Below, in pieces: positions 1 to 64,000 of a stretch of DNA of 64,000 nt. The DNA comes from a bacterium. GTDB taxonomy: Bacteria > Auribacterota > JABMQX01. Under the pieces are notes generated by a model, which did not search any database, was not told the origin of the DNA, and worked only from the letters and a program-made list of their open reading frames with translations. The stretch is from NCBI GenBank assembly GCA_030691545.1, contig JAUYEE010000115.1:3949-67948 (forward strand), given 5' to 3'. The first letter of the stretch is position 1. The number at the start of each line of letters is the position of its first letter. A program made the translations under genes and the position numbers.

Positions 1-2574
1 CTGCAGCTTCGCGGAAATGACCGTGGCGTTCTGAGGAATGGCGGAAAGATTGAATTTCATGAGTATCGCGTTCGCGGCACTGTTGGCGGGCCACGTGTAC
101 GTGTTAAGCGCCGTGTCCTCCGCAGCGTAGTTCGCGGCATCTATGTTGATATAGGTGTCCTCGACGGTGCCCGGGTGGTCGGATGCCGAACCGTCGCCCC
201 ATTCTTCGGTTACCGCGCCTTCGGACTGAGTCTTGAAGGAATAGGCGACCTCGGCCATAACGTTCGGCGGATTGTGCAGGTCGCGGGCATTCACAGTCAC
301 GGTCACAACGCTATCGTACCCAAAGGGTGAAGGAGGATCGCATGTGACGGCATAGTCCGAAGGGGCGCCCGTGATCTGCGGCGTCACGGTCACACCGTTG
401 ACTTTCACTTGGATCGAGGCAATATCAACACCGTCTCCGGAGTCCAGGACATGGAAAACGACGTTGGAGTCAACGAGCACATTCTGTTCGTCCGCGCCTG
501 GGGATTGTCCCGTGACCGTGGGTGCAGCAATGTCGCCCAACTCGGTCTTGAACGAATAGGACACCTGGCTCATCACGTTCGGCGGAGTGTGGAGGTCGCG
601 GGCATTGACCGTGACGGTCACGGTTGCGTTGTAGGCAAAAGGCGAGGCCGGGGCATACGTAACCGTATAGTCCGAGGATGTGCCTGTAATCTGAGGCGTG
701 ACAGCCGCCCCGTTCACGGTCAAGGCAATTGATGCTTTCTCAACTCCATCTCCGGAATCCTGGACGTGCAGGACCACGCTGGTGTTCACAGGCACGTTCT
801 GCGCGTTAGGTGCAGGGGATTGTCCTGTCACGACAGGTGCAGCAGTGTCTCCCGCAGTGGTTTTGAACGAATAAGACACCAGGCTCATCACGTTCGGCGG
901 AGTATGGAGGTCACGGGCATTGACCGTGACGGTCACGGTTGCGTTGTAGGCAAAAGGCGAGGCCGGGGCATACGTAACCGTATAGTCCGAAGATGTGCCT
1001 GTAATCTGAGGCGTGACAGCCGCCCCGTTCACGGTCATCGCAATGGATGTTCTCTCAACTCCATCTCCGGAATCCTGGACGTGTAGAACCACGCTGGAAT
1101 TCACAGGCACGTTTTGCGCGTTAGGCGCGGGAGACTGTCCCGTGACGAAGGGTGGAGCAGTGTCTCCCGCAACGGTCTTAAACGAATAAGCCACCTCAGT
1201 CATGACGTTCGGCGGGCTGTGGAGGTCGCGGGCATTCACCGCCACGGTGACGGTGCTGTTGTATGCAAATGGCGACGCCGGCGTGTAGGTAACCGTATAG
1301 TCCGAGGGTGTGCCGGTGATCTGCGGCGTTACAGCGGCGCCATTTACCTTCACCGCGATGGAAGAGACATCAACTCCATCGCCGGAGTCCTGGACATGAA
1401 GCACGACGTTCGAGTTCACGGGGACATTCTGCGCGTCCGGTGCGGGAGATTGCCCACTCACGAAGGGCGGGGTCAAATCGGCTATTGGAGCCTCGCCGAA
1501 CATTATAGGATAGCCTTGGGTGTTGACGTTGCCGTTGGCGTCAATGACGTAGAGGTATGCCGTCTTGCCATTCTCGAAGCTCCCCTGGTTCGCCGTCACA
1601 GTAATGGACGTGTCGGACCATGCCGTCGGTATCTGAATTTCACGGTGTGTGCATTGCTCCCAAGTTGACTTATCGCCGATTTCAACTCTTGCTTGAGTTG
1701 TGTCCAAGTAAACATCATCCAATTCGACGTAACCCGCACTGCCATATCTTATCCAATACCCCAATGCGATATAGGTTGGGTAGCCATAGTCCCCCCATTG
1801 CGCACCTATTCCATTTGGAAAGGCACCTGGCGATGTATAGTTTTTTAGTTGTACGGCATTTTCCCAGAACTTGAATCGCTGTCCTGGGTCATCTCCCATT
1901 CTGTACCAGAATTCCTTGCGACTCCAAATATAATTCTGATAACTCCCACAATCCCAGTCTATGCCTGATAGAGTTAGATTGGGACAAAAATGCGCTTTCA
2001 GGTTCCCCTGTCCAGGTGACCAATTGGCATCGAAATCCATTCCCGGACGTTCGCCACTATCCGTATCAGTCCGAATTTGTTTGTAGTTTTGTGGGTCGCC
2101 CACGGCGGTTATGTTTAACCTGACCCAGTAACTGACGTATGCTTCTCGCCAGTCAGGTTCCCGCCAAAGCCGCATCGAACACTCTTGGATGGGGTCATTG
2201 AAATTGTGGTAAGATGAAAGCAAGGAACCTGTCCGTTGATTCAGCGTTGTATATCGTGGTTGCCATGACGCCTGACCGCCACCCGTATTATCGGGACTAC
2301 AATCCCACCCATTTTCAATCTTGTTGCCATTGGCGCCATTGTCGAAGTTATCGAATTTCGCCGCGAGGGTGCTCGCATCGCCTGGTGAATTATCCCCATG
2401 TGTGCCAAAATTCGACCCCATAATGGACACAGACCCCTTGTGTCGCCACGCCCCGCTGGTTGACTGGATTGTGGGAGCCGCCAAGGCGGCGTCCGCCAAT
2501 AGTGAGAACGCAACGTGCAAAATTGCCCCGTACCAAATCGTCTTCCTCATACGACTGTGCCTCATTTTGTCCAT
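1..2574 (-). CDS. Large secreted modular protein (3' end outside window): signal peptide, beta-sandwich/lyase-like domain, four ~105-aa Ig-like repeats, DNRLRE-type domain
   Basis: Not in the ORF track. Manual translation from ATG at 2574 reads MDKMRHSRMRKTIWYGAILHVAFSLLADAALAAPTIQ...DDVYLDTTQARVEIGDKSTWEQCTHREIQIPTAWSDTSITV..., and the same frame at the left edge reads EDTYINIDAANY...ILMKFNLSAIPQNATVISAKLQ. Confidence 0.9.
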   Translation of the reverse strand, partial: MDKMRHSRMRKTIWYGAILHVAFSLLADAALAAPTIQSTSGAWRHKGSVSIMGSNFGTHGDNSPGDASTLAAKFDNFDNGANGNKIENGWDCSPDNTGGGQASWQPRYTTLNQRTGSLLSSYHNFNDPIQECSMRLWREPDWREAYVSYWVRLNITAVGDPQNYKQIRTDTDSGERPGMDFDANWSPGQGNLKAHFCPNLTLSGIDWDCGSYQNYIWSRKEFWYRMGDDPGQRFKFWENAVQLKNYTSPGAFPNGIGAQWGDYGYPTYIALGYWIRYGSAGYVELDDVYLDTTQARVEIGDKSTWEQCTHREIQIPTAWSDTSITVTANQGSFENGKTAYLYVIDANGNVNTQGYPIMFGEAPIADLTPPFVSGQSPAPDAQNVPVNSNVVLHVQDSGDGVDVSSIAVKVNGAAVTPQITGTPSDYTVTYTPASPFAYNSTVTVAVNARDLHSPPNVMTEVAYSFKTVAGDTAPPFVTGQSPAPNAQNVPVNSSVVLHVQDSGDGVERTSIAMTVNGAAVTPQITGTSSDYTVTYAPASPFAYNATVTVTVNARDLHTPPNVMSLVSYSFKTTAGDTAAPVVTGQSPAPNAQNVPVNTSVVLHVQDSGDGVEKASIALTVNGAAVTPQITGTSSDYTVTYAPASPFAYNATVTVTVNARDLHTPPNVMSQVSYSFKTELGDIAAPTVTGQSPGADEQNVLVDSNVVFHVLDSGDGVDIASIQVKVNGVTVTPQITGAPSDYAVTCDPPSPFGYDSVVTVTVNARDLHNPPNVMAEVAYSFKTQSEGAVTEEWGDGSASDHPGTVEDTYINIDAANYAAEDTALNTYTWPANSAANAILMKFNLSAIPQNATVISAKLQ
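226..1485 (-). repeat. Four tandem 315-nt coding repeats (Ig-like domains)
   Basis: GGCATT(G/C)AC recurs at 286, 601, 916 and 1231; 601-720 and 916-1035 are nearly identical. Confidence 0.9.
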
Positions 2575-2676
2575 CTCTTTGATGTTGTTCGTAAGGCGGA
2601 ATTTGAAGGAGATTCTTTTATCTCCGAGCGAGAGTGTCCGGTAACGCCTTTGTCCGGTGACTCGGTGTGCTGGAAG

Positions 2677-2692
2677 TGCAAATTCTATGCCA
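2677..2692 (-). promoter_or_regulatory. Putative sigma-54 (-24/-12) promoter
   Basis: Minus strand TGGCAT-AGAAT-TTGCA (GG-N10-GC), about 100 bp upstream of the ATG at 2574. Confidence 0.6.
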
Positions 2693-2833
2693 CCCGCGGA
2701 GGTCACAATCCGCGAATCATGGCAGCCAGTTCGGTGAAGCTCAGACACCAGCAGTGTCCGCCTTGCTTCGCCGGAGCCATGTTCAGGCAAGTCGGTTACG
2801 GCCATCCTTTCAGCCTGAGCGGCTGCCGTTGCC

Positions 2834-4672
2834 TCACCGCAGCATGAGGTCCATTGCGTACATCCTCAGGAGTTGGTCAGCCAGGCATTCAGGGGTGGCT
2901 TTCGTTCTGAAATTCACAACATCAGCGATACATTTTTGAATGGCTGTCTTATCCACTAACTCAAGGCCGACGTCGTCCAGCAAACGATTCAACGCAACGC
3001 CGTCGCGGAGGTGGGCGAAATTCATCCAGTCTGTGTGCGGAGTGTTCGCTCGGCCCCCGGACCTCAAGAAGGCTTTGGACCTTACACGCTCAATGCCCCA
3101 CCGCAGAAGACGACTCGCTTCTTGAACGGCGATCGGGAAACTCGCTGGTACGAGGACGGCGGCTGTCGGGTGCCTCAGCAATCGCGGCGCGAAGGTCTTG
3201 AGCAATCTCCGATTCAGCTTGTTGTGAATCTTGTCCCTCATGGGGAGCTGGCTGGCAAGCATCATGAAGTCCCTGTCGGCGAACGGAATGGCGATATCCA
3301 CCATGGTGCGGGAGGTGCATATCTGCCCTCCCCACCATTGGGCGGCGGTGTGCTCAGACACATACGCCTCCAGAAGCTGATCGGCTGTCGAAATTCCACG
3401 CCTTTCATAGCGCTTCAGTTCGGCATCAATATCGCTCTCGATAGCCTCACTCAAATTACCGGCGGCACGCCAGAAATCTTCCCTTATGTACCACGGCTTC
3501 CTCTCGAAGCCGCGCTTTATGGCCCCCACCACCTTGCCAAGATCCACCCCATAGGATGACCCATCAATCGCCGTCGGAAGGACAAGGCTCGATGCAAGAT
3601 ACTTCATCTTCCCCCATGCACTCTCTGCCGAGCCCACGCCGAAATGTCCGCCAAACACCTCCCCCAGTACACCCGCAGACACACAGGTAACTCCTTCTGC
3701 GGCAAGACGTCTGGCGGCCCGATACCAGTAAGGATATACTGTCGTCTCGCAACGCTGGAATATCGCTTTGAGCTCCTCGAGATCAGTCAAATGGTCCTCA
3801 ATCGGTAGCCTCACGTGTGTGACGCCGATGGAACGGCAAATTGCCTCGGTGAGGCTCAGCTCGCGGCTCCTCAGGTCACCGTGAGTGAAGCACGCGATCC
3901 GGCCTCGGGAGACAACATCAAGAAGTCCGGCCAGAACAGTTCGCGAGTCCCAACCAGCAGAGAACATGAGACCTTGAGCCTCCTCCCGATGGAAACACCG
4001 AAGGCAGGCTTCTCTAAACGTGCGCCAGACTTCCTTAATGTCCAATTTGCAGGCTCGGGCGCCAACCGTGCGGCTCCAGTAACGGCTTTTCTCCCGGAAT
4101 GAGGCCGAGCCATCCCTCAAAGAATAAACAAGCACCTGGCCCGGGAGAAGCCTATGGATGTTCCAAAAGGGTGTCCGATCGCCGATGAAGTACTCGCTTA
4201 GCATGTATTCGACCACTCCCACGTAGTCGGGAGGACGACAAGTCACCGTGGCGAGCGGCTTGCAGAGGCTGGAGAAGAGAATGCCACCATCCAGTAGAGT
4301 GTAATAAAGTGGAAAGACGCCCGCCCAGTCCGTCGAGAGAAAGAGCCGGGATCCTCCCTCATCCAGAAGGGCAACATTCCCTTTGCACAGAGATGTCGTC
4401 TCGAGGTCCTGGTCTCGCACTCGGAAGAGGCATGGGCCGTTCTGTTCAGCGAATCGCTTGGCATGGCGATAGATGCCGCTCTCTCCATCAACGACGAAGT
4501 GAACGCTCCCCGGGAGTTCGTACAGTGCCGTACGCCCCTGGAAAGCATGCCCCCCCATTGTACCGTTGCGAAATCGTTTCCATTGGCAGGAGCCCAACGA
4601 AGCAGAAAAACGCACCATCAAGGCTTCCTGATACCTGGCGTCGCAATTGAATGCGCCAAACAACCCTGGCAT
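2834..4672 (-). CDS. Asparagine synthase-like amide ligase
   Basis: Ntn-like N-domain (TDWAGVFPLYY, RLLPGQVL), PP-loop variant FSAGWDSR, PFADRDF motif; starts MPG rather than MCG. Confidence 0.8.
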   Translation of the reverse strand: MPGLFGAFNCDARYQEALMVRFSASLGSCQWKRFRNGTMGGHAFQGRTALYELPGSVHFVVDGESGIYRHAKRFAEQNGPCLFRVRDQDLETTSLCKGNVALLDEGGSRLFLSTDWAGVFPLYYTLLDGGILFSSLCKPLATVTCRPPDYVGVVEYMLSEYFIGDRTPFWNIHRLLPGQVLVYSLRDGSASFREKSRYWSRTVGARACKLDIKEVWRTFREACLRCFHREEAQGLMFSAGWDSRTVLAGLLDVVSRGRIACFTHGDLRSRELSLTEAICRSIGVTHVRLPIEDHLTDLEELKAIFQRCETTVYPYWYRAARRLAAEGVTCVSAGVLGEVFGGHFGVGSAESAWGKMKYLASSLVLPTAIDGSSYGVDLGKVVGAIKRGFERKPWYIREDFWRAAGNLSEAIESDIDAELKRYERRGISTADQLLEAYVSEHTAAQWWGGQICTSRTMVDIAIPFADRDFMMLASQLPMRDKIHNKLNRRLLKTFAPRLLRHPTAAVLVPASFPIAVQEASRLLRWGIERVRSKAFLRSGGRANTPHTDWMNFAHLRDGVALNRLLDDVGLELVDKTAIQKCIADVVNFRTKATPECLADQLLRMYAMDLMLR

Positions 4673-4737
4673 GGAACTCCCTCCATAATTCCCGAGTCAC
4701 ACGGGTCTACTTGAGGCAGACGCTCATCTCCGCACGT

Positions 4738-5727
4738 CTACGCACGCCAAAGCACGGCCGTAAGGTCTCTAAACCGTGACGTCCACTCAACCTGTAGTCT
4801 CTTCCGGAGCTGCTGGCTCTTCAAAAGGAGAGCCCGCCTGTTGCCGATTGCGGAACGGATCGCCTGTGCAAGATCCTCGCCATTGTTTCGGGTGTAAATG
4901 GGACCATCCCGGAAATATTCCCGAACACATCCTGTGTCCGAAAGAATCAGGGGTTTGCCGAGACTCACGGCTTCATACGCCCCGCAGAGAAGCAAATGCT
5001 CGTCTCGGGTGAGAGCTATTATGGCGTCAGACGCCCCCAGGAGCGATTGATAATCTCTCTCGGGCAAAAACCCGGTGAAGACGACATTTTCAGGAACCCC
5101 ATCCTTGACCCGGCTGAGGTAATCCCGAGGATTCCCCGTCACGTGCATTACGATGGACTTGTCAAGAGAACGAGCCGCATCCAGAACTTCGTCCACTGGT
5201 TCGTCGTCGGAGAAAGAGCAGATGTACGTGATATTGTGTCTTCCGGCGAGGCGAGGCGGCTTGGATTGCCTGAACGGAAGCTCCGGAAGCCTGTCCTGCA
5301 AAACGAATCCTCGCCCGCCCCATTTCTGCACGATGCCTTTGAGAAACTCGTTGGTGACGATAGTCAAGTCTGCTTTCCGGACAGTATAGCGGCTGAGGTA
5401 ATGGAATACCCTGTACCTCAGCTTCGGCGAATCCTGAGTCTCGAACTTGAAGTTTGAATGCCTGTCAACGATGACCTTGTAGCCGAGAAACGGTTTCAAG
5501 AAGCAGAGCAACGCGCTGAGAACCATGGAAGGGTTCTGCGCTATGACCCGACGGGGCCGGATATGCAAGAGCACCGCGACAGTTTTCAAGGAAACGACGA
5601 GAACCTTGGCAACATAACTTCCATCGTACAAAAGGGTGAAGAGCGGAGCCCCAAGCGCGTTAGAAAGCTCTTTGGTTCTCCTGTGGTTCTCCCAGGTTAT
5701 CCAGATCATTTCCTTCGGAGGGTACAT
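4738..5727 (-). CDS. Glycosyltransferase, GT4-like
   Basis: WITWENHRRT; GAYEAVSLGKPLILSD; the ATG at 5727 overlaps the upstream stop. Confidence 0.85.
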   Translation of the reverse strand: MYPPKEMIWITWENHRRTKELSNALGAPLFTLLYDGSYVAKVLVVSLKTVAVLLHIRPRRVIAQNPSMVLSALLCFLKPFLGYKVIVDRHSNFKFETQDSPKLRYRVFHYLSRYTVRKADLTIVTNEFLKGIVQKWGGRGFVLQDRLPELPFRQSKPPRLAGRHNITYICSFSDDEPVDEVLDAARSLDKSIVMHVTGNPRDYLSRVKDGVPENVVFTGFLPERDYQSLLGASDAIIALTRDEHLLLCGAYEAVSLGKPLILSDTGCVREYFRDGPIYTRNNGEDLAQAIRSAIGNRRALLLKSQQLRKRLQVEWTSRFRDLTAVLWRA

Positions 5728-7169
5728 CAACGCTCTCCGGATTGACTGCTGTCCCAGTTTGTGAACTCTTCCTGCGACGTGTGTCCTCTCCACGCGCCAG
5801 CCAGGGAAGGGTGCGCCTCGAAACAACTGAACTTACCCGGGAATAGATCAATCCGTGGAACATGCTTGGTTTCCAGTCTCACTCGATGCCCGAGCGAAGG
5901 AGCGAGGTCTCGCGCCACAAGAAGGTCAGTCTTCCGCCTATCGTCTTCGTTGGGGACGACGAGGTACAAGGTGATTCGGTCCAAACGCTCCTGGACAGCC
6001 TTGAACTGCCTGATGCCTATTCCCATTCCTGCGAGGCGCTCCAAGAAATAGTCGAAGATGACCGAGTGGACTCTCTTGCCGTCCGGAGTCATTATGACCT
6101 GGTCGGAGGTTCGACCGCAGATACTGGAGAGAACCGGCAACCCTCGCCCGCACTCGCACGGGTTGGGTGCGATGACGCCGATGTCGCCAAGCTTGTACCG
6201 TATGAGCGGCATCAGGCGGTTGTTGAGGTCAGTTACAACTACCTCGCCCGCACCCAAGTCGTTCCCTTTGACAACCTCCAGCAGAACATTCTCCGCAACG
6301 ATGTGCTTCTGACCACGTTCGCAATCAAAGGCCAATATGTCAATCTCGCTGCATCCGTACTCGTCCACTATGGGACAATCGAAAACTTCCGCCAGAAACC
6401 GTTTCTGGAATCCGTGAAGCTTCTCTGCGGTGCAGATTACAGCCTTCACATGGAGCGCATTCCGCGGCAACGAGTCTTCCTTGAGGTGTTCAGATAGCGC
6501 CAGCACCAGACTTGGATATGCGTAAACGTAATCCGGGCTGCAGGCCAGAAGTCCTTGCACCTGCCGGCGAAGGCTGCTTGCGTCCATCATGTTACTCGCG
6601 TTTATCGTCCGCCTGCCCAGCGTAAGGTCACGCAACGACTCAAGCCTGCGCCCTTTTTGGTCAAGCGCCCGGCCCCAGAGGCGCGCCTGCCTGTCGCCAA
6701 TCCTGATACCATGCCATTGCTCGCAGCGGTATCTGGCGGCTATGGACCACGCGTATGCGTCTCGGTCAACGAGTACCGTGACGGGGTGTCCCGTGGTACC
6801 GGAGGTCTTCCTGACGGCGAAGGGCCGGCCGCCGCTGCTCGATAGAAACGCAGATAGCGGGCGGTCAACTATGTCCTCTTTGCTGAGAATCGGAAGCCGT
6901 TTGACGTCGTCCAGCGTCCGAATGTCCTGGGCCGTTATCCCGGAACGAGCGAAGACCTCCCGATAATAGGGAACGGTTTCCGAAGCGTGTTTTACGAGTT
7001 TCCTGAGCCTAGCAAGCTGGAGTTCCTCCAACCTTTCTCTTGGCCAAAACTGACTCTCTTGGAGGAACGCCAGGTGTTCGAGGACCTTCAGATTCCGCAA
7101 GCGAAAGAAAAGCGGCAACAAGACACTGTGGGGTCTGAAACGGCGTTTTCTGTCATTGGCAGGTCGCAT
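5727..7169 (-). CDS. Phenylacetate-CoA ligase family (CapK-like) adenylating enzyme
   Basis: KTSGTTGHP, DEYGCSE, MPLIRYKLGD, CECGRGLP. Confidence 0.9.
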   Translation of the reverse strand: MRPANDRKRRFRPHSVLLPLFFRLRNLKVLEHLAFLQESQFWPRERLEELQLARLRKLVKHASETVPYYREVFARSGITAQDIRTLDDVKRLPILSKEDIVDRPLSAFLSSSGGRPFAVRKTSGTTGHPVTVLVDRDAYAWSIAARYRCEQWHGIRIGDRQARLWGRALDQKGRRLESLRDLTLGRRTINASNMMDASSLRRQVQGLLACSPDYVYAYPSLVLALSEHLKEDSLPRNALHVKAVICTAEKLHGFQKRFLAEVFDCPIVDEYGCSEIDILAFDCERGQKHIVAENVLLEVVKGNDLGAGEVVVTDLNNRLMPLIRYKLGDIGVIAPNPCECGRGLPVLSSICGRTSDQVIMTPDGKRVHSVIFDYFLERLAGMGIGIRQFKAVQERLDRITLYLVVPNEDDRRKTDLLVARDLAPSLGHRVRLETKHVPRIDLFPGKFSCFEAHPSLAGAWRGHTSQEEFTNWDSSQSGER

Positions 7170-8313
7170 CCAACGATCTCCTCGCTGTATCCAGCACCGA
7201 ACCGTAGACCTTCACATATTTCTGCGCCATATCCGTAATCATGAAGCGGGAGGTAACATCAGCGAACGCCCGTCTGACAAGGCGTTCCCGCAACTCCGAA
7301 TCATCATGCAAACGCCGCATGGCGTTAGCAAGTTCTTGATGATTTGCCGGCGCCACCAAGAGCGCGTTCACCTCGTCCCTTAAAATCTCCCGCAAGCCGC
7401 CGACCGCCGAAGCAATGACCGGGATTCTCAGATACATCGCCTCCAGGAGCGTGTAGGGCAGGCCTTCGTGCAAGGACGGCATCACAAGAACATCGAGGCC
7501 GCGCATTAGCTCGTGGATGTCTTCGTGGAATCCCCAGAATCTCACTTTCGGCTCAAGGCGGTGAGTGAGGCAGAATTCTCTCAACCGCGCTTCGAGCGGG
7601 CCGTTGCCGAGGATGTGAACCTGCAAATCGTGAAGTCCCGCCAGAGCCTCCACTGCCTTCAAGAGAAAGACGTGTCCCTTGACTTCGTCAACCCGCCCCA
7701 CAATGCCAACATTGAAACGATTCCGGTCGAGGGCATCCGCCTTTCCGGTGCGGCATGAGTCTATCGGCGCGATAGCGTTGTGAATGACTGTCCTCCTTTT
7801 CTTGCGATGGATCAACCGAAATCGCCCCGCGAGGTCATGAGTCACGTACACCACGTGGTTCGTAAGGGCCAGGGTAACCAGTTGGTCGAGGGCTCTGTTG
7901 AAGTAGCTTTTCAGCGCGCTCTTGTTGGGACGCAACGCGGTCTCGACAAGTCCGTGCTCCGTCTTGACGACAACCGCCCCTGCCCGCCTCGCCGCGACAG
8001 CGCACAGGGTGTTCGCCTTATAGCCGTTGGTATGCACAACATCAATCCGGCGTCGTCGGAATATCCTGGCGAGGACGGTCACGACCCGCGGGTCATACTT
8101 GAATCGCGAATGCACCACGTGGGTCTCGATGTCTGCGTCCTCGAGCCTCTTGCTCAACTTTCCGCGGTGAAAAAGGATGACGATTACACCCGCTTGCTCC
8201 ATGGCTTGGAGATGCTGAGCGTACAGATAGATGAATTGCTCGACTCCACCATAAAGCTCACCGGCTGAGCAAAGGGCGATACGAAGCTTCCGACCGACCT
8301 TCTCAACGACCAC
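7153..8313 (-). CDS. Glycosyltransferase family 4
   Basis: YGGVE, VGRVDEVKGH, PSLHEGLPYTLLEAM. Confidence 0.92.
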   Translation of the reverse strand: MVVEKVGRKLRIALCSAGELYGGVEQFIYLYAQHLQAMEQAGVIVILFHRGKLSKRLEDADIETHVVHSRFKYDPRVVTVLARIFRRRRIDVVHTNGYKANTLCAVAARRAGAVVVKTEHGLVETALRPNKSALKSYFNRALDQLVTLALTNHVVYVTHDLAGRFRLIHRKKRRTVIHNAIAPIDSCRTGKADALDRNRFNVGIVGRVDEVKGHVFLLKAVEALAGLHDLQVHILGNGPLEARLREFCLTHRLEPKVRFWGFHEDIHELMRGLDVLVMPSLHEGLPYTLLEAMYLRIPVIASAVGGLREILRDEVNALLVAPANHQELANAMRRLHDDSELRERLVRRAFADVTSRFMITDMAQKYVKVYGSVLDTARRSLDATCQ

Positions 8314-8314
8314 T

Positions 8315-9460
8315 CTACCCCGTCCTTGGAGTCCAGAGGGCTTGTTTCTTCTTGCGGATGAATTTTACCCATGCCACAAGACATGCGTAGTTCACCAAAA
8401 CGAAGTAAAAGGGGAAAAACAGTACGGACGGCGCCTTCTTTCGGAATCGAAGCAACGCGGATCCGAGAGCAGCAACACCGTACAGCGCGCATTGGCCGGT
8501 GAAGGCAACGACCCAGAAGCCGCCCCGATGTACCATAAGCCCATTTAGCACAAACAGCAGAATCAGAAGGAACGGGACCGAGTAGCGCAGGAGTTTGTGA
8601 GAGAGCAATTGCAGCGAGAAGAAACCGTGTCGGAAGGGATTGAACATCCGCCTCATACACCACGTGGCATGAAGAGCACGGAGGATTACTCGTACGCGCA
8701 TTCGAAATTCCTCGCGGGTGGACGAGAGCGCGTCCTCCGCCACAATGGCATTAGGTTCGTAAACCACCCGATACCCACGCTCCACCACGGACAGAGGAAG
8801 AACAAAATCCGGCAGCATATCGGGGTCCATCTCGACGTAAAGCTCCCTTCGGATGGCGTCAATCCCCCCATCAACACCGACGATAGAGCCGCATCGAGTC
8901 TCCAGGGCACGCAACAGATTCTCATACTCCATGTAAGCGCCGCAGCTTTCCGCAATCCCGCTGCCATCGGGATTCACATAGCCCATTCTGCCTGTAACAT
9001 ATCCGACGTGCGGGTCTGCGAAATTTGCGGCAAGCCGTTGCAGCGCGCCTTTCCCATACAGGGAATTGGCATCCGAGAACACGATGACCTCTCCCTTCGC
9101 AAGCCCCACAGCCTTGTTGAGAGCAGCGGTCTTGCCCTGACGCGGTTCCTGGCGAACAAGGTGTATGTCCGGATGGTTCAGGGAAGCAACGATTTGGTCT
9201 GTATCGTCAGTGGATGAATCCGAAATCACTATGACCTCTCGCTTGCCAGGAGGATAGTCACATTCGAGCTTGTTCAAGACGGTCTTACCAATCGAACGCT
9301 CCTCATTGTAGGCAGGGATAACAACGGTTATCGTAGGATAGATATCACCTTTCAGGACTTTCTTGGGGCGCAGTGCCCCGATGAACCAAATCATCAATGG
9401 GTAGAAGAGGTACGTGTAGCCCACCAGAAAGACCCCGACCCAAAAGAGGATCACAAGCAT
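8315..9460 (-). CDS. Membrane glycosyltransferase family 2
   Basis: N-terminal TM, VIPAYNEE, FSDAN, RMRVRV, C-terminal TMs; start MLVILFW (9460) preferred over 9640. Confidence 0.9.
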   Translation of the reverse strand: MLVILFWVGVFLVGYTYLFYPLMIWFIGALRPKKVLKGDIYPTITVVIPAYNEERSIGKTVLNKLECDYPPGKREVIVISDSSTDDTDQIVASLNHPDIHLVRQEPRQGKTAALNKAVGLAKGEVIVFSDANSLYGKGALQRLAANFADPHVGYVTGRMGYVNPDGSGIAESCGAYMEYENLLRALETRCGSIVGVDGGIDAIRRELYVEMDPDMLPDFVLPLSVVERGYRVVYEPNAIVAEDALSSTREEFRMRVRVILRALHATWCMRRMFNPFRHGFFSLQLLSHKLLRYSVPFLLILLFVLNGLMVHRGGFWVVAFTGQCALYGVAALGSALLRFRKKAPSVLFFPFYFVLVNYACLVAWVKFIRKKKQALWTPRTG

Positions 9461-9643
9461 CTTCGCGTCCTCACGTGACCTTTCGACTTCGGCTTGCGTG
9501 GCTCGTAGGCGAGCTTGAAGATGAAGGGCATTCGCATAGGCGGAAACCCAGCCCATGGCCGAAGTGCCGGCACGATCCTGAGCAATTTCCTTTGCCTTCC
9601 CAACAAACTCATCGAAGTAGACTCCGTTCCGCACTGACAACCC

Positions 9644-10660
9644 TTAGGCTTCGACGCTTGACGCGAGTTCCTCCGCCCTGCGATTCAGAACGGCACGATA
9701 CGCCATTCGAAGAGGCTGTCTCACTCTCTTGGGGACAAAGCTCATGCAGGCGAGTTTATATGCTGCCAGTTGAATGGGCCGGCGTTTCAGGCTTTCCCAA
9801 ACATTAAACCTCGCCGCGCGCTCGCTTCCATGGTTGAGTTGGTAGTAAGCAAGAGAAAAGTACATTCCGCCGAGCCGGGCAACCAACTCCTGTCTGGTTT
9901 TCGCTGAAAGGGCGGGCGATTTCAAGAATCTCTCTCGGGTGATTATCCGAGCCCGAATGACCTGCTCATTCATCCCGGAAAGATTATCCGAATGAATCCT
10001 GTAGGCGTGCAGAGGAATGTCAACATAACCCAGCGGAAACCGTTCCACGATTCGAAACCACATGTCAATGTCCTCAGAACACCGAACTTCGGGTGACTCG
10101 TCGAACAATCCCACAGAATCGAACACATTTCTTCTAACGACGACGGAGGAAGTCCCTATGAAATTGTCCATGGCAAGGCAGTCGCAAACTCCCTCTGACA
10201 GGACGTGCTCATGCGGCCCGACGCGTGTTTTCGGCCAATTGATGAAGCGCGGGTGGCCGGCGGAGGTGAAGGACCGGGAGATCGTCTTCCCATCGGCGAA
10301 AGTGGAGAAGTCGGTCACGACCATCCCGACCCGGCGATTTTCTTTAAGGAAACGGACCTGCATCTCGATTTTTTCGCGGCTCACCAAATCGTCGGAATCG
10401 AGGAACGCAATGTATTCCCCCGCCGCGCGGCGTATCCCCACGTTCCGCGCGAGAGCTGGACGCCCGGAGTTTGGCTGAAAGATGTACCGGACACGGCCCC
10501 CGTGGCGGGCCACAACCTCCCGCGTGTCGTCAGTGGAGCCGTCGTCCACAACGATGATTTCAAGGTCCTTCCACGTCTGCGCCAACGTACTCTCAATCGC
10601 CTCAGCCAACAAACGCGAACGATTGTATGTGGGAATTATGACGCTCACGAGCGGAGGCAC
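9644..10660 (-). CDS. Glycosyltransferase family 2
   Basis: VSVIIPTYNR, VVDDGSTD, FLDSDD, SEDIDMW; GTG start at 10660 after AAGGAG. Confidence 0.92.
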   Translation of the reverse strand: MPPLVSVIIPTYNRSRLLAEAIESTLAQTWKDLEIIVVDDGSTDDTREVVARHGGRVRYIFQPNSGRPALARNVGIRRAAGEYIAFLDSDDLVSREKIEMQVRFLKENRRVGMVVTDFSTFADGKTISRSFTSAGHPRFINWPKTRVGPHEHVLSEGVCDCLAMDNFIGTSSVVVRRNVFDSVGLFDESPEVRCSEDIDMWFRIVERFPLGYVDIPLHAYRIHSDNLSGMNEQVIRARIITRERFLKSPALSAKTRQELVARLGGMYFSLAYYQLNHGSERAARFNVWESLKRRPIQLAAYKLACMSFVPKRVRQPLRMAYRAVLNRRAEELASSVEA

Positions 10661-11850
10661 GAACTCGCAGCTCCTTTCCGCGAATTTCCTCTGTTGTAAC
10701 GTTTGGCGAGCCTCCCATAGACTGTCAGGAGGTGTTCGATACACTTCTTCTCATCGCCGTACGTCACGGCCCATTGGCGCGCGAGCTGCGCTTTGGCGGA
10801 AACCGATTCGGGTTGTTCCATTAGAGCCTCAGCGATGGCCCTTCCCAGCTGCTCCGTGCTATGGTTAGCGACCATCCCGAAGAAATTCTCCAGTCCGACT
10901 CCTTCGTAAGCGGGCAGATGATTCGTGACGACTCGCTTGCCGCAGGCGGCGGCCTCGATAAAGCTGACCGGGAATCCGTCGCGACAGGGGAAGTTGACAA
11001 CCAAATCAGCTAACGAGTAGATAGCGGGCATCTGGTCATAGGGGACCCTATCGAGCCAGCGTACACAATTCTGTACGCCCAGACTCTGTGCCTTCACCCG
11101 AATGTCTTCCTCGTAAACCTTATCCTCCCCGGGCGTGGGAAGAGGATTGTATCTCTTGAACACAAGTACAGTGGGGAAAGGAAGCCGTGCCCTTGCCAGC
11201 GCGAAGGCTTCCAGAATCAACTCGTGCCGGTACAACCACCTCCAGGCGCGGACACTCAAAAGGACCCTGGCATTTTGCGGAATCGCCAAGGCGTGCCGCC
11301 ATGCTTTGGCTGCCTCCGTGTAATCCGGGCGAAAAAGGTCAGTGTTGATGCCAAAGTAAAGCAGACTGGAAGGAACCGGCCGTCCCGCCAAAACGCGGCA
11401 GTTCTCCAGGACATCCATGGCGTCCGCAAACACATGGTCGGCAAATCTCAGAACGCGTCCTGTGCATATTCGACTCAGCGGGTCGGCTCCAGGGACGAAA
11501 AGCCTGTTGATGTCGGCGCCCCAGCAGGAGAGTATGAGAGGCCTCAATCGTCCCCGGAGGCAATCGTACTGTCTCTCATCGCACACGTTATGCAGATTCA
11601 CGACATCTGGTCGAAACCGCCTCCAGAGGTAATGCAAGTGCAGGTATCGTGCCCAATCGTCAAGACGAGCCAGTCTTCTCCCGGTCCCGGGAAGTCCGCT
11701 CGGGTATTTCACAAAACGGCTGCACGAAGGGTCCAGATTTTTGGGCTTCACTTTATCCACGAAAATCACTTCGCAGCCTGCTTTCTCCAGCCATGTGAGG
11801 AAGCGGTTCGTGTGAACGTCAAGCCCCGGAGCAAGCAGCATCACCCTCAT
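10645..11850 (-). CDS. Glycosyltransferase family 4
   Basis: WGADI, FGINTDLF, DGFPVSFIEAAACG. Confidence 0.88.
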   Translation of the reverse strand: MRVMLLAPGLDVHTNRFLTWLEKAGCEVIFVDKVKPKNLDPSCSRFVKYPSGLPGTGRRLARLDDWARYLHLHYLWRRFRPDVVNLHNVCDERQYDCLRGRLRPLILSCWGADINRLFVPGADPLSRICTGRVLRFADHVFADAMDVLENCRVLAGRPVPSSLLYFGINTDLFRPDYTEAAKAWRHALAIPQNARVLLSVRAWRWLYRHELILEAFALARARLPFPTVLVFKRYNPLPTPGEDKVYEEDIRVKAQSLGVQNCVRWLDRVPYDQMPAIYSLADLVVNFPCRDGFPVSFIEAAACGKRVVTNHLPAYEGVGLENFFGMVANHSTEQLGRAIAEALMEQPESVSAKAQLARQWAVTYGDEKKCIEHLLTVYGRLAKRYNRGNSRKGAASSCLRS

Positions 11851-13028
11851 GCTTCTCTCCGCAACTCAGCCCGGACTGCGTACATCCGACCAATCAGCGT
11901 AGAAATCTCCTCCACCTGCTTTTCTGTCATTTTCGGAAAGAGAGGCAGCGTAATCGTGCGCCCGGCAAACGACCGACTGTGTTCCAAACCATCTGCAGTG
12001 AAGCTCCGAAAGGCTTTGAAATCCGCGATGGAAGGATAGTGTAAACTTGTCTGAACGCCGGCTTCGTGGAGGGCTTTCACGACCTTTCCACGAACCGGCT
12101 CGTCGGGAACTACGGCAATCATCAGATGATAGGCGCTATCTCCGAAGTAGTCCGCAAAAGGGACGGTCCAGGCGGGAAGGCCGGCAAGTTGCCGACGATA
12201 AGAGGCAACAATTTCTCCGCGAAGCCGGTTATTCTCTCTCAGTTTCCTAAGCTGTGCCCTACCGAGAGCCGCCCGGATTTCGTCGAGCCGGTAGTTGAAC
12301 CCATGGGAAACCACGTTGTACGAACTCGCGTGGCCCTTGTGGCGGTCCCAGGTAAGAGTCGTCATTCCATGCGAGCGAAGGAAACGCAGACGTTCGGCGA
12401 GGTCGTCTCGGTCGGTCACAACCATGCCGCCTTCTCCGGTGGCCATGTTCTTGTTGCTGAAGAACGAGAAGCAAGCAACGTCGCCCAGAGTCCCCGCCAT
12501 CTTGCCGTGCGGCGGCCGATGCTCCGGATCCATGTATCGGGCTCCCACGGCATGACAGGCATCCTCAATGAGAGCCAGACCGTGCCTTCGACAAATAGCG
12601 CATATTTCCGCCATGCGGCAGAGGTACCCGCCGTAGTGCATGACCACGACAGCCTTTGTGCGCGAGGTGATGCGCTTCTCCAGGTCCCCGGGGTCAATGG
12701 TGGGTTCCTGCACGCCGGGAATATCTGCGAAGACGGGCGTGGCCCCGACCGCGACGGTCATGTTCGCCGCCGCCACAAAGTTAATCGCCGGTTGAATGAT
12801 CTCGTCGCCTCGACCAAGCCCCAGCGCAAGATAAGAGAGGTGAAGCGCCGCTGTCCCGTTTGCGACGGCAATTGCATGCTTCACCCCGATGAACTCTGCG
12901 AACTCCGCTTCGAAAGCCTCAACTTCCGGTCCCATGGAAAGCCACCCGCTTCGCAACACACGCAACGCAGCCGCTTCCTCCTCGGTGCCGTAGTCCAGGT
13001 CACTAAGAGGGATGCGCCAGTTAGACAA
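11847..13028 (-). CDS. DegT/DnrJ/EryC1/StrS sugar aminotransferase
   Basis: ANGTAALH, IEDACHA, FSFFSNKNMATGEGG; TTG start at 13028 likely. Confidence 0.95.
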   Translation of the reverse strand: MSNWRIPLSDLDYGTEEEAAALRVLRSGWLSMGPEVEAFEAEFAEFIGVKHAIAVANGTAALHLSYLALGLGRGDEIIQPAINFVAAANMTVAVGATPVFADIPGVQEPTIDPGDLEKRITSRTKAVVVMHYGGYLCRMAEICAICRRHGLALIEDACHAVGARYMDPEHRPPHGKMAGTLGDVACFSFFSNKNMATGEGGMVVTDRDDLAERLRFLRSHGMTTLTWDRHKGHASSYNVVSHGFNYRLDEIRAALGRAQLRKLRENNRLRGEIVASYRRQLAGLPAWTVPFADYFGDSAYHLMIAVVPDEPVRGKVVKALHEAGVQTSLHYPSIADFKAFRSFTADGLEHSRSFAGRTITLPLFPKMTEKQVEEISTLIGRMYAVRAELRREA

Positions 13029-13734
13029 GGTCGAATGCCTCCCCCTTTTCCGTGAAGAGCTCCTGGGCCTTCGCGTAATCGTCGGGGCGCCCAATGTCCA
13101 ACCACAAACAATCGGTCGGATAAGCGCTGACTCGCTCTCCGCTTTTCAACAAGCGGAGCACAAGGTCCGGAAAGTCAAGGTACTTTCCGCGTTCGATATA
13201 TCGGAGCACACCAGGTTCGTAAACGTAGACTCCCATGCTGACCTGGTAAGTGGCTTCGGGCTTCTCAATATAATGTGTGATGCGGTTGTTGCCATCGAGT
13301 TCGACTACACCGAGATCAATTTTCACGCGCCGGGTGTGGGTTGCAATGGTGAGCATCGCGCCCTGCTCGCGATGGAACTCCACCAACCGCTTAAAATCCA
13401 GGTTGGTGAGGAGGTCCCCGTTCATGGCAAGGAAAGTCTCCTCGAGACCCGGAACGAGGGCCAGCGAACCCGCTGTTCCCGTTGGTTCCTCCTCCTCGAC
13501 ATAGCGCAGAGTGATCTGGTCAACCAGACCCTTGCGGTGCTGAAAATAGGCCCTCACCAACTCCGCCAGGTGTCCCAACGTCAGAGTAATATCGGTGATC
13601 CCGAACCGAATAAGGCGCTGGATCAGAATCTCAAGCACGGGGCGATCACCAAGCGGCACCAACGGCTTGGGAAAATTGACCGTGAACGGCCTCAGGCGCT
13701 GCCCTTTCCCACCTGCAAGAATCACCGCACGCAT
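13021..13734 (-). CDS. Sugar-phosphate nucleotidyltransferase
   Basis: ILAGGKGQRLRP..PKPL, GTAG, MNGD, WLDIGRPDDY. Confidence 0.95.
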   Translation of the reverse strand: MRAVILAGGKGQRLRPFTVNFPKPLVPLGDRPVLEILIQRLIRFGITDITLTLGHLAELVRAYFQHRKGLVDQITLRYVEEEEPTGTAGSLALVPGLEETFLAMNGDLLTNLDFKRLVEFHREQGAMLTIATHTRRVKIDLGVVELDGNNRITHYIEKPEATYQVSMGVYVYEPGVLRYIERGKYLDFPDLVLRLLKSGERVSAYPTDCLWLDIGRPDDYAKAQELFTEKGEAFDLV

Positions 13735-13747
13735 CGCTTCTTCCCCC

Positions 13748-14725
13748 TTATGCGAGTTTCACGTTGTAGTAGAGAGGATTGCCGAGGTCGTCGAGACTTC
13801 CGGATTCAATCGCATTAGCTATCTCGTGGACGCCGTCCGGCACGCGGCGGGTGACGGCATAACCCAGTCGCTCGCGGATTCGCTCAAACGACACGCGGTA
13901 GTCTCGAGGGTCCTCGGCCTTGTGAACGAATTGGACATCACACGCCCCCACCCGCTTCTGAATGATTTCGACCAAATCCAGTTTTCGATAGTTTTCCCTG
14001 CTGTCGCCCACGTTGAAAACCTGCTGCGCCGCGGCGGCCTGCGGGGCGCCAAGAACAGCAACGATTGCGCGCGCCGCATCTCGCACATGAACATACGGCC
14101 GCCAAAACAGCTCGCCATATACAACCGTTCTTCTCTCGGTGAGCATTTCCATGACGAACTGGTTCACCGTGAGGTCGAACCGCATCCGCGGTGAAAGCCC
14201 GTATAAGGTCGCAAAACGGAGAACCGTGACCGCCAGCGGGCGCGCAGACAACTCCAGTATCTCCTTCTCGACCGCCACCTTGGTCTCAGCGTACAGAGAC
14301 AGTGGCCGAACCTCACAATTCTCGTCCGCGAGGATGGACGTGTCCGACATTTTCCCGTAGTTGCTGCACGTGGAGGCAAAAACGAATCGGCTCACCCCAG
14401 CCTCGCGTGCTGTCTCGACCAGGTCAAGCGTCGCCTGCACGTTGACGGCCTTTGCCAGCTCGGGCTGCCGCGCACATGCAGGATCACCGACAATGGCAGC
14501 CAGATGAACGACGCTGTCCACATCCCGCAGCGCATCTCGGATCGCCTTTTTATCCCGAATGTCTCCTCGGACGAACTCAAACCCATCCTGACCCAGAAGC
14601 GCCAGTACCGGCCGGCCTCCGTACATCAGGTTGTCGAAAACGCGGACTTCTTGCCCTGTTCGCAACAAGTCCAAAGACAACACCGAGCCCAAGTAGCCAG
14701 CGCCGCCGGTTACCAGAATCTTCAC
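13748..14725 (-). CDS. NAD-dependent epimerase/dehydratase
   Basis: TGGAGYLG, STCSNYG, YAETK. Confidence 0.95.
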   Translation of the reverse strand: MKILVTGGAGYLGSVLSLDLLRTGQEVRVFDNLMYGGRPVLALLGQDGFEFVRGDIRDKKAIRDALRDVDSVVHLAAIVGDPACARQPELAKAVNVQATLDLVETAREAGVSRFVFASTCSNYGKMSDTSILADENCEVRPLSLYAETKVAVEKEILELSARPLAVTVLRFATLYGLSPRMRFDLTVNQFVMEMLTERRTVVYGELFWRPYVHVRDAARAIVAVLGAPQAAAAQQVFNVGDSRENYRKLDLVEIIQKRVGACDVQFVHKAEDPRDYRVSFERIRERLGYAVTRRVPDGVHEIANAIESGSLDDLGNPLYYNVKLA

Positions 14726-14914
14726 AATAGGATGCCTTTCTCTCTTGGATGTCCCATTTCCTCGTCGCCGAGACCCGCGCCCCGCCGAGATCGCGCCGGC
14801 CTGGTCTGCGGCTTTTCAATCACGGTACCTGCGCAAGCCGTGCACCTGGTTCTCGAACGACCTGTCCTGATCAAGGCCCGACCTTTGGCCAGAACCGTTC
14901 GCCTCCCTGGGATC

Positions 14915-16306
14915 TCAATCCGTCTTTCTGCACGCCAGGCTTCCTGCGACCGTCGTTTTGGAAAGGCCGCGCTCACGGGGTTCATCAACACCTGCCTCGC
15001 AAGTTGGCTCGGCCTCCGCCCACCGTTCGAACGCTTGTTTCACCAGTTCGATTGACTCGATCGCACGCACTCGCTCTCTTTCGACCGCCTCGAAAAGCGC
15101 TTTCCGTTCCCGCGGTATTGCCTGGATAAACGAATCCGCCGCCCGTATCAGCGACCCCGCCGAGATTTGCTCGATGTCCTGAACCCAATCTCTCTGGTTC
15201 AATCCGGCAAACAACTCTTCCGTCTTGAACTCATAGGACACAGGCAGGGCAGGAACTCCCACGCAGAGGGCGAGAATGACCATGTGAAATCTCGTCGCGA
15301 TTACGAGGTCGTATTCCCTGATCCTACTCATCAACTCTTCCGGAGGGTGGAAATCCTTATCCACCATCACTGATTCTCTGATGCCGTCAGGCAGCGCCTC
15401 GACGATGCTCGATGCGATTGCAGAGTCGTCCTCGCGGCATTCCGGGATGCCCTGACACGAGGAGATATAGGTTACGTGGGCCTTGTACCTCTTCACCAGA
15501 TGCGCGGTCAGAGCGCGAAACGCTTCTATATATCTATCCATGCCAGCAGTTCGGCTCACCGTCCTGAAGAACTTCCATTCCCTCACCGAGATGGCGACGT
15601 TTATGGAGGAGCCCATGGGCGAGGCGTCGTTCGCTGCCCGTTCGATGACATCGGCGTCGGCGAGGGCCAGGGCCGCGTCGGCTGTGACATACATGTTGGC
15701 GTTGGCGACGCCGAGCGCGAGGAGATTATCTAACGACTTTCTGTCACGCAGCATGACGAGGGCGGATCTATCGAAAATTCGTCTCAAGGGAAGACGGTTG
15801 TAGCGACGCAAAAAGGGACCAAGAGACTGCGTGAAGAAAATTAGCGGCCGGCTGAAAAAGAGCGTTACATTAAAGTCAAATATGTGGGGCTGGAGGTAAT
15901 AATTCTCGACGAGCGTAGTCCCCCCATTCGCTATGATCAGATCCGCGGTACTGTACTCCATGAGATCTCTCAACTCTTCCGAAGTCAACAAGAGTCTCGC
16001 AGCCGAAAGGAGACCTCGCCGAACGGAATGCGCCCCCAGGGCAAACCGGACCTTGTTCACGAACCTGTGAACGCGCCAAGGAAGCTTGATCTTGAGAGAA
16101 TCTTCCCAACTGAGGTACAACCATCTCCGAAATGCCACATCGGGGTAGAGCCTGCTCGCCGCCTCAGGACGATTCACATACACAAGAAACTCTGTGTCAT
16201 CCCCAAACGCGCGTCGGAGAAGCCTGAGGAGCGCCTGCATCATGGCGGCGCATCCGCCATTCAGCACATCTGTGTTCGTAATGAGAATTTTCACTGCGAA
16301 CCTCAA
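14915..16306 (-). CDS. Polysaccharide pyruvyl transferase family (WcaK-like)
   Basis: NGGCAAM, TQSLGPF, LRDRKS, ATRFH, SYEFKT. Confidence 0.88.
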   Translation of the reverse strand: MRFAVKILITNTDVLNGGCAAMMQALLRLLRRAFGDDTEFLVYVNRPEAASRLYPDVAFRRWLYLSWEDSLKIKLPWRVHRFVNKVRFALGAHSVRRGLLSAARLLLTSEELRDLMEYSTADLIIANGGTTLVENYYLQPHIFDFNVTLFFSRPLIFFTQSLGPFLRRYNRLPLRRIFDRSALVMLRDRKSLDNLLALGVANANMYVTADAALALADADVIERAANDASPMGSSINVAISVREWKFFRTVSRTAGMDRYIEAFRALTAHLVKRYKAHVTYISSCQGIPECREDDSAIASSIVEALPDGIRESVMVDKDFHPPEELMSRIREYDLVIATRFHMVILALCVGVPALPVSYEFKTEELFAGLNQRDWVQDIEQISAGSLIRAADSFIQAIPRERKALFEAVERERVRAIESIELVKQAFERWAEAEPTCEAGVDEPRERGLSKTTVAGSLACRKTD

Positions 16307-16358
16307 ACCGCGTCGTGACCCCGTGCTCGCGGCGAGTTGCGGAACTCGCGCGAATCCT

Positions 16359-17564
16359 CTATGCGTTAAACCCTGCGAGCAACGCGCGCTCTACCCTCCA
16401 GACAAATCGGTCAGTCTTCAAGGACCGCAGAACCGGCAACAACCTATTCATCCAAGTCGAGTACCTGAAACTGCGATCAACCGCCCGTACAACGTCAAAT
16501 CTTCTCTGGCGAAGTGCAAATGCCCGAATCTCGCGGAAGAACGACCGGTCACTCTCATCCGGCGAATAGACTTTGGCCACTCTTCGCACATCGAAGGCTC
16601 CTGGGGGGAACGTCGTACAGCGGTTCAGGGCGCCAAGGAGCGCCAAAGTGGTCATCGTGCGATAGCATTTGTTGCAGTTCCCGCAGTTCTTATCGGACGA
16701 GCCTCGATAACACACATGAAGCGACCTCATGGCGATGTCCGAGTTGGCGACGAGTTCCGTTTTCTCGACGCGATCGAATGCGGAACCATCGTGAACGACC
16801 TTCGTCCGACTCGTTGACAACAGAGGATCGGCCAGGGGGTGCGAGCCCCAGGGCTGCAAGTCCTTGTATCCGTGGCTCGAGGCGATCAAAACGGTGCGAT
16901 ATCTCTTCTCCAATGAGAGGGCGACGCTGGCGAGAGCGCACCCGTGATAAAGGCGCCCCCATTCGGCCTGCTGCAACCGTGTAGTCTTCAAGTTTGTAGC
17001 CACATCCACCAGTTGCTTGCCGAGCTCCGTCGCTGCCCTCTGGAGTCTGGCCCGTAACCTGCGAAATTCCTCGGCCTTTTGGAGGCGTATGTCGAAACCC
17101 CAGATGCACAGCAGGTCATCAATGCGGGTATCGGTGTTGGAAAAGCGGGGGTCGGTGTGGCGCAACACAGTAAAAAACGAATCTACGCCTCCTGAGAAGA
17201 ACGCAACAGTTTTGGAACCGGCTGGGTGTTCGGGAACGCCAACCACCGGAGCCTCGACAGGGACCACATGCAGGTTTGGATACCAGCACTTCCAGATGAG
17301 CATTAACTCTTCCACGTTGTCGTAGAGAACACGGTCCACCGGTTTGCTGATTCGCAGAGGCTCGCCAAGAGTGACAGCTAACGGCACAAGACAGACGAGC
17401 CACGGATTCCCCGACGTGCTCAGGAATTCCGCCATGCCTTCAGGAACGTCATACCAATACGGCTCCGGGGCAAAGGCTTTGTCATCGTAACTGACTTGTG
17501 CAACAAGGCGGACCCGGTGGTCGTTGTTCGGTGACGGTACTGTAGTAACGCTTTCAAGTTGCAT
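16359..17564 (-). CDS. PP-loop ATPase-like protein with a C-terminal Cys cluster; function unknown
   Basis: FFSGGVDSFFT, PWGSHP, LHVC...NCGNCNKCYRT. Confidence 0.75.
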   Translation of the reverse strand: MQLESVTTVPSPNNDHRVRLVAQVSYDDKAFAPEPYWYDVPEGMAEFLSTSGNPWLVCLVPLAVTLGEPLRISKPVDRVLYDNVEELMLIWKCWYPNLHVVPVEAPVVGVPEHPAGSKTVAFFSGGVDSFFTVLRHTDPRFSNTDTRIDDLLCIWGFDIRLQKAEEFRRLRARLQRAATELGKQLVDVATNLKTTRLQQAEWGRLYHGCALASVALSLEKRYRTVLIASSHGYKDLQPWGSHPLADPLLSTSRTKVVHDGSAFDRVEKTELVANSDIAMRSLHVCYRGSSDKNCGNCNKCYRTMTTLALLGALNRCTTFPPGAFDVRRVAKVYSPDESDRSFFREIRAFALRQRRFDVVRAVDRSFRYSTWMNRLLPVLRSLKTDRFVWRVERALLAGFNA

Positions 17565-17589
17565 GTTCTCTACTCAACCTCCCGGCCAA

Positions 17590-18924
17590 TCAGCTCCTAA
17601 CCACGTTCTGTTCGCCATCATTTCGGGAGCTGCCCGATGGCTCGGAGATGTCATGGCTCCAGTTGTGCTTGACCATACAAGCGCACCACTTCACTGCGGG
17701 TGAGCGCCCGCTGTCATAGAATGTCGAGCTCTCGACGTCAAAGACCAGAGCGTTCGGGATGAGGTCCGAGAGCTGACCATTCACCTGCACCCCGACTGCA
17801 ACCCTGTACTGTCCCATGGGGAGAGGCAGATCGGGAACAGTGCACAGAAACTTCCCGCTGGACGCAAGCCTCCCCATTGCGAAATTTGTGAGCCGCATGT
17901 CCAGGTGCGTAACGGCAACGCCGAGGTGGTTGAAAATCGTGAGGATCACGTTCGCCTGCTTCGCTTCGGATGCGTTTTTGTAAGCAAATTCGAAGGTGGC
18001 CCGCCTGCCGGCAATGAGATGTTGCGACGGGCGACTCGACTCATCAAGAACCCGAGCTGCGGTGAGCCGAACAAGCCCGTTCCCGCTTCGTTCCGGGTTA
18101 TCATCAAAGGCGTGCTTGCTGCCGTTGGCCAGGTAGGTGAGGTATTCTTTCACGACTTCATCAATGGGCCCGTCGAGGGCAAGCTGGCCCGCCCGCAACA
18201 ACACCCCGCGCTGGCATAGGCTTTGGACCGCCGACATATTATGGCTGACGAACAGGACCGTCCGGCCGGTTTGGCTGACCTCATCCATCTTGCCGAGGCA
18301 CTTCTTCTGGAAGGCTGCGTCCCCAACGGCAAGCACCTCGTCAACGAGAAGGATTTCCGGCTCCAGGTGAGCAGCCACCGCAAAAGCCAGTCGCACGTAC
18401 ATCCCGCTGGAGTAACGCTTCACCGGCGTGTCCAGAAACTTCTCAATTTCGGAAAATGCCACGATTTCATCGAACTTCCGCTCAATCTCCGCCTTCTTCA
18501 TACCCAGAATCGCACCGTTAAGGTAGATATTCTCCCGGCCCGTCAGTTCTTCATGAAAACCGGTTCCAACCTCAAGAAGGCTTCCGACTCGGCCGCGAAT
18601 TTCGGCGCGGCCTTTTGTGGGCTCCGTGATGCGCGAGAGAATTTTCAGCAGCGTGCTCTTGCCGGCCCCATTGCGGCCAATAACACCCAGAACCTCTCCG
18701 CGTCGCACCTCGAGCGTGACGTCCCTCAGCGCCCAAATCGTTTCCTCGGAAGGAGCCGATTTGCCGAGGTTCTTCAGTCGCCGAAACGGAGCCGCAGCCA
18801 TATCCGTTAGAACCTCGCGGAACGTCCTGTCGGCCTTCTCTTTCGCGCCTATCCGATACCGCTTGCTCAGAGCCTCAACTCGTATCACAACGTCGTTCAT
18901 CGCGGACCCATGCTTGTTGGCCAA
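17590..18924 (-). CDS. wzt: Polysaccharide ABC exporter ATPase with C-terminal Wzt_C domain
   Basis: GRNGAGKST, YSSGM signature, DEVLAVGD, long C-terminal extension. Confidence 0.95.
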   Translation of the reverse strand: MANKHGSAMNDVVIRVEALSKRYRIGAKEKADRTFREVLTDMAAAPFRRLKNLGKSAPSEETIWALRDVTLEVRRGEVLGVIGRNGAGKSTLLKILSRITEPTKGRAEIRGRVGSLLEVGTGFHEELTGRENIYLNGAILGMKKAEIERKFDEIVAFSEIEKFLDTPVKRYSSGMYVRLAFAVAAHLEPEILLVDEVLAVGDAAFQKKCLGKMDEVSQTGRTVLFVSHNMSAVQSLCQRGVLLRAGQLALDGPIDEVVKEYLTYLANGSKHAFDDNPERSGNGLVRLTAARVLDESSRPSQHLIAGRRATFEFAYKNASEAKQANVILTIFNHLGVAVTHLDMRLTNFAMGRLASSGKFLCTVPDLPLPMGQYRVAVGVQVNGQLSDLIPNALVFDVESSTFYDSGRSPAVKWCACMVKHNWSHDISEPSGSSRNDGEQNVVRS

Positions 18925-18977
18925 GTTCTCACCAGCAGTTCACGTCCATCCCAGCATACGCAAGAATCGGCGGAGTG

Positions 18978-19904
18978 CTACACCACATCTGCGAAGGTGC
19001 GCTCCATTCGCCGAAAGTAGAAGGTTCCCCCCAGGAATATCGCTATCGTCAGACCCCCGGAGACAGCCAGGGCCGTCCAGTCGAGGGGCATGTGCCCCAA
19101 CACGCATGCCCTGTAAGCCTTGATCAATCCCCCCATCGGATTCAGATTCATCACCCATTCATACCGTTTCAGCATACTGGTCGGATAGATCACTGGGGTG
19201 CAAAACAGCCAGATCTGAACCGCAAAGGGAATCACGTATTTGACGTCCCGAAACTGGACGTTGAGGGCCGAAAGCCACAACCCTACCCCGACGGCAAGAA
19301 GAAATGTGAAAAAGACCAACAGGGGGAATAGCAGCACGGCGGCCGGTGGGATGACGCTATAGTAGACCATCAGAATGCCCAGAACACTCCCTCCGATCAC
19401 CAGGTCAAGCAATCCCGCAATCGCCGCGCCCATGGGGATCATCAGTCGCGGAAAGTACACCTTCGTGACCAGGCGGGCGTTGCCAACCAGACTGTTGCTG
19501 GCGCTCGTCAGGGCATTGGCGAAGTACGTCCAGGGCAGAAGCCCCGTGTAAACGAATATCGGGTACGGGATTCCATCGGATGGCATCTTAGCCAGACGCC
19601 CGAAGAACAACGTGAAAATCAGCATCGTGAGCGTCGGCTGGATAATCGCCCACATGGCGCCAAGCAGCGTCTGCTTGTACCGAATCTTAATGTCCCGCCA
19701 CGTCAGAAAATAGAGCAGCTCTCGATACCGCCACAACTCCTTGAGGTCTATCCCGGCCCAGCCTCTTCTCGGCTCGATCACGGTGACGGCACCGTCGGCG
19801 CCCGCGAGGGAAGAAACCGCAGGACCGGCGCTCGGCTCGCCTTTCGGCAACGCTTCGCCAGTGTCCGCACGCGTGTCCTTCGGCTCGTCCAACCTAACAC
19901 TCAT
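18978..19904 (-). CDS. wzm: Polysaccharide ABC exporter permease
   Basis: RDIKIRYKQTLLG, KVYFPR, PVIYP, multiple TMs. Confidence 0.95.
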   Translation of the reverse strand: MSVRLDEPKDTRADTGEALPKGEPSAGPAVSSLAGADGAVTVIEPRRGWAGIDLKELWRYRELLYFLTWRDIKIRYKQTLLGAMWAIIQPTLTMLIFTLFFGRLAKMPSDGIPYPIFVYTGLLPWTYFANALTSASNSLVGNARLVTKVYFPRLMIPMGAAIAGLLDLVIGGSVLGILMVYYSVIPPAAVLLFPLLVFFTFLLAVGVGLWLSALNVQFRDVKYVIPFAVQIWLFCTPVIYPTSMLKRYEWVMNLNPMGGLIKAYRACVLGHMPLDWTALAVSGGLTIAIFLGGTFYFRRMERTFADVV

Positions 19905-19999
19905 GATTCTCTTCTCAGTCTTCTCAGATAGTTTCCGGCGGCGACAATCCCAAAAGGAAACTCGTCAAACCCGCTTTGGCAAAACCGCTGGTTTCCGCG

Positions 20000-21067
20000 T
20001 CACGGGCGACCGGAAGGGGTCTCATCGCAGCGCCCCACAGGACCCGCAAGAACCGCAGGTCGAGCGGTAGGTGAAAGCGATGCCTTCTGCGCCGCCCCCT
20101 TGTGCCGGGATGATGTCGCAATGGCCGCCCGCATTCGCGAGGCTTCTTCTTTCAGAGACTCGATGACATCCCGCGTGAGGCTCAGCATGAGGATCGCCTT
20201 CCAGACTTTAGGTTGAAGAGGCGAGATGGAGAGGGAGCGCGTGTAACAGCGCAGAGCACGCATCCGCCGATGGAGGTGGTGATTGTGGTGCCCTTCCCTG
20301 AAGTATCGGAGAGCCAGCCACTCCCTCCGCAGAGACCCCGACGGGTCAATCTTGTCCCTGTTCCTTGAAAGAAACTCCTCGCAGATTCTCTTGGCAATCT
20401 TCGTCCGCTCCTCCTCCCGGCAGGACAAGCGAGCATGCCCCACGCGACCTTTGACAAGCTTTTCAGGGACGTAATCGAAGGCCCAGTTCAGGCTGAACCT
20501 CAGCCAGAGATCATAGTCAATCGCCAACGGTATTGATTCATCAAACATGCCATCACGTTCGAAACACTCCCTTCTGACTGTCGAGGAGGAGAAGGGCACA
20601 ATGTTGTCAAAGATGAGGTTGCGGGTGACCTTGCCCCTCGCGAACGCAGGATGCCCCATCTCTGGAAATTCTTGCTCGCCTTGAAACCACGTGAAGTCGG
20701 AGTAAACAACCCCGATCTCGCCACTCCTCTCGAAGAGAGGAACCTGTTTCTCAAGCTTTTGAGGGAGCCAAACGTCGTCGCCATCCAGAAACGCGATGAA
20801 CCGCCCGCGAGAGTTTCGAATACCGAGGTTCTTCGCCTTCGGTTGGCCGATGTTCTTTTCCAGACGAATGTAGCGCAGGCGTCCCGCCTGCATTCGCGCC
20901 AGTCGGTAACGCTCGACTACCTCGGAGGTGTTGTCAGTTGACCCGTCGTCAACAACCACGACTTCGTAGTCCGTGAAGGTCTGCGCCAGAACAGAGTCTA
21001 TTGCCTCGGGTAAAAAACGCCCATAATTGTACGTGGCGATGACCACGCTGACGGTGGGCACTCCCAT
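20000..21067 (-). CDS. Glycosyltransferase family 2
   Basis: VSVVIATYN, VDDGSTD, FLDGDD, DYDLWLR. Confidence 0.92.
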   Translation of the reverse strand: MGVPTVSVVIATYNYGRFLPEAIDSVLAQTFTDYEVVVVDDGSTDNTSEVVERYRLARMQAGRLRYIRLEKNIGQPKAKNLGIRNSRGRFIAFLDGDDVWLPQKLEKQVPLFERSGEIGVVYSDFTWFQGEQEFPEMGHPAFARGKVTRNLIFDNIVPFSSSTVRRECFERDGMFDESIPLAIDYDLWLRFSLNWAFDYVPEKLVKGRVGHARLSCREEERTKIAKRICEEFLSRNRDKIDPSGSLRREWLALRYFREGHHNHHLHRRMRALRCYTRSLSISPLQPKVWKAILMLSLTRDVIESLKEEASRMRAAIATSSRHKGAAQKASLSPTARPAVLAGPVGRCDETPSGRP

Positions 21068-21074
21068 GTCGCTC

Positions 21075-22442
21075 CTATGCGAAAGGCAACGGGACTTTGG
21101 AAATCACGAAACGGAACTTCCCTGATGGTTCACACGCAATGGCTTCCACCAGCTCGCACTCGTGCCGCATTGTGGGCCCGAACCTCTTGCGGATCAATGT
21201 TTCGATCGCTCGAAAGCTCTCGTCGCCGAATTGTTCTCCCGGCACAATTCGCAGGCGCAAGAAATCCACTGCCTCCTGGACAATCTGCATCTGCTCCAGC
21301 CCCGGGACAAGTGTCGCGAGATTCTCCGTGAGCGAGATGCCCGAAATCAGGCTGCCGTTGGGAGTGACCACATAGTCAGCCGTCCGCCCTTCCACCCGTT
21401 CCAGAAGAGGAAATCCGCGCCCGCACGCGCATTTCCTGTCCGAGGGAACAGCGACATCCCCGACGCGGTAACGGATGAAAGGCATTCCGTAATTGTACAA
21501 ATCGGTCACCACGACCTCCCCTGCTTCGCCCGGATTTGCCGGCCGCCCATCCTTCAAAACCTCGACGACCAGCATGTCGAGATTGACATGCAAGCCGTTG
21601 TGGAACTCGCATTCGCTGGCGATGAGGGAGAGCTCCTCGCAGCCGTAACGATTGAACACTTTCGCTTCCAGGACCGATTCGATGACCGCTCGTTCGGTTT
21701 CCATTAAAACCATGGCGGTGCTGATGATGCCCTTCGGCACAATGCCTTTGAGGCCGCGCGACCGAACAAACAGGGCAAAAAGGTAGAGTGAATGAGCATG
21801 GCCGAAAAGGAGAGTTGCCGGGCGTGCGATGAGACTTCGTGCAAAGGCTTCCATGTCATTTTCAGTTATCTGAAGCGTATCGAGAAAGCGCGTGCGGTGC
21901 AGGAGTTGAAATCGGATGCGGGGACGGAGTCCCTTCTTCGTTGGGGGATTGCCCCAGATGGCGCCAACGGGCTCGCCGATATCCCATCCCGTCCAGCGGT
22001 CATGTCGAATTGTGCAAGCTCTTCTCCACTGAGCAGCATCATCATCTACGAAGAAGAAAAGCGACACCCCAGTCGATCCAGAGGTCTTCTGAGCCTGCAA
22101 GTGGTTCGCGGGTATGTTTCTGGCGATCATGTCCTCGTTCTGGGCTCTGATGAGTGTCTTCGTGAGGAGCGGAAACTGTCGGAAACTGTCCCAGGAACGG
22201 AGATCATCGGGGGCGATGCCTGATGCTCGGTAAAGCTGGGTATAAAAGGGGCAGTTGTCGTACGCATGGGCGACGATCTTTTTCAGTCGGTGCCATTGAC
22301 GGGCGCGCAGCTCGTCCTCGCTTAGGTACTGAGATCGTTCGAGCACGTCCACGCGTGCGAGATACGGTGAACGTTCCCAGGCGCCCCACATGGGCGCTAT
22401 AACACCACGTATAATCGGTGCGAACCAGTCTCTCATGGCCAA
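21075..22442 (-). CDS. Phenylacetate-CoA ligase family (CapK-like), second paralogue
   Basis: KTSGSTG, NRYGCEE, MPFIRYRVGD, SGKFRFV. Confidence 0.9.
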   Translation of the reverse strand: MAMRDWFAPIIRGVIAPMWGAWERSPYLARVDVLERSQYLSEDELRARQWHRLKKIVAHAYDNCPFYTQLYRASGIAPDDLRSWDSFRQFPLLTKTLIRAQNEDMIARNIPANHLQAQKTSGSTGVSLFFFVDDDAAQWRRACTIRHDRWTGWDIGEPVGAIWGNPPTKKGLRPRIRFQLLHRTRFLDTLQITENDMEAFARSLIARPATLLFGHAHSLYLFALFVRSRGLKGIVPKGIISTAMVLMETERAVIESVLEAKVFNRYGCEELSLIASECEFHNGLHVNLDMLVVEVLKDGRPANPGEAGEVVVTDLYNYGMPFIRYRVGDVAVPSDRKCACGRGFPLLERVEGRTADYVVTPNGSLISGISLTENLATLVPGLEQMQIVQEAVDFLRLRIVPGEQFGDESFRAIETLIRKRFGPTMRHECELVEAIACEPSGKFRFVISKVPLPFA

Positions 22443-22443
22443 T

Positions 22444-23634
22444 TCAGGTGAGAATTCCGCTGGACTTCATGGCGAACACTGTGAGGTTTCCGCTGGGGCC
22501 GATTCTCCTCAAGGCGAACAGGTCCGATTCCGAGTCGTTGCTGCCCGGAATCGTACAGCAGGATGCGACAAACCCCACTCGTCTCAGATAAGCGACGTAT
22601 TCCTCATCGAAGTCATTCCTTTTCCCGTTTGGATAACAGAACAGTGTGACCGGTTTTTTCAGGAATACCTCAATCCGGCGCTTGGACTGACTGATCTCCC
22701 GCTGAGCCAATTCGCGAGAAACCTGTGTGAGAATGGCGTGCGAAAAGGTGTGCGCACCGAAGCTCATCCCCGCTTGCTCCATCTCCCTGACCTCGTGCCA
22801 TCTCAGCATTTCCCCGAAGGGAACATAGATCGCACCTTTCAATCCCAGACGCACCCTCAGGATATCGAGAAGCAACTCCCGTTCGTACAAAGGACGACGT
22901 TGAAGGCGATCGCCCAGAATTCCTCGCGCCTTTGCTTTGTCTCTCAGGGTGGCGAGTTGTAGCGTTTCATACGCTTGTTCGGGTTCTGGAGCGCATTCTT
23001 CCACAAGATCCTCGATCATGTCGGGCGTGACGGTCTTTAGCATTTTGCGGAGGACCTCTTCGTCAGACGCCTCTGCCAATGAGGTTGTCGAAGAGGAAAG
23101 AAACTTTCTCCCGGCTCGAGCGAGCTTCCGGAGGCACTGGTCGAAGGAATTGAGCCGGAGGCTTTTGCACGGAGAAAGACGCAGATAGGCAGAGAGAGTC
23201 AGCAACCAGGCCGGCCTCCTGCACCCGATGAAACCGGTTGTGAGGAAGAAGGTAGCTGGTAGCTTCTGGGATCGCAGGATAGGGTAGGCATTGAGGTAAT
23301 TGTCAAGATACCCATCGTCAAGGGTGATGGCGACGGCATTTTTTGGTAGTTTTACGCCGTTCTGCATCATCTGCGCCGCACTCAGCAACGAGAGGACGTT
23401 GTGGCGTCTTTTCAGGTAAGCCATCTGACGCCTGAATTCATCCACAGGAAGGCCTCTGACATGGGGGCGAACGTACTTCCTCTCCTTGTAGTGGTCGTTC
23501 ACCTTGTGGTAGGCAAGAATAATCAGGGCTTCTCGTCTTTGTATGATACTCCGAAGGAGCCTGATGACCCTGTATAGCTGGCTATGGAATAACAGGCCAC
23601 AGACTGTGTTACGCAGTGAATCTCTGATTGCCAT
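22444..23634 (-). CDS. Polysaccharide deacetylase (CE4)
   Basis: LAYHKV, TLDDGY, GAHTFSH, FCYPNG. Confidence 0.92.
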   Translation of the reverse strand: MAIRDSLRNTVCGLLFHSQLYRVIRLLRSIIQRREALIILAYHKVNDHYKERKYVRPHVRGLPVDEFRRQMAYLKRRHNVLSLLSAAQMMQNGVKLPKNAVAITLDDGYLDNYLNAYPILRSQKLPATFFLTTGFIGCRRPAWLLTLSAYLRLSPCKSLRLNSFDQCLRKLARAGRKFLSSSTTSLAEASDEEVLRKMLKTVTPDMIEDLVEECAPEPEQAYETLQLATLRDKAKARGILGDRLQRRPLYERELLLDILRVRLGLKGAIYVPFGEMLRWHEVREMEQAGMSFGAHTFSHAILTQVSRELAQREISQSKRRIEVFLKKPVTLFCYPNGKRNDFDEEYVAYLRRVGFVASCCTIPGSNDSESDLFALRRIGPSGNLTVFAMKSSGILT

Positions 23635-23763
23635 GTCCGGTCTATTGTTGTTCTGGCTCCCGATGCCCGCGAAGCGCTTGAGCCGTCACGCGGCATGATC
23701 ACGCTACGCTAAGCCGTAACGAGGTGGGCGTGGAGAAAGGCCCTTCTTTTGCGCTGGGAGTTC

Positions 23764-24747
23764 CTATCGAAAAATGAGGCTATTCGTGCGTCTGTCAGGG
23801 CTCGGCCTTTCGAAGTTCCTGAGGGCCCACTCGGAAATGAGATGAGCCAGGACGATTTGCCACGCAGGAGCCGAAAACGCATGATCCACACCCTTGACTA
23901 CGTGAATCTCGGCGTGAGGACGAAGTCTGCGCTTCAAGGCTCGATATTCCTTGTTCCTCCAGAACCTGTCCTCGAAATCAGATCGATACTTGTCACGTTC
24001 CCCATAGATCAACAACATGAGTGCGGGAGAGCCACTCACCTTTTTCAAACTCGTCAAGAACACCTGATTCATAAGAGGATCAGATCGTTTGTTCCTGAGC
24101 ATGTGCATCAACGCTCTGAAGATCGACAGATATTCGCTCCTTCCGGAGAGGAACCTTCCCCAGGCACCGAAACTCCCAATTTCGCGTCCGTAGTAGCACA
24201 AATTCATATCGTCGGTGAGGCTGTTCTGTGCTGCATGGCTGTCTTTCAGGATTGGGAGGCCGAGCAGCACGAGACCGTTTACTTTGTCCGTCCTGGTTGC
24301 GCAGATCAGGGCGGTGATGGCGCCCCCACAGAGGCCGCCTACGAGGACGGTGTCGAGTCTGTTCTGCCTGACGAAGAAATCAACCGCGGCCAGGGTATCT
24401 TGGACGAATAGACCCTCTTCTATACTTCCCCAAAGGTCGAGGACATACTTCTCGCCAAGGTCTCCCCCACTGTCCCCGATGCCGTGGGTATCGAATCTCA
24501 GCACGTGAAGACCCTCTTCGGACAACTGTCTCGCAAGGTTGACGTATAGACGACAGGGTCCAATCCTGTACTGCAACCCTGCCGGGATGAGAATTAGCCC
24601 GACACGGCGTGTGAATCGTTCTCTTGCCGGTGTATGTATGATGCCGAATAGGGTCTCTCCGTTGCTTTGGAAGACAACGGCCTCCTCATGTGGGAATTCC
24701 TTTTCTATGCTCTCAGTTTGCTGAGGCATCGCTTCTACAAGAGTCAT
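23764..24747 (-). CDS. Alpha/beta hydrolase with Cys nucleophile (exosortase-system hydrolase 1-like)
   Basis: QYRIGP, RFDTHGIGDS, GLCGG elbow, VDHAFS. Confidence 0.8.
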   Translation of the reverse strand: MTLVEAMPQQTESIEKEFPHEEAVVFQSNGETLFGIIHTPARERFTRRVGLILIPAGLQYRIGPCRLYVNLARQLSEEGLHVLRFDTHGIGDSGGDLGEKYVLDLWGSIEEGLFVQDTLAAVDFFVRQNRLDTVLVGGLCGGAITALICATRTDKVNGLVLLGLPILKDSHAAQNSLTDDMNLCYYGREIGSFGAWGRFLSGRSEYLSIFRALMHMLRNKRSDPLMNQVFLTSLKKVSGSPALMLLIYGERDKYRSDFEDRFWRNKEYRALKRRLRPHAEIHVVKGVDHAFSAPAWQIVLAHLISEWALRNFERPSPDRRTNSLIFR

Positions 24748-24783
24748 GACAGTCGCCTATTTGACATCTTGAACAAGGAGTTC

Positions 24784-25629
24784 TCACATGTTGAGGCGCA
24801 GGCCTTTTGTGGCCCGCAGCCATTGCAGCGTTTGTTGGAACGCTGGGTTGGAGTTCTGACGATAAATGGGGAGGTCCTGCCAGAACGAATCCTCAGTTAT
24901 CGCCACTGCTTGGCACGCCTCATTGTGTTGCAGTGAGGTCCGCCACAAACGGGCGTCTGCGGACAATGCTGCCTTCTCCGTTTTGCTCATATCGACGACG
25001 AAGCACGGGGGGTGATTCGCCTTTGCGATCCGTTCAATCTCAAATGAATCAGCCCAGCGGATCATCTCACCGGTCAACAGATAGCCACCCATGTTCACTT
25101 CTTCTCCGGCGAGCAGTCTCTGCTTCAATTCAGCGCGGTTGGGGGCTACGAGATGCTCGTACGCCATTTGCTTTGCCAAGCAGCTTCTGAGAAGACCATC
25201 GAAGAGGCGCCGGACGTCCACGACGGGGGCCCAGAGGACCAGGAAATCAATATCATCGGCGGCGCAAGTCATCGCTCCGACCAAGCTCCCCAGCCGCAAG
25301 CCGAGCAATCCGACCCGGCTGCATGGGGCTCTCTGGCGAAGGGCCTGGATCGCGAGTCTTGTGTCGGCCACATATGTTTCGATAGTCGTGTTCCGGAAGT
25401 CTCCCCCGCTGTCGCCGCTGCCGGAGTAGTCAAACCGCAAAACGTGGAATCCTTGCGAGGCGAGCAACCGTGCGAAGGTCACAAGCACGCGTCGGCTCAT
25501 GTTGTGTTCGCCGGCAAAAGCGCTGCAAAAGACAATTGCGCAGCCAATGTCCGCCGCGCCAGATGGCCTGTGCAGGATGGCGAATAGCTCTCTCTGTCCA
25601 TCCCGGACAAAAAACGGTTCTTCGTTCAT
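24784..25629 (-). CDS. Alpha/beta hydrolase-fold protein lacking a nucleophile (exosortase-system hydrolase 2-like)
   Basis: RFDYSGSGDSGGDF, GLRLG elbow, LWAPV; start MNEEPFF. Confidence 0.8.
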   Translation of the reverse strand: MNEEPFFVRDGQRELFAILHRPSGAADIGCAIVFCSAFAGEHNMSRRVLVTFARLLASQGFHVLRFDYSGSGDSGGDFRNTTIETYVADTRLAIQALRQRAPCSRVGLLGLRLGSLVGAMTCAADDIDFLVLWAPVVDVRRLFDGLLRSCLAKQMAYEHLVAPNRAELKQRLLAGEEVNMGGYLLTGEMIRWADSFEIERIAKANHPPCFVVDMSKTEKAALSADARLWRTSLQHNEACQAVAITEDSFWQDLPIYRQNSNPAFQQTLQWLRATKGLRLNM

Positions 25630-25740
25630 GGATTTGCGCATCGGGTTGTGGAGTGCACGCTCCACCGCCTGCCAAGCTTCCACGGCAGTTGGCCACGTGG
25701 CAGGAGCAGTTCCGACGAGACGATTCCTGGATGAAAATGC

Positions 25741-26790
25741 TCACCCCGGCTTGTCGGCCTGGAGTGCAGGGTCTTCCTCCTGGCGGGCGAGGGGAATCGT
25801 AACCCCAAGCCTCTCTACGACGGATCCCAAGGTTGAAGATTCCTCCTCGGAGGTGATCCTATCGAGTGCCGAACGCCTGTCGACCTGGCTGGTCCTCACC
25901 ATGTTGGCCATTTCCCAGACGTAGGGATTAAAGCCGAATTGCCGCTTGTGAACGAGGTTGGCGTAGGAGTTGAGGAGACAATTGGACGAGTTCGCGTCCA
26001 GCCCTTTGGGACGTCGCCAGCCCATAGGGGTTATCTCTTCCAGAATCTTATCTTCATCATATTCGTAAAAGGCGAGCGGGCTGGCGTTGTGCGGAAACTT
26101 TGACGGATCGTTGAAGTGTTTTTGCTCGAGAAAGTAAGGACGAATGTCGTCTCCAACGATCTCGTGCATAGGATCGTATAGTGTTCTCTGCATGCTGCGG
26201 AGCATCGCTGGGTTATGCTTGAATACAGATGAAACGGTCGGTGCCTGCCCCGGAGACCATCCGTAGCAAACAATCGGAATTTCCTTCTCGATAGAGAGTC
26301 TCAGCGCTCCGAACTTCACGAAGGCTATGCAAGACGTGCAAATGGTGCTTGCCCTTTCGAGCGTTTTTCTGGGGTAGAGTGTCCTCTCGGAGGCCGCCGC
26401 GAAAATCCTCCTGAGAACATCGAACCTCGGTTTGACCAACAAGTGGTCAACGCAAAGAGCATCACAGACTTTCCGAATATTGATATAGGTCTGATCCGGG
26501 ATAAAACCGTTGTCCAGGGTTACGGCTAGAACCTTGAGATCGAGCTGTTTTCTCAGGAGGCTCAAGGTATATGAGCTGTCCTTGCCGCCGCTGTAGCACA
26601 TAAGGGCGTCATAGGTCGAGAGGCCGCGGACCTCATCCACCAGTTGCTCGAACTTCTCCCTCATCCGCTCCCTCTCAGCATCAAGACGTTCCTGTCCCCT
26701 GAAGGCCAGACAGAAGTTGCAGACACCGTCTTGGTCAAAGGTGATTCCGGGAAAGGTTTCCGGGAGAATGCATCGAATACATGTCGTCAT
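25741..26790 (-). CDS. N-acetyl sugar amidotransferase-like PP-loop protein (WbuX/WbpG-like)
   Basis: CIRCILP...GVCNFC, YSGGKDSS, ICTSC, SSNCLLN. Confidence 0.8.
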   Translation of the reverse strand: MTTCIRCILPETFPGITFDQDGVCNFCLAFRGQERLDAERERMREKFEQLVDEVRGLSTYDALMCYSGGKDSSYTLSLLRKQLDLKVLAVTLDNGFIPDQTYINIRKVCDALCVDHLLVKPRFDVLRRIFAAASERTLYPRKTLERASTICTSCIAFVKFGALRLSIEKEIPIVCYGWSPGQAPTVSSVFKHNPAMLRSMQRTLYDPMHEIVGDDIRPYFLEQKHFNDPSKFPHNASPLAFYEYDEDKILEEITPMGWRRPKGLDANSSNCLLNSYANLVHKRQFGFNPYVWEMANMVRTSQVDRRSALDRITSEEESSTLGSVVERLGVTIPLARQEEDPALQADKPG

Positions 26791-26880
26791 CCGGGATTCC
26801 TTTGTGGTCTCAAATACACCCGCTCGAGTGGATCACACCCTCGATATAAGAACTGCGAGGCGAAAAGAAGCGAGCTTCGT

Positions 26881-27900
26881 TCATGTGGCACTTCCAGGCT
26901 TCCAGTCGGGTGCGGGCGGCATGTGCCGGAACGTCTCGGTTGCCTTTCTCTTCGCATCGAAGTCCCTGAAGGCTCGCCGTGCCTGCTCTTCTGTCAAACC
27001 GCTGGCGGCTGTGATGTCCTCAAAGGAGACGTTATTGTCCTTCGCGTAGAGCAGAAGATCCAAGGTGTGGTACGCCAGACAGAAGTAGAACTCCTCGTCG
27101 CTGGTTTCGGACGTGAAGGTGTCTGGCGTGGGGGTTCTCTCGATGATTTCGCTGGGAATGTCGAGGTAGCGCGCCAGTTGATAGACTTGCGTTTTGTAAA
27201 GGTGCGCAATCGGTTCAATATCAACCCCACCGTCACCGTACTTGACAAAGAAACCCTGGTCCACCTCCGTCCTATTTGTCGTGCCTGCGACAAGACGGTT
27301 CGATCGCTCCGCGAAGTAGTACAACTCGATCATTCTTGTGCGTTGCTTCATGTTTGAGGCAGCGACGATTCCGAGATAGTCGGATACGGACAGCCTTTTT
27401 GTCTTCGATTCGCCGTCACGTCCTGTGATCTTTAGCGAGTAAACATTGAAGCGGTCCCTCTCCAGCAGGTTTTGGGGCAGGACGAGCTTAAATGTGTAGC
27501 CCTCACCGTACTCAGGAAAAACCTTTCTGATAATCTGGTCTCTCCGGGTGTAAACTGCAAAGCTTTCAAGGTACGGAGTGACGTCAACTTCCTCAAAGCG
27601 AATGCCTAATCGCGATGCGTGTTTCTTGGCGTATTGGGCACTGGCTGGGCTGGATTCTCTTTCCGGAAGGATCAGGCCGAGAACCTGTTCGGCGCCCAAG
27701 GCCCTCACGCACAGAGCTGCCATGACCGCGGAATCAACCCCTCCGCTCATTCCCACGACAACTCCGCTCTTTTTGAAGTGTGTAAAGACCTGGCCGCAGA
27801 TGAAGCCCTCGATCCTTCGGACTTCCTCCTCGCAGTCAATCTGCAGAACATCGGGGCCGAACTTACGGGAGGCGCCTGTAGTCATCCGCTCCCCTTTCAT
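26881..27900 (-). CDS. nadE: NH3-dependent NAD synthetase homologue, polysaccharide-locus type
   Basis: MSGGVDS, NMKQRTRM, GFFVKYGDGG, LYKTQVYQLA; no glutaminase domain. Confidence 0.85.
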   Translation of the reverse strand: MKGERMTTGASRKFGPDVLQIDCEEEVRRIEGFICGQVFTHFKKSGVVVGMSGGVDSAVMAALCVRALGAEQVLGLILPERESSPASAQYAKKHASRLGIRFEEVDVTPYLESFAVYTRRDQIIRKVFPEYGEGYTFKLVLPQNLLERDRFNVYSLKITGRDGESKTKRLSVSDYLGIVAASNMKQRTRMIELYYFAERSNRLVAGTTNRTEVDQGFFVKYGDGGVDIEPIAHLYKTQVYQLARYLDIPSEIIERTPTPDTFTSETSDEEFYFCLAYHTLDLLLYAKDNNVSFEDITAASGLTEEQARRAFRDFDAKRKATETFRHMPPAPDWKPGSAT

Positions 27901-27901
27901 C

Positions 27902-29443
27902 TCACTTCAGGTTGGTCTTCTTAATTTTTCCAGAGCTTGTTTGTTCCAGGCTGTCTCGGAACTCGACGTACTTGGGAACCATGAAGTCCTCGAGATTCGC
28001 CCGACAGTATTTGAAAATGTCCTTTTCGGTCAACTGGGCTCCCTTCTTCGGAACGACAAACGCCTTGACGGCCTGTCCTAGCACTTCGTCGGGAACGCCG
28101 ATCACGGCGGCATGAAGAACGCCTGGAAGGGCATGAAGCACGTTCTCCACTTCTTTGGGGCTGACTTTCTCACCCCGGCTTTTGATGATGTCGTCCTTGC
28201 GCCCCACAAAGTACAGAAATCCTTCCTCATCCATTTTGAATAAGTCGCCGGTGTACAAGACCTTTTCCCAGGGATGAAGGCCGGGCTTGAGACATTTGGC
28301 GGTCTCTTCCGGGTTCTCCCAGTAGCCAACCATGACGTTGGCGCCCCTGACTACAAGTTCTCCGACCGTGTCCGGGGTCGCGATCCTTTGTCCGTTATCG
28401 TCAATCAAGAAGACCTCTTCGTTCGGCATGCCCTTTCCCACTGATGCCGGTCGCCTGTCCAGCTCTTCCGGTGGCAGGTAGGAGACTCGTTTGCACTCCG
28501 TCAGTCCGTACATGGAATATAGGGTGGCTTTGGGAAATGTCTCCCGGATGCGGCGAATATGGTCAACAGGGAGAGCGGCGCCCGTGTTCGTGATGTAACG
28601 AAGGTCCTTGAAGTCGATTTTCCTAATATCTTCGAGCTGGAGAAGAATCGAGAATATGGTGGGGACACCGGGGAAGCCGGTCACTCTCTCTTGAAGCATA
28701 AGGTTGATTACTTTGTAAGGATACGTGAAGGACCTCTCCAAGACAAGCATCCCGCCAATCTTGAATGCCATGAGCATCTGGTAGAGCCCGTAGTCAAACG
28801 AAAGAGGCAACACGTTGAGGATGATGTCGGAAGGGATGTTCTCGAGATATTGGGTGATGGAGGTGGCAGCCGTCACCATGTTGAGATGCGTCAGGGTAAC
28901 GCCTTTGGGATACCCTGTTGACCCTGAAGTGTAGATGATCGACGCCAGATCGATGCTGATGCACTTTCTTGGCGGAGGTGCAGCAGGAGCGGCATCAAGA
29001 AACTCCTGAAGAGAGAAGCAATGCTCGGAATGAAATCTCCCGTTTTCCGGGTACCCGTCCTTCAACACGAGGAACCGGAGGTCGGGCGTATCGGATGCGA
29101 TTGACGACAAGAGGTTCGCCGCGTTTCTGTCGCTGATGATCCCCTTTGCGCGGCAGTTGTTAAGAATAAAACTGAGCTTGTCGGCTTTGGTCGTACGGTT
29201 CACCACCAGAAACACCGCGCCGGCTTTCAGGATGCCAGAGATGGATATGACGGTCTCGACAGAGTTATCCAGGAAGATGGCGACTCTGTCGCCCCGCTCC
29301 ACCCCTGAATCAATTAGGGCGTTGGCCATCTTGTTCGCCAGGTCATCTATCTCACGATATGTTAGCCTCGAGCCCTCACAGACAAGGGCCACTTTGCCTG
29401 GCATTCTGCGGGCGCTGTCGGTCAGAAAATCATCTACCAGCAT
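27902..29443 (-). CDS. AMP-binding acyl-CoA/ACP ligase
   Basis: YTSGSTGYPKG, LPLSFDYG, YGLTE, YTGD, SSGKI. Confidence 0.93.
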   Translation of the reverse strand: MLVDDFLTDSARRMPGKVALVCEGSRLTYREIDDLANKMANALIDSGVERGDRVAIFLDNSVETVISISGILKAGAVFLVVNRTTKADKLSFILNNCRAKGIISDRNAANLLSSIASDTPDLRFLVLKDGYPENGRFHSEHCFSLQEFLDAAPAAPPPRKCISIDLASIIYTSGSTGYPKGVTLTHLNMVTAATSITQYLENIPSDIILNVLPLSFDYGLYQMLMAFKIGGMLVLERSFTYPYKVINLMLQERVTGFPGVPTIFSILLQLEDIRKIDFKDLRYITNTGAALPVDHIRRIRETFPKATLYSMYGLTECKRVSYLPPEELDRRPASVGKGMPNEEVFLIDDNGQRIATPDTVGELVVRGANVMVGYWENPEETAKCLKPGLHPWEKVLYTGDLFKMDEEGFLYFVGRKDDIIKSRGEKVSPKEVENVLHALPGVLHAAVIGVPDEVLGQAVKAFVVPKKGAQLTEKDIFKYCRANLEDFMVPKYVEFRDSLEQTSSGKIKKTNLK

Positions 29444-29512
29444 GTTTCTCGTGCTCTTTGGAATCTTTGATGTAGCTGATCGGCCTTTCTACTCCAGTGA
29501 ATACTCCGGGTC

Positions 29513-29791
29513 TCAGGCGATTTCTGAAGCGAGAGCTTTCTTTCTCCTGACGTAAGCCGCAACATTGCTTATGGAGTTGAGGTTTTCAGGAACCAGTTCC
29601 TCGTCGGCCACGGAAACTCCGAGATTCTCCTCGATGAAACCGACAAGTTCGAGAACCCCTGTTGAATCAATGATCCCATTTTCGAGAAATGAATCATCGT
29701 TCTTCAACTTTCCCGGATTCGCGCCCATCATGAAGTTTTCGACGATGAATTGTCTGACCTGTTCCTCGACTGCCATCTGCCGACCTTCCAT
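29513..29791 (-). CDS. Acyl carrier protein
   Basis: Small acidic protein with GIIDSTGVLELV phosphopantetheine site. Confidence 0.93.
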   Translation of the reverse strand: MEGRQMAVEEQVRQFIVENFMMGANPGKLKNDDSFLENGIIDSTGVLELVGFIEENLGVSVADEELVPENLNSISNVAAYVRRKKALASEIA

Positions 29792-30005
29792 TCCGGGGGT
29801 GAACGTTTCGCTTTCTCTCCCTTACACAGCTCCGCCCTCTCGATTACATCCCCGAGTCTTCAGGATGGGGAACGCAATCTACGAGGCCTTTCAACCTGCG
29901 AATGAGACTAAAAGCCGCTACGCCAAGAACCGAATTTGCACTGAGCCTGGCGAAGTGGAATCGCGCAGGTCGATCCCTGCCGAATCGTCCCGCCTTAGCT
30001 GGGAG

Positions 30006-30206
30006 TTAGAAGAGGGCCTCGTGAAACGATATGAGGCGCCCCACGTCCTCTTTGAAATACACCCGCCAGCCGCGCCAGTCTTTTTTGGGAGCAGGAACCT
30101 TGCCAGCTTCCTCCCACCGCCGGATCGTCTTCGCGCTGACGCCAACAACCTTCGCCGCCTGCGTCACCGTCAATCTATGGTTTTTTTCAATCTCTTCGAT
30201 TTCCAT
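30006..30206 (-). CDS. Small MerR-family/excisionase-like HTH DNA-binding protein
   Basis: LTVTQAAKVVGVSAKTIRRWEEAG...GWRVY; GAGG RBS. Confidence 0.85.
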   Translation of the reverse strand: MEIEEIEKNHRLTVTQAAKVVGVSAKTIRRWEEAGKVPAPKKDWRGWRVYFKEDVGRLISFHEALF

Positions 30207-30253
30207 CTTCCTCTACATGCGTGGCATGCTGAATCCCACCCGATGTTGGACAT

Positions 30254-30283
30254 ATTATCCCAAAGACTGACGAACAATGTCAA
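30254..30283 (-). promoter_or_regulatory. Putative sigma-70 promoter for the HTH gene and polysaccharide locus
   Basis: TTGACA-N18-GATAAT on the minus strand. Confidence 0.55.
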
Positions 30284-30979
30284 GCAAGTCCTGTACCAAC
30301 GTGAGTTGACATCATGAAACACAACATGATGCAGTAATCTTCTGCACAACAGTCAATTACAACAATAACCTATCTCAAATGCCATCTGCCGGTGCCCCTT
30401 CTTCCATAAACATATGTTGCGGAAAATCAACAAAAGCAGAATGGAGCAACCATAGGACAACTCTCGTTTTCAATCACTCAGTGCTCTGGTTTGTGAATTA
30501 GGTGAAATCTGGGGCAACTCAAACCTTGCAACAACCTGCCACTGAGCCAGTAACACACGGAGACAACAACGAGAAACCGCTCCGCTCTCACCTTTCGAAC
30601 ACCTCTGCGTGAATTTCGTGATGAACATCGTTTTCCCAGAAGTTTCGAAGTCTTGGCACGCTACAGGGAGACGCTGCTCCATGTGCCAGAACTCATTCGC
30701 CCCCTACACGGCACAGCACTTAACAGTCGTCACCCCGGTCACCCGTTGCGGACAATCAACACGTCCGACCTTGGCAGAACTTGGCCCTGGGCGACACCAT
30801 CCGTGGAGAGTTGTTAGCGACTGCAAGTCGGCTGGACAGGAGCGTTCAGGGCATGGAGCGGTCAAGGGCGACTTGAATCATTCGAGTCCCGGTGACAAGT
30901 ACGTGACAAAGCGACGTCGAAACAGGCGAGGAAAACAGAAACAGACGAAAGCGAAACTGGCGATGTAATTGCCTGCAAT

Positions 30980-31155
30980 GGCTGAACTTGGCGACTGCTT
31001 CTCTTCGGTGCTTGGGCTCGGTGTGAAGGTGAATGGCCGTTGTCGTGATGCTCGAATGCCCCATGAGATCCTTAACCGTTTGAATGTCCACACCGCTCAT
31101 AACCAAGTGACTCCCGTACGTGTGCCTCAGAACGTGGGGCGAGAGAATTGGAAGC
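30980..31155 (-). pseudogene. Tyrosine recombinase C-terminal relic
   Basis: PHVLRHTYGSHL...LMGHSSITTTAIHLH (HxLRH and GH boxes); catalytic Tyr replaced by His; N-terminal part absent. Confidence 0.85.
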
Positions 31156-31198
31156 ATCTGAATAGCGTAACTTGTTGTATAGATGATAGAAATGAAAA

Positions 31199-31272
31199 TG
31201 GGCCAGGTAGGACTCGAACCTACGACCAACGGATTATGAGTCCGCCGCTCTGACCGACTGAGCTACTGGCCC
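31199..31272 (-). tRNA. tRNA with CAT anticodon, probably tRNA-Ile2 (elongator tRNA-Met not excluded)
   Basis: GGGCCAGTAGCTCAGTCGGTCAGAGCGGCGGACTCATAATCCGTTGGTCGTAGGTTCGAGTCCTACCTGGCCCA forms a full cloverleaf; CCA not encoded. Confidence 0.95.
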
Positions 31273-31339
31273 CTGCTCTTTCGGGGAAAAGCAATGACGC
31301 GGTCGCCCCCCCCTGAAATTACTCACGACCGCCGTTTCC

Positions 31340-31368
31340 TTTATACCTGAGGATGCGAGGTGAGACAA
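31340..31368 (-). promoter_or_regulatory. Putative sigma-70 promoter of the tRNA
   Basis: TTGTCT-N17-TATAAA. Confidence 0.5.
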
Positions 31369-31689
31369 GAGTTTTCGCATGGGCAGCGTTACCTCGTGGA
31401 AGATGCGCCGCCAGGCAGAAGGATTCCCCGACGGGTCTGTGTTATGATAAGAGCCGTTGCTCGACAGCGAATGGCTGCGGGCTTATCATCTCACTTTGGC
31501 AGGAGGGGGCGAACATGCGGCGGAACGTGCGACGTAAAATGGCAACGATGCGACCGGGGTGAGCGCGGTGCCCTGAGGGACAAGACTCGATCCGCTCGCG
31601 GCGGAAAGAATGGATGTGTCAGACTGCCGGGTCAACCGTTTCGGCCCGTCAATCTCAGCACCTGAAAGCGACAGAGGAAAGGAACACTG

Positions 31690-33426
31690 ATGATGTCAGA
31701 CGGGAGCAAGAAGCCTTACGCTGTGGAAGTCCGCCTGAACAGACGGAAGTTGCTGGGGACGATGGCCGCAGGCGCAGCAACTCTGGTGCTCCCGTGTCGT
31801 CGCGCCAGGGCGGAAAACGCGCAGGCGCCTCGCCGTCCGAACATTGTCCTGATTATCGCGGATGACCAGGGGTATGGGGACATAGGTTGTCATGGAAACG
31901 AGAAGATTCGCACGCCGAACCTCGATCGTCTCGCAAGAGAGAGTGTCGAGTTCACGCAGTTCTATGTTTCGCCGGTTTGTTCGCCGACTCGGGCCTCCCT
32001 GATGACGGGGCGATACAACTACCGGACAGGGGTTGTGGATACGTACCTCGGTCGCTCGATGATGCACCCGGACGAGGTGACCCTCGCCGAGATACTTGCC
32101 AAAGCGGGTTACCGCACGGGGATTTTCGGCAAATGGCATCTGGGCGACAATTACCCCATGCGGCCCATTGACCAGGGTTTTCAGGAGGCGCTGGTTCACA
32201 AAGGAGGCGGCATTGGGCAACCGTCCGATCCTCCGGGCGGCAACAGCTATTTCGACCCGATCCTCCAGCACAATGGAGTGCAGGAGAAGTTCAGCGGTTA
32301 TTGCACGGATGTCTTCACCGGCGCCGCCATGCGGTTCATTGAAGACAGCCGCCATCATCCCTTTTTCGTTTACCTCGCTACAAACGCGCCGCACACTCCT
32401 CTCCAGATAAGCGAGTCCTACGTTTCGCCCTACCTGGAGATGGGGCTGGACGAAACCACGGCAAAAGTGTACGGAATGGTCGCGAATATTGATGAGAACG
32501 TGGGGCGCTTGCTGGCGGGACTGAAGAAGTCGGGGCTCGAGGAGAACACGATCGTCATTTTTCTGACAGACAACGGGCCCCAGCAGGAGCGATACAATTG
32601 CGGTTTGCGCGGGCGAAAAGGAACCGTCTATGAGGGCGGCATACGCGTGCCGTGTTTCGTGCGATGGCCAGCGATGCTTAAGTCCGGGCGGAACATTGAC
32701 AGGATCGCGGCCCACATTGACATTCTTGCCACGCTTCTCGATGCCTGCGGCGTGGCAATACCTGGCGGGCTGCTCCTCGACGGAGTCAGTCTACTGCCGC
32801 TGCTTCGGGGTCAGAATGTTCCGTGGCCTGACCGGACGCTTTTCTTCCAGTGGCATCGCGGGGATGTGCCCGAGCTTTATCGAGCCTGTGCGGCTCGCTC
32901 CCAGAGATACAAGCTCGTCAATGGAAAAGAGCTTTACGACACTGCCACAGACCCGGGCGAAACGAATGATATCGCGGCGACGCATCCCGATATCGTGGAA
33001 CGGTTGCTCGCCGCGTATGAGAAATGGTTCCGCGACGTGTCTGCAACCCGCGGATACGACCCGCCGAGAATCTATCTGGGGACGCGGTTCGAGAATCCCG
33101 TCACGCTCACTCGCCAGGATTGGCGAGGGCCCCGCGCGGGCTGGGGAAATGACTCGCTGGGCCACTGGGAGGTTTTTGTGCAACAGGCTGGCGATTGCGC
33201 GGTCACGCTCCGGTTCGCCCCGACGCGAGCAGAGACAGCCGTTCACTTCAAGCTGGGTAACGTCAACCTGAGCCAAACAGTCAAGACAGGCTCGGAGACG
33301 TGCAGGTTCGACTCCGTTCGGCTTGAAACGGGGGAAGTCCGACTCGAAGCCTGGCTGGGAAGCGGAGAGAAAAGCGTGGGCGTTTCGTATGTGGACGTAG
33401 AGAGGCTGGATGGACGTGGGCAATGA
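31690..33426 (+). CDS. Arylsulfatase (S1), Tat-exported
   Basis: NRRKLLG, IADDQG, CSPTRASLMTGR, GKWHLG, TDNG. Confidence 0.95.
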   Translation: MMSDGSKKPYAVEVRLNRRKLLGTMAAGAATLVLPCRRARAENAQAPRRPNIVLIIADDQGYGDIGCHGNEKIRTPNLDRLARESVEFTQFYVSPVCSPTRASLMTGRYNYRTGVVDTYLGRSMMHPDEVTLAEILAKAGYRTGIFGKWHLGDNYPMRPIDQGFQEALVHKGGGIGQPSDPPGGNSYFDPILQHNGVQEKFSGYCTDVFTGAAMRFIEDSRHHPFFVYLATNAPHTPLQISESYVSPYLEMGLDETTAKVYGMVANIDENVGRLLAGLKKSGLEENTIVIFLTDNGPQQERYNCGLRGRKGTVYEGGIRVPCFVRWPAMLKSGRNIDRIAAHIDILATLLDACGVAIPGGLLLDGVSLLPLLRGQNVPWPDRTLFFQWHRGDVPELYRACAARSQRYKLVNGKELYDTATDPGETNDIAATHPDIVERLLAAYEKWFRDVSATRGYDPPRIYLGTRFENPVTLTRQDWRGPRAGWGNDSLGHWEVFVQQAGDCAVTLRFAPTRAETAVHFKLGNVNLSQTVKTGSETCRFDSVRLETGEVRLEAWLGSGEKSVGVSYVDVERLDGRGQ

Positions 33427-33444
33427 CGAGAGGAGGCAGGAGAG

Positions 33445-34638
33445 ATGTCCTGGACAATGAAAAATCATCTCCGCGAACAAATCGCTCGGATAGAAAGAGA
33501 CGGGCTTTATAAGAACGAGCGAGTCATTACCAGCCCGCAGCATGCGCACATCCGGGTCGAGGACCGCACAGCGTCCCGCGAAGTGCTGAACATGTGCGCC
33601 AACAACTATCTTGGACTGGCGAACCATCCGGAACTGATTCAGGCGGCGAAAGAGGGTCTCGACCGCTGGGGCTATGGCCTGGCGTCGGTTCGATTCATCT
33701 GTGGAACGCAGCAGGTCCACAAGCTTCTTGAGGACAAGCTCTCCGACTTTCTCGGGACCGAAGACACGATCCTGTACACCTCCTGTTTCGACGCCAATGG
33801 CGGATTGTTTGAGACCCTTCTTTCCGAGGAAGACTGCGTGATAAGTGACGAACTCAACCATGCGAGCATCATTGACGGCATCCGCTTGTGCAAAGCCAAG
33901 CGGCTTCGCTATCGAAACCGCGACATGGGTGAGCTGGAAAGGCGACTCCAAGAGTCTCAAGACGCTCGCTTCCGCATGATCGCCACTGATGGGGTTTTTT
34001 CCATGGATGGGGCGATTGCGAGATTGCGCGAGATATGCGATCTGGCCGACAACTATGCCGCCCTGGTCATGGTGGACGATTCGCACGGCGTTGGCGTCCT
34101 CGGTGAGTCCGGCCGAGGCACCCACGAACACTGCGGCGTCATGGGACGCGTGGACATCCTTACGGGAACTCTGGGCAAAGCCCTCGGCGGAGCCAGCGGC
34201 GGATACACCAGCGGCAGAAAAGAGATTGTGGAACTGCTTCGCCAGCGTTCGCGGCCGTATCTGTTCTCGAACACCGTGGCGCCAGCCATAGTGGCGGCGT
34301 CTCTGAAGGGTTTGGACATTCTGATGTCTTCGGATAGTCTGAGAACTCGGCTCAGAGAGAACACACGGCGGTTCCGCGAGAAAATGACGGCCTGCGGATT
34401 TGAGATTAAGCCGGGGGAGCATCCCATCGTACCGATCATGCTCGGCGACGCGGTCCTCGCACAGCGAATGGCCGCCAGAATGTTGGAGAAAGGGGTTTGC
34501 GTCATAGGATTCTTCTATCCGGTTGTTCCCGAAGGCACAGCCCGTATCCGCGTCCAGTTATCCGCCGCCCACTCCCAGCAAGATATTGATTTCGCCGTCG
34601 AGATGTTCAAAGAAGTGAAGGACGAATTTGGCATCTGA
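33445..34638 (+). CDS. kbl: Glycine C-acetyltransferase
   Basis: [30 protein letters not shown]. Confidence 0.97.
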
Positions 34639-34654
34639 AGCGGAAGGATTCCGA

Positions 34655-35704
34655 ATGAACAAGACGATGAAGGCGCTGGTGAAGAGCAAAAAGGAGCCGG
34701 GACTGTGGCTGGAAGAGGTCCCGGTTCCAGAAATCGGCGTCAACGACGTTCTCATCAGAATCCACAAGACGGCCATTTGTGGGACGGACGTACATATCTG
34801 GAACTGGGACGCATGGGCACAGAAGACAATCCCTGTGCCCATGGTAGTCGGCCACGAGTTTGCGGGCACTGTAACTGCCATGGGGAGCAATGTGACGGAC
34901 CTGGAGATCGGCGATGTCGTTTCTGGCGAAGGACACATTGTGTGTGGGCGTTGCCGCAACTGCCTGGCCGGGCGAAGACATCTTTGCATGAGAACCAGCG
35001 GCGTGGGAATCGAGCGGCCCGGCGCCTATGCCGAGTACTTGTCCATTCCTATCACGAACGTGTGGCACGCTGATCCCACGATTCCCATGGATATCCTCTC
35101 GATCTTCGATCCTTTCGGGAACGCGACGCATACGGCCCTGTCTTTCAGGGTGCTTGGCGAAGACGTGCTGATCACCGGTGCAGGCCCCATCGGCTGCATG
35201 GCGACGTCCGTCGTGAAGCACGCCGGCGCGCGATACGTCGTCGTGACCGACATGAATCCCTATCGTCTCGCGTTGGCAAAGAGGATGGGGGCTACGATGA
35301 CCGTTAACGTGCGAGAGGGACGGCCCCTCAAAGACGTCCAGAAGGAATTGGGAATGAAAGAGGGGTTTGACGTGGGACTTGAGATGTCCGGAAGCGGCGA
35401 CGCTTTCAAGGAAATGCTCTCCAACATGTGTCACGGTGGGAAGGTCGCCATGTTGGGCATCCCCACGCAGGAACTCGCCATTGACTGGAGCACTGTTATC
35501 TTCAACATGATTACCATCAGAGGCATCTACGGTCGGGAGATGTATGAGACCTGGTACATGATGCAGTCCATGATCCAGACCGGCCTGGACATCTCTCCCG
35601 TGATCACTCATCGTTTCCGTTACACGGAGTTCGAAGAGGCTTTCGAGGTGATGCGCTCCGGGAACTCGGGAAAGGTGCTCCTGAACTGGGTTGATGAATC
35701 GTGA
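34655..35704 (+). CDS. tdh: L-threonine 3-dehydrogenase
   Basis: [36 protein letters not shown]. Confidence 0.97.
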
Positions 35705-35720
35705 ACGGAGAGACACGCTA

Positions 35721-35949
35721 AGTTCAGGTGTTCATAGATGCGGTGACGAACCCTCACAGAGCGTCGCTGATGAATGAGGCTGCCTGCGCTGGCCGTCCGT
35801 GCCGGGCTTCAGCCGGCACATCCTCGTTAGCCACCCGCTTCAGCGGGTGGTGACGCTCTGCGGGTTATGGTGTCGGAGCCGGCTTCAGCCGGGCTTCTCG
35901 ACGAATGGATTCATCCGTAATACGTCACTGAGTTTATCAAACGGGCACT
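35721..35949. mobile_element. MITE-like element family A, copy 1 (imperfect ~30-bp TIRs plus triple-palindrome REP core)
   Basis: Left end AGTTCAGGTGTTCATAGATGCGGTGACG; right end reverse complement AGTGCCCGTTTGATAAACTCAGTGACG; core GCCGGGCTTCAGCCGGC...TTAGCCAC...GGCTTCTCGA...GGATTCAT. Confidence 0.65.
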
Positions 35950-36029
35950 GAGCTATTTCGGTTGCTCGTCATGGCGAACCGCAGGAGCTAACTGTTTGTG
36001 GCACAGATAAAGGAAAGGAGAAAACGAGT

Positions 36030-37331
36030 ATGGAGAAGAACAGAATCAGGAGGGACGAGTCCGGGGTCTCACGGCGAGACTTCATCAAAACGTCGGCCGC
36101 GGTGTCTCTGTCAGCGATGCTGGCCCACAGCGGCAACGTTTTCGCTGAAGGTTCCGACGCAATCCGTGTGGGATTGATCGGATGCGGCGGCCGGGGCTCC
36201 GGAGCCGCAAAGGACTGTCTCGAGTCGGCGGATGGCGTCGAGCTTATCAGTATGGGTGACCTGTTCAAGGACCGCCTGGACGATACATTCAAGCGACTGA
36301 AAGGCAGGTTCCCAGACAAGGTGAAGGTTACCCCCGACACGTCCTTTGTGGGTTTTGATGCCTATGAGAAGGTTATCGCCTGCGATGTGAATATGGTCAT
36401 CCTGGCAACTCCGCCAGGTTTTCGACCGATGCATCTTAAAGCGGCTATCGAGGCGGGCAAGCATGTGTTCATGGAGAAGCCTGTCGCAGTGGACCCCGTC
36501 GGAGTGCGCTCGATCTTAGCTTCGTCCGAGCTGGCAAAGAAGAAAGGACTCGGTATTGTAGCGGGCACACAACGCCGTCACCAGGCGCATTACGTTGAAA
36601 TCATGAAACGGATTCACAGCGGCGCCCTCGGCGACATCGCCTCCGCTCAATGCTACTGGAACCAGGGCGGAATGGGGGACTACTGGAAGTACTACGAGAG
36701 GGACGGCCTCTCAGACATGGAATGGCAGTGCCGCAACTGGAGCGTTTTTACGTGGCTGTCTGGAGACCACATCGTCGAACAGCACGTTCACAATCTGGAC
36801 ATCATCAACTGGGCACTCGGCTCCCATCCGATCAAGGCACTGGGGATGGGCGGACGACAGGTCCGCGTAGGCCCGCGCGCTGGCAATATCTACGACCATT
36901 TCGCAGTCGAACTCGAGTACCCAAATGGCGTCAGGGTCTTGAGCATGTGCAGGCAGATACCGGGTTGCACCGACCAGGTTGCCGAGCGAGTTATCGGCAC
37001 AAAGGGCCTCTCCTATACCAACAGCGAGATGGGCAGGATCGAGGGGGCCAACGCCTTCGTGTACGGCGGCCCCAATCCGAATCCCTACGTCGTCGAACAT
37101 GCCGATCTGATACGAAGCATCCGCAAAGGCGAGCCCCTGAACGAGGGAAAGAATGTCGCGGAGGGCACTCTGGCGGCGGTGCTCGGCAGAATGAGCACCT
37201 ATACCGGCAAGGAGTTGACGTGGGATTGGGCGATGAACGAGTCCAGGCTGGACCTCTCGCCTCCAAAATACGAGTTTGGCGATTTGCCGGCGGCGCCGGT
37301 GCCAGTACCGGGTGAGACACGACCCATCTGA
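36030..37331 (+). CDS. Gfo/Idh/MocA oxidoreductase, Tat signal
   Basis: SRRDFIK, GCGGRG, EKPVA, EQHVHNLD. Confidence 0.95.
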   Translation: MEKNRIRRDESGVSRRDFIKTSAAVSLSAMLAHSGNVFAEGSDAIRVGLIGCGGRGSGAAKDCLESADGVELISMGDLFKDRLDDTFKRLKGRFPDKVKVTPDTSFVGFDAYEKVIACDVNMVILATPPGFRPMHLKAAIEAGKHVFMEKPVAVDPVGVRSILASSELAKKKGLGIVAGTQRRHQAHYVEIMKRIHSGALGDIASAQCYWNQGGMGDYWKYYERDGLSDMEWQCRNWSVFTWLSGDHIVEQHVHNLDIINWALGSHPIKALGMGGRQVRVGPRAGNIYDHFAVELEYPNGVRVLSMCRQIPGCTDQVAERVIGTKGLSYTNSEMGRIEGANAFVYGGPNPNPYVVEHADLIRSIRKGEPLNEGKNVAEGTLAAVLGRMSTYTGKELTWDWAMNESRLDLSPPKYEFGDLPAAPVPVPGETRPI

Positions 37332-37445
37332 CATCCGATAACTGTAACTCAACGCAAGCGCCGCGGTGACGGATGGACGAAGATACAGGCCCGCAGGGCG
37401 GGGCCTGCGCTACCATTCATCGCCCTCCCCTCGCTCACCCGACAC

Positions 37446-38792
37446 TTACAACGTCCAGCCCGACCGATAGTCTCGATGGAGGAATCGGTTGGATTCGGTG
37501 CAGTTGACGATTTTGCCGTTCAAAGGATCGTACTCAAGCGGATGACCGACGAGAACTGCGGCGTTTCCGAGCTGGATCAACTCTGTCAGGGGCCCGCCGA
37601 TGTCAAAGGTGGAGAACGGCTTCGGCCCGCCTTTACAAGCGAGAACCCATTCCTCGTGGTGCCCGGGCGACCGAGGCAAAGTCGGCTGCGGGCCCTCAAA
37701 TCCCTCGAACTCCTTCTGTGGCAGCAAAACGAATCGGGTGTTCCACGGGCAGTCCGAGAACACAGCTCCTTTGCTCCCGAGGACCAGACAGCCATTGTCC
37801 GTCATCGGGTGACCGAGGAGCACGTCCTGCGGCGGTTTCGGCCCGCCGTTGTACCAGGTCAGCTTCACGGGAGGCAACTCGCCCCGTGCGGGAAATGTGT
37901 ACCGCAGGATGATCCACCGGGGGTACGTTTCGGGATGCGCTTCAGACGCCTCCGCTTCGACGCGGATAATGGGCGGAGAGGAAGACTTCTCAAAAAGCCG
38001 GGCATCCCACAGCCGCTCCAACCGAAGCGCCCGGAACGCCATATTCATCGTGTGGCATCCGAAGTCGCCCAGGCAGCCCGAGCCAAATGCTCGCCAGTTG
38101 CGCCAACTGCCCGGAGCGTAGGCCGCGTGATAGGGACGATAGGGCGCTGGGCCAAGCCACAAATCCCAATGAAGCCCCGGTGGCACAGGCGGCTCATCCT
38201 TTGGCCGGTCCTGGGGACCGTTGCCGCCGTCGAACCAGACGTGGGCTTCCCGAAGCTCTCCCACAACTCCTCCCCAGGCGAGTTCCACCGCCCGACGCAA
38301 TCCTTCACTCGCGGAGCCTTGATTTCCCATCTGCGTGACGACATTGTGTTTTGCTGCCGTCTCCCGCATCACCCGTGCTTCATAAACCGTGCGGGTCAGC
38401 GGTTTTTCGCAATAAGAGTGCTTGCCCAACTTTATCGCCGTTACGGCAGCGACGGCGTGGGTATGGTCGGGCGTACTCACGACGACTGCATCAATCTGAT
38501 CGTGCATCTCGTCGAGCATCTTGCGGAAGTCGGCATACCGTTTGGCGTCGGGGAAACGCCGGGATGCTGACGCGGTCACTCTCTCATCCGCGTCGCACAA
38601 AGCCACAATATTTTCGCTGGCGACGGCGCCGGTGTTGCCCCCGCCCTGTCCACCCGCCCCGATGATGGCGATGTCGAGCTTCTCGTTCGGCGAGTTGGTG
38701 TCAGCCCAGACACTCCTGCGGGCTGCCCATAGCCCGACGCCTGATAGAGCGGTTCTTCGAAGCATTTCTCTACGACTGATTCTGTCCGCCAT
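37446..38792 (-). CDS. Gfo/Idh/MocA oxidoreductase, Tat signal
   Basis: MADRISRREMLR, GAGGQG, TPDHTH, CEKPL, WDLWLGPAP; AGGAG RBS before 38792. Confidence 0.95.
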   Translation of the reverse strand: MADRISRREMLRRTALSGVGLWAARRSVWADTNSPNEKLDIAIIGAGGQGGGNTGAVASENIVALCDADERVTASASRRFPDAKRYADFRKMLDEMHDQIDAVVVSTPDHTHAVAAVTAIKLGKHSYCEKPLTRTVYEARVMRETAAKHNVVTQMGNQGSASEGLRRAVELAWGGVVGELREAHVWFDGGNGPQDRPKDEPPVPPGLHWDLWLGPAPYRPYHAAYAPGSWRNWRAFGSGCLGDFGCHTMNMAFRALRLERLWDARLFEKSSSPPIIRVEAEASEAHPETYPRWIILRYTFPARGELPPVKLTWYNGGPKPPQDVLLGHPMTDNGCLVLGSKGAVFSDCPWNTRFVLLPQKEFEGFEGPQPTLPRSPGHHEEWVLACKGGPKPFSTFDIGGPLTELIQLGNAAVLVGHPLEYDPLNGKIVNCTESNRFLHRDYRSGWTL

Positions 38793-39052
38793 GATCCGAT
38801 CTCCTATCTTGAGAGCCTGAGCACATGCTTTTTCTTCTCCGCCGTTATTGTGTCCCATCCGTCGCCAGCCCGCAATGACGAAGTTGAATCCAGCCATCGT
38901 CCGGCATCCCCGGCGCGCTTTGGTTCTTGGGTAAGGCCAGGCGCCTGCGCGCGATGAGCGATATGGCGACGCTGCCGGAGTAGATGAAGAAAAACACACC
39001 TTGTCATTGGCTCTGGCAGAGGCTGGTTGGGAGAGGACACTTAAACCCGGAT

Positions 39053-40300
39053 TCACCGGGGCGGATTCTCGTACCAGATGACGCCGAGGTTGGCTTGTTC
39101 CTCGCAGGTAATTACATCGAGGTCGCCGTCATGATCGAGATCAAGAAGCTGAACCAGGTCGAATTTGATCCCCTCCGGTCCGCTGATGTCGTGCGCGTCC
39201 CAGACGGAGTCCGTAACGTCCCCTGGACAGGAAAGCCACATAACTCCTGACTTCTCACGGGCACCCTCGCAACTGAAAACAATGTCGAGCTTCCCGTCCA
39301 GGTTGATGTCGCCGACGTTGACTCCTTTTCCATTTCCAGCTTGCTCGGGCAGCCTGATTGGGTAACTCCGCCACACAAGCCCGTCCCGCTGCAACCGGCG
39401 GTGATACACCAGCTCGCGCCCGGCGATAGCGGTGAGTACATCGAGCAATCCATCTCCGTCGAGGTCAAAAGGTACGAGAAACATCACTTCCTTGTCGGAA
39501 CTCCCGATCGGATGCTCCTTCCATACCGCGGCATCTGCTAAAACGTCTCTCGGACGTTCCAGATAGAAGCATCCGCGCGCGGGTCCCTTTCGGTCGGTCG
39601 CCAGAATATCGAGGTCGCCATCTCCATCCATGTCGGTCGCGAACAACGACATGACCCAGCCCGCTTTGCGAATCGGATGCCATTTCCAGTTGGCGAGGTC
39701 GCGCGGGTTTCCCGGAGACTCCAGCCAACCGACCTGTCCCCCGTCACCTTTAGAGCCCGCGACGAGGTCCAAGCCGTTCTTCCCGTCTAACTGAACGGGA
39801 ACGCAGAACATCCAGCTCCCGGCTGCCTGGGTGACGGGGATCGGCTCGGTCTTCCATGACGAGGAGTCCAGGAACGCCCCCTTTTCTTTCGGCGACCAAT
39901 GCACGTACATGGTTTTTACCTCGCCCTCACAGCAGCTCACGACGTCAACGGCCCCGTCGCCGTCCAGGTCCACGAACACAGCATCCTCCGGCGAGCCAAC
40001 AGCTCCAGCCGTCACGGCAGGCCACTTCTCTCGAACATGAGAGCGGCCCGGGTTCAAGTAGGCCCTTATCAACCCCCCTTCTTCCCACGGTGTGGCAATG
40101 TCCATCAACCCATCCCCGTTCACGTCCGCGAGGCGCACTCCGTCGGCTCCGCGTGAAGAATCGTCAATCGTGTGCCGGAGCCAGGGCTTCTCCCTATCCT
40201 CGGCGGATGCGAGACATGGCCCTGCGACGAGCACACCGGCACCGATGACGAACATCAAAATCATGCGTCTGTGCCGGCTCCTCGAAAGAAACGCTGTCAC
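39053..40300 (-). CDS. Secreted FG-GAP/VCBS beta-propeller protein
   Basis: Seven DxDGDGxxD-type repeats; signal peptide. Confidence 0.9.
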   Translation of the reverse strand: MTAFLSRSRHRRMILMFVIGAGVLVAGPCLASAEDREKPWLRHTIDDSSRGADGVRLADVNGDGLMDIATPWEEGGLIRAYLNPGRSHVREKWPAVTAGAVGSPEDAVFVDLDGDGAVDVVSCCEGEVKTMYVHWSPKEKGAFLDSSSWKTEPIPVTQAAGSWMFCVPVQLDGKNGLDLVAGSKGDGGQVGWLESPGNPRDLANWKWHPIRKAGWVMSLFATDMDGDGDLDILATDRKGPARGCFYLERPRDVLADAAVWKEHPIGSSDKEVMFLVPFDLDGDGLLDVLTAIAGRELVYHRRLQRDGLVWRSYPIRLPEQAGNGKGVNVGDINLDGKLDIVFSCEGAREKSGVMWLSCPGDVTDSVWDAHDISGPEGIKFDLVQLLDLDHDGDLDVITCEEQANLGVIWYENPPR

Positions 40301-40381
40301 GATTGCTCGCTCCCGGTCATCGCGTTTTGCAGACGTTGGCCTTTCTGGGTCGCCCGCGTTACAGAAAGGGCAAAATCGTTT

Positions 40382-42190
40382 TCAAAGGGGCGGGGGGAGA
40401 TACATCTTCCTGTTCGCTGCGGTGATGCGCTCGGCGTCCATCTTGATGAGGGCGCGGTCGTACGTCATCAGTCCGTTCACCTCGATCTCCACATCGGTGG
40501 TCTGGGTGTAAACGGCTGCCGACAGCCCCGGCGACTGAATCAGAGGACGCAGGTTTTGCAGAAGGGCAAGATACGCATTGGTCAACGATTCGCGGTCCTC
40601 GAAACTGCGGTAACCCCAGTTCTTCTCATCCTGCCAGGTATGCCCGCGCAGGGGCAACCCCAATCCGCCGAATTCCCCCAGCACCGCCGCGCGATTCGGC
40701 TCCGGCGGGACAGCCGCGGGACCGGGGTAACTATGGATGTCGTGCACGTCGCCGACCCCCATGTCATTCCAGCCGCTCGCACAGTCCACAAGGCGAGTCG
40801 GATCGAGCGCCTTGATTCTTTCGACGATGCGCGCCGTGTCGTACTGCCCCCATCCCTCGTTAAAGGGAACCCACATGACGATGGATGGATGGTTGAAATG
40901 TGTCTCGACCAGCGCCGTCAGTTCCCGTTCGAACTGCTCGGCGGACTCCTTCGAGCGTGTGATCTCCCCTTGACCGCTCCGCGCAAAACGGTCGCCGCTT
41001 GGCATGTCCTGCCAGACGAGAAGTCCGAGGCGGTCCGCCCAGTAATACCAGCGGTCCGGCTCCACCTTGACGTGCTTCCGGCACATATTGAAACCGAGTT
41101 GCTTGGTCGCCTCGATGTCGTAGCGAAGGGCCTCATCCGTCGGAGCTATGTAGATTCCATCCGGCCAGAAGCCCTGGTCGAGGGGACCGAACATGAACAG
41201 CGGTTTGTTATTGAGGAAGATTCGCGTGATGCCATTTTCATCTTTCCCAAGAGACGCCTTTCGCATCCCAAAGTAGCTGGTCACCTCGTCCATCGCCTCG
41301 CCCCCTTTCATCATCGTCACTGTCAGATCGTACAGGTAGGGCGAGTCCGGCGACCAGAGCTTTGCTTCGGGGACCAACAGGCGGATTTCCGTGTTGGAGG
41401 CGGCCTCCGCCCTGGCAATCGCCCGGCCGCCATCGTGGACTTCGACGATTGCCCGTGCCTCCGGCATCCCCTGGGAGAAGTACACTGCCACCCTCACTTC
41501 GCCCGCATCAACGTCCGGCACGATTTTGAGACCTTTGATGTAAACCTCCCGATTGACCGGCTCAAGCCATACCGTCTGCCAGATGCCCGTCGTCGAAGTG
41601 TACCAGATGCTGTGAGGTTCGGTGACCTGCTTGCCGCGTGCCTGATGACTTTTGTCGGTCGGGTCCCACACAGAAACGACAAGCTCCTGTGTTCCGGAAG
41701 GCTTAAGTGCATCGGTAATATCGAATGAGAACCGGGCATAGCCCCCTCGGTGCTTGCCGAGTTCTCTCCCGTTGACCAAGACAGTCGTCTCCCAATCCAC
41801 CGCCTCGAAATGGAGGAGCACCCGGCGACCCGACCACGACGTGGGCAACTCGAAGCCGCGCCGGTACCAAAGCCGGTTGTTCTCACCGACCCGCTTCATC
41901 ACGCCTGAAAGGGCGGACTCTATGGGGAAAGGCACAAGAATCTCCCCGTCGAACTTCTGCGGCCGTGCTTCCTCCTTCGGTCGAATCGCATAGTCCCACA
42001 GTCCGTTGAGATTGAGCCACTCCCGCCGCACCATCTGAGGGCGCGGATATTCCGGGTAAGCATTCTCCGGCGAAACGTCCTTCGCCCAGCGCGTCGCCAA
42101 AGGCCCCTTGGCAGGCTGCCACGCAGCCCACGTTGATGCGCCGAGTGACAACACTGTTAGCACTGCGATCCAATACCCTGCTTGTTTCAT
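40382..42190 (-). CDS. Glycoside hydrolase family 2
   Basis: PEYPRPQ, LNGLWDY, LDQGFWPDG, WVPFNEGWGQ, LGEFGG; signal peptide. Confidence 0.95.
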   Translation of the reverse strand: MKQAGYWIAVLTVLSLGASTWAAWQPAKGPLATRWAKDVSPENAYPEYPRPQMVRREWLNLNGLWDYAIRPKEEARPQKFDGEILVPFPIESALSGVMKRVGENNRLWYRRGFELPTSWSGRRVLLHFEAVDWETTVLVNGRELGKHRGGYARFSFDITDALKPSGTQELVVSVWDPTDKSHQARGKQVTEPHSIWYTSTTGIWQTVWLEPVNREVYIKGLKIVPDVDAGEVRVAVYFSQGMPEARAIVEVHDGGRAIARAEAASNTEIRLLVPEAKLWSPDSPYLYDLTVTMMKGGEAMDEVTSYFGMRKASLGKDENGITRIFLNNKPLFMFGPLDQGFWPDGIYIAPTDEALRYDIEATKQLGFNMCRKHVKVEPDRWYYWADRLGLLVWQDMPSGDRFARSGQGEITRSKESAEQFERELTALVETHFNHPSIVMWVPFNEGWGQYDTARIVERIKALDPTRLVDCASGWNDMGVGDVHDIHSYPGPAAVPPEPNRAAVLGEFGGLGLPLRGHTWQDEKNWGYRSFEDRESLTNAYLALLQNLRPLIQSPGLSAAVYTQTTDVEIEVNGLMTYDRALIKMDAERITAANRKMYLPPPL

Positions 42191-42206
42191 GTCCTCTCTC
42201 CCTTGA

Positions 42207-42426
42207 TTGTGGGGCAGGCATCCTGCCTGCGATTTTGCGGGTGACAGAGGGCGCTTGGTTGACCGAACACATGGGAAACGACGGCATCCGTCGCCGCGCA
42301 GTTCGCTGGCTCACCTTCTGCCGTTCATGCCCTCGGTTTATGTTGCACAGGTCAGGATAGCGAAATCCCGTCGCGAATAAAAGCGCCGCGTGATGCGCTC
42401 AATTGTGGGGCGGGCATCCTGCCTGC
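42207..42426. repeat. Two direct copies of REP-like palindrome TTGTGGGGC(A/G)GGCATCCTGCCTGC
   Basis: Copies at 42207-42230 and 42403-42426. Confidence 0.8.
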
Positions 42427-42687
42427 CACGGAATCCGGCTGACCCGCCCCGGATGTCATCTGTAAGCCTTGATGAACCTCCGTACCCAACCCTATGCCTC
42501 TCCGAGACGCTCCTGACACCACTTGCGAAAACTATCTGAATCAGAGGGAACGTTGCCCTATTGCGAAGGTGTTATCAATTGAAGTCTTATGGCGGCAGGT
42601 GGACAAACCGAAACACTCGCTGCCCAGAAAATTCATGCGGCGGCGAGCATGAAACCTGCAATAACAAGAAGCCGGGGAGGAACTACC

Positions 42688-44565
42688 ATGCACAGGCCAC
42701 ATTTCTTCATACCGGTACTCTTAGCCGTATTTTTGTTGTCCGGCCCTACGCCGGCAACCCAGGTTACGCTTCAACCCATCAAGGATAACACCCTGTATCA
42801 AAGCGCGACCGGCTCCACAAGCAACGGAGCAGGGACCTACTTCTTCGTCGGCACAACAGCCGGGGGAAGCGTGCGGCGAGGGCTTTTGGCCTTTGACGTC
42901 GCCGGCAACGTCCCTGCTGGCGCCACCATCAGCAGCGTCACGCTGACTCTTCACATGTCCAGGACGGTCGCGCTGAATCAGACTGTCTCCCTCCACCGAG
43001 TTCTCGCCGAATGGGGAGAAGGAACTTCCAATGCCGGGGCCAACGAGGGGGGAGGCGCCCCAGCGACCACCGGCGACGCAACCTGGCTGCACCGTTTTTA
43101 CAACACAAGCTTCTGGACGACGCAGGGCGGCGATTTCGCCGCGACAGCCAGCGCCAGCGTGTCCGTCGGCGGCATCGCGTCCTACACCTGGAACTCCACG
43201 CCCCAGTTAGTGGCGGACGTGCAACTGTGGCTGGACTCGGGGTCGCAGAACTTCGGATGGCTTGTTCGCGGAAACGAATCAGCCAGTTCGACAGCCAAAC
43301 GATTTGATTCGAGCGAGAGTCTCAGCGCGACGTTTCGACCCGCACTCACGATTAACTTCTCGGGGGGCTCTTTCCCTCCGGTTATAACCTTGCGGGGTTC
43401 AAATCCGCTCACACTCCCAGTGGGGACTCCCTACGTGGAACCGGGGTACACCGCAACCGACAACGAGGATGGCGACCTAACCGCGAACGTCGTCGTGACG
43501 GGCTCCGTCAACCACAATGTTCTCGGGAGCTATGTCCTGCGCTACAACGTGACCGACTCCGGCGGGAATCCCGCTGTCGAGAAGACCCGGACAGTGAATG
43601 TCGTGGATACTACCGCGCCCGTCATCACCCTCGTGGGGGCGAACCCCGTGACCCTCGAGGTGGGGACCGCCTACGTGGAGCCGGGATACACCGCTACGGA
43701 CAATTACAACGGAAACATCACGGGGAGCGTCATAGTGACCGGCTCTGTGAATCACATGGTCTTGGGGAGTTATGTCCTGCGCTACAACGTGAGCGACTCC
43801 AGCGGCAATCCAGCCGTGGAAAGGACCCGGACAGTGAACGTGGTGGATACTACCGCGCCGGTCATCACCCTTGCGGGCGCGAACCCGATGACTCTCGATG
43901 TGGGGACCGCCTACGTCGAGCCGGGATACACGGCAACGGACAATTATGACGGAGACATCGCCGCGAATGTAGTCGTGACCGGCTCCGTGAACCACCCGGT
44001 CTTAGGCGCCTATGTCCTGCGCTACAACGTGAGCGACTCCAGCGGCAATCCAGCCGTCGAGAGAACCCGGACAGTGAATGTGGTGGATACTACCGCGCCG
44101 GTCATCACCCTTCTGGGCGAGAACCCGCTTGTACTCGTCGTGGGGACTCCCTACGTTGAGCCGGGATACACCGCTACGGACAACTATGACGGAGATATCA
44201 CCACGAATGTAGTCGTGAGCGGGTCAGTCAACCACGATGTTCCCGGTGCGTACACTCTGACCTACAACGTCTCCGATCTCGGTGGGATTCCCGCGGAAGA
44301 GAAGGCCCGGACGGTGATTGTCGTCGAGGAACCTGTCGTCCTCGAGGTAATCATAGCCAGCGACGGGACTCTCTCCTTGACCTGGAACGATTTAGGCGCC
44401 AACTTCGTGTACACGGTCGAATCGAGGACAGCGTTGCTCGACGGGGATTGGGCTCCGCTGCCTCCTGCAGATCAGTGGCCCACGGCGAGCACGAGTTGGG
44501 CAGGCATCTCCAGTACGAACGGGCAGATGCTCTTCTTGCGAGTAAAGGGCGAGCTGCTGCCCTGA
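42688..44565 (+). CDS. Secreted protein: DNRLRE domain, four DUF5011-like Ig repeats, conserved C-terminal domain
   Basis: KDNTLY...RRGLLAFD; four 80-aa repeats at 240-nt period (43441, 43681, 43921, 44161); GGAGG RBS. Confidence 0.92.
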   Translation: MHRPHFFIPVLLAVFLLSGPTPATQVTLQPIKDNTLYQSATGSTSNGAGTYFFVGTTAGGSVRRGLLAFDVAGNVPAGATISSVTLTLHMSRTVALNQTVSLHRVLAEWGEGTSNAGANEGGGAPATTGDATWLHRFYNTSFWTTQGGDFAATASASVSVGGIASYTWNSTPQLVADVQLWLDSGSQNFGWLVRGNESASSTAKRFDSSESLSATFRPALTINFSGGSFPPVITLRGSNPLTLPVGTPYVEPGYTATDNEDGDLTANVVVTGSVNHNVLGSYVLRYNVTDSGGNPAVEKTRTVNVVDTTAPVITLVGANPVTLEVGTAYVEPGYTATDNYNGNITGSVIVTGSVNHMVLGSYVLRYNVSDSSGNPAVERTRTVNVVDTTAPVITLAGANPMTLDVGTAYVEPGYTATDNYDGDIAANVVVTGSVNHPVLGAYVLRYNVSDSSGNPAVERTRTVNVVDTTAPVITLLGENPLVLVVGTPYVEPGYTATDNYDGDITTNVVVSGSVNHDVPGAYTLTYNVSDLGGIPAEEKARTVIVVEEPVVLEVIIASDGTLSLTWNDLGANFVYTVESRTALLDGDWAPLPPADQWPTASTSWAGISSTNGQMLFLRVKGELLP

Positions 44566-44648
44566 GCGACCGTGACATTACCGCAGACACGGAAGTACGA
44601 GACCGCAGAGGTCCCCGAGAGCAGGAGAGGCAAACACAGCAACACCAC

Positions 44649-44699
44649 ACAGGATTAACAGGATTTTCAGGATTATCCTGTCTATCCTGTTATCCTGTC
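44649..44699. repeat. Short-period inverted tandem repeat, 3x CAGGAT then 3x ATCCTG; possible bidirectional terminator
   Basis: ACAGGATTAACAGGATTTTCAGGATTATCCTGTCTATCCTGTTATCCTGTC between convergent genes. Confidence 0.7.
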
Positions 44700-44709
44700 C
44701 AAATCGCGG

Positions 44710-45978
44710 TTAGCCCTCCCCGCCACCGAGGCGTTGCGCCTGGAGGACGAGCTCCTGTGCTGGCACCCCGTACGGGCATCGCTCGGTGCATTGACCGCAC
44801 TTCGTGCACTGCTCGGCTTTTATTCGCGCGCGGCTGTACTCACTTTTCGCCCAGTCCGCAAGCCCGTAATGGCGAGCGTACAGCTCGAGCCGCAGAATGC
44901 GAGGGATTTCGATCTTGGCGGGGCATGGCAAACACCGGTTACAGAGCACGCAGTTCTCCTTCACAGACTCGTGAGCCTTTGGCCGCAGAGCCTTCTCCCG
45001 CTCCTCACTGAACCCCTTGAACCGGACCGCGGCTCCGATGCCGCTGGCAATATGCGACTCTTCTAAGAAGCCGACGGACAAACAGGAAACGTCCTGATAC
45101 AGCCCGAAGCCAATACAGTTCTCGAGCCTCTCCTCACGGCTGCGGCCAAGAGGCCCATCCAGCTCCGGTGTGGAAGACAAAAGCCGTCCGCGCCAGAGGG
45201 TTTTCATTCCCACGACTCCCACGTCCATCTTCTTCGCCGCCGGCACCACCACCTCGAGAAACTCTCGCCAGATGGGGTTCACGGGAACTTCAACAACCTC
45301 GATCTTACCCGTGTTGAGCATCCTGACCATAGCAGTCGGCGCCTGGTGGCCCGTCGCGGCGATGTGCCGGATTTTCCCCGCCTCCTTTGCCTTCTCCAGG
45401 TCGGGGAGGAGCTGCTGGATAAGCCGATCAGCCGTATCCTCGCTCATCCACGTCCCGTGCATACCGTACACGTCAATGTGGTCTGTGCCGAGTCTCTGGA
45501 GGCTCTCCTCCAGCATCTCGCGCGCTGAGTTCCCTCTCCCCAAGGGGCATCGCGAAAAGAGAATCAACTTGTCGCGTTTCCCCTTGATGGCCTGCCCGAA
45601 CGCCTTCTCAATATAACCCCTCCCGTAGATGTACGACACGTCTATGAAATTCAGCCCCAGCTCCATCGCCTCGTCGAGCATCTTCGCGATGGTCTTCTCC
45701 GGGACAGGCGTCGGCACTTCCTCAAAGAGCGGCGCCCCGCCGAACGCTAACTCGCTCACCATCAACCCGGTCTTGCCGAGGCGTCGCTTTCGGAGTTGCC
45801 GCGGACCGGCCGCCGGTTCCTCTTTCTCCGAAGCAGCGCGCAGCGAAAACCCCCTGAGTGAGACAATCGCCCCCACCGCCGCCGCGGTACTCCGCTTGAT
45901 GAACTGCCGGCGATGAACCAGCCCGTTCAGCGAGTCCTTCTTTCCTCTTCCTTGAGTGCTGCTGTCTTCGCGAACCAT
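44710..45978 (-). CDS. Aldo/keto reductase with C-terminal 4Fe-4S dicluster, Tat signal
   Basis: HRRQFIK, RLGKTGLMVS, SLQRLGTDHID, CVLCNRCLPCP, CTKCGQCTERCP. Confidence 0.92.
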   Translation of the reverse strand: MVREDSSTQGRGKKDSLNGLVHRRQFIKRSTAAAVGAIVSLRGFSLRAASEKEEPAAGPRQLRKRRLGKTGLMVSELAFGGAPLFEEVPTPVPEKTIAKMLDEAMELGLNFIDVSYIYGRGYIEKAFGQAIKGKRDKLILFSRCPLGRGNSAREMLEESLQRLGTDHIDVYGMHGTWMSEDTADRLIQQLLPDLEKAKEAGKIRHIAATGHQAPTAMVRMLNTGKIEVVEVPVNPIWREFLEVVVPAAKKMDVGVVGMKTLWRGRLLSSTPELDGPLGRSREERLENCIGFGLYQDVSCLSVGFLEESHIASGIGAAVRFKGFSEEREKALRPKAHESVKENCVLCNRCLPCPAKIEIPRILRLELYARHYGLADWAKSEYSRARIKAEQCTKCGQCTERCPYGVPAQELVLQAQRLGGGEG

Positions 45979-46011
45979 AACTCCTACTCCTTGGATGGCT
46001 TGTTCACGCTT

Positions 46012-46247
46012 ACCGCAGGCTTTCCTAATAACTGTCACAAACCTTTCACGGCGGTCCGAATCAGGACGACCCACCGTGAGCACTGTCGTCGGCTGCCGGG
46101 CTTCAGCCGGCATCCCCCGCCTAGCCACCGTCTTCAGGCGGTGGTATCAGGGTTGCGAAGCTTTCTGGCCGGAGCCGGCTTTAACCGGGCTTCTCGACCA
46201 GCGGATTCATCCAAAAATACGTCACCGAATTTGCGAAACGGAGCACC
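46012..46247. mobile_element. MITE-like element family A, copy 2
   Basis: Left end GCAGGCTTTCCTAATAACTGTCACA; right end reverse complement GTGCTCCGTTTCGCAAATTCGGTGACG; same REP core at ~46093-46212. Confidence 0.65.
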
Positions 46248-46269
46248 TTGTCCCGCGCACTCGCCTCGC

Positions 46270-47535
46270 CTACAGAACGATTGCCTCCTTCTCGCGGTCG
46301 AAGCGTGCGGCTGTCTGCTCGCGGAGGCTCAGAACGCCCATTTGCAGAGCCGTCTGAACGTGGTAGCCGAGGTCCTCGATGGGGCTCCACGGTTTCTCCC
46401 GCGTCCGGCAGCACTTCAAGAAATTACGCCAGTGCTCGAGAACATCCTCGCCCCGCTCGACAGCAACGAACTTCTCCTTCCGCTCCGCCCCTGGCTGGGG
46501 GCGAATGGCGATGTTGTTTCCCTCGAACGTGATTGTCCCCTCCCAGCCGCGAATCACCGGGCATCTGCCTCCGCTGCTACGATTCGCAATCCCAGGGTAA
46601 TCGTTGCCTTGCGTGCCGAGCACCGCAATGGTGATTTTCTCCGGGTAATCTATCAGCATATTGAACGTGTCCGGCACCTCGCGTTCTTCGTACCGGAACT
46701 TGCCTCCGGTGCCCACGACCAGGCTCGGAAACGTCACTCCAAGCATCTTGACCACGGGAGTGAGGGTATGCGGGAACAGGTCCGTCGAAGGGCCGCCTGC
46801 ATAATCCCAGTACATTCGCCAGCAGAAGAATCGGCTGACCGAGAACGGCCGCTCTGGCGCGTCGAAGAGAAACGCCTCCCAGTTCAGGTCTGGCCCCGGC
46901 TTGGCGTTCGGGTCGTCAATCGGCATTCCTCTCTCGCCCCAATCGCCGATCCGGAAGTAGCCGCACTCCGCGTGAATCGGCTGCCCGATGGCGCCCTCCT
47001 TGATCAACTGCGCCGCCTGATGCCAGGCCGTATCCGACATCCCTTGCGTTCCCGCCTGGACAACCCGCTTGCTCTTCTTCACCTCCTGGGACACCTTCTT
47101 GGTCAGCTCGAACTGCCGCCAGTGCGTGATAGGCTTTTCGCAATAGGCGTCCTTTCCCGCCTGTACCGCGTCAATCACCTGAAATCCGTGATGATGGTCC
47201 GGCGTGGCGATGCACACCGCGTCCACTCGCGTGTCCGCAAGAAGTTCGCGGTGATCCGAGTATCCTTTCACGCTTAACAGCCGCATTGCCGCCTCCAGCC
47301 GCGGGCGATACAGGTCCATAACCGCGACCGCTTCCACAGCATCCCCCGCCTGCCCCAACTGTTTCACGTACCCCATGTGCGCGTTCCCTCGCCCGCCGCA
47401 CCCGATAAACCCGACGCCTATTTTATCGTTTGCCCCCAGTGCGCGAGAAAACGACGCCGCAGTCAACGTCGCACCGACTGCCGCCCCTGCCGTCCTCCCC
47501 AAAAACTCCCTCCGATTCAGCCTCTCCTTGAGCAT
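46270..47535 (-). CDS. Gfo/Idh/MocA oxidoreductase, Tat signal
   Basis: LNRREFLG, GCGGRG, TPDHHH, CEKPI. Confidence 0.95.
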   Translation of the reverse strand: MLKERLNRREFLGRTAGAAVGATLTAASFSRALGANDKIGVGFIGCGGRGNAHMGYVKQLGQAGDAVEAVAVMDLYRPRLEAAMRLLSVKGYSDHRELLADTRVDAVCIATPDHHHGFQVIDAVQAGKDAYCEKPITHWRQFELTKKVSQEVKKSKRVVQAGTQGMSDTAWHQAAQLIKEGAIGQPIHAECGYFRIGDWGERGMPIDDPNAKPGPDLNWEAFLFDAPERPFSVSRFFCWRMYWDYAGGPSTDLFPHTLTPVVKMLGVTFPSLVVGTGGKFRYEEREVPDTFNMLIDYPEKITIAVLGTQGNDYPGIANRSSGGRCPVIRGWEGTITFEGNNIAIRPQPGAERKEKFVAVERGEDVLEHWRNFLKCCRTREKPWSPIEDLGYHVQTALQMGVLSLREQTAARFDREKEAIVL

Positions 47536-47884
47536 CGTCGTCCCTCCTCTCTGTGTCCTTCGTGTTCTTCGTGGTTTTCTCCGTTCCTCCACTCGCCCTG
47601 CTGCGCTCATCCGCGTCCATCTGCGGTTTCTTTCCTTCTATCCATTGGTTACCGTGAGAGAGTATGCCACGAGGCACGACGCAACCGCAATCAATCATTC
47701 CTCGGAACAAGCGGAGGGTAGGATTCAACCGATGTGCTGGGTCGGCAAGGAAGGAAGATGATGAGGGGCGAAGCAGGCTGTGCTGACATGGAGGCCCCTG
47801 GGTTTGCCCCGCCGTAGCAGCCCCCACGCACCAGCAACGACCATCCGGCGCGTGTTCCGTACCTCGGCACGACACCGGGCTCTA

Positions 47885-48120
47885 AGTGCAGGCTTTCGCA
47901 AATACGGTCACATACTGCATACGACGGTCTGGATCGCCACGACCCAGTCTAAAGGCCACCCCGCCTTGCCGGGCTTCAGCCGGCATCCTCATTTAGCCAC
48001 CGTCTTCAGGCGGCGGTATTAGAGTCGCGGGATCTCTACTCCGGAGACGGCTTTAGCCGGGCTTCTCGACCATCTGGATTCATTCGTGAATAGGTGACCG
48101 AATTTATGAGACACAGCACT
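47885..48120. mobile_element. MITE-like element family A, copy 3
   Basis: Left end AGTGCAGGCTTTCGCAAATACGGTCACATA; right end reverse complement AGTGCTGTGTCTCATAAATTCGGTCACCTA; TAA at both junctions. Confidence 0.7.
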
Positions 48121-49009
48121 AAGGCAACCAGATCTGAACGATAGAGCACGGCTCTGCGTACGCAATCATCGGGAAGTGCTCAAGCGCGAGAACCCAGGCC
48201 AATTCGTACCCTTCAGGAACGTACACAGTGCCATCTATCTCGTATTGCCACGAACTGCCCCACTGCGGCTCCAGGCCATCCATGGGCAGGAAAAACTCCT
48301 CAGCCGCTTGCGGCAATATTGGGGTGCTGAAAGTCACGACTATCCGGGGTGGATCGGACAGGGGCACCGGCTCCGCACTCTTGACAATTCCGCTGCCCTC
48401 TAATGCTTGCACGTGCTCGGAAACATCTCCCGAGACAACCTCGCACCAAATCCTTGAAACCTTGGGGAAGTAGGCTGAAAGGCGCACTCCGCCGGCCTCA
48501 AAAAGGGGCCTGATTTCCTCCTCTGTGGCATCCGCGTGGAAGCCGACGGACACAATTCCGGGCCGGAACGGTCCCCCGCCGAACGGGGAACTGAAACGCG
48601 GATGATGGTACAGCTCATCATTTCTGACGCTGTTTGCGAATGCCACATCCACAGGGAAAATGGGGTTCTCTGCCGGACGCGTGGCAACCCCCAATATTCT
48701 CACTGGCGCTGCTTCATCCGTTGCATGTCGCTTCACACGAAACATCGCCCATCCGACGTCCGGCATTTCGAGCGTCGCTTCGTGGCACAACCCGTCCTCA
48801 GACAGCCGAACATTCGCGGGAATAAACGCCCAAATTTTGTCCGGAGCCTCGCTTGTCTTGGCCAAAACAGTGTGCACGGCTGGCGGGCCGGGGTCAGTGA
48901 ACTTTATGACAAAAAGGCGGGATTCGGACGTGTCCTGACAAGGCGCAAGGTTACCCCCTCCTATTAGGATCACAAATGCGACACTGACAGCTAAAGCCGC
49001 TTTTCTCAT
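48119..49009 (-). CDS. Secreted hypothetical protein with S8 peptidase pro-domain-like C-terminal half
   Basis: Signal peptide MRKAALAVSVAFVILIG; PGIVSVGF...VPEGYE...PMIAYAEP. Confidence 0.7.
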   Translation of the reverse strand: MRKAALAVSVAFVILIGGGNLAPCQDTSESRLFVIKFTDPGPPAVHTVLAKTSEAPDKIWAFIPANVRLSEDGLCHEATLEMPDVGWAMFRVKRHATDEAAPVRILGVATRPAENPIFPVDVAFANSVRNDELYHHPRFSSPFGGGPFRPGIVSVGFHADATEEEIRPLFEAGGVRLSAYFPKVSRIWCEVVSGDVSEHVQALEGSGIVKSAEPVPLSDPPRIVVTFSTPILPQAAEEFFLPMDGLEPQWGSSWQYEIDGTVYVPEGYELAWVLALEHFPMIAYAEPCSIVQIWLP

Positions 49010-49190
49010 GGCTTTTCCCCTCCTGAGGCTGCACCAGTGTTTTCCTGAACTCCCCCACACTCCCGGAGAGTCAAGTTAATTGTCTCCCCCTGCCGCCCCT
49101 GCTTGTCAAGACTTTTTTTCACTTTTTTTCAGACGCGCAAACGGCCCCCTCTGCCGCCCTTTCATTGCCTCCGGCGCCGGGGTTGAAAAG

Positions 49191-49467
49191 GGGTGCGGCT
49201 ACGTTTGAGTGGGACATGCCGCGGGGATTTGCTTGTGACGGCGAGCGCTGAGTCCAGGTTCACTGGGGGGCGCATCCTTGTAACGCCGGCATCTTGCCGG
49301 CTGTGCCGGGGGCATCTTGCCCCCCGTTCCACTTCGTCACGGTGCAACAGGCTGCTTGCGATGCGAGGGCGCGACGCCCTCGCGACTGCCGCCGGGACGG
49401 CGGCGTTACTTCTGTCCTGGCGGGCCGCTGACAGGCTAAGGTCCATCACTCAGGCGTAGCCGCACCC
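49191..49467. mobile_element. MITE-like element family B, copy 1
   Basis: TIR GGGTGCGGCTACGTTTGAGTG vs reverse complement GGGTGCGGCTACGCCTGAGTG; internal REP-like palindromes. Confidence 0.7.
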
Positions 49468-49496
49468 TGCTCCACTCTCGCGCCGCTCACGGCAGG

Positions 49497-52400
49497 TCAG
49501 TACGCGATCAGGCGGTAGAAACGTTTCCTGCCGGGAGGAGCCTCGTCCGAGGTTCGCAGGATGCCTCCGGTCCCTGCCTGAGCGGAGCCCAGGGGAAGCC
49601 ACGCGCCGCCGAGTTCCTCGCAATACTCTACCGAATAGGTCTTGCCGGTAACCGAGGACCAGCTCAGGTTCACGCCGCCATCGGGGCTTATGGACAACTG
49701 AACGCCGAACAGCGACTCCTTATCCACGGGCGAGGCGCCGGTCAGATACTCGAAGCCGTTTGTCTGCCCGTCGCCATCGAAGTCGTCATTCGGCAGCACG
49801 TCGGCGACAGTCAAAATGAGGTCTGCGGCATTCGCGTCAACAATCTGCGTTTCCCAGAGGTCCGGCAGCTTATCGTTATCGCTGTCGGCAAGGGAATTGT
49901 CGAGGGCAAACGCTTCACTCGTTGCCGGGTAGTGAGCCTTCAGGGCAAGGGGGCGGATGCGCATTCGCAATCCCGCCTCTTTCCCGCCGCCGAGGTCCGC
50001 AATGGAGTCCCAGACGAAGGAATGCGCCTTGCCGTCCGCAGAAGTCGAAAGGTCGCGAGTGCTTTCGCTCGACCGCGCTCTTGCCGCCGGGTACCAGCTC
50101 TCGGCTCCATCAGCCGAATAATCTGCCGCGATAGAAGAAATCCTCGCCCGGGCGTTCCAGAGGGTGTAGTTCACCGTGACGAGACCGTTCTCACCGGCGA
50201 CCGGCGGAGAGGGTATCAGAGCAAACACGGTCTCCGGGTTCAACTCATCGGCGCCAATGTCCGGCTCCAGACGGCCGTACCCCTGCAACACCCTCGGCTC
50301 GCCGTCCAAGTCCGTTTCCGTCAAATCGTCCGGCGTCCCATCCCCAATGTCCACACAGGGAGAGTTCGGCAGGAGATGGTAGTCCCGCCCGATGGGTTTG
50401 ACAAACCGCGGGTCCGCGGAGAAATTGTGGTTTTCTCCGACGAAACTGCCGTCGCGAATATTGCAGTATCGGACGCTCGCTGTTCCCAGGATCGCCAGGT
50501 CCGAAAACGTGTTCCACAGCAGGCTGTTCACCAGGCTCACCGAGGATCCATATTCGCCGAAGATGCCGCCGCCCTCATCGGCGAGGTTATCCACGAAAGT
50601 GCAGTTGACGATGGTCAACCCACTCCGGTTGTTGCCTGCAATTGCCCCGCCCGAATATCCTGCGGAGTTCAGCGAAAACTGGCATCCCGTGACCATCGCC
50701 AGAGCCAGGTCAATGCAGCAGATTCCCCCGCCGAATCCCTCTGCGACATTCTCGCGGAATCGGCTTCTCTCGACCCGCAGCCGCGAGTTCTCGTGGCAGA
50801 ATATCCCTCCGCCGCTCTCGGCAGAATTGCCGGAAATCTCCGCCTCAACAATGAGAAGCGAGCAGCCGCTCTTGACGAAAACCCCGCCTCCCCATCCCTG
50901 GACGGCTTCGTTGCCGACGATAGTACACTTTGAAATCGTCGCGGAAGCGGCCTCACAGTATATCCCACCTCCCACACGGGAGCCGTTGCCGAAGTAATCG
51001 CCGACTCCGTTGCGGACGGTGAATCCCTCTACCGAGGAGCCGTTGCCCAGGAGCGCCACGACAGTTCCCTGTCCCAGCGCATCTATCGTCGTCTGCTCCG
51101 CTCCTGACCCGACAACGTGGACGCCCTCTCCAACGACCACTCGCTCGCGGTACAATCCCGGAGAAACAAGCACCACGTCGGAGGGTTTCGCCGCGTTAAC
51201 CCCTTCTTGAATGGTCGGGTAATCCTGCGGCACGCGAATCGGATTGATTTTCAGGGTCACCTCCACGAGCACGTGTTTCTCGGGCGCCTCAAGAGGAACA
51301 ACGTCAATCGTCGCGCCGTAGGTCCCGACGTCGAGGCCCAGCTTGTTCACCGAGACGGCAATGATGTCCTCCTCGCCCGCGTTCGTCCCGGTCACCGGGT
51401 CAACCATGAGCCAGCCGCAGTCCTCCAGCGCCTGCCAGGTCACCCGCGCGATTCCTCGCACTCGAATTGTGAACGACTGGCTCGGAGGATTGCTCCCTCC
51501 CCTCCGCGTGGAGAACGCGAGACTGGTCGGGTTGACCTCCAGCGTAATCTCCCGAGGGGCGATGTAAACGCTGAACTGCTTTTCGGCAGACGCGCGGGGC
51601 TGCTGGCTGTCCGTGACGCGGATGGTGAACGTGTACTCGCCCGGCTCCGTCGGCGTCCCGTTCAATTCCCCGGAGGGACCCATAATCAAACCGGGCGGGA
51701 GGGCGCCGGACGCAATGCTCCAGGAATACGGGAGCTTTCCGCCGCTGCCAGCGAAAACGAGAGCGAAAGGCTCACCGACCTTGCCGTCTGGCAACGGGCT
51801 TCCCGTCGCAATTTGTAACGGCGATTTGGGGATGATTGTGATGGACAACTGCCGTTCCGCAGTGTCCGCAGGCGACTGGCTATCCGCGACCCGCACTGTG
51901 AAGATGGAAGTCCCAATAGCGAGGTTCGTCGGTGTCCCGCTGATGACCCCGGACGCTTGATCGAGTCTCAACCCGTCCGGCAGCGCTCCCTGGGCGAGCG
52001 ACCAGGCGTACGGCAGGACCCCGCCTTTCGCTTCGAGGACTTGCCGGTAGAGCGTGCCTTCTTTTCCGCTCGGAAGAGAGGTCGTCGCTATCGTGAGGTC
52101 TGCCGGAGAAACGCGGACGGAAAATCCCGCGCGAACCGCATCCGCCGGTGACTGGCTATCATTGACCTCGATATCAAATGCGTAATCGCCGTGCTGCAAG
52201 GGCGTTCCGGACAGGGTCCCATCCGAAGAGAGAATCAGTCCACCAGGCAATGACCCTGATGCCACACGCCACGAGTACGGCGGTTTCCCTCCCCCGGCAG
52301 CGAAGTCGTACCGGTAGGATTCTCCCACCTTCGCCTCCGGCAGGGGGCTGCTGGACATAATCCGCAGCTCTTCAGCCGGGCGAATGGCGATGGACAACGT

Positions 52401-55400
52401 CCGCTCGTCCTGCTCGGGGGGAGACTGGCTGTCCGTGACCCGAACCGTGAAGCTCGACGAACCGATGGCGGCGGTCGTCGGTGTACCGCCGATGATTCCC
52501 GTCGCGGAATCAAGCGTCAACCCATCCGGCAGCGATCCGCCGGTGAGAGACCAGGTGAACGGCGACACCCCGCCCGCGACCTCAATCAACCCCTGATAGA
52601 CTGCCCCTTCGATTCCATCCGGCAACGAAACGGTCGTTATTTCGAGTTCTGATGCGGAGATATGAAGCGAGAACTCACGGGTCGCGGCTTCAGGAGTCGC
52701 CTGGCTATCCACAACCCGCACGCCGAACGCGAAATCCCCGTGCTGGATAGTCGTGCCCTGGAGCGTCCCATCCGCCGTTAGAGTCAGCCCGCTCGGAAGC
52801 GATCCGGAAACCAAAGACCATGCGTACGGCCGCTTGCCACCGGCGGCGACAAGCGCCTGGCTGTAGGCTTCATCAACCTTCCCCGTGGGCAGAGGCGAGG
52901 TGGTCTCGATAGACAGGCTTTGTGCAGGCTCGACGGTCAGTCGGAATTCCTGTTCGTCCTGGGCTGGCGAAGCCTGGCTGTCCCGAACTCGAATCGTCAA
53001 CACCCACTCGCCGATGGCTGCGTTTGTGGGGATGCCCGAGACACGCCCTGTCGCCGAGCTAAGGACAAGCCCGTCAGGGAGTGCCCCCGCCACAATCGTC
53101 CACGTGTAGGGCACAACACCCCCCGTTGCCTCCAAGTCTGTGCTGTATGCAACTCCTTCCCGCCCACTGGGCAAGGATAACGTGATGATTCTCAGGTCGG
53201 CCGGAGCAATGGTGAGCGCGAACAACTTAACGGCGGCCACCGGAGGTTCAAGGCTATCGTCAACCCGCACATTGAAAGCGAAGCTCCCATGCTCAACTGG
53301 CGTCCCTGAGAGCGTCCCGTCCGCAGACAAAGCCAATCCCTGAGGCAACTGCCCCGAAGCCATCGTCCACGCGTACGGAACCTTCCCGCCCGAAGCCAGG
53401 AACGTCTGATTGTACGGTTCGCCAACCTTCCCGTCAGGAAGCGGACTCTCCGTTACGATGGTGAGTTCTGAGGAAGGAGTGATGGCGATTGAGAACTGCC
53501 GGTCGCTGGCCGCTGGCGGTGCTTGACTGTCTTCCACGCGAATGACGAAAGTTGAGACGCCAATTGCGGCGTTGGTAGGCGTGCCGCTGACCGTGCCTGT
53601 GCTCTGGTTCAGGGTAAGCCCGTCCGGCAAAGACCCGCTCACGACTCTCCAGATGTACGGCGACACACCGCCGCTCGCTTCAAGGACATGGATGTATGGC
53701 CTTCCCTCCACTCCATCGGACAGGACGGATGTCACCAAGACCAGGTCTGCCGGGGCGATGCGCAGGCTGAATGAGCGGCTGGTTCTCGCGGGCGGTGTTT
53801 GACTATCTGCCACTTCAATTGTAAATGCAAAATCTCCATGCTCCGTCGGCGTGCCAGTCAAGCTGCCTGCTCCGTTGAAGGTCAGTCCCGCGGGCAAACG
53901 CCCATCAACGACTTGCCAGGCATACGGAACCTTTCCTCCGGTGGCGGCGAATGCCGCGTTGTACGGTACGCCGAGTTTCCCATCCGGCAGGGGGCTTGCG
54001 GTCATGATGACCAACTGCGATGCCGGAGCAACAGTCAGGATGAACGTCCGTTCATCTCTTCCTGCGGGAATCTGCGAGTCAGAGACCGCCACCGTCACGC
54101 TCCATTGTCCAATCGCCGCGTTGGTTGGAGTTCCGCTGACGAGTCCCGTTACCGCGTTCAGAATGAGTCCTTCCGGCAGAGTTCCATTGACAATAGCCCA
54201 CGTCAGAGGCTGGACTCCGCCCGTTGCCTGCAAAGCCTGCTGATAGGGCGCCCCTTCAATCCCGTTCGATAGAGACTCCGTAGCGATCCTGAGGTCCGCC
54301 GGAGAAACGTGAATGGAGAAAGACCGTGTGACGGAAGCGGGCGGATTCTGGCTGTCCGTGACGCGCAAGGTGAATTGCGAGTCGCCGTGCAGCGCGGGCG
54401 TCCCGCTGATTGTCCCATCCGCTGACAGATTTAACCCCTGCGGCAGCGAACCGCCATCAAGAGACCATACATAAGGTAGCTTTCCGCCCGATGCCGCGAG
54501 CGATGCATTGTAAATCTGTCCGACTTTCCCGTCGGGAAGACTGCCCGCGGTTGTGATAACGAGCGAGCCTGACGGATGAACGGTAATAGACAACGCACGC
54601 TCGTCGGTCGCCGGTTGGCTTTGACTATCGCTCACGCGCACGGTGAAGGACGCCGTGCCGATGGCATCATTCCCTGGGATGCCGCTGATAATCCCGCTGG
54701 CGCCGAGGCTCAGCCCGTCCGGAAGCGCCCCGGCAGATAATTGCCAGGTGTAAGGAGGGATTCCGCCCGCGGCGCTCAAGCTCTGGCTATAAGCAGAACC
54801 TTCCACTCCGTCCGCAAGGGAATTGGTCGTGATGACGAGGTCTGCTGGCAATATCCGAATGGCCATCCCTTTCGCGTCTGTATCCGGCGTTTGCTGAGAA
54901 TCCGTGACCCGGATGACGAACGAAAAATCGCCGTACTGCGTCGGAACGCCCGAAAGCCTCCCGTCCGAACCGAGATTCAACCCTTGCGGCAGGGTTCCCG
55001 AAGCCACATCCCATGTGTAGGGCAACTTCCCGCCTGTGGCCGTGAACGCGAACCCATAACTCTCGCCAACTTTCCCATCCGGTAAGGGCGAAAACGTCAC
55101 GATGCTCAGCGGCTTCGCTGGAATGATTGTCAGAGAAAAGGCGCGGGTATCCGTTGAGGGGGGACTCTGGCTGTCGCTCACCTCGACGGTGAAGCTCCAC
55201 GTTCCAATGGCCGCATTGGGAGGAGTTCCGGTGATGACTCCGCCGCCTGAGAGGGTCAACCCCTGGGGGAGCGTCCCGGCGATGATCCGCCACGAATAAG
55301 GTTCTATACCGTCAGCCGCTACGAGGAAAGCATTGTAGGCTTGCCCCTCTGTTCCATCAGGGAGAGATGTAGTCTGAATCGCCACGTCTGCCGGTTCAAT

Positions 55401-57752
55401 GTGGATAATGACCTGTTGGCTATCGCTGTCGGGAATCTGCTGGCTGTCTTCAACCCGGACCACGAACGTGAAATCGCCGCGAGCCGTCGGCGTACCAGAC
55501 AGCGTGCCGCCGGACGACACGTTGAGACTCGGCGGAGGCGAGCCAGACTCAACCTCCCACACGTGAGGCAGTTTCCCACCCCTCGCTGTAAAGGTGAACG
55601 CGTACGCCTCACCGACCTTCCCATCCGGAAGCGTCGGACTCGACGTGATTGTATCGGCCGCCCCTGCCGCGATGCTCACCGAATAACCCTGATCGTCCGT
55701 ATCGGGCGGACTCCGGCTGTCGCTCACCCGCACGATGAAGTTCCACGTCCCAATCGCGGCATTTGTCGGTGTCCCGCTGATGGTTCCGCTTGAACCGTTC
55801 AGCGTGAGACCCTGTGGCAGGACACCACCGACCACCTGCCAAACATACGGCGTTGCCCCGCCCGCTGCCTGCAATGTCTGGCTATATGCAATTCCTTCCG
55901 TGCCGGAGGGAAGCGACGCCGTCTGAATGACGATGTCAGCCGGGGAGATAGTGAGCGCGTACTGCTTGCTTGCCGTGTCCGCCGGGTCCTGGCTATCGCT
56001 CACCCGGACGGCGAACTGGAACTGCCCGTATTCTTGCGGCGTCCCTGAGAGAACACCGTCTGCCGCGAGGCTCAACCCATTTGGCGGCGCGCCCGACGTC
56101 ACATCCCAACTATGGGGCAGTCTGCCCCCGCTGGCCGTGAACGTCATGCTGTATGCCGCGCCGACTTTCCCTGCGGGTAATGGCGACGCCGTGCCGATGA
56201 CGAGGTCCGCCGCCGGGGCAATAGTCAGAGAAAACACCTGCGTGTCGGTGTACGGTGGAGACTGGCTATCTTCGGCCTGAACATTGAAAGCCCATGTGCC
56301 AATCGCGGCGTTCGTGGGCGTCCCGCTGAGGACGCCGGTGTTCGGATTGAGCGATAAGCCGTCCGGTAGTCCGCTTGACACCACCGTCCAGCGGTACGGA
56401 GGAATCCCTCCCTGAGCTTGCAGCGTCTCCGAATAGGCCTGCCCTTCAACGCCGGCGGGGAGTGTCGTGGTTGTAATCACCACCTCGGGGGGCGAGACGT
56501 GCAAATCAAACACAGCCGAGTCTGTCGCAGGCGGGCTGCCCCGGTCCGTGACCTCCACCGTGAACGAGAAATCGCCGTATTCTCCCGGCGTTCCGCTGAG
56601 GACTCCGTTCTCCGAAAGGCTCAGCCCCGACGGTAACGACCCGGAAGCGACGCTCCATGCGTAATTCCAGTAGCCCCCTTTTGCCTCGAACGTGAAGGTG
56701 TACGGGTTGCCCTTCTTTGCGTCCGGAAGCGGGCTTGTGCTCACAATTTCAAGGGGGACATCGCAGGGCGCCGTAAGCGGACTCCACTCCGGGTCCTGTT
56801 CATCCGGCTCAGGGGTGGAGCCCAATTGCCCATGATTGTCGTCTCCAGCGAGGTCGTGAGCGTCCTGCCCGGCCCCCTCGTCGAGATTCCAGTACGCCAC
56901 AAGCCCCTGTTCGGTCCCCGTCATCCGGACGTTCATTGTCCGGTTGATTTCTTGGGGCGTCCGGCATCGGTTCCAGACTCGGACTTCATCCAGGCGTCCG
57001 TTCCAGGAAAGGAGGTAACCCACAGGACTCCATCCGAGCGTCAGAAGCCCGTTGTTGTGAACGGGTTGCAATTGCGTCGGAATGGAGTTCTCCAGTTGCC
57101 CGTCTATGTACAGAGAAAGAGTGCTCCCGTCGTAGGTCCCCGCAACGTGGTGCCATTCCCCCTCCAGGTCCGGTGCCTTGGTCTGCGAATAGACCCGCGC
57201 ATACGAAATCCCGTTTCCGATGCTCCAGCCCACGCATTGCGTGTACTGGCTCGGGTTTCCACGATAATCGTTTATCCCCTCGATGAACATCAGGTAATTG
57301 GAGTCGGCGGGGGTCGTGTCCGGTTCCGGCGGAAGGTTCTTGTCTAAAATGGCGTAACCGCTCAAAAGACCGAGGTCCTCAGTCAGCAGAACCCACACTT
57401 CCACCGTCATCTGGCTGACGTTGAGGTCCGGGTCCGCGGGCACCTCGACCATGTCATACCACGGGTTGAAATCGAGGCACGTCCCCGCCGCACGAAGCGA
57501 AGCAGGGAATGCGGTCATGATGAAAACGCTTGCCGCGACCGTGACAAGCCGCAGGAGTCGTCTCGCGACCGGCATCGCCGGATGTAGCGCGGGCGTCCCC
57601 CTGGCCGTAGCCCTCGGGCAGGCTGGCCGCGCATCGCGGCAGAGCGCGGGTGCGCGCAAGCTCGCAATAGCGGTGTCCGGCGCTCGTGCGCGGCCGCGGG
57701 CAGGCTCGCCTGCATCACCGGATTTTTTCGGGCTGGATGAAAAAAGGCGCAT
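49497..57752 (-). CDS. Giant surface protein: LamG, 19 putative Ig repeats, BACON-like, beta-helix, choice-of-anchor Q-like, TSP3-like, C-terminal domain
   Basis: WHHVAGTYDG/LDEVRVWN; LPDG...Y...W...G.LP.GL.L...G.LSGTP repeats; VPQDYPTIQEG; DIGADE; DGDGQTNGFEY; start 57752 (strong RBS) or 57575. Confidence 0.93.
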   Translation of the reverse strand: MRLFSSSPKKSGDAGEPARGRARAPDTAIASLRAPALCRDARPACPRATARGTPALHPAMPVARRLLRLVTVAASVFIMTAFPASLRAAGTCLDFNPWYDMVEVPADPDLNVSQMTVEVWVLLTEDLGLLSGYAILDKNLPPEPDTTPADSNYLMFIEGINDYRGNPSQYTQCVGWSIGNGISYARVYSQTKAPDLEGEWHHVAGTYDGSTLSLYIDGQLENSIPTQLQPVHNNGLLTLGWSPVGYLLSWNGRLDEVRVWNRCRTPQEINRTMNVRMTGTEQGLVAYWNLDEGAGQDAHDLAGDDNHGQLGSTPEPDEQDPEWSPLTAPCDVPLEIVSTSPLPDAKKGNPYTFTFEAKGGYWNYAWSVASGSLPSGLSLSENGVLSGTPGEYGDFSFTVEVTDRGSPPATDSAVFDLHVSPPEVVITTTTLPAGVEGQAYSETLQAQGGIPPYRWTVVSSGLPDGLSLNPNTGVLSGTPTNAAIGTWAFNVQAEDSQSPPYTDTQVFSLTIAPAADLVIGTASPLPAGKVGAAYSMTFTASGGRLPHSWDVTSGAPPNGLSLAADGVLSGTPQEYGQFQFAVRVSDSQDPADTASKQYALTISPADIVIQTASLPSGTEGIAYSQTLQAAGGATPYVWQVVGGVLPQGLTLNGSSGTISGTPTNAAIGTWNFIVRVSDSRSPPDTDDQGYSVSIAAGAADTITSSPTLPDGKVGEAYAFTFTARGGKLPHVWEVESGSPPPSLNVSSGGTLSGTPTARGDFTFVVRVEDSQQIPDSDSQQVIIHIEPADVAIQTTSLPDGTEGQAYNAFLVAADGIEPYSWRIIAGTLPQGLTLSGGGVITGTPPNAAIGTWSFTVEVSDSQSPPSTDTRAFSLTIIPAKPLSIVTFSPLPDGKVGESYGFAFTATGGKLPYTWDVASGTLPQGLNLGSDGRLSGVPTQYGDFSFVIRVTDSQQTPDTDAKGMAIRILPADLVITTNSLADGVEGSAYSQSLSAAGGIPPYTWQLSAGALPDGLSLGASGIISGIPGNDAIGTASFTVRVSDSQSQPATDERALSITVHPSGSLVITTAGSLPDGKVGQIYNASLAASGGKLPYVWSLDGGSLPQGLNLSADGTISGTPALHGDSQFTLRVTDSQNPPASVTRSFSIHVSPADLRIATESLSNGIEGAPYQQALQATGGVQPLTWAIVNGTLPEGLILNAVTGLVSGTPTNAAIGQWSVTVAVSDSQIPAGRDERTFILTVAPASQLVIMTASPLPDGKLGVPYNAAFAATGGKVPYAWQVVDGRLPAGLTFNGAGSLTGTPTEHGDFAFTIEVADSQTPPARTSRSFSLRIAPADLVLVTSVLSDGVEGRPYIHVLEASGGVSPYIWRVVSGSLPDGLTLNQSTGTVSGTPTNAAIGVSTFVIRVEDSQAPPAASDRQFSIAITPSSELTIVTESPLPDGKVGEPYNQTFLASGGKVPYAWTMASGQLPQGLALSADGTLSGTPVEHGSFAFNVRVDDSLEPPVAAVKLFALTIAPADLRIITLSLPSGREGVAYSTDLEATGGVVPYTWTIVAGALPDGLVLSSATGRVSGIPTNAAIGEWVLTIRVRDSQASPAQDEQEFRLTVEPAQSLSIETTSPLPTGKVDEAYSQALVAAGGKRPYAWSLVSGSLPSGLTLTADGTLQGTTIQHGDFAFGVRVVDSQATPEAATREFSLHISASELEITTVSLPDGIEGAVYQGLIEVAGGVSPFTWSLTGGSLPDGLTLDSATGIIGGTPTTAAIGSSSFTVRVTDSQSPPEQDERTLSIAIRPAEELRIMSSSPLPEAKVGESYRYDFAAGGGKPPYSWRVASGSLPGGLILSSDGTLSGTPLQHGDYAFDIEVNDSQSPADAVRAGFSVRVSPADLTIATTSLPSGKEGTLYRQVLEAKGGVLPYAWSLAQGALPDGLRLDQASGVISGTPTNLAIGTSIFTVRVADSQSPADTAERQLSITIIPKSPLQIATGSPLPDGKVGEPFALVFAGSGGKLPYSWSIASGALPPGLIMGPSGELNGTPTEPGEYTFTIRVTDSQQPRASAEKQFSVYIAPREITLEVNPTSLAFSTRRGGSNPPSQSFTIRVRGIARVTWQALEDCGWLMVDPVTGTNAGEEDIIAVSVNKLGLDVGTYGATIDVVPLEAPEKHVLVEVTLKINPIRVPQDYPTIQEGVNAAKPSDVVLVSPGLYRERVVVGEGVHVVGSGAEQTTIDALGQGTVVALLGNGSSVEGFTVRNGVGDYFGNGSRVGGGIYCEAASATISKCTIVGNEAVQGWGGGVFVKSGCSLLIVEAEISGNSAESGGGIFCHENSRLRVERSRFRENVAEGFGGGICCIDLALAMVTGCQFSLNSAGYSGGAIAGNNRSGLTIVNCTFVDNLADEGGGIFGEYGSSVSLVNSLLWNTFSDLAILGTASVRYCNIRDGSFVGENHNFSADPRFVKPIGRDYHLLPNSPCVDIGDGTPDDLTETDLDGEPRVLQGYGRLEPDIGADELNPETVFALIPSPPVAGENGLVTVNYTLWNARARISSIAADYSADGAESWYPAARARSSESTRDLSTSADGKAHSFVWDSIADLGGGKEAGLRMRIRPLALKAHYPATSEAFALDNSLADSDNDKLPDLWETQIVDANAADLILTVADVLPNDDFDGDGQTNGFEYLTGASPVDKESLFGVQLSISPDGGVNLSWSSVTGKTYSVEYCEELGGAWLPLGSAQAGTGGILRTSDEAPPGRKRFYRLIAY

Positions 57753-57907
57753 TCTCCCCTCCCTTAGGAAGACGCTTGGATAGCCCTCTGAGGTGTGAAA
57801 AGTACGCAGTTTTGCGCGAAAACACCCATACCCTGGGGCCTCCAGCACAGAAAAGACTTCACCGCAGCTATGTTTCTATATCGCACACAAAACGCTGCTT
57901 CGCAAGG

Positions 57908-57923
57908 TGCAAAATGAGTGCCA
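57908..57923 (-). promoter_or_regulatory. Putative sigma-54 promoter of the giant gene
   Basis: Consensus TGGCAC-TCATT-TTGCA on the minus strand. Confidence 0.7.
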
Positions 57924-58184
57924 TCACGACGCATATTTTCCATTGCTTGCTCCCTTGTCCGAATGCCGGGAAAAAAGGCATTGTTCCATCCGGTCCCGCC
58001 TGTCGAAAAAGAGGGGCAACTGGCCCACCGGTACCTCCGGCGCGGCTGTATTTCAGCGGGCGGTTGTCCGGCTTGGCCCCATGAGCCCGGAGGCTCTGTT
58101 GCCACTATGTGGGCTTGCCCGACCGCGAGACAATAGCACAAAGGCCGGCGGTTACGTTTTGCCGGCTTTAGCCGGCACCCCCTG

Positions 58185-58552
58185 GGGTGGGGCTACGTTT
58201 GAGTGGTTCGTCCCGGCACGCCAAAACTCATGTCTCGCCCTTTCCATCATCACCCGAAGTGGCGTGCGCATCTCTGGCCGAGCAGGCCCTCCGGCCTCCG
58301 TACGCGAGGGCAGTCGGATTCCCACCATGAGACGCCAATCGAGCTCATGGGCAGGCTTGCCCATGATGAATCACGGGTCCCGCCACAGGCGGGATGCCAC
58401 TCCCTCCCCGCCGGGCTTTAGCCGGCGCCCCTCTCGTTAGCCACGGGCTTTAGTCCGTGGCGTTGCTACGCTGCAGGTTTCTGCCTGAGCAGGCTTCAGC
58501 CTGGCTTCTCGATGAGGGGATTCATCCGTACTCCTCATACGTAGCCACACCC
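58185..58552. mobile_element. MITE-like element family B, copy 2, containing the family A REP core (58409-58530)
   Basis: TIR GGGTGGGGCTACGTTTGAG vs reverse complement GGGTGTGGCTACGTATGAG. Confidence 0.65.
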
Positions 58553-58567
58553 ACTCGCTTCCGCGCC

Positions 58568-58596
58568 TTGTTTTCGCTGCACCCCCCTGTTACAAT
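58568..58596 (+). promoter_or_regulatory. Putative sigma-70 promoter with extended -10
   Basis: TTGTTT-N17-TACAAT with TG at the extended -10 position. Confidence 0.5.
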
Positions 58597-58663
58597 CGAA
58601 GGCCGGAACAAAACATCGGCCTCGCCGGCCCGTAAGCATGACCGCGCACTCAGGAGTGACGCC

Positions 58664-60535
58664 ATGTTCGCCCACAATCCAGTCCACTCGTCATCACAAG
58701 TCGAGAGAAGCGTAGCGCAGGCGTCTCGCCTGCCTCCTCTCGTCCTGAGTCTCTTATCCCTGCTCGCCTGTTGTAGTTCTGCATCAGCCTCTCAACGGAC
58801 GGTTATCCTCGAATCACCCCCTACGACCGCCGAGCGCTATTCCGTCTTTGAACTGCAGCTCCGAGTTGACAACCCCGTGGCGAAGAATCCCTTCACCGAG
58901 GTTACCGTGGCAGGCCAATTCACACACAGCGGCGCAGACTCTCTCACCATTAAAGGCTTCTGCGATTCCCCCGAAGGGCTGCTCTTCCGCGTTCGATTCT
59001 GCCCGCAGGAAGTGGGCGACCACAGCTTCCTCGTAACCTATTTTGACCGCGAAGGCAGCGAGGAGTTTCGTGGCAGTTTCACTTCGAACGAAGCCGGGCG
59101 CAAGTGCTTCATTCGCGTGGACCCAGAGTACCCAAATCACTTCATGTACGAAAACAGCGGTCATCCCTTCATCTGTTCCAAAACAGCCTGGGTAATCGGC
59201 GATACCGTTAACTGGCGGGGCTTTCTCGACAAAATGGTCACCCGAAAGGAAAATTGCATTCGCTTCGGCGTCGAGACGAATTACTACCACGAGACCATCG
59301 GCAAAGACGTCTGGCCGTGGGGCGGCACTCGCTCGAATCCCGATTTCTCCCGCTTCAATCCGGCGGTCTGGCAGAAGCTCGAGCAAATCATTGCCTACGC
59401 TGCGGAGAGAGGTATCTTATCCGAGCCGGTCATCTTCTGCTCCCTGCGCCGTGAGAACCCGACCGCCCCCGACCCTGAAATGGAACGATACTGGGACTAC
59501 CTCATCGCCCGCCTTTCACCCTTCACGAGCATCATCACATGGCAACTCTACAACGAATACGCTTCGGCAAAAAGCTACCAGCAATACATGGCCGAATACA
59601 TTCGCCAGCGGGATCCTTACAAACACCTCATCTGCTCCTCCGCCGGGACGACGAACGACGCCCTCTGGCCCACCGAGCCCTGGATGGACATCGCCATCAA
59701 CCACTCCTGCACCGACGACAGCCAACTCGAATCCCGCTACCACGCTATCGCCACGCGCATCCACGGCTACGGCAAACCCGCCTGGTGCGACGAGACCGGC
59801 CGCGAGAACCGCCACGGCAACAACTCCGGCGTCCACCGCCGCAAGCAGTACTGGACGTGGAACATCTGCGGGGACTACTGGTCGTACCATTCCTGGGAAG
59901 GGTGCGAGGGGATCGATGACCTCGCCTACAATGGACCGGGTTCGGACTTCCTACAGTTCATTCGCCCCTTCTGGGAGAAAACGGAATGGTGGAAGATGCA
60001 ACCTGCCGACGAGCGCGTTCTGAACAACCCCCTTTCCCAATACGAATGGTGCATTGCCTCCGACAACGAGACCGTCGTCTATATGGTCAACGAGGCGGAG
60101 GGCGCCTCGACCACGGAGGGAACGATTGAGCTGGCAGTCGGAGCCGGTTCCTATTCCGTAGTGTTCTATTCCCCCGCCAGCGGCACATACTTGGAAAAGT
60201 ACCAGCGCTCCGGCTACCACACGGGCGGGAAGCTCTCTCTGACCCATCCCCCCTTCGTTGACGACCTCGTCGTCTATGTGAAACATGATAACCGCCCGCA
60301 GCCGGCAACCATTCCTCGGCGGGAGGGACAAGACGGACTGAACCTGCGAATATCGTGGGCGGGCGTCTCTGACGAAAGCTACTGGGTTGAATGCAGCCCC
60401 GACCTCTTCCAGTGGCAGAACGCCTCATCCCTCTCCGACTATGAGCCTCCTTCCTACCACAAGACCGGCTCCTGGTCCTGGCCAGACTCCTCTTGGACTA
60501 CAGTTCCCACGCGATTCTATCGTCTGGCGAAATGA
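58664..60535 (+). CDS. Secreted DUF5060/DUF4038-like putative glycosidase with C-terminal domain
   Basis: NPFTEV...GFCDS..G..FRVRFCP, WQLYNEY, PAWCDE; AGGAG RBS before MFAHNP. Confidence 0.82.
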   Translation: MFAHNPVHSSSQVERSVAQASRLPPLVLSLLSLLACCSSASASQRTVILESPPTTAERYSVFELQLRVDNPVAKNPFTEVTVAGQFTHSGADSLTIKGFCDSPEGLLFRVRFCPQEVGDHSFLVTYFDREGSEEFRGSFTSNEAGRKCFIRVDPEYPNHFMYENSGHPFICSKTAWVIGDTVNWRGFLDKMVTRKENCIRFGVETNYYHETIGKDVWPWGGTRSNPDFSRFNPAVWQKLEQIIAYAAERGILSEPVIFCSLRRENPTAPDPEMERYWDYLIARLSPFTSIITWQLYNEYASAKSYQQYMAEYIRQRDPYKHLICSSAGTTNDALWPTEPWMDIAINHSCTDDSQLESRYHAIATRIHGYGKPAWCDETGRENRHGNNSGVHRRKQYWTWNICGDYWSYHSWEGCEGIDDLAYNGPGSDFLQFIRPFWEKTEWWKMQPADERVLNNPLSQYEWCIASDNETVVYMVNEAEGASTTEGTIELAVGAGSYSVVFYSPASGTYLEKYQRSGYHTGGKLSLTHPPFVDDLVVYVKHDNRPQPATIPRREGQDGLNLRISWAGVSDESYWVECSPDLFQWQNASSLSDYEPPSYHKTGSWSWPDSSWTTVPTRFYRLAK

Positions 60536-60554
60536 ACAGCCATACCGCCCACTA

Positions 60555-61814
60555 TTACATTTCCACACGGAAGAATTGCACCGTCGTCGGCACGCTCAGC
60601 GTGAACGACGTGCTCTCGCCCTGAGAGGAGATAGGGGCCTTTCTCGCCCTGACCCACTCTCCGCTCGACAGGTCATCGCACAGCCAGACCATGTACCTCG
60701 CCAGCGGCTGGCTATTCCAGGTCAATACGAGGCTCTCCCCATTTACGACGCTGAGCGCCGTCAGGACGAAGGGCGCCGCGTTGTGCTCGTATGCTCCCAT
60801 GTCCACCGTCAGCGATTTCCCGCCGAAGGCGATGCGAAGATTTCCGTCCAGGTCTAGCCCGAATGAACCCAGCGACATATTGTCTCCGGCATCAACGCAC
60901 GGCGAGCCGGGCTCCAGCCGGTAGTCTCCTCGCGGCGCATCACGAAAAGCCGGGGGACTGGTCATGTTCCCGGTGCCGCCGCCAGTCCAGTCCTGGATGC
61001 AACTGAACGAAGGAATGCTTGCTGTGTCAATCTGATCCCCCGAGTTCACTGCGTCGTTTGCCCAGAAGATGCAATTAGCGATTGTGCCCATGCAGTTGTA
61101 TATCCCGCCTCCGCTGAGTCCGGCAGAATTGCCATAGATGGTGTTGTTGACGATGCTCCCGTCGCACCGAGCCAATCCCCCAGCCTGCTCGTCCGCCGAA
61201 TTCGATATGATCAAATTGCTTTGCATAACCCCATCGCAGAACGCCATCGCACCGCCCATGGCAGCGGAGTTCTCCACGAAGACATTATTCTCCACTAACC
61301 CATCGCAGCCATACAGGCCGCCACCGCCGACTGGTCACCCCTCATCCGCACGGTTGCCAGTGATGATGTTGTTGCGAATCGTGGCGAGAGTGTGGGTGCT
61401 TTCCGTGCCGCCTCGGACGCCGCCGCCGTAATCCGCCCTTCCGTTGCGAATCGTGAAGCCCGCGAGGACGCAAATCGCCTTCTCCGTGCCTGAGAAGCTC
61501 ACCGCCGAATCCGCCCCATCACCGTCAATGACGGTCCCTCGCACGACTTCCGGGTCCAGCGGATTCGTGCTCCGCAACACGATATTCTTGCCTTCGAACC
61601 GGATATTCTCCAGGTAGGTCCCCGGCGCCACAACGACCCTGTCCCCATCCGCCGCCGCGGCTATCCCCTCCTGAATGCTTTTGAACGCCTTTGCCCACGA
61701 CGTCCCTTCGCCCGTCGCCGGCGCGTCCGCGTCCACGTACCATACTGACGCGACCGCTCCGGCCGAAAACCTCGCCGCTGCTGCAACACACGCAAGCAAG
61801 ACTGTCTTCCGCAT
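60555..61814 (-). pseudogene. Secreted beta-helix/choice-of-anchor Q-like protein with C-terminal domain, split by an in-frame TGA
   Basis: ORFs 61335-61814 and 60555-61295 are in the same frame: ...GNRADEG*PVGGGGLYGCDGLVENN... Confidence 0.75.
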
Positions 61815-62054
61815 CGTCTATGTCTCCCTCTTGATTTGAATCGAGCTCTGCGCCGGCCGCGCTCGGCTTGTAGCGCATTGCTTGGGGCAAACCGCCGGTA
61901 AGCCCCGATGAACACAGATGCTCGCTGATTCTCCGTCGGTCTGCCTGCATTAAAATTTGTGTTGATCCGCGTGCATCTGCGGTTGAAACTTTGCTGCCTG
62001 CTTTGCCTAACACGCCATTATGGCATTGTTCAGGCACGTCAATTCAAGTCCCCG

Positions 62055-63170
62055 TCAGACCGTGCTCAACAGGTCAGCCCATGCGCGGCGGTGCGTGATG
62101 TCCGAATTGTACGTATCAAGCTGTGTTCCCACTTCACGCAGGAAGTCGCGCCTGCCCTCCTCACCAAGAAGGGCAAGGGCCACGCGCGCAAGAGAGGCCA
62201 GGTCGGTTACATACAGATTGTGCCCGCTCACGAACTCCCTTGCGATCAGGCTCTGAACCTCTTCCTTGTCCTCGACGGCGATCCCCTGCTGCGCCACGAA
62301 GAATATCTCGGACACCTGCTTTTCTCGAATATTCCTTATCTTGCCCTTTAACTGGTTGATTGCGAGTTGCCTGTCTTTCACCTCGACCGCGAGCACAACT
62401 TCTCCCTTTTTGGAGACGCACTCCAGGTCGGCGAGCATACCGGTGGCAGCGTCCGCGGAGGTAATACTGGCGCGCTTCACATCTGAGTAAAGGCGAAACC
62501 GTCTGCCAATGACCGCAAAAACGGCAGAGGTCAGCGCCAGCAGGCGGTCGCCCCCGGAGAGGTCACCGAGGAACCCTTCAATGAGCGACAGGCTTTGATC
62601 CAGGCTGATACGCTTGGGGGCGGGATAAATCACACGCACTTCGGTTAACCGACGATAGACCTCGGTCAACACCTGCCTCAGGACCTTTCTCGTGAATTCG
62701 ACATCTGCCTTCATCTCGACCGCGCTCAGGACGGCGCAAAGCCGATCCCAGTCGCCCCGATTTTTCTGCGCCGCGCGATACTTATCTGATAATTCCGGAA
62801 CCCGCAATGGGTTGTTCACGTAGGGCTCCGGCGACCCGCCCAGCACGTTGTCGTTTGCCTGGTCGAACGGAACGACGACCTTGTGTGCGACGGTGCGAGC
62901 GTCGAAGGCGCCCGCACCTCCGCGCGACGCCTGCAAGCAGCGGCAATCCAGATCGGGGTCTGCCAGTTTTGCTATGAGCTGGGTTGGGAGAACGTAGCGG
63001 TAGCTCTTGGTAGTTGAAGCGATAACACGCCGCACGCCTTCGCGGAGTTGCTCGTCGTGGAGACAATCCTCAAGTCTGCCCGTTCTGGCAAGGGCACAAA
63101 TCCCTTGCCATGCATCGTCAAGGATCTTCGAAGCTTGCGTGACGAGGTCTTTGGGCACCCTATCGCTCAC
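62055..63170 (-). CDS. Restriction endonuclease, SacI family-like
   Basis: YRYVLPTQL, FDARTVAHKVVVPF, EPYVNNPLR, PD-(D/E)xK-like ADLE...VEVKD. Confidence 0.8.
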   Translation of the reverse strand: MSDRVPKDLVTQASKILDDAWQGICALARTGRLEDCLHDEQLREGVRRVIASTTKSYRYVLPTQLIAKLADPDLDCRCLQASRGGAGAFDARTVAHKVVVPFDQANDNVLGGSPEPYVNNPLRVPELSDKYRAAQKNRGDWDRLCAVLSAVEMKADVEFTRKVLRQVLTEVYRRLTEVRVIYPAPKRISLDQSLSLIEGFLGDLSGGDRLLALTSAVFAVIGRRFRLYSDVKRASITSADAATGMLADLECVSKKGEVVLAVEVKDRQLAINQLKGKIRNIREKQVSEIFFVAQQGIAVEDKEEVQSLIAREFVSGHNLYVTDLASLARVALALLGEEGRRDFLREVGTQLDTYNSDITHRRAWADLLSTV

Positions 63171-63173
63171 CTT

Positions 63174-63998
63174 TCAGTAATTCATCCACAGCGCCTCGGT
63201 TCGCGGACGCTTGACCGAGTGGCAATTCTTCGCCTTGCCCTCTTCCCGACGCCAGCCCTTGTAAAGGCCGTTCATTAGATCACACCGATACCCTGACACC
63301 GCCGCTTTCCCCTTGACGTTCGATAGCGCCCGCGCGAGCTCACGGTGCTCAGCATCGCTCATTTCAAAGCCGTACGCCTTGCTGTCTTGCCTCGCCTCGT
63401 GGGGATACGGAGGATCGCAGTAGAAGAGCGTGTTATCGCTGTCGTACAGCCTGATGACGTCGAGAGCCGGTCGGTTCTCTATTTGAACCCGCAACAGGCG
63501 CTCGGCAATCCGCGGAAGGCTCTCCACGCTGCCGAGCCACCGTGAGACCACACCCGACATGCCAGCCCTGCTCGTATTCTTGCAGTTCGCCCACCTGCCC
63601 AGAGAAGCTGTTTGCGCGAGCCCCGTTCTCACCTGGCGGGCCCGTACAAAAAATCGCCGGGCACGCTCCAAGTCCGAAAGATGCGGACCGCGATCGGTCA
63701 CGGCCACGTAGAACTCCTCCCGCGAAAAGGGGGTCAGCCCTATCGCCTCGATGAGCTCATCTTTCTGGTCCCTGAGCACCCGGAAGAAGTTCACCACTTC
63801 CCCGTCAATGTCGTTGTACGTCTCGACCGGCGATGGTTCCCGATTGAGCAAGACTGCCGCGGACCCCCCAAACGGCTCACAGTAGTGGTGCGCTTCAGGG
63901 AGCAAGGGCAGCAGCCAATCGAGGTGGTTGTATTTTCCGCCGTACCATCCGAAGCAGATGATTTTGCGCCGCGGACGCCTCGAGAGGGCTGGCGCCAG
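63174..63998 (-). CDS. Dam-type (D12 class) N6-adenine DNA methyltransferase; 5' end outside window
   Basis: WYGGK, EPFGGS, YNDID, YCDPPY; frame open to the window edge. Confidence 0.93.
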   Translation of the reverse strand: MAPALSRRPRRKIICFGWYGGKYNHLDWLLPLLPEAHHYCEPFGGSAAVLLNREPSPVETYNDIDGEVVNFFRVLRDQKDELIEAIGLTPFSREEFYVAVTDRGPHLSDLERARRFFVRARQVRTGLAQTASLGRWANCKNTSRAGMSGVVSRWLGSVESLPRIAERLLRVQIENRPALDVIRLYDSDNTLFYCDPPYPHEARQDSKAYGFEMSDAEHRELARALSNVKGKAAVSGYRCDLMNGLYKGWRREEGKAKNCHSVKRPRTEALWMNY

Positions 63999-64000
63999 GG

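Follow-up and report, generated by a model that had tools for sequence, protein, structure and literature searches.

The T9SS C-terminal domain (CTD) of type A (TIGR04183 / PF18962) is a beta-sandwich of about 70-80 residues; in each genome, it stands at the extreme C-terminus of some one to two hundred signal-peptide proteins that are otherwise unrelated. It is not known to occur in tandem arrays or in internal or N-terminal positions. SLH, LysM and CWB2 modules, choline-binding repeats and dockerins stand at one end of unrelated exported proteins, alone or in up to many copies, and direct many proteins to one ligand. FN3 modules (PF00041), represented among solved structures by 3mpc and by the Fn3 module of CtXyl5A (5g56), are beta-sandwiches of seven strands, including strand G, which occur on secreted multidomain enzymes, usually as internal linkers. 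Short C-terminal signals, namely LPXTG, PEP-CTERM, GlyGly-CTERM and MYXO-CTERM, are likewise carried by many unrelated exported proteins; one preprint (bioRxiv 10.1101/2023.03.06.531300) explains the meaning of the name 'choice-of-anchor' and describes the domains so named as partners of these four signals.

The present analysis concerns a C-terminal domain, hereafter the tail, which closes four genes within a stretch of 64,000 nucleotides of bacterial DNA (the window). The preliminary description of the window had proposed that the four tails constitute a dedicated export or surface-anchoring signal, analogous to the T9SS CTD and not necessarily homologous with it.

Founding tails and the family in the genome

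The translations of the four genes match the C-terminal stretches originally quoted, which belong to one family. Tail envelopes were taken from an HMM trained on the genome (domain E-values 2.7e-15 to 3.2e-8), while the signal peptides of genes 1-3 were judged by eye from the translations. The features are as follows.

Gene 1, 42688..44565, + strand: ORF from 42589, likely start M34 at 42688; signal-peptide-like N-terminus, DNRLRE/CBM96-like domain, four Bact_surface_Ig-like domains, tail.
Tail 1, 44365..44544, + strand: HMM envelope, domain E 2.3e-8; ends in LFLRV, stop 6 aa on.
Gene 2, 49497..57575, - strand: ORF extends to 57848, likely start M92 at 57575; signal-peptide-like N-terminus, LamG, 19 He_PIG repeats, BACON_2, right-handed beta-helix, acidic Ca-motif linker, tail.
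Tail 2, 49509..49679, - strand: HMM envelope, domain E 2.7e-15; ends in RFYRL, stop 3 aa on; first sequence of the family alignment (A1) and the one used for the structure model.
Gene 3, 58664..60535, + strand: ORF from 58457, likely start M70 at 58664; signal peptide with a lipobox-like LLAC, DUF5060 and apiosidase-like glycosidase domain, tail.
Tail 3, 60341..60526, + strand: HMM envelope, domain E 3.2e-8; ends in RFYRL, stop 2 aa on.
Gene 4, 60555..61814, - strand: interrupted by an in-frame TGA at 61335-61337; upstream piece (61338-61814) with signal-peptide-like N-terminus and beta-helix; 3' piece (60555-61295) with beta-helix, choice-of-anchor Q domain, tail.
Tail 4, 60564..60737, - strand: HMM envelope, domain E 5.6e-12; ends in QFFRV, stop 2 aa on.

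All four proteins end 2-6 residues past the F[YFL]R[LV] motif, as first reported, and no hydrophobic stretch lies beyond it, in agreement with the stated lack of a C-terminal transmembrane segment. Signal peptides had been attributed to all four; this holds for three, whereas the fourth ORF (60555-61295) has none of its own. When gene 4 is read through its TGA, taken as X, intact paralogues align with the product over its whole length. Its tail starts a few residues past residues 124-171 of the 246-aa ORF, which match the choice-of-anchor Q domain. Sulfatase and glycosidase genes are abundant both in the window and in the genome.

The likeness between the tails is more than chance: with an HMM built from just these four, 55 of the 52,162 stop-to-stop ORFs of the genome reached domain E <= 1e-4, namely the founding tails and 51 others. 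HMM search of the 5.9-Mb genome (completeness 94%) identified 206 ORFs with the domain, one copy each. The C-terminal position anticipated for such a genome-wide count was recovered in 190 of them (92%), where the domain lies <=20 aa from the stop, and 16 copies are internal or N-terminal. The distance from the motif to the protein end is 3-4 aa in 140 of 174 tails.

In keeping with exported carriers, a crude signal-peptide heuristic was positive in 131 of 158 full-length carriers, against 919 of 1,912 control ORFs. Among the 131 positive carriers, 21 are lipoprotein-like. The N-terminal parts of 176 carriers fall into 46 unrelated clusters, the largest of which (119 members) is one paralogous beta-helix family, and much of the count therefore reflects gene-family expansion. 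Carrier Pfam families are typical of extracellular proteins and include peptidases (M28, M36, C25, S8, S9, M10), GH2, CBMs, CotH, MtrC-like cytochromes, VWA and Amidase_3, together with phosphoesterases and beta-helix proteins. Orthologues of gene 3 show a CBM96 insertion ahead of the tail, which is still last; distant homologues of the same gene have no tail. A GAYE-type end of the choice-of-anchor Q domain precedes 59 of the 190 terminal tails. Around the tail genes, the only enriched neighbours are further families of secreted multidomain proteins, namely FG-GAP proteins, LamG/BACON/beta-helix giants and sulfatase-HEAT proteins.

Fold and distribution of the tail

On the evidence of sequence profiles and predicted models, the tail is a self-contained beta-sandwich, about 65-75 aa long and akin to the fibronectin-III-like modules of bacteria, whose last strand is F ([RK]-F-Y-R-[VIL]) and in which strand G is absent. 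A profile search against PDB sequences matched Fn3-like 3mpc (E 3.5e-4) and 5g56 (E 0.01), and the alignment to 3mpc stops at chain residue 73 of 103, where FYRV corresponds to strand F. The AF2 model of tail 2 (pLDDT 87.6) places the last strand at residues 74-79 of 80. Its best Foldseek matches are FN3 domains, with TM of about 0.55-0.62 and all with E >= 0.01, and VIA-align scored 5g56 at Z 8.1 and 3mpc at Z 7.9, a level which that tool calls common without a clear match. In a two-copy tandem model, each unit keeps six strands and ends at FYRV; all copies examined have lost the canonical strand G. In profile, Foldseek and VIA-align comparisons alike, the tail is an FN3-like beta-sandwich, neither a new fold nor a short signal.

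The tail shares with FN3 modules the beta-sandwich, the B-strand Trp, the C-strand Tyr, the Y-x-R/V F strand and the occurrence on secreted multidomain enzymes. It differs from them in having six strands and in being nearly always the last domain, and no Pfam model matches it: neither Pfam nor NCBIfam holds a model for it, and the four tails returned no Pfam family even at E <= 10. No description of the domain was found in the literature at the level of listings and abstracts, subscription journals lying outside that scope. Its best-conserved residues (W, Y, W and F-Y) resemble determinants of the fold and not a binding site, and alignment A1 contains no run of 7-10 conserved columns. With respect to LPXTG, PEP-CTERM, GlyGly-CTERM and MYXO-CTERM, the tail is similarly C-terminal on many unrelated exported proteins, but it is a folded domain where they are short signals, has neither a transmembrane helix nor a basic end, and leaves only 2-6 residues after its last strand. 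A regular expression found only 3 PEP-CTERM-like ORFs in this genome.

A global search of public data yielded 31,937 representative proteins with the tail domain. Tandem arrays were met among the top proteins of that search (2-41 matched stretches per protein); in its tandem proteins, 264 of 469 inter-copy intervals measure 70-100 aa, and the domain closes 76 of 136 proteins. For a named Verrucomicrobiae MAG, 19 of the best 20 copies are terminal, and the remaining one is followed by a second copy which is itself terminal. Tails number from 125 to at least 150 per genome in five genomes of one family (f1) and 80-81 in two Verrucomicrobia MAGs; genomes G021 and G025-G028 have none, or one marginal match. 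As a guide to the phylum of this genome NadE was misleading, its best match (83%) being a Zixibacteria MAG which has T9SS CTDs. Ribosomal protein L2 led only to 'bacterium' and Candidatus Eisenbacteria at 68%, and L2 identities (56-59% to two Verrucomicrobia MAGs, 59-62% to three other phyla, 60-68% to same-phylum or same-class genomes) do not tell phyla apart.

The T9SS C-terminal domain and the search for machinery

The reserve initially expressed about homology with the T9SS CTD was justified. TIGR04183 has 0 matches in this genome, against 37 to at least 150 in five FCB genomes searched as positive control, and hhalign of alignment A1 with 20 T9SS CTDs gave a probability of 5.3% over 28 columns, so that no homology of the tail to the T9SS CTD is detectable. 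No CTD appears among the structure-search matches listed, although similarity at that level may exist. Across this genome and 20 relatives, the T9SS CTD has 0 matches save one marginal, it has 0 in genomes G022-G024, and the two domains were never found together in any genome tested. This complementary distribution follows phylogeny and is consequently not independent evidence.

The resemblances lie elsewhere. Both domains are beta-sandwiches of similar length that stand at the extreme C-terminus of numerous unrelated signal-peptide proteins, and the CTD consensus has a local G..Y-F-Y-R-L motif in its penultimate strand. A Calditrichales protein has the choice-of-anchor Q domain followed directly by a T9SS CTD, at the place where gene 4 has the tail. 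Carrier families also overlap, since NCBIfam names M36 and C25, both carriers of the tail, as T9SS-dependent in Bacteroidota. On the other side, the CTD has a further final strand, and the two domains are found in different lineages. Single-copy use at the C-terminus, as in CTDs, describes 190 of the 206 ORFs here, while elsewhere the tail also forms tandem arrays and takes internal or N-terminal positions.

The export or anchoring machinery, said from the outset not to be visible in the window, is indeed not seen there. At the scale of genomes, a small number of tests (SprA, C25 orthologues, neighbours and secretins) found no co-distributed processing or outer-membrane gene. SprA (TIGR04189) had no match in the 94%-complete genome, in a search without positive control. 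The PorU model detected one C25 peptidase, which scores 255 bits and is thus below the family cut-off of 420.

PorU-like C25 peptidase, contig C163:8640-11456 of the same genome: below the family cut-off, with an rSAM/PqqD/HprK-related cassette as neighbours.

Considered as a processing enzyme, this peptidase was rejected: its close orthologues occur only in the relatives G003 and G004, and none was found in the tail-rich G001 and G002, which have at least 148 tails each. All 21 genomes sampled from the phylum have secretins, however many tails they carry, and secretins are therefore uninformative on the machinery.

Possible roles of the tail

The reading tentatively favoured here, though held at somewhat less than an even chance, is that the tail is a surface-retention or attachment end module which acts non-covalently. 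Carriers would be exported by ordinary Sec signal peptides and, once outside the cytoplasm, would be kept or positioned at the cell surface by the tail, whose ligand may be a shared envelope or matrix component or a shared docking protein. Such a service to many exoproteins would parallel that of SLH, LysM, CWB2 and dockerin modules, single or in tandem at one end. On this reading, the tail itself is probably not a translocation signal; the FN3-like fold, the tandem arrays and the 16 non-terminal copies fit a binding or retention module better. The original proposal of a dedicated export or surface-anchoring signal accordingly stands as regards tag-like placement, seen on 46 N-terminal clusters, and is weakened by the tandem and non-terminal copies. 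A retention role at the C-terminus would have the tail fill the architectural slot of the T9SS CTD without being that domain.

Several observations argue for retention: the terminal position of 190 of 206 copies, the exported carriers and their 46 clusters, the tail remaining last after insertion of CBM96, and the slot after choice-of-anchor Q, where the Calditrichales protein has its T9SS CTD. As in wall-binding modules, moreover, the tail is used singly or in tandem at one end of unrelated exported proteins, the pattern expected of an anchoring module, although its fold is unrelated to theirs and no cohesin-like partner is known for it. Against retention, no ligand or partner was found for the tail, the conserved residues are core aromatics, one family accounts for 119 carriers, and the neighbours are only other secreted proteins. 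Furthermore, bacterial exoenzymes often have FN3-like modules simply as spacers.

Another account, doubtful and yet to be taken seriously, makes the tail an ordinary FN3-like module (structural, spacer or adhesive) that serves no shared targeting function and is terminal mainly through easy gain at the 3' end of genes and inheritance within expanded paralogue families. It would suit the FN3-like sequence and fold, the long tandem arrays, which recall Ig, FN3 or PKD adhesins, the conservation of core aromatics and the weight of one paralogous family among the carriers. What it leaves without a reason is the last place of the tail in 92% of copies here and in 19 of the best 20 in a distant Verrucomicrobiae genome, its persistence there when CBM96 is inserted, the gain of the tail at the same end by 45 further unrelated architectures, and the loss of the canonical G strand in all copies examined.

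It is unlikely that the tail instead marks cargo for a dedicated system of secretion or attachment at the outer membrane, a functional T9SS counterpart that would recognise the tail, carry the protein across the outer membrane, and cleave the tail or use it for covalent attachment. Always single-copy in this genome and overwhelmingly terminal, it would suit such a role, as would copy numbers per genome that resemble those of T9SS CTDs, the lack of co-occurrence with the CTD in tested genomes, and the choice-of-anchor Q slot and M36 and C25 carriers common to T9SS. Nevertheless, the tandem arrays and internal or N-terminal copies speak against it, as does the lack of homology to TIGR04183; SprA was not found (again with no positive control), the PorU-like peptidase is sub-cut-off with no orthologue found in tail-rich G001 and G002, secretins are present regardless of tail count, and the complementary distribution tracks phylogeny. 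With similarly low confidence, the tail may be conjectured to mark proteins as cargo, or for attachment, in a so far undescribed system of cell-surface sorting, which would replace T9SS in Verrucomicrobiota and in this separate lineage, the open edge of strand F being completed by a strand of a docking or processing protein (strand complementation).

Least probable is a carbohydrate- or substrate-binding (CBM-like) module targeting polysaccharides or particles and not the cell's own surface, which would suit the closest solved relative (the Fn3 module of a cellulosomal arabinoxylanase, 5g56), the glycosidases and CBM-bearing proteins among carriers and the richness of window and genome in sulfatase and glycosidase genes, but is at odds with the peptidases, multihaem cytochromes, amidase, VWA proteins and phosphoesterases that carry the tail with no substrate in common, with the true CBMs already present in several carriers, and with the lack of an evident aromatic platform beyond the core residues.

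About 200 exported proteins of this genome end with the domain, which, having no family model, is invisible to annotation. Verrucomicrobia-like bacteria, and many uncultured diderms, export degradative enzymes by the hundred. Were the role of the tail purely structural, tens of thousands of proteins would still gain an annotation from a Pfam or NCBIfam model, which would also mark them as extracellular. If the sorting-system reading is true, roughly 4% of the genes of this genome would be clients of one machine. Should the tail be an anchoring or sorting module, it would define the surface proteome of these organisms and offer a handle, through bait, reporter fusions and profiling, for its partner system.

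The tail domain and its carriers

Four ORFs of the window end in the tail, a C-terminal domain of about 65-75 aa finishing in F[YFL]R[LV]:

42589-44565, + strand: gene 1, DNRLRE/CBM96-like domain, four Bact_surface_Ig-like domains, tail
49497-57848, - strand: gene 2, LamG, 19 He_PIG repeats, BACON_2, beta-helix, tail
58457-60535, + strand: gene 3, DUF5060, apiosidase-like glycosidase, tail
60555-61295, - strand: gene 4, beta-helix, choice-of-anchor Q domain, tail; 3' piece of the broken gene 60555-61814

The C-terminal sequences quoted in the preliminary description are present as stated in the translations, and the proteins are otherwise different, their parts N-terminal to the tails being unrelated in Pfam and NCBIfam domains. 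A signal peptide had been attributed to all four, which does not apply to ORF 60555-61295: the signal-peptide-like N-terminus sits on the upstream piece of gene 60555-61814, which is split into two ORFs by an in-frame TGA (61335-61337, - strand). With X for the TGA, the gene 4 product aligns over its full length to intact paralogues, which mostly have Gly at that position; a nonsense mutation and an assembly error are both conceivable sources of the TGA. The four tails had no Pfam family match even at E <= 10 and are covered by no NCBIfam family.

Elsewhere in the window, positions 1-24000 (-) contain a long cluster of surface-polysaccharide genes in one orientation, whose products include GT1/GT2/GT4 glycosyltransferases, a DegT aminotransferase, an epimerase, a pyruvyl transferase, a Wzm/Wzt-type ABC exporter and a polysaccharide deacetylase. 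At 62055-63998 (-), a SacI-like restriction endonuclease adjoins a D12-class N6-adenine DNA methyltransferase, probably forming a Type II restriction-modification pair.

The genome assembly comprises 5,878,105 bp in 358 contigs (58% GC, 94% complete, 2% contaminated). Of its 52,162 stop-to-stop ORFs, 55 matched an HMM of the four tails, the search that had been proposed, at domain E <= 1e-4, and four iterations led to convergence at 206 ORFs with exactly one copy each, about 4% of the genome on a crude gene call (4,788 genes). The position in this genome is mostly C-terminal, the tail envelope lying no more than 20 aa from the ORF end in 190/206, mostly 3-4 aa; the motif [FY][YF][RK]x followed by 3-4 aa to the end is found in 140 of 174 terminal copies. 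The consensus reads ...L-x-W-x-S-x2-G-x2-Y-x-V-x3-D-L-x3-W...T-x-W-x-D...R-F-Y-R-[VIL]. Internal or N-terminal copies occur in 16 of the 206 ORFs, among them N-terminal ones preceding FGE-sulfatase-like domains. The C-terminal rule is broken most clearly by five such FGE-sulfatase-like (SUMF1-type) proteins on contigs C356, C33, C181 and C280, with the tail domain directly past the signal region. Four giant ORFs (contigs C333, C316, C280 and C356) have an additional conserved domain (115-380 aa) C-terminal to the FYRV domain; it starts ...G-I-Y-T-x-P-V-G-F-V and is also found on two more ORFs without a tail.

Signal peptides appear to accompany the tail: a crude heuristic, with contig-cut carriers excluded, found a signal-peptide-like N-terminus in 131 of 158 terminal carriers, a contrast which is only indicative because 919 of 1,912 control ORFs (400 aa or longer) were also positive. 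A lipobox-like motif is seen in just 21 of these 131. The N-terminal parts 100 aa or longer (n=176) fell into 46 single-linkage clusters: 119 beta-helix paralogues in the largest, nine clusters of 2-4 members and 36 singletons. For the Pfam scan, 54 representatives were taken, ten from the big cluster (a random 12 minus the two longest) and one per other cluster, leaving out the window's own. A family was found in 39 of them, including peptidases (M28, M36, C25, S8, S9, M10), glycan-related families (GH2, CBM6/35/60/96), CotH, LTD, NHL and PD40 propellers, MtrC-like multihaem cytochromes, VWA, Amidase_3, purple-acid-phosphatase-like proteins, DUF3160 and DUF362; no best stretch listed overlapped the tail. 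Among the 190 terminal tails, 59 lie no more than 45 aa behind a GAYE-type choice-of-anchor Q end, and another 36 no more than 130 aa behind a TSP3-like calcium motif.

Fold and distribution of the tail

The fold of the tail is already known, and the family is absent from Pfam and NCBIfam. A profile of 44 tails matched a Clostridium thermocellum Fn3-like protein (3mpc, E 3.5e-4) and the Fn3 module of CtXyl5A (5g56, E 0.01); the alignment to the solved Fn3-like chain stops on the F strand of FN3 and leaves about 30 chain residues uncovered. The AlphaFold2 model of this alignment (80 residues, pLDDT 87.6) has strands at 13-17, 23-28, 34-40, 60-65 and 74-79. The Foldseek matches listed were nearly all FN3 domains, every one at E >= 0.01, and the top VIA-align matches were 5g56 (Z 8.1) and 3mpc (Z 7.9); as Z of about 8 is common by that tool's own statement, sequence and structure results were counted jointly and not as separate evidence. 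A two-copy tandem from another organism, modelled at pLDDT 83.2, has six strands per unit, each unit ending FYRV, and a linker of about seven residues. The profile match ending on the F strand and the two models point to a self-contained FN3-like sandwich without a G strand. Speculatively, the absent strand would expose the F-strand edge, which a partner strand could complete.

The same profile, searched exhaustively, matched 31,937 representative proteins at E <= 1e-3, of which 2,505 reach E <= 1e-10. The 150 best were ordered by summed score, so that this list is biased to multi-copy proteins; up to 41 matched stretches per protein occur in it. The tail HMM re-detected 136 of the 150, among which the domain stands at the protein end in 76, and 264 of 469 copy-to-copy intervals measure 70-100 aa. 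Among 20 relatives, four of the same family have from 125 to at least 150 matches each and five genomes of the sister family 8-14. Of the genomes from eleven other families in the phylum, eight have no match and the others 1, 2 and 10. A Pedosphaera MAG has 81 matches and a Verrucomicrobiae MAG 80, the latter with a stop within 20 aa in 19 of its 20 best matches and a second, terminal copy after the twentieth. Phycisphaerales and Calditrichales MAGs had no match, and a Zixibacteria MAG one marginal match. The nearest ESM Atlas clusters are without a Pfam family and mostly from Verrucomicrobiota. Ribosomal protein L2 of the genome is 56-59% identical to that of two Verrucomicrobia MAGs versus 59-62% for three other phyla, with Candidatus Eisenbacteria (68%) among the top matches, and the lineage may lie outside classical Verrucomicrobia. 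The NAD synthase gene of the window (26881-27900, -) is 83% identical to a Zixibacteria MAG gene, the L2 proteins of the two genomes being only 61% identical; horizontal transfer is the probable cause.

Surface retention, sorting and other readings

The tail is a module with a fold of its own that occurs alone or in tandem, sits almost always at the C-terminus and is carried by any kind of exported protein. Such a pattern is typical of non-covalent surface-anchoring or docking modules, namely SLH, LysM, CWB2 and dockerin, whose single or tandem terminal placement is alike. For this reason a surface retention or attachment module is ranked first, tentatively; a translocation signal fits less well, since arrays are not expected of it. 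Conceivably, one possible ligand is the polymer of the 1-24000 cluster. Second comes a generic structural FN3 module, which is possible though doubtful.

The preliminary description had favoured a dedicated export or surface-anchoring signal analogous to the T9SS CTD. That the tail is a cargo tag of an unknown machine appears unlikely, with evidence on both sides. Only 11 of 87 gene 3 homologues, all close relatives, have the tail, and homologues at about 47% identity end without it; in three of the 11 a CBM96 is inserted between enzyme and tail, and the tail stays last. It also shares a slot with the T9SS CTD: after choice-of-anchor Q, gene 4 has the tail, and a Calditrichales beta-helix protein (choice-of-anchor Q at 407-442) directly has a CTD (464-543 of 546), an order seen in one of three such proteins found in five FCB genomes. 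'Choice-of-anchor' denotes domains located before alternative anchors, in a passage concerning the related A family (bioRxiv 10.1101/2023.03.06.531300). Tail and T9SS CTDs never occurred together in the genomes tested, which favours sorting. The type A CTD model TIGR04183 had no match in the genome, the two Verrucomicrobia MAGs or the Phycisphaerales MAG, one marginal match in the 20 relatives, and 37, 72, 117, 132 and at least 150 matches in five FCB genomes, where the tail had none or one marginal match; this split tracks phylogeny and so is not independent evidence.

Against sorting stand the tandem arrays and the 16/206 non-terminal copies, including the N-terminal ones and the four giant ORFs with an extra domain after the tail. 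So does the hhalign probability of 5.3% between the 44 tails and 20 T9SS CTDs, where the E-F strand region alone aligns, in keeping with the earlier caution that the two were not necessarily homologous. The S-G-x-Y-F-Y-R-L of the penultimate CTD strand resembles the R-F-Y-R-V of the last tail strand; homology argued from this strand is unsupported by the profile comparison.

The search for machinery also argued against a cargo tag. The T9SS translocon SprA had no match in the genome, in a search without positive control, and no candidate machinery was enriched among genes neighbouring tail genes. Secretins are present in 21/21 sample genomes. The model of the sortase PorU matched one peptidase (E 1e-75), its 255 bits falling below the cut-off of 420:

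Contig C163 (locus L175, 1-12219), gene 8640-11456: C25 peptidase, ending directly past the catalytic domain

Its close orthologues occur in two relatives (G003 and G004) and are absent from the two tail-rich ones (G001 and G002), and it was rejected as tail partner. Its cassette, in a genome without T9SS CTDs, includes a PqqD-domain radical-SAM/SPASM maturase, an HprK-related kinase A and an archaeal-type signal peptidase I. On contig C80, a secretin-family gene (~5300-6823), one of five in the genome, lies between tail genes 2193-5045 and 7175-9115 (C80:2193-9115), possibly by chance, as 15% of all genes adjoin a tail gene. A substrate-binding module, on carriers that include glycan-related families, is the least probable reading.

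No description of the tail family was found in the literature covered, which excludes subscription journals. New here are the scale of 206 single-copy ORFs in a lineage possibly outside classical Verrucomicrobia, the slot equivalence of tail and T9SS CTD behind choice-of-anchor Q, their failure to overlap across the tested genomes, and the tandem model; the PorU-like peptidase is also newly rejected as a partner.
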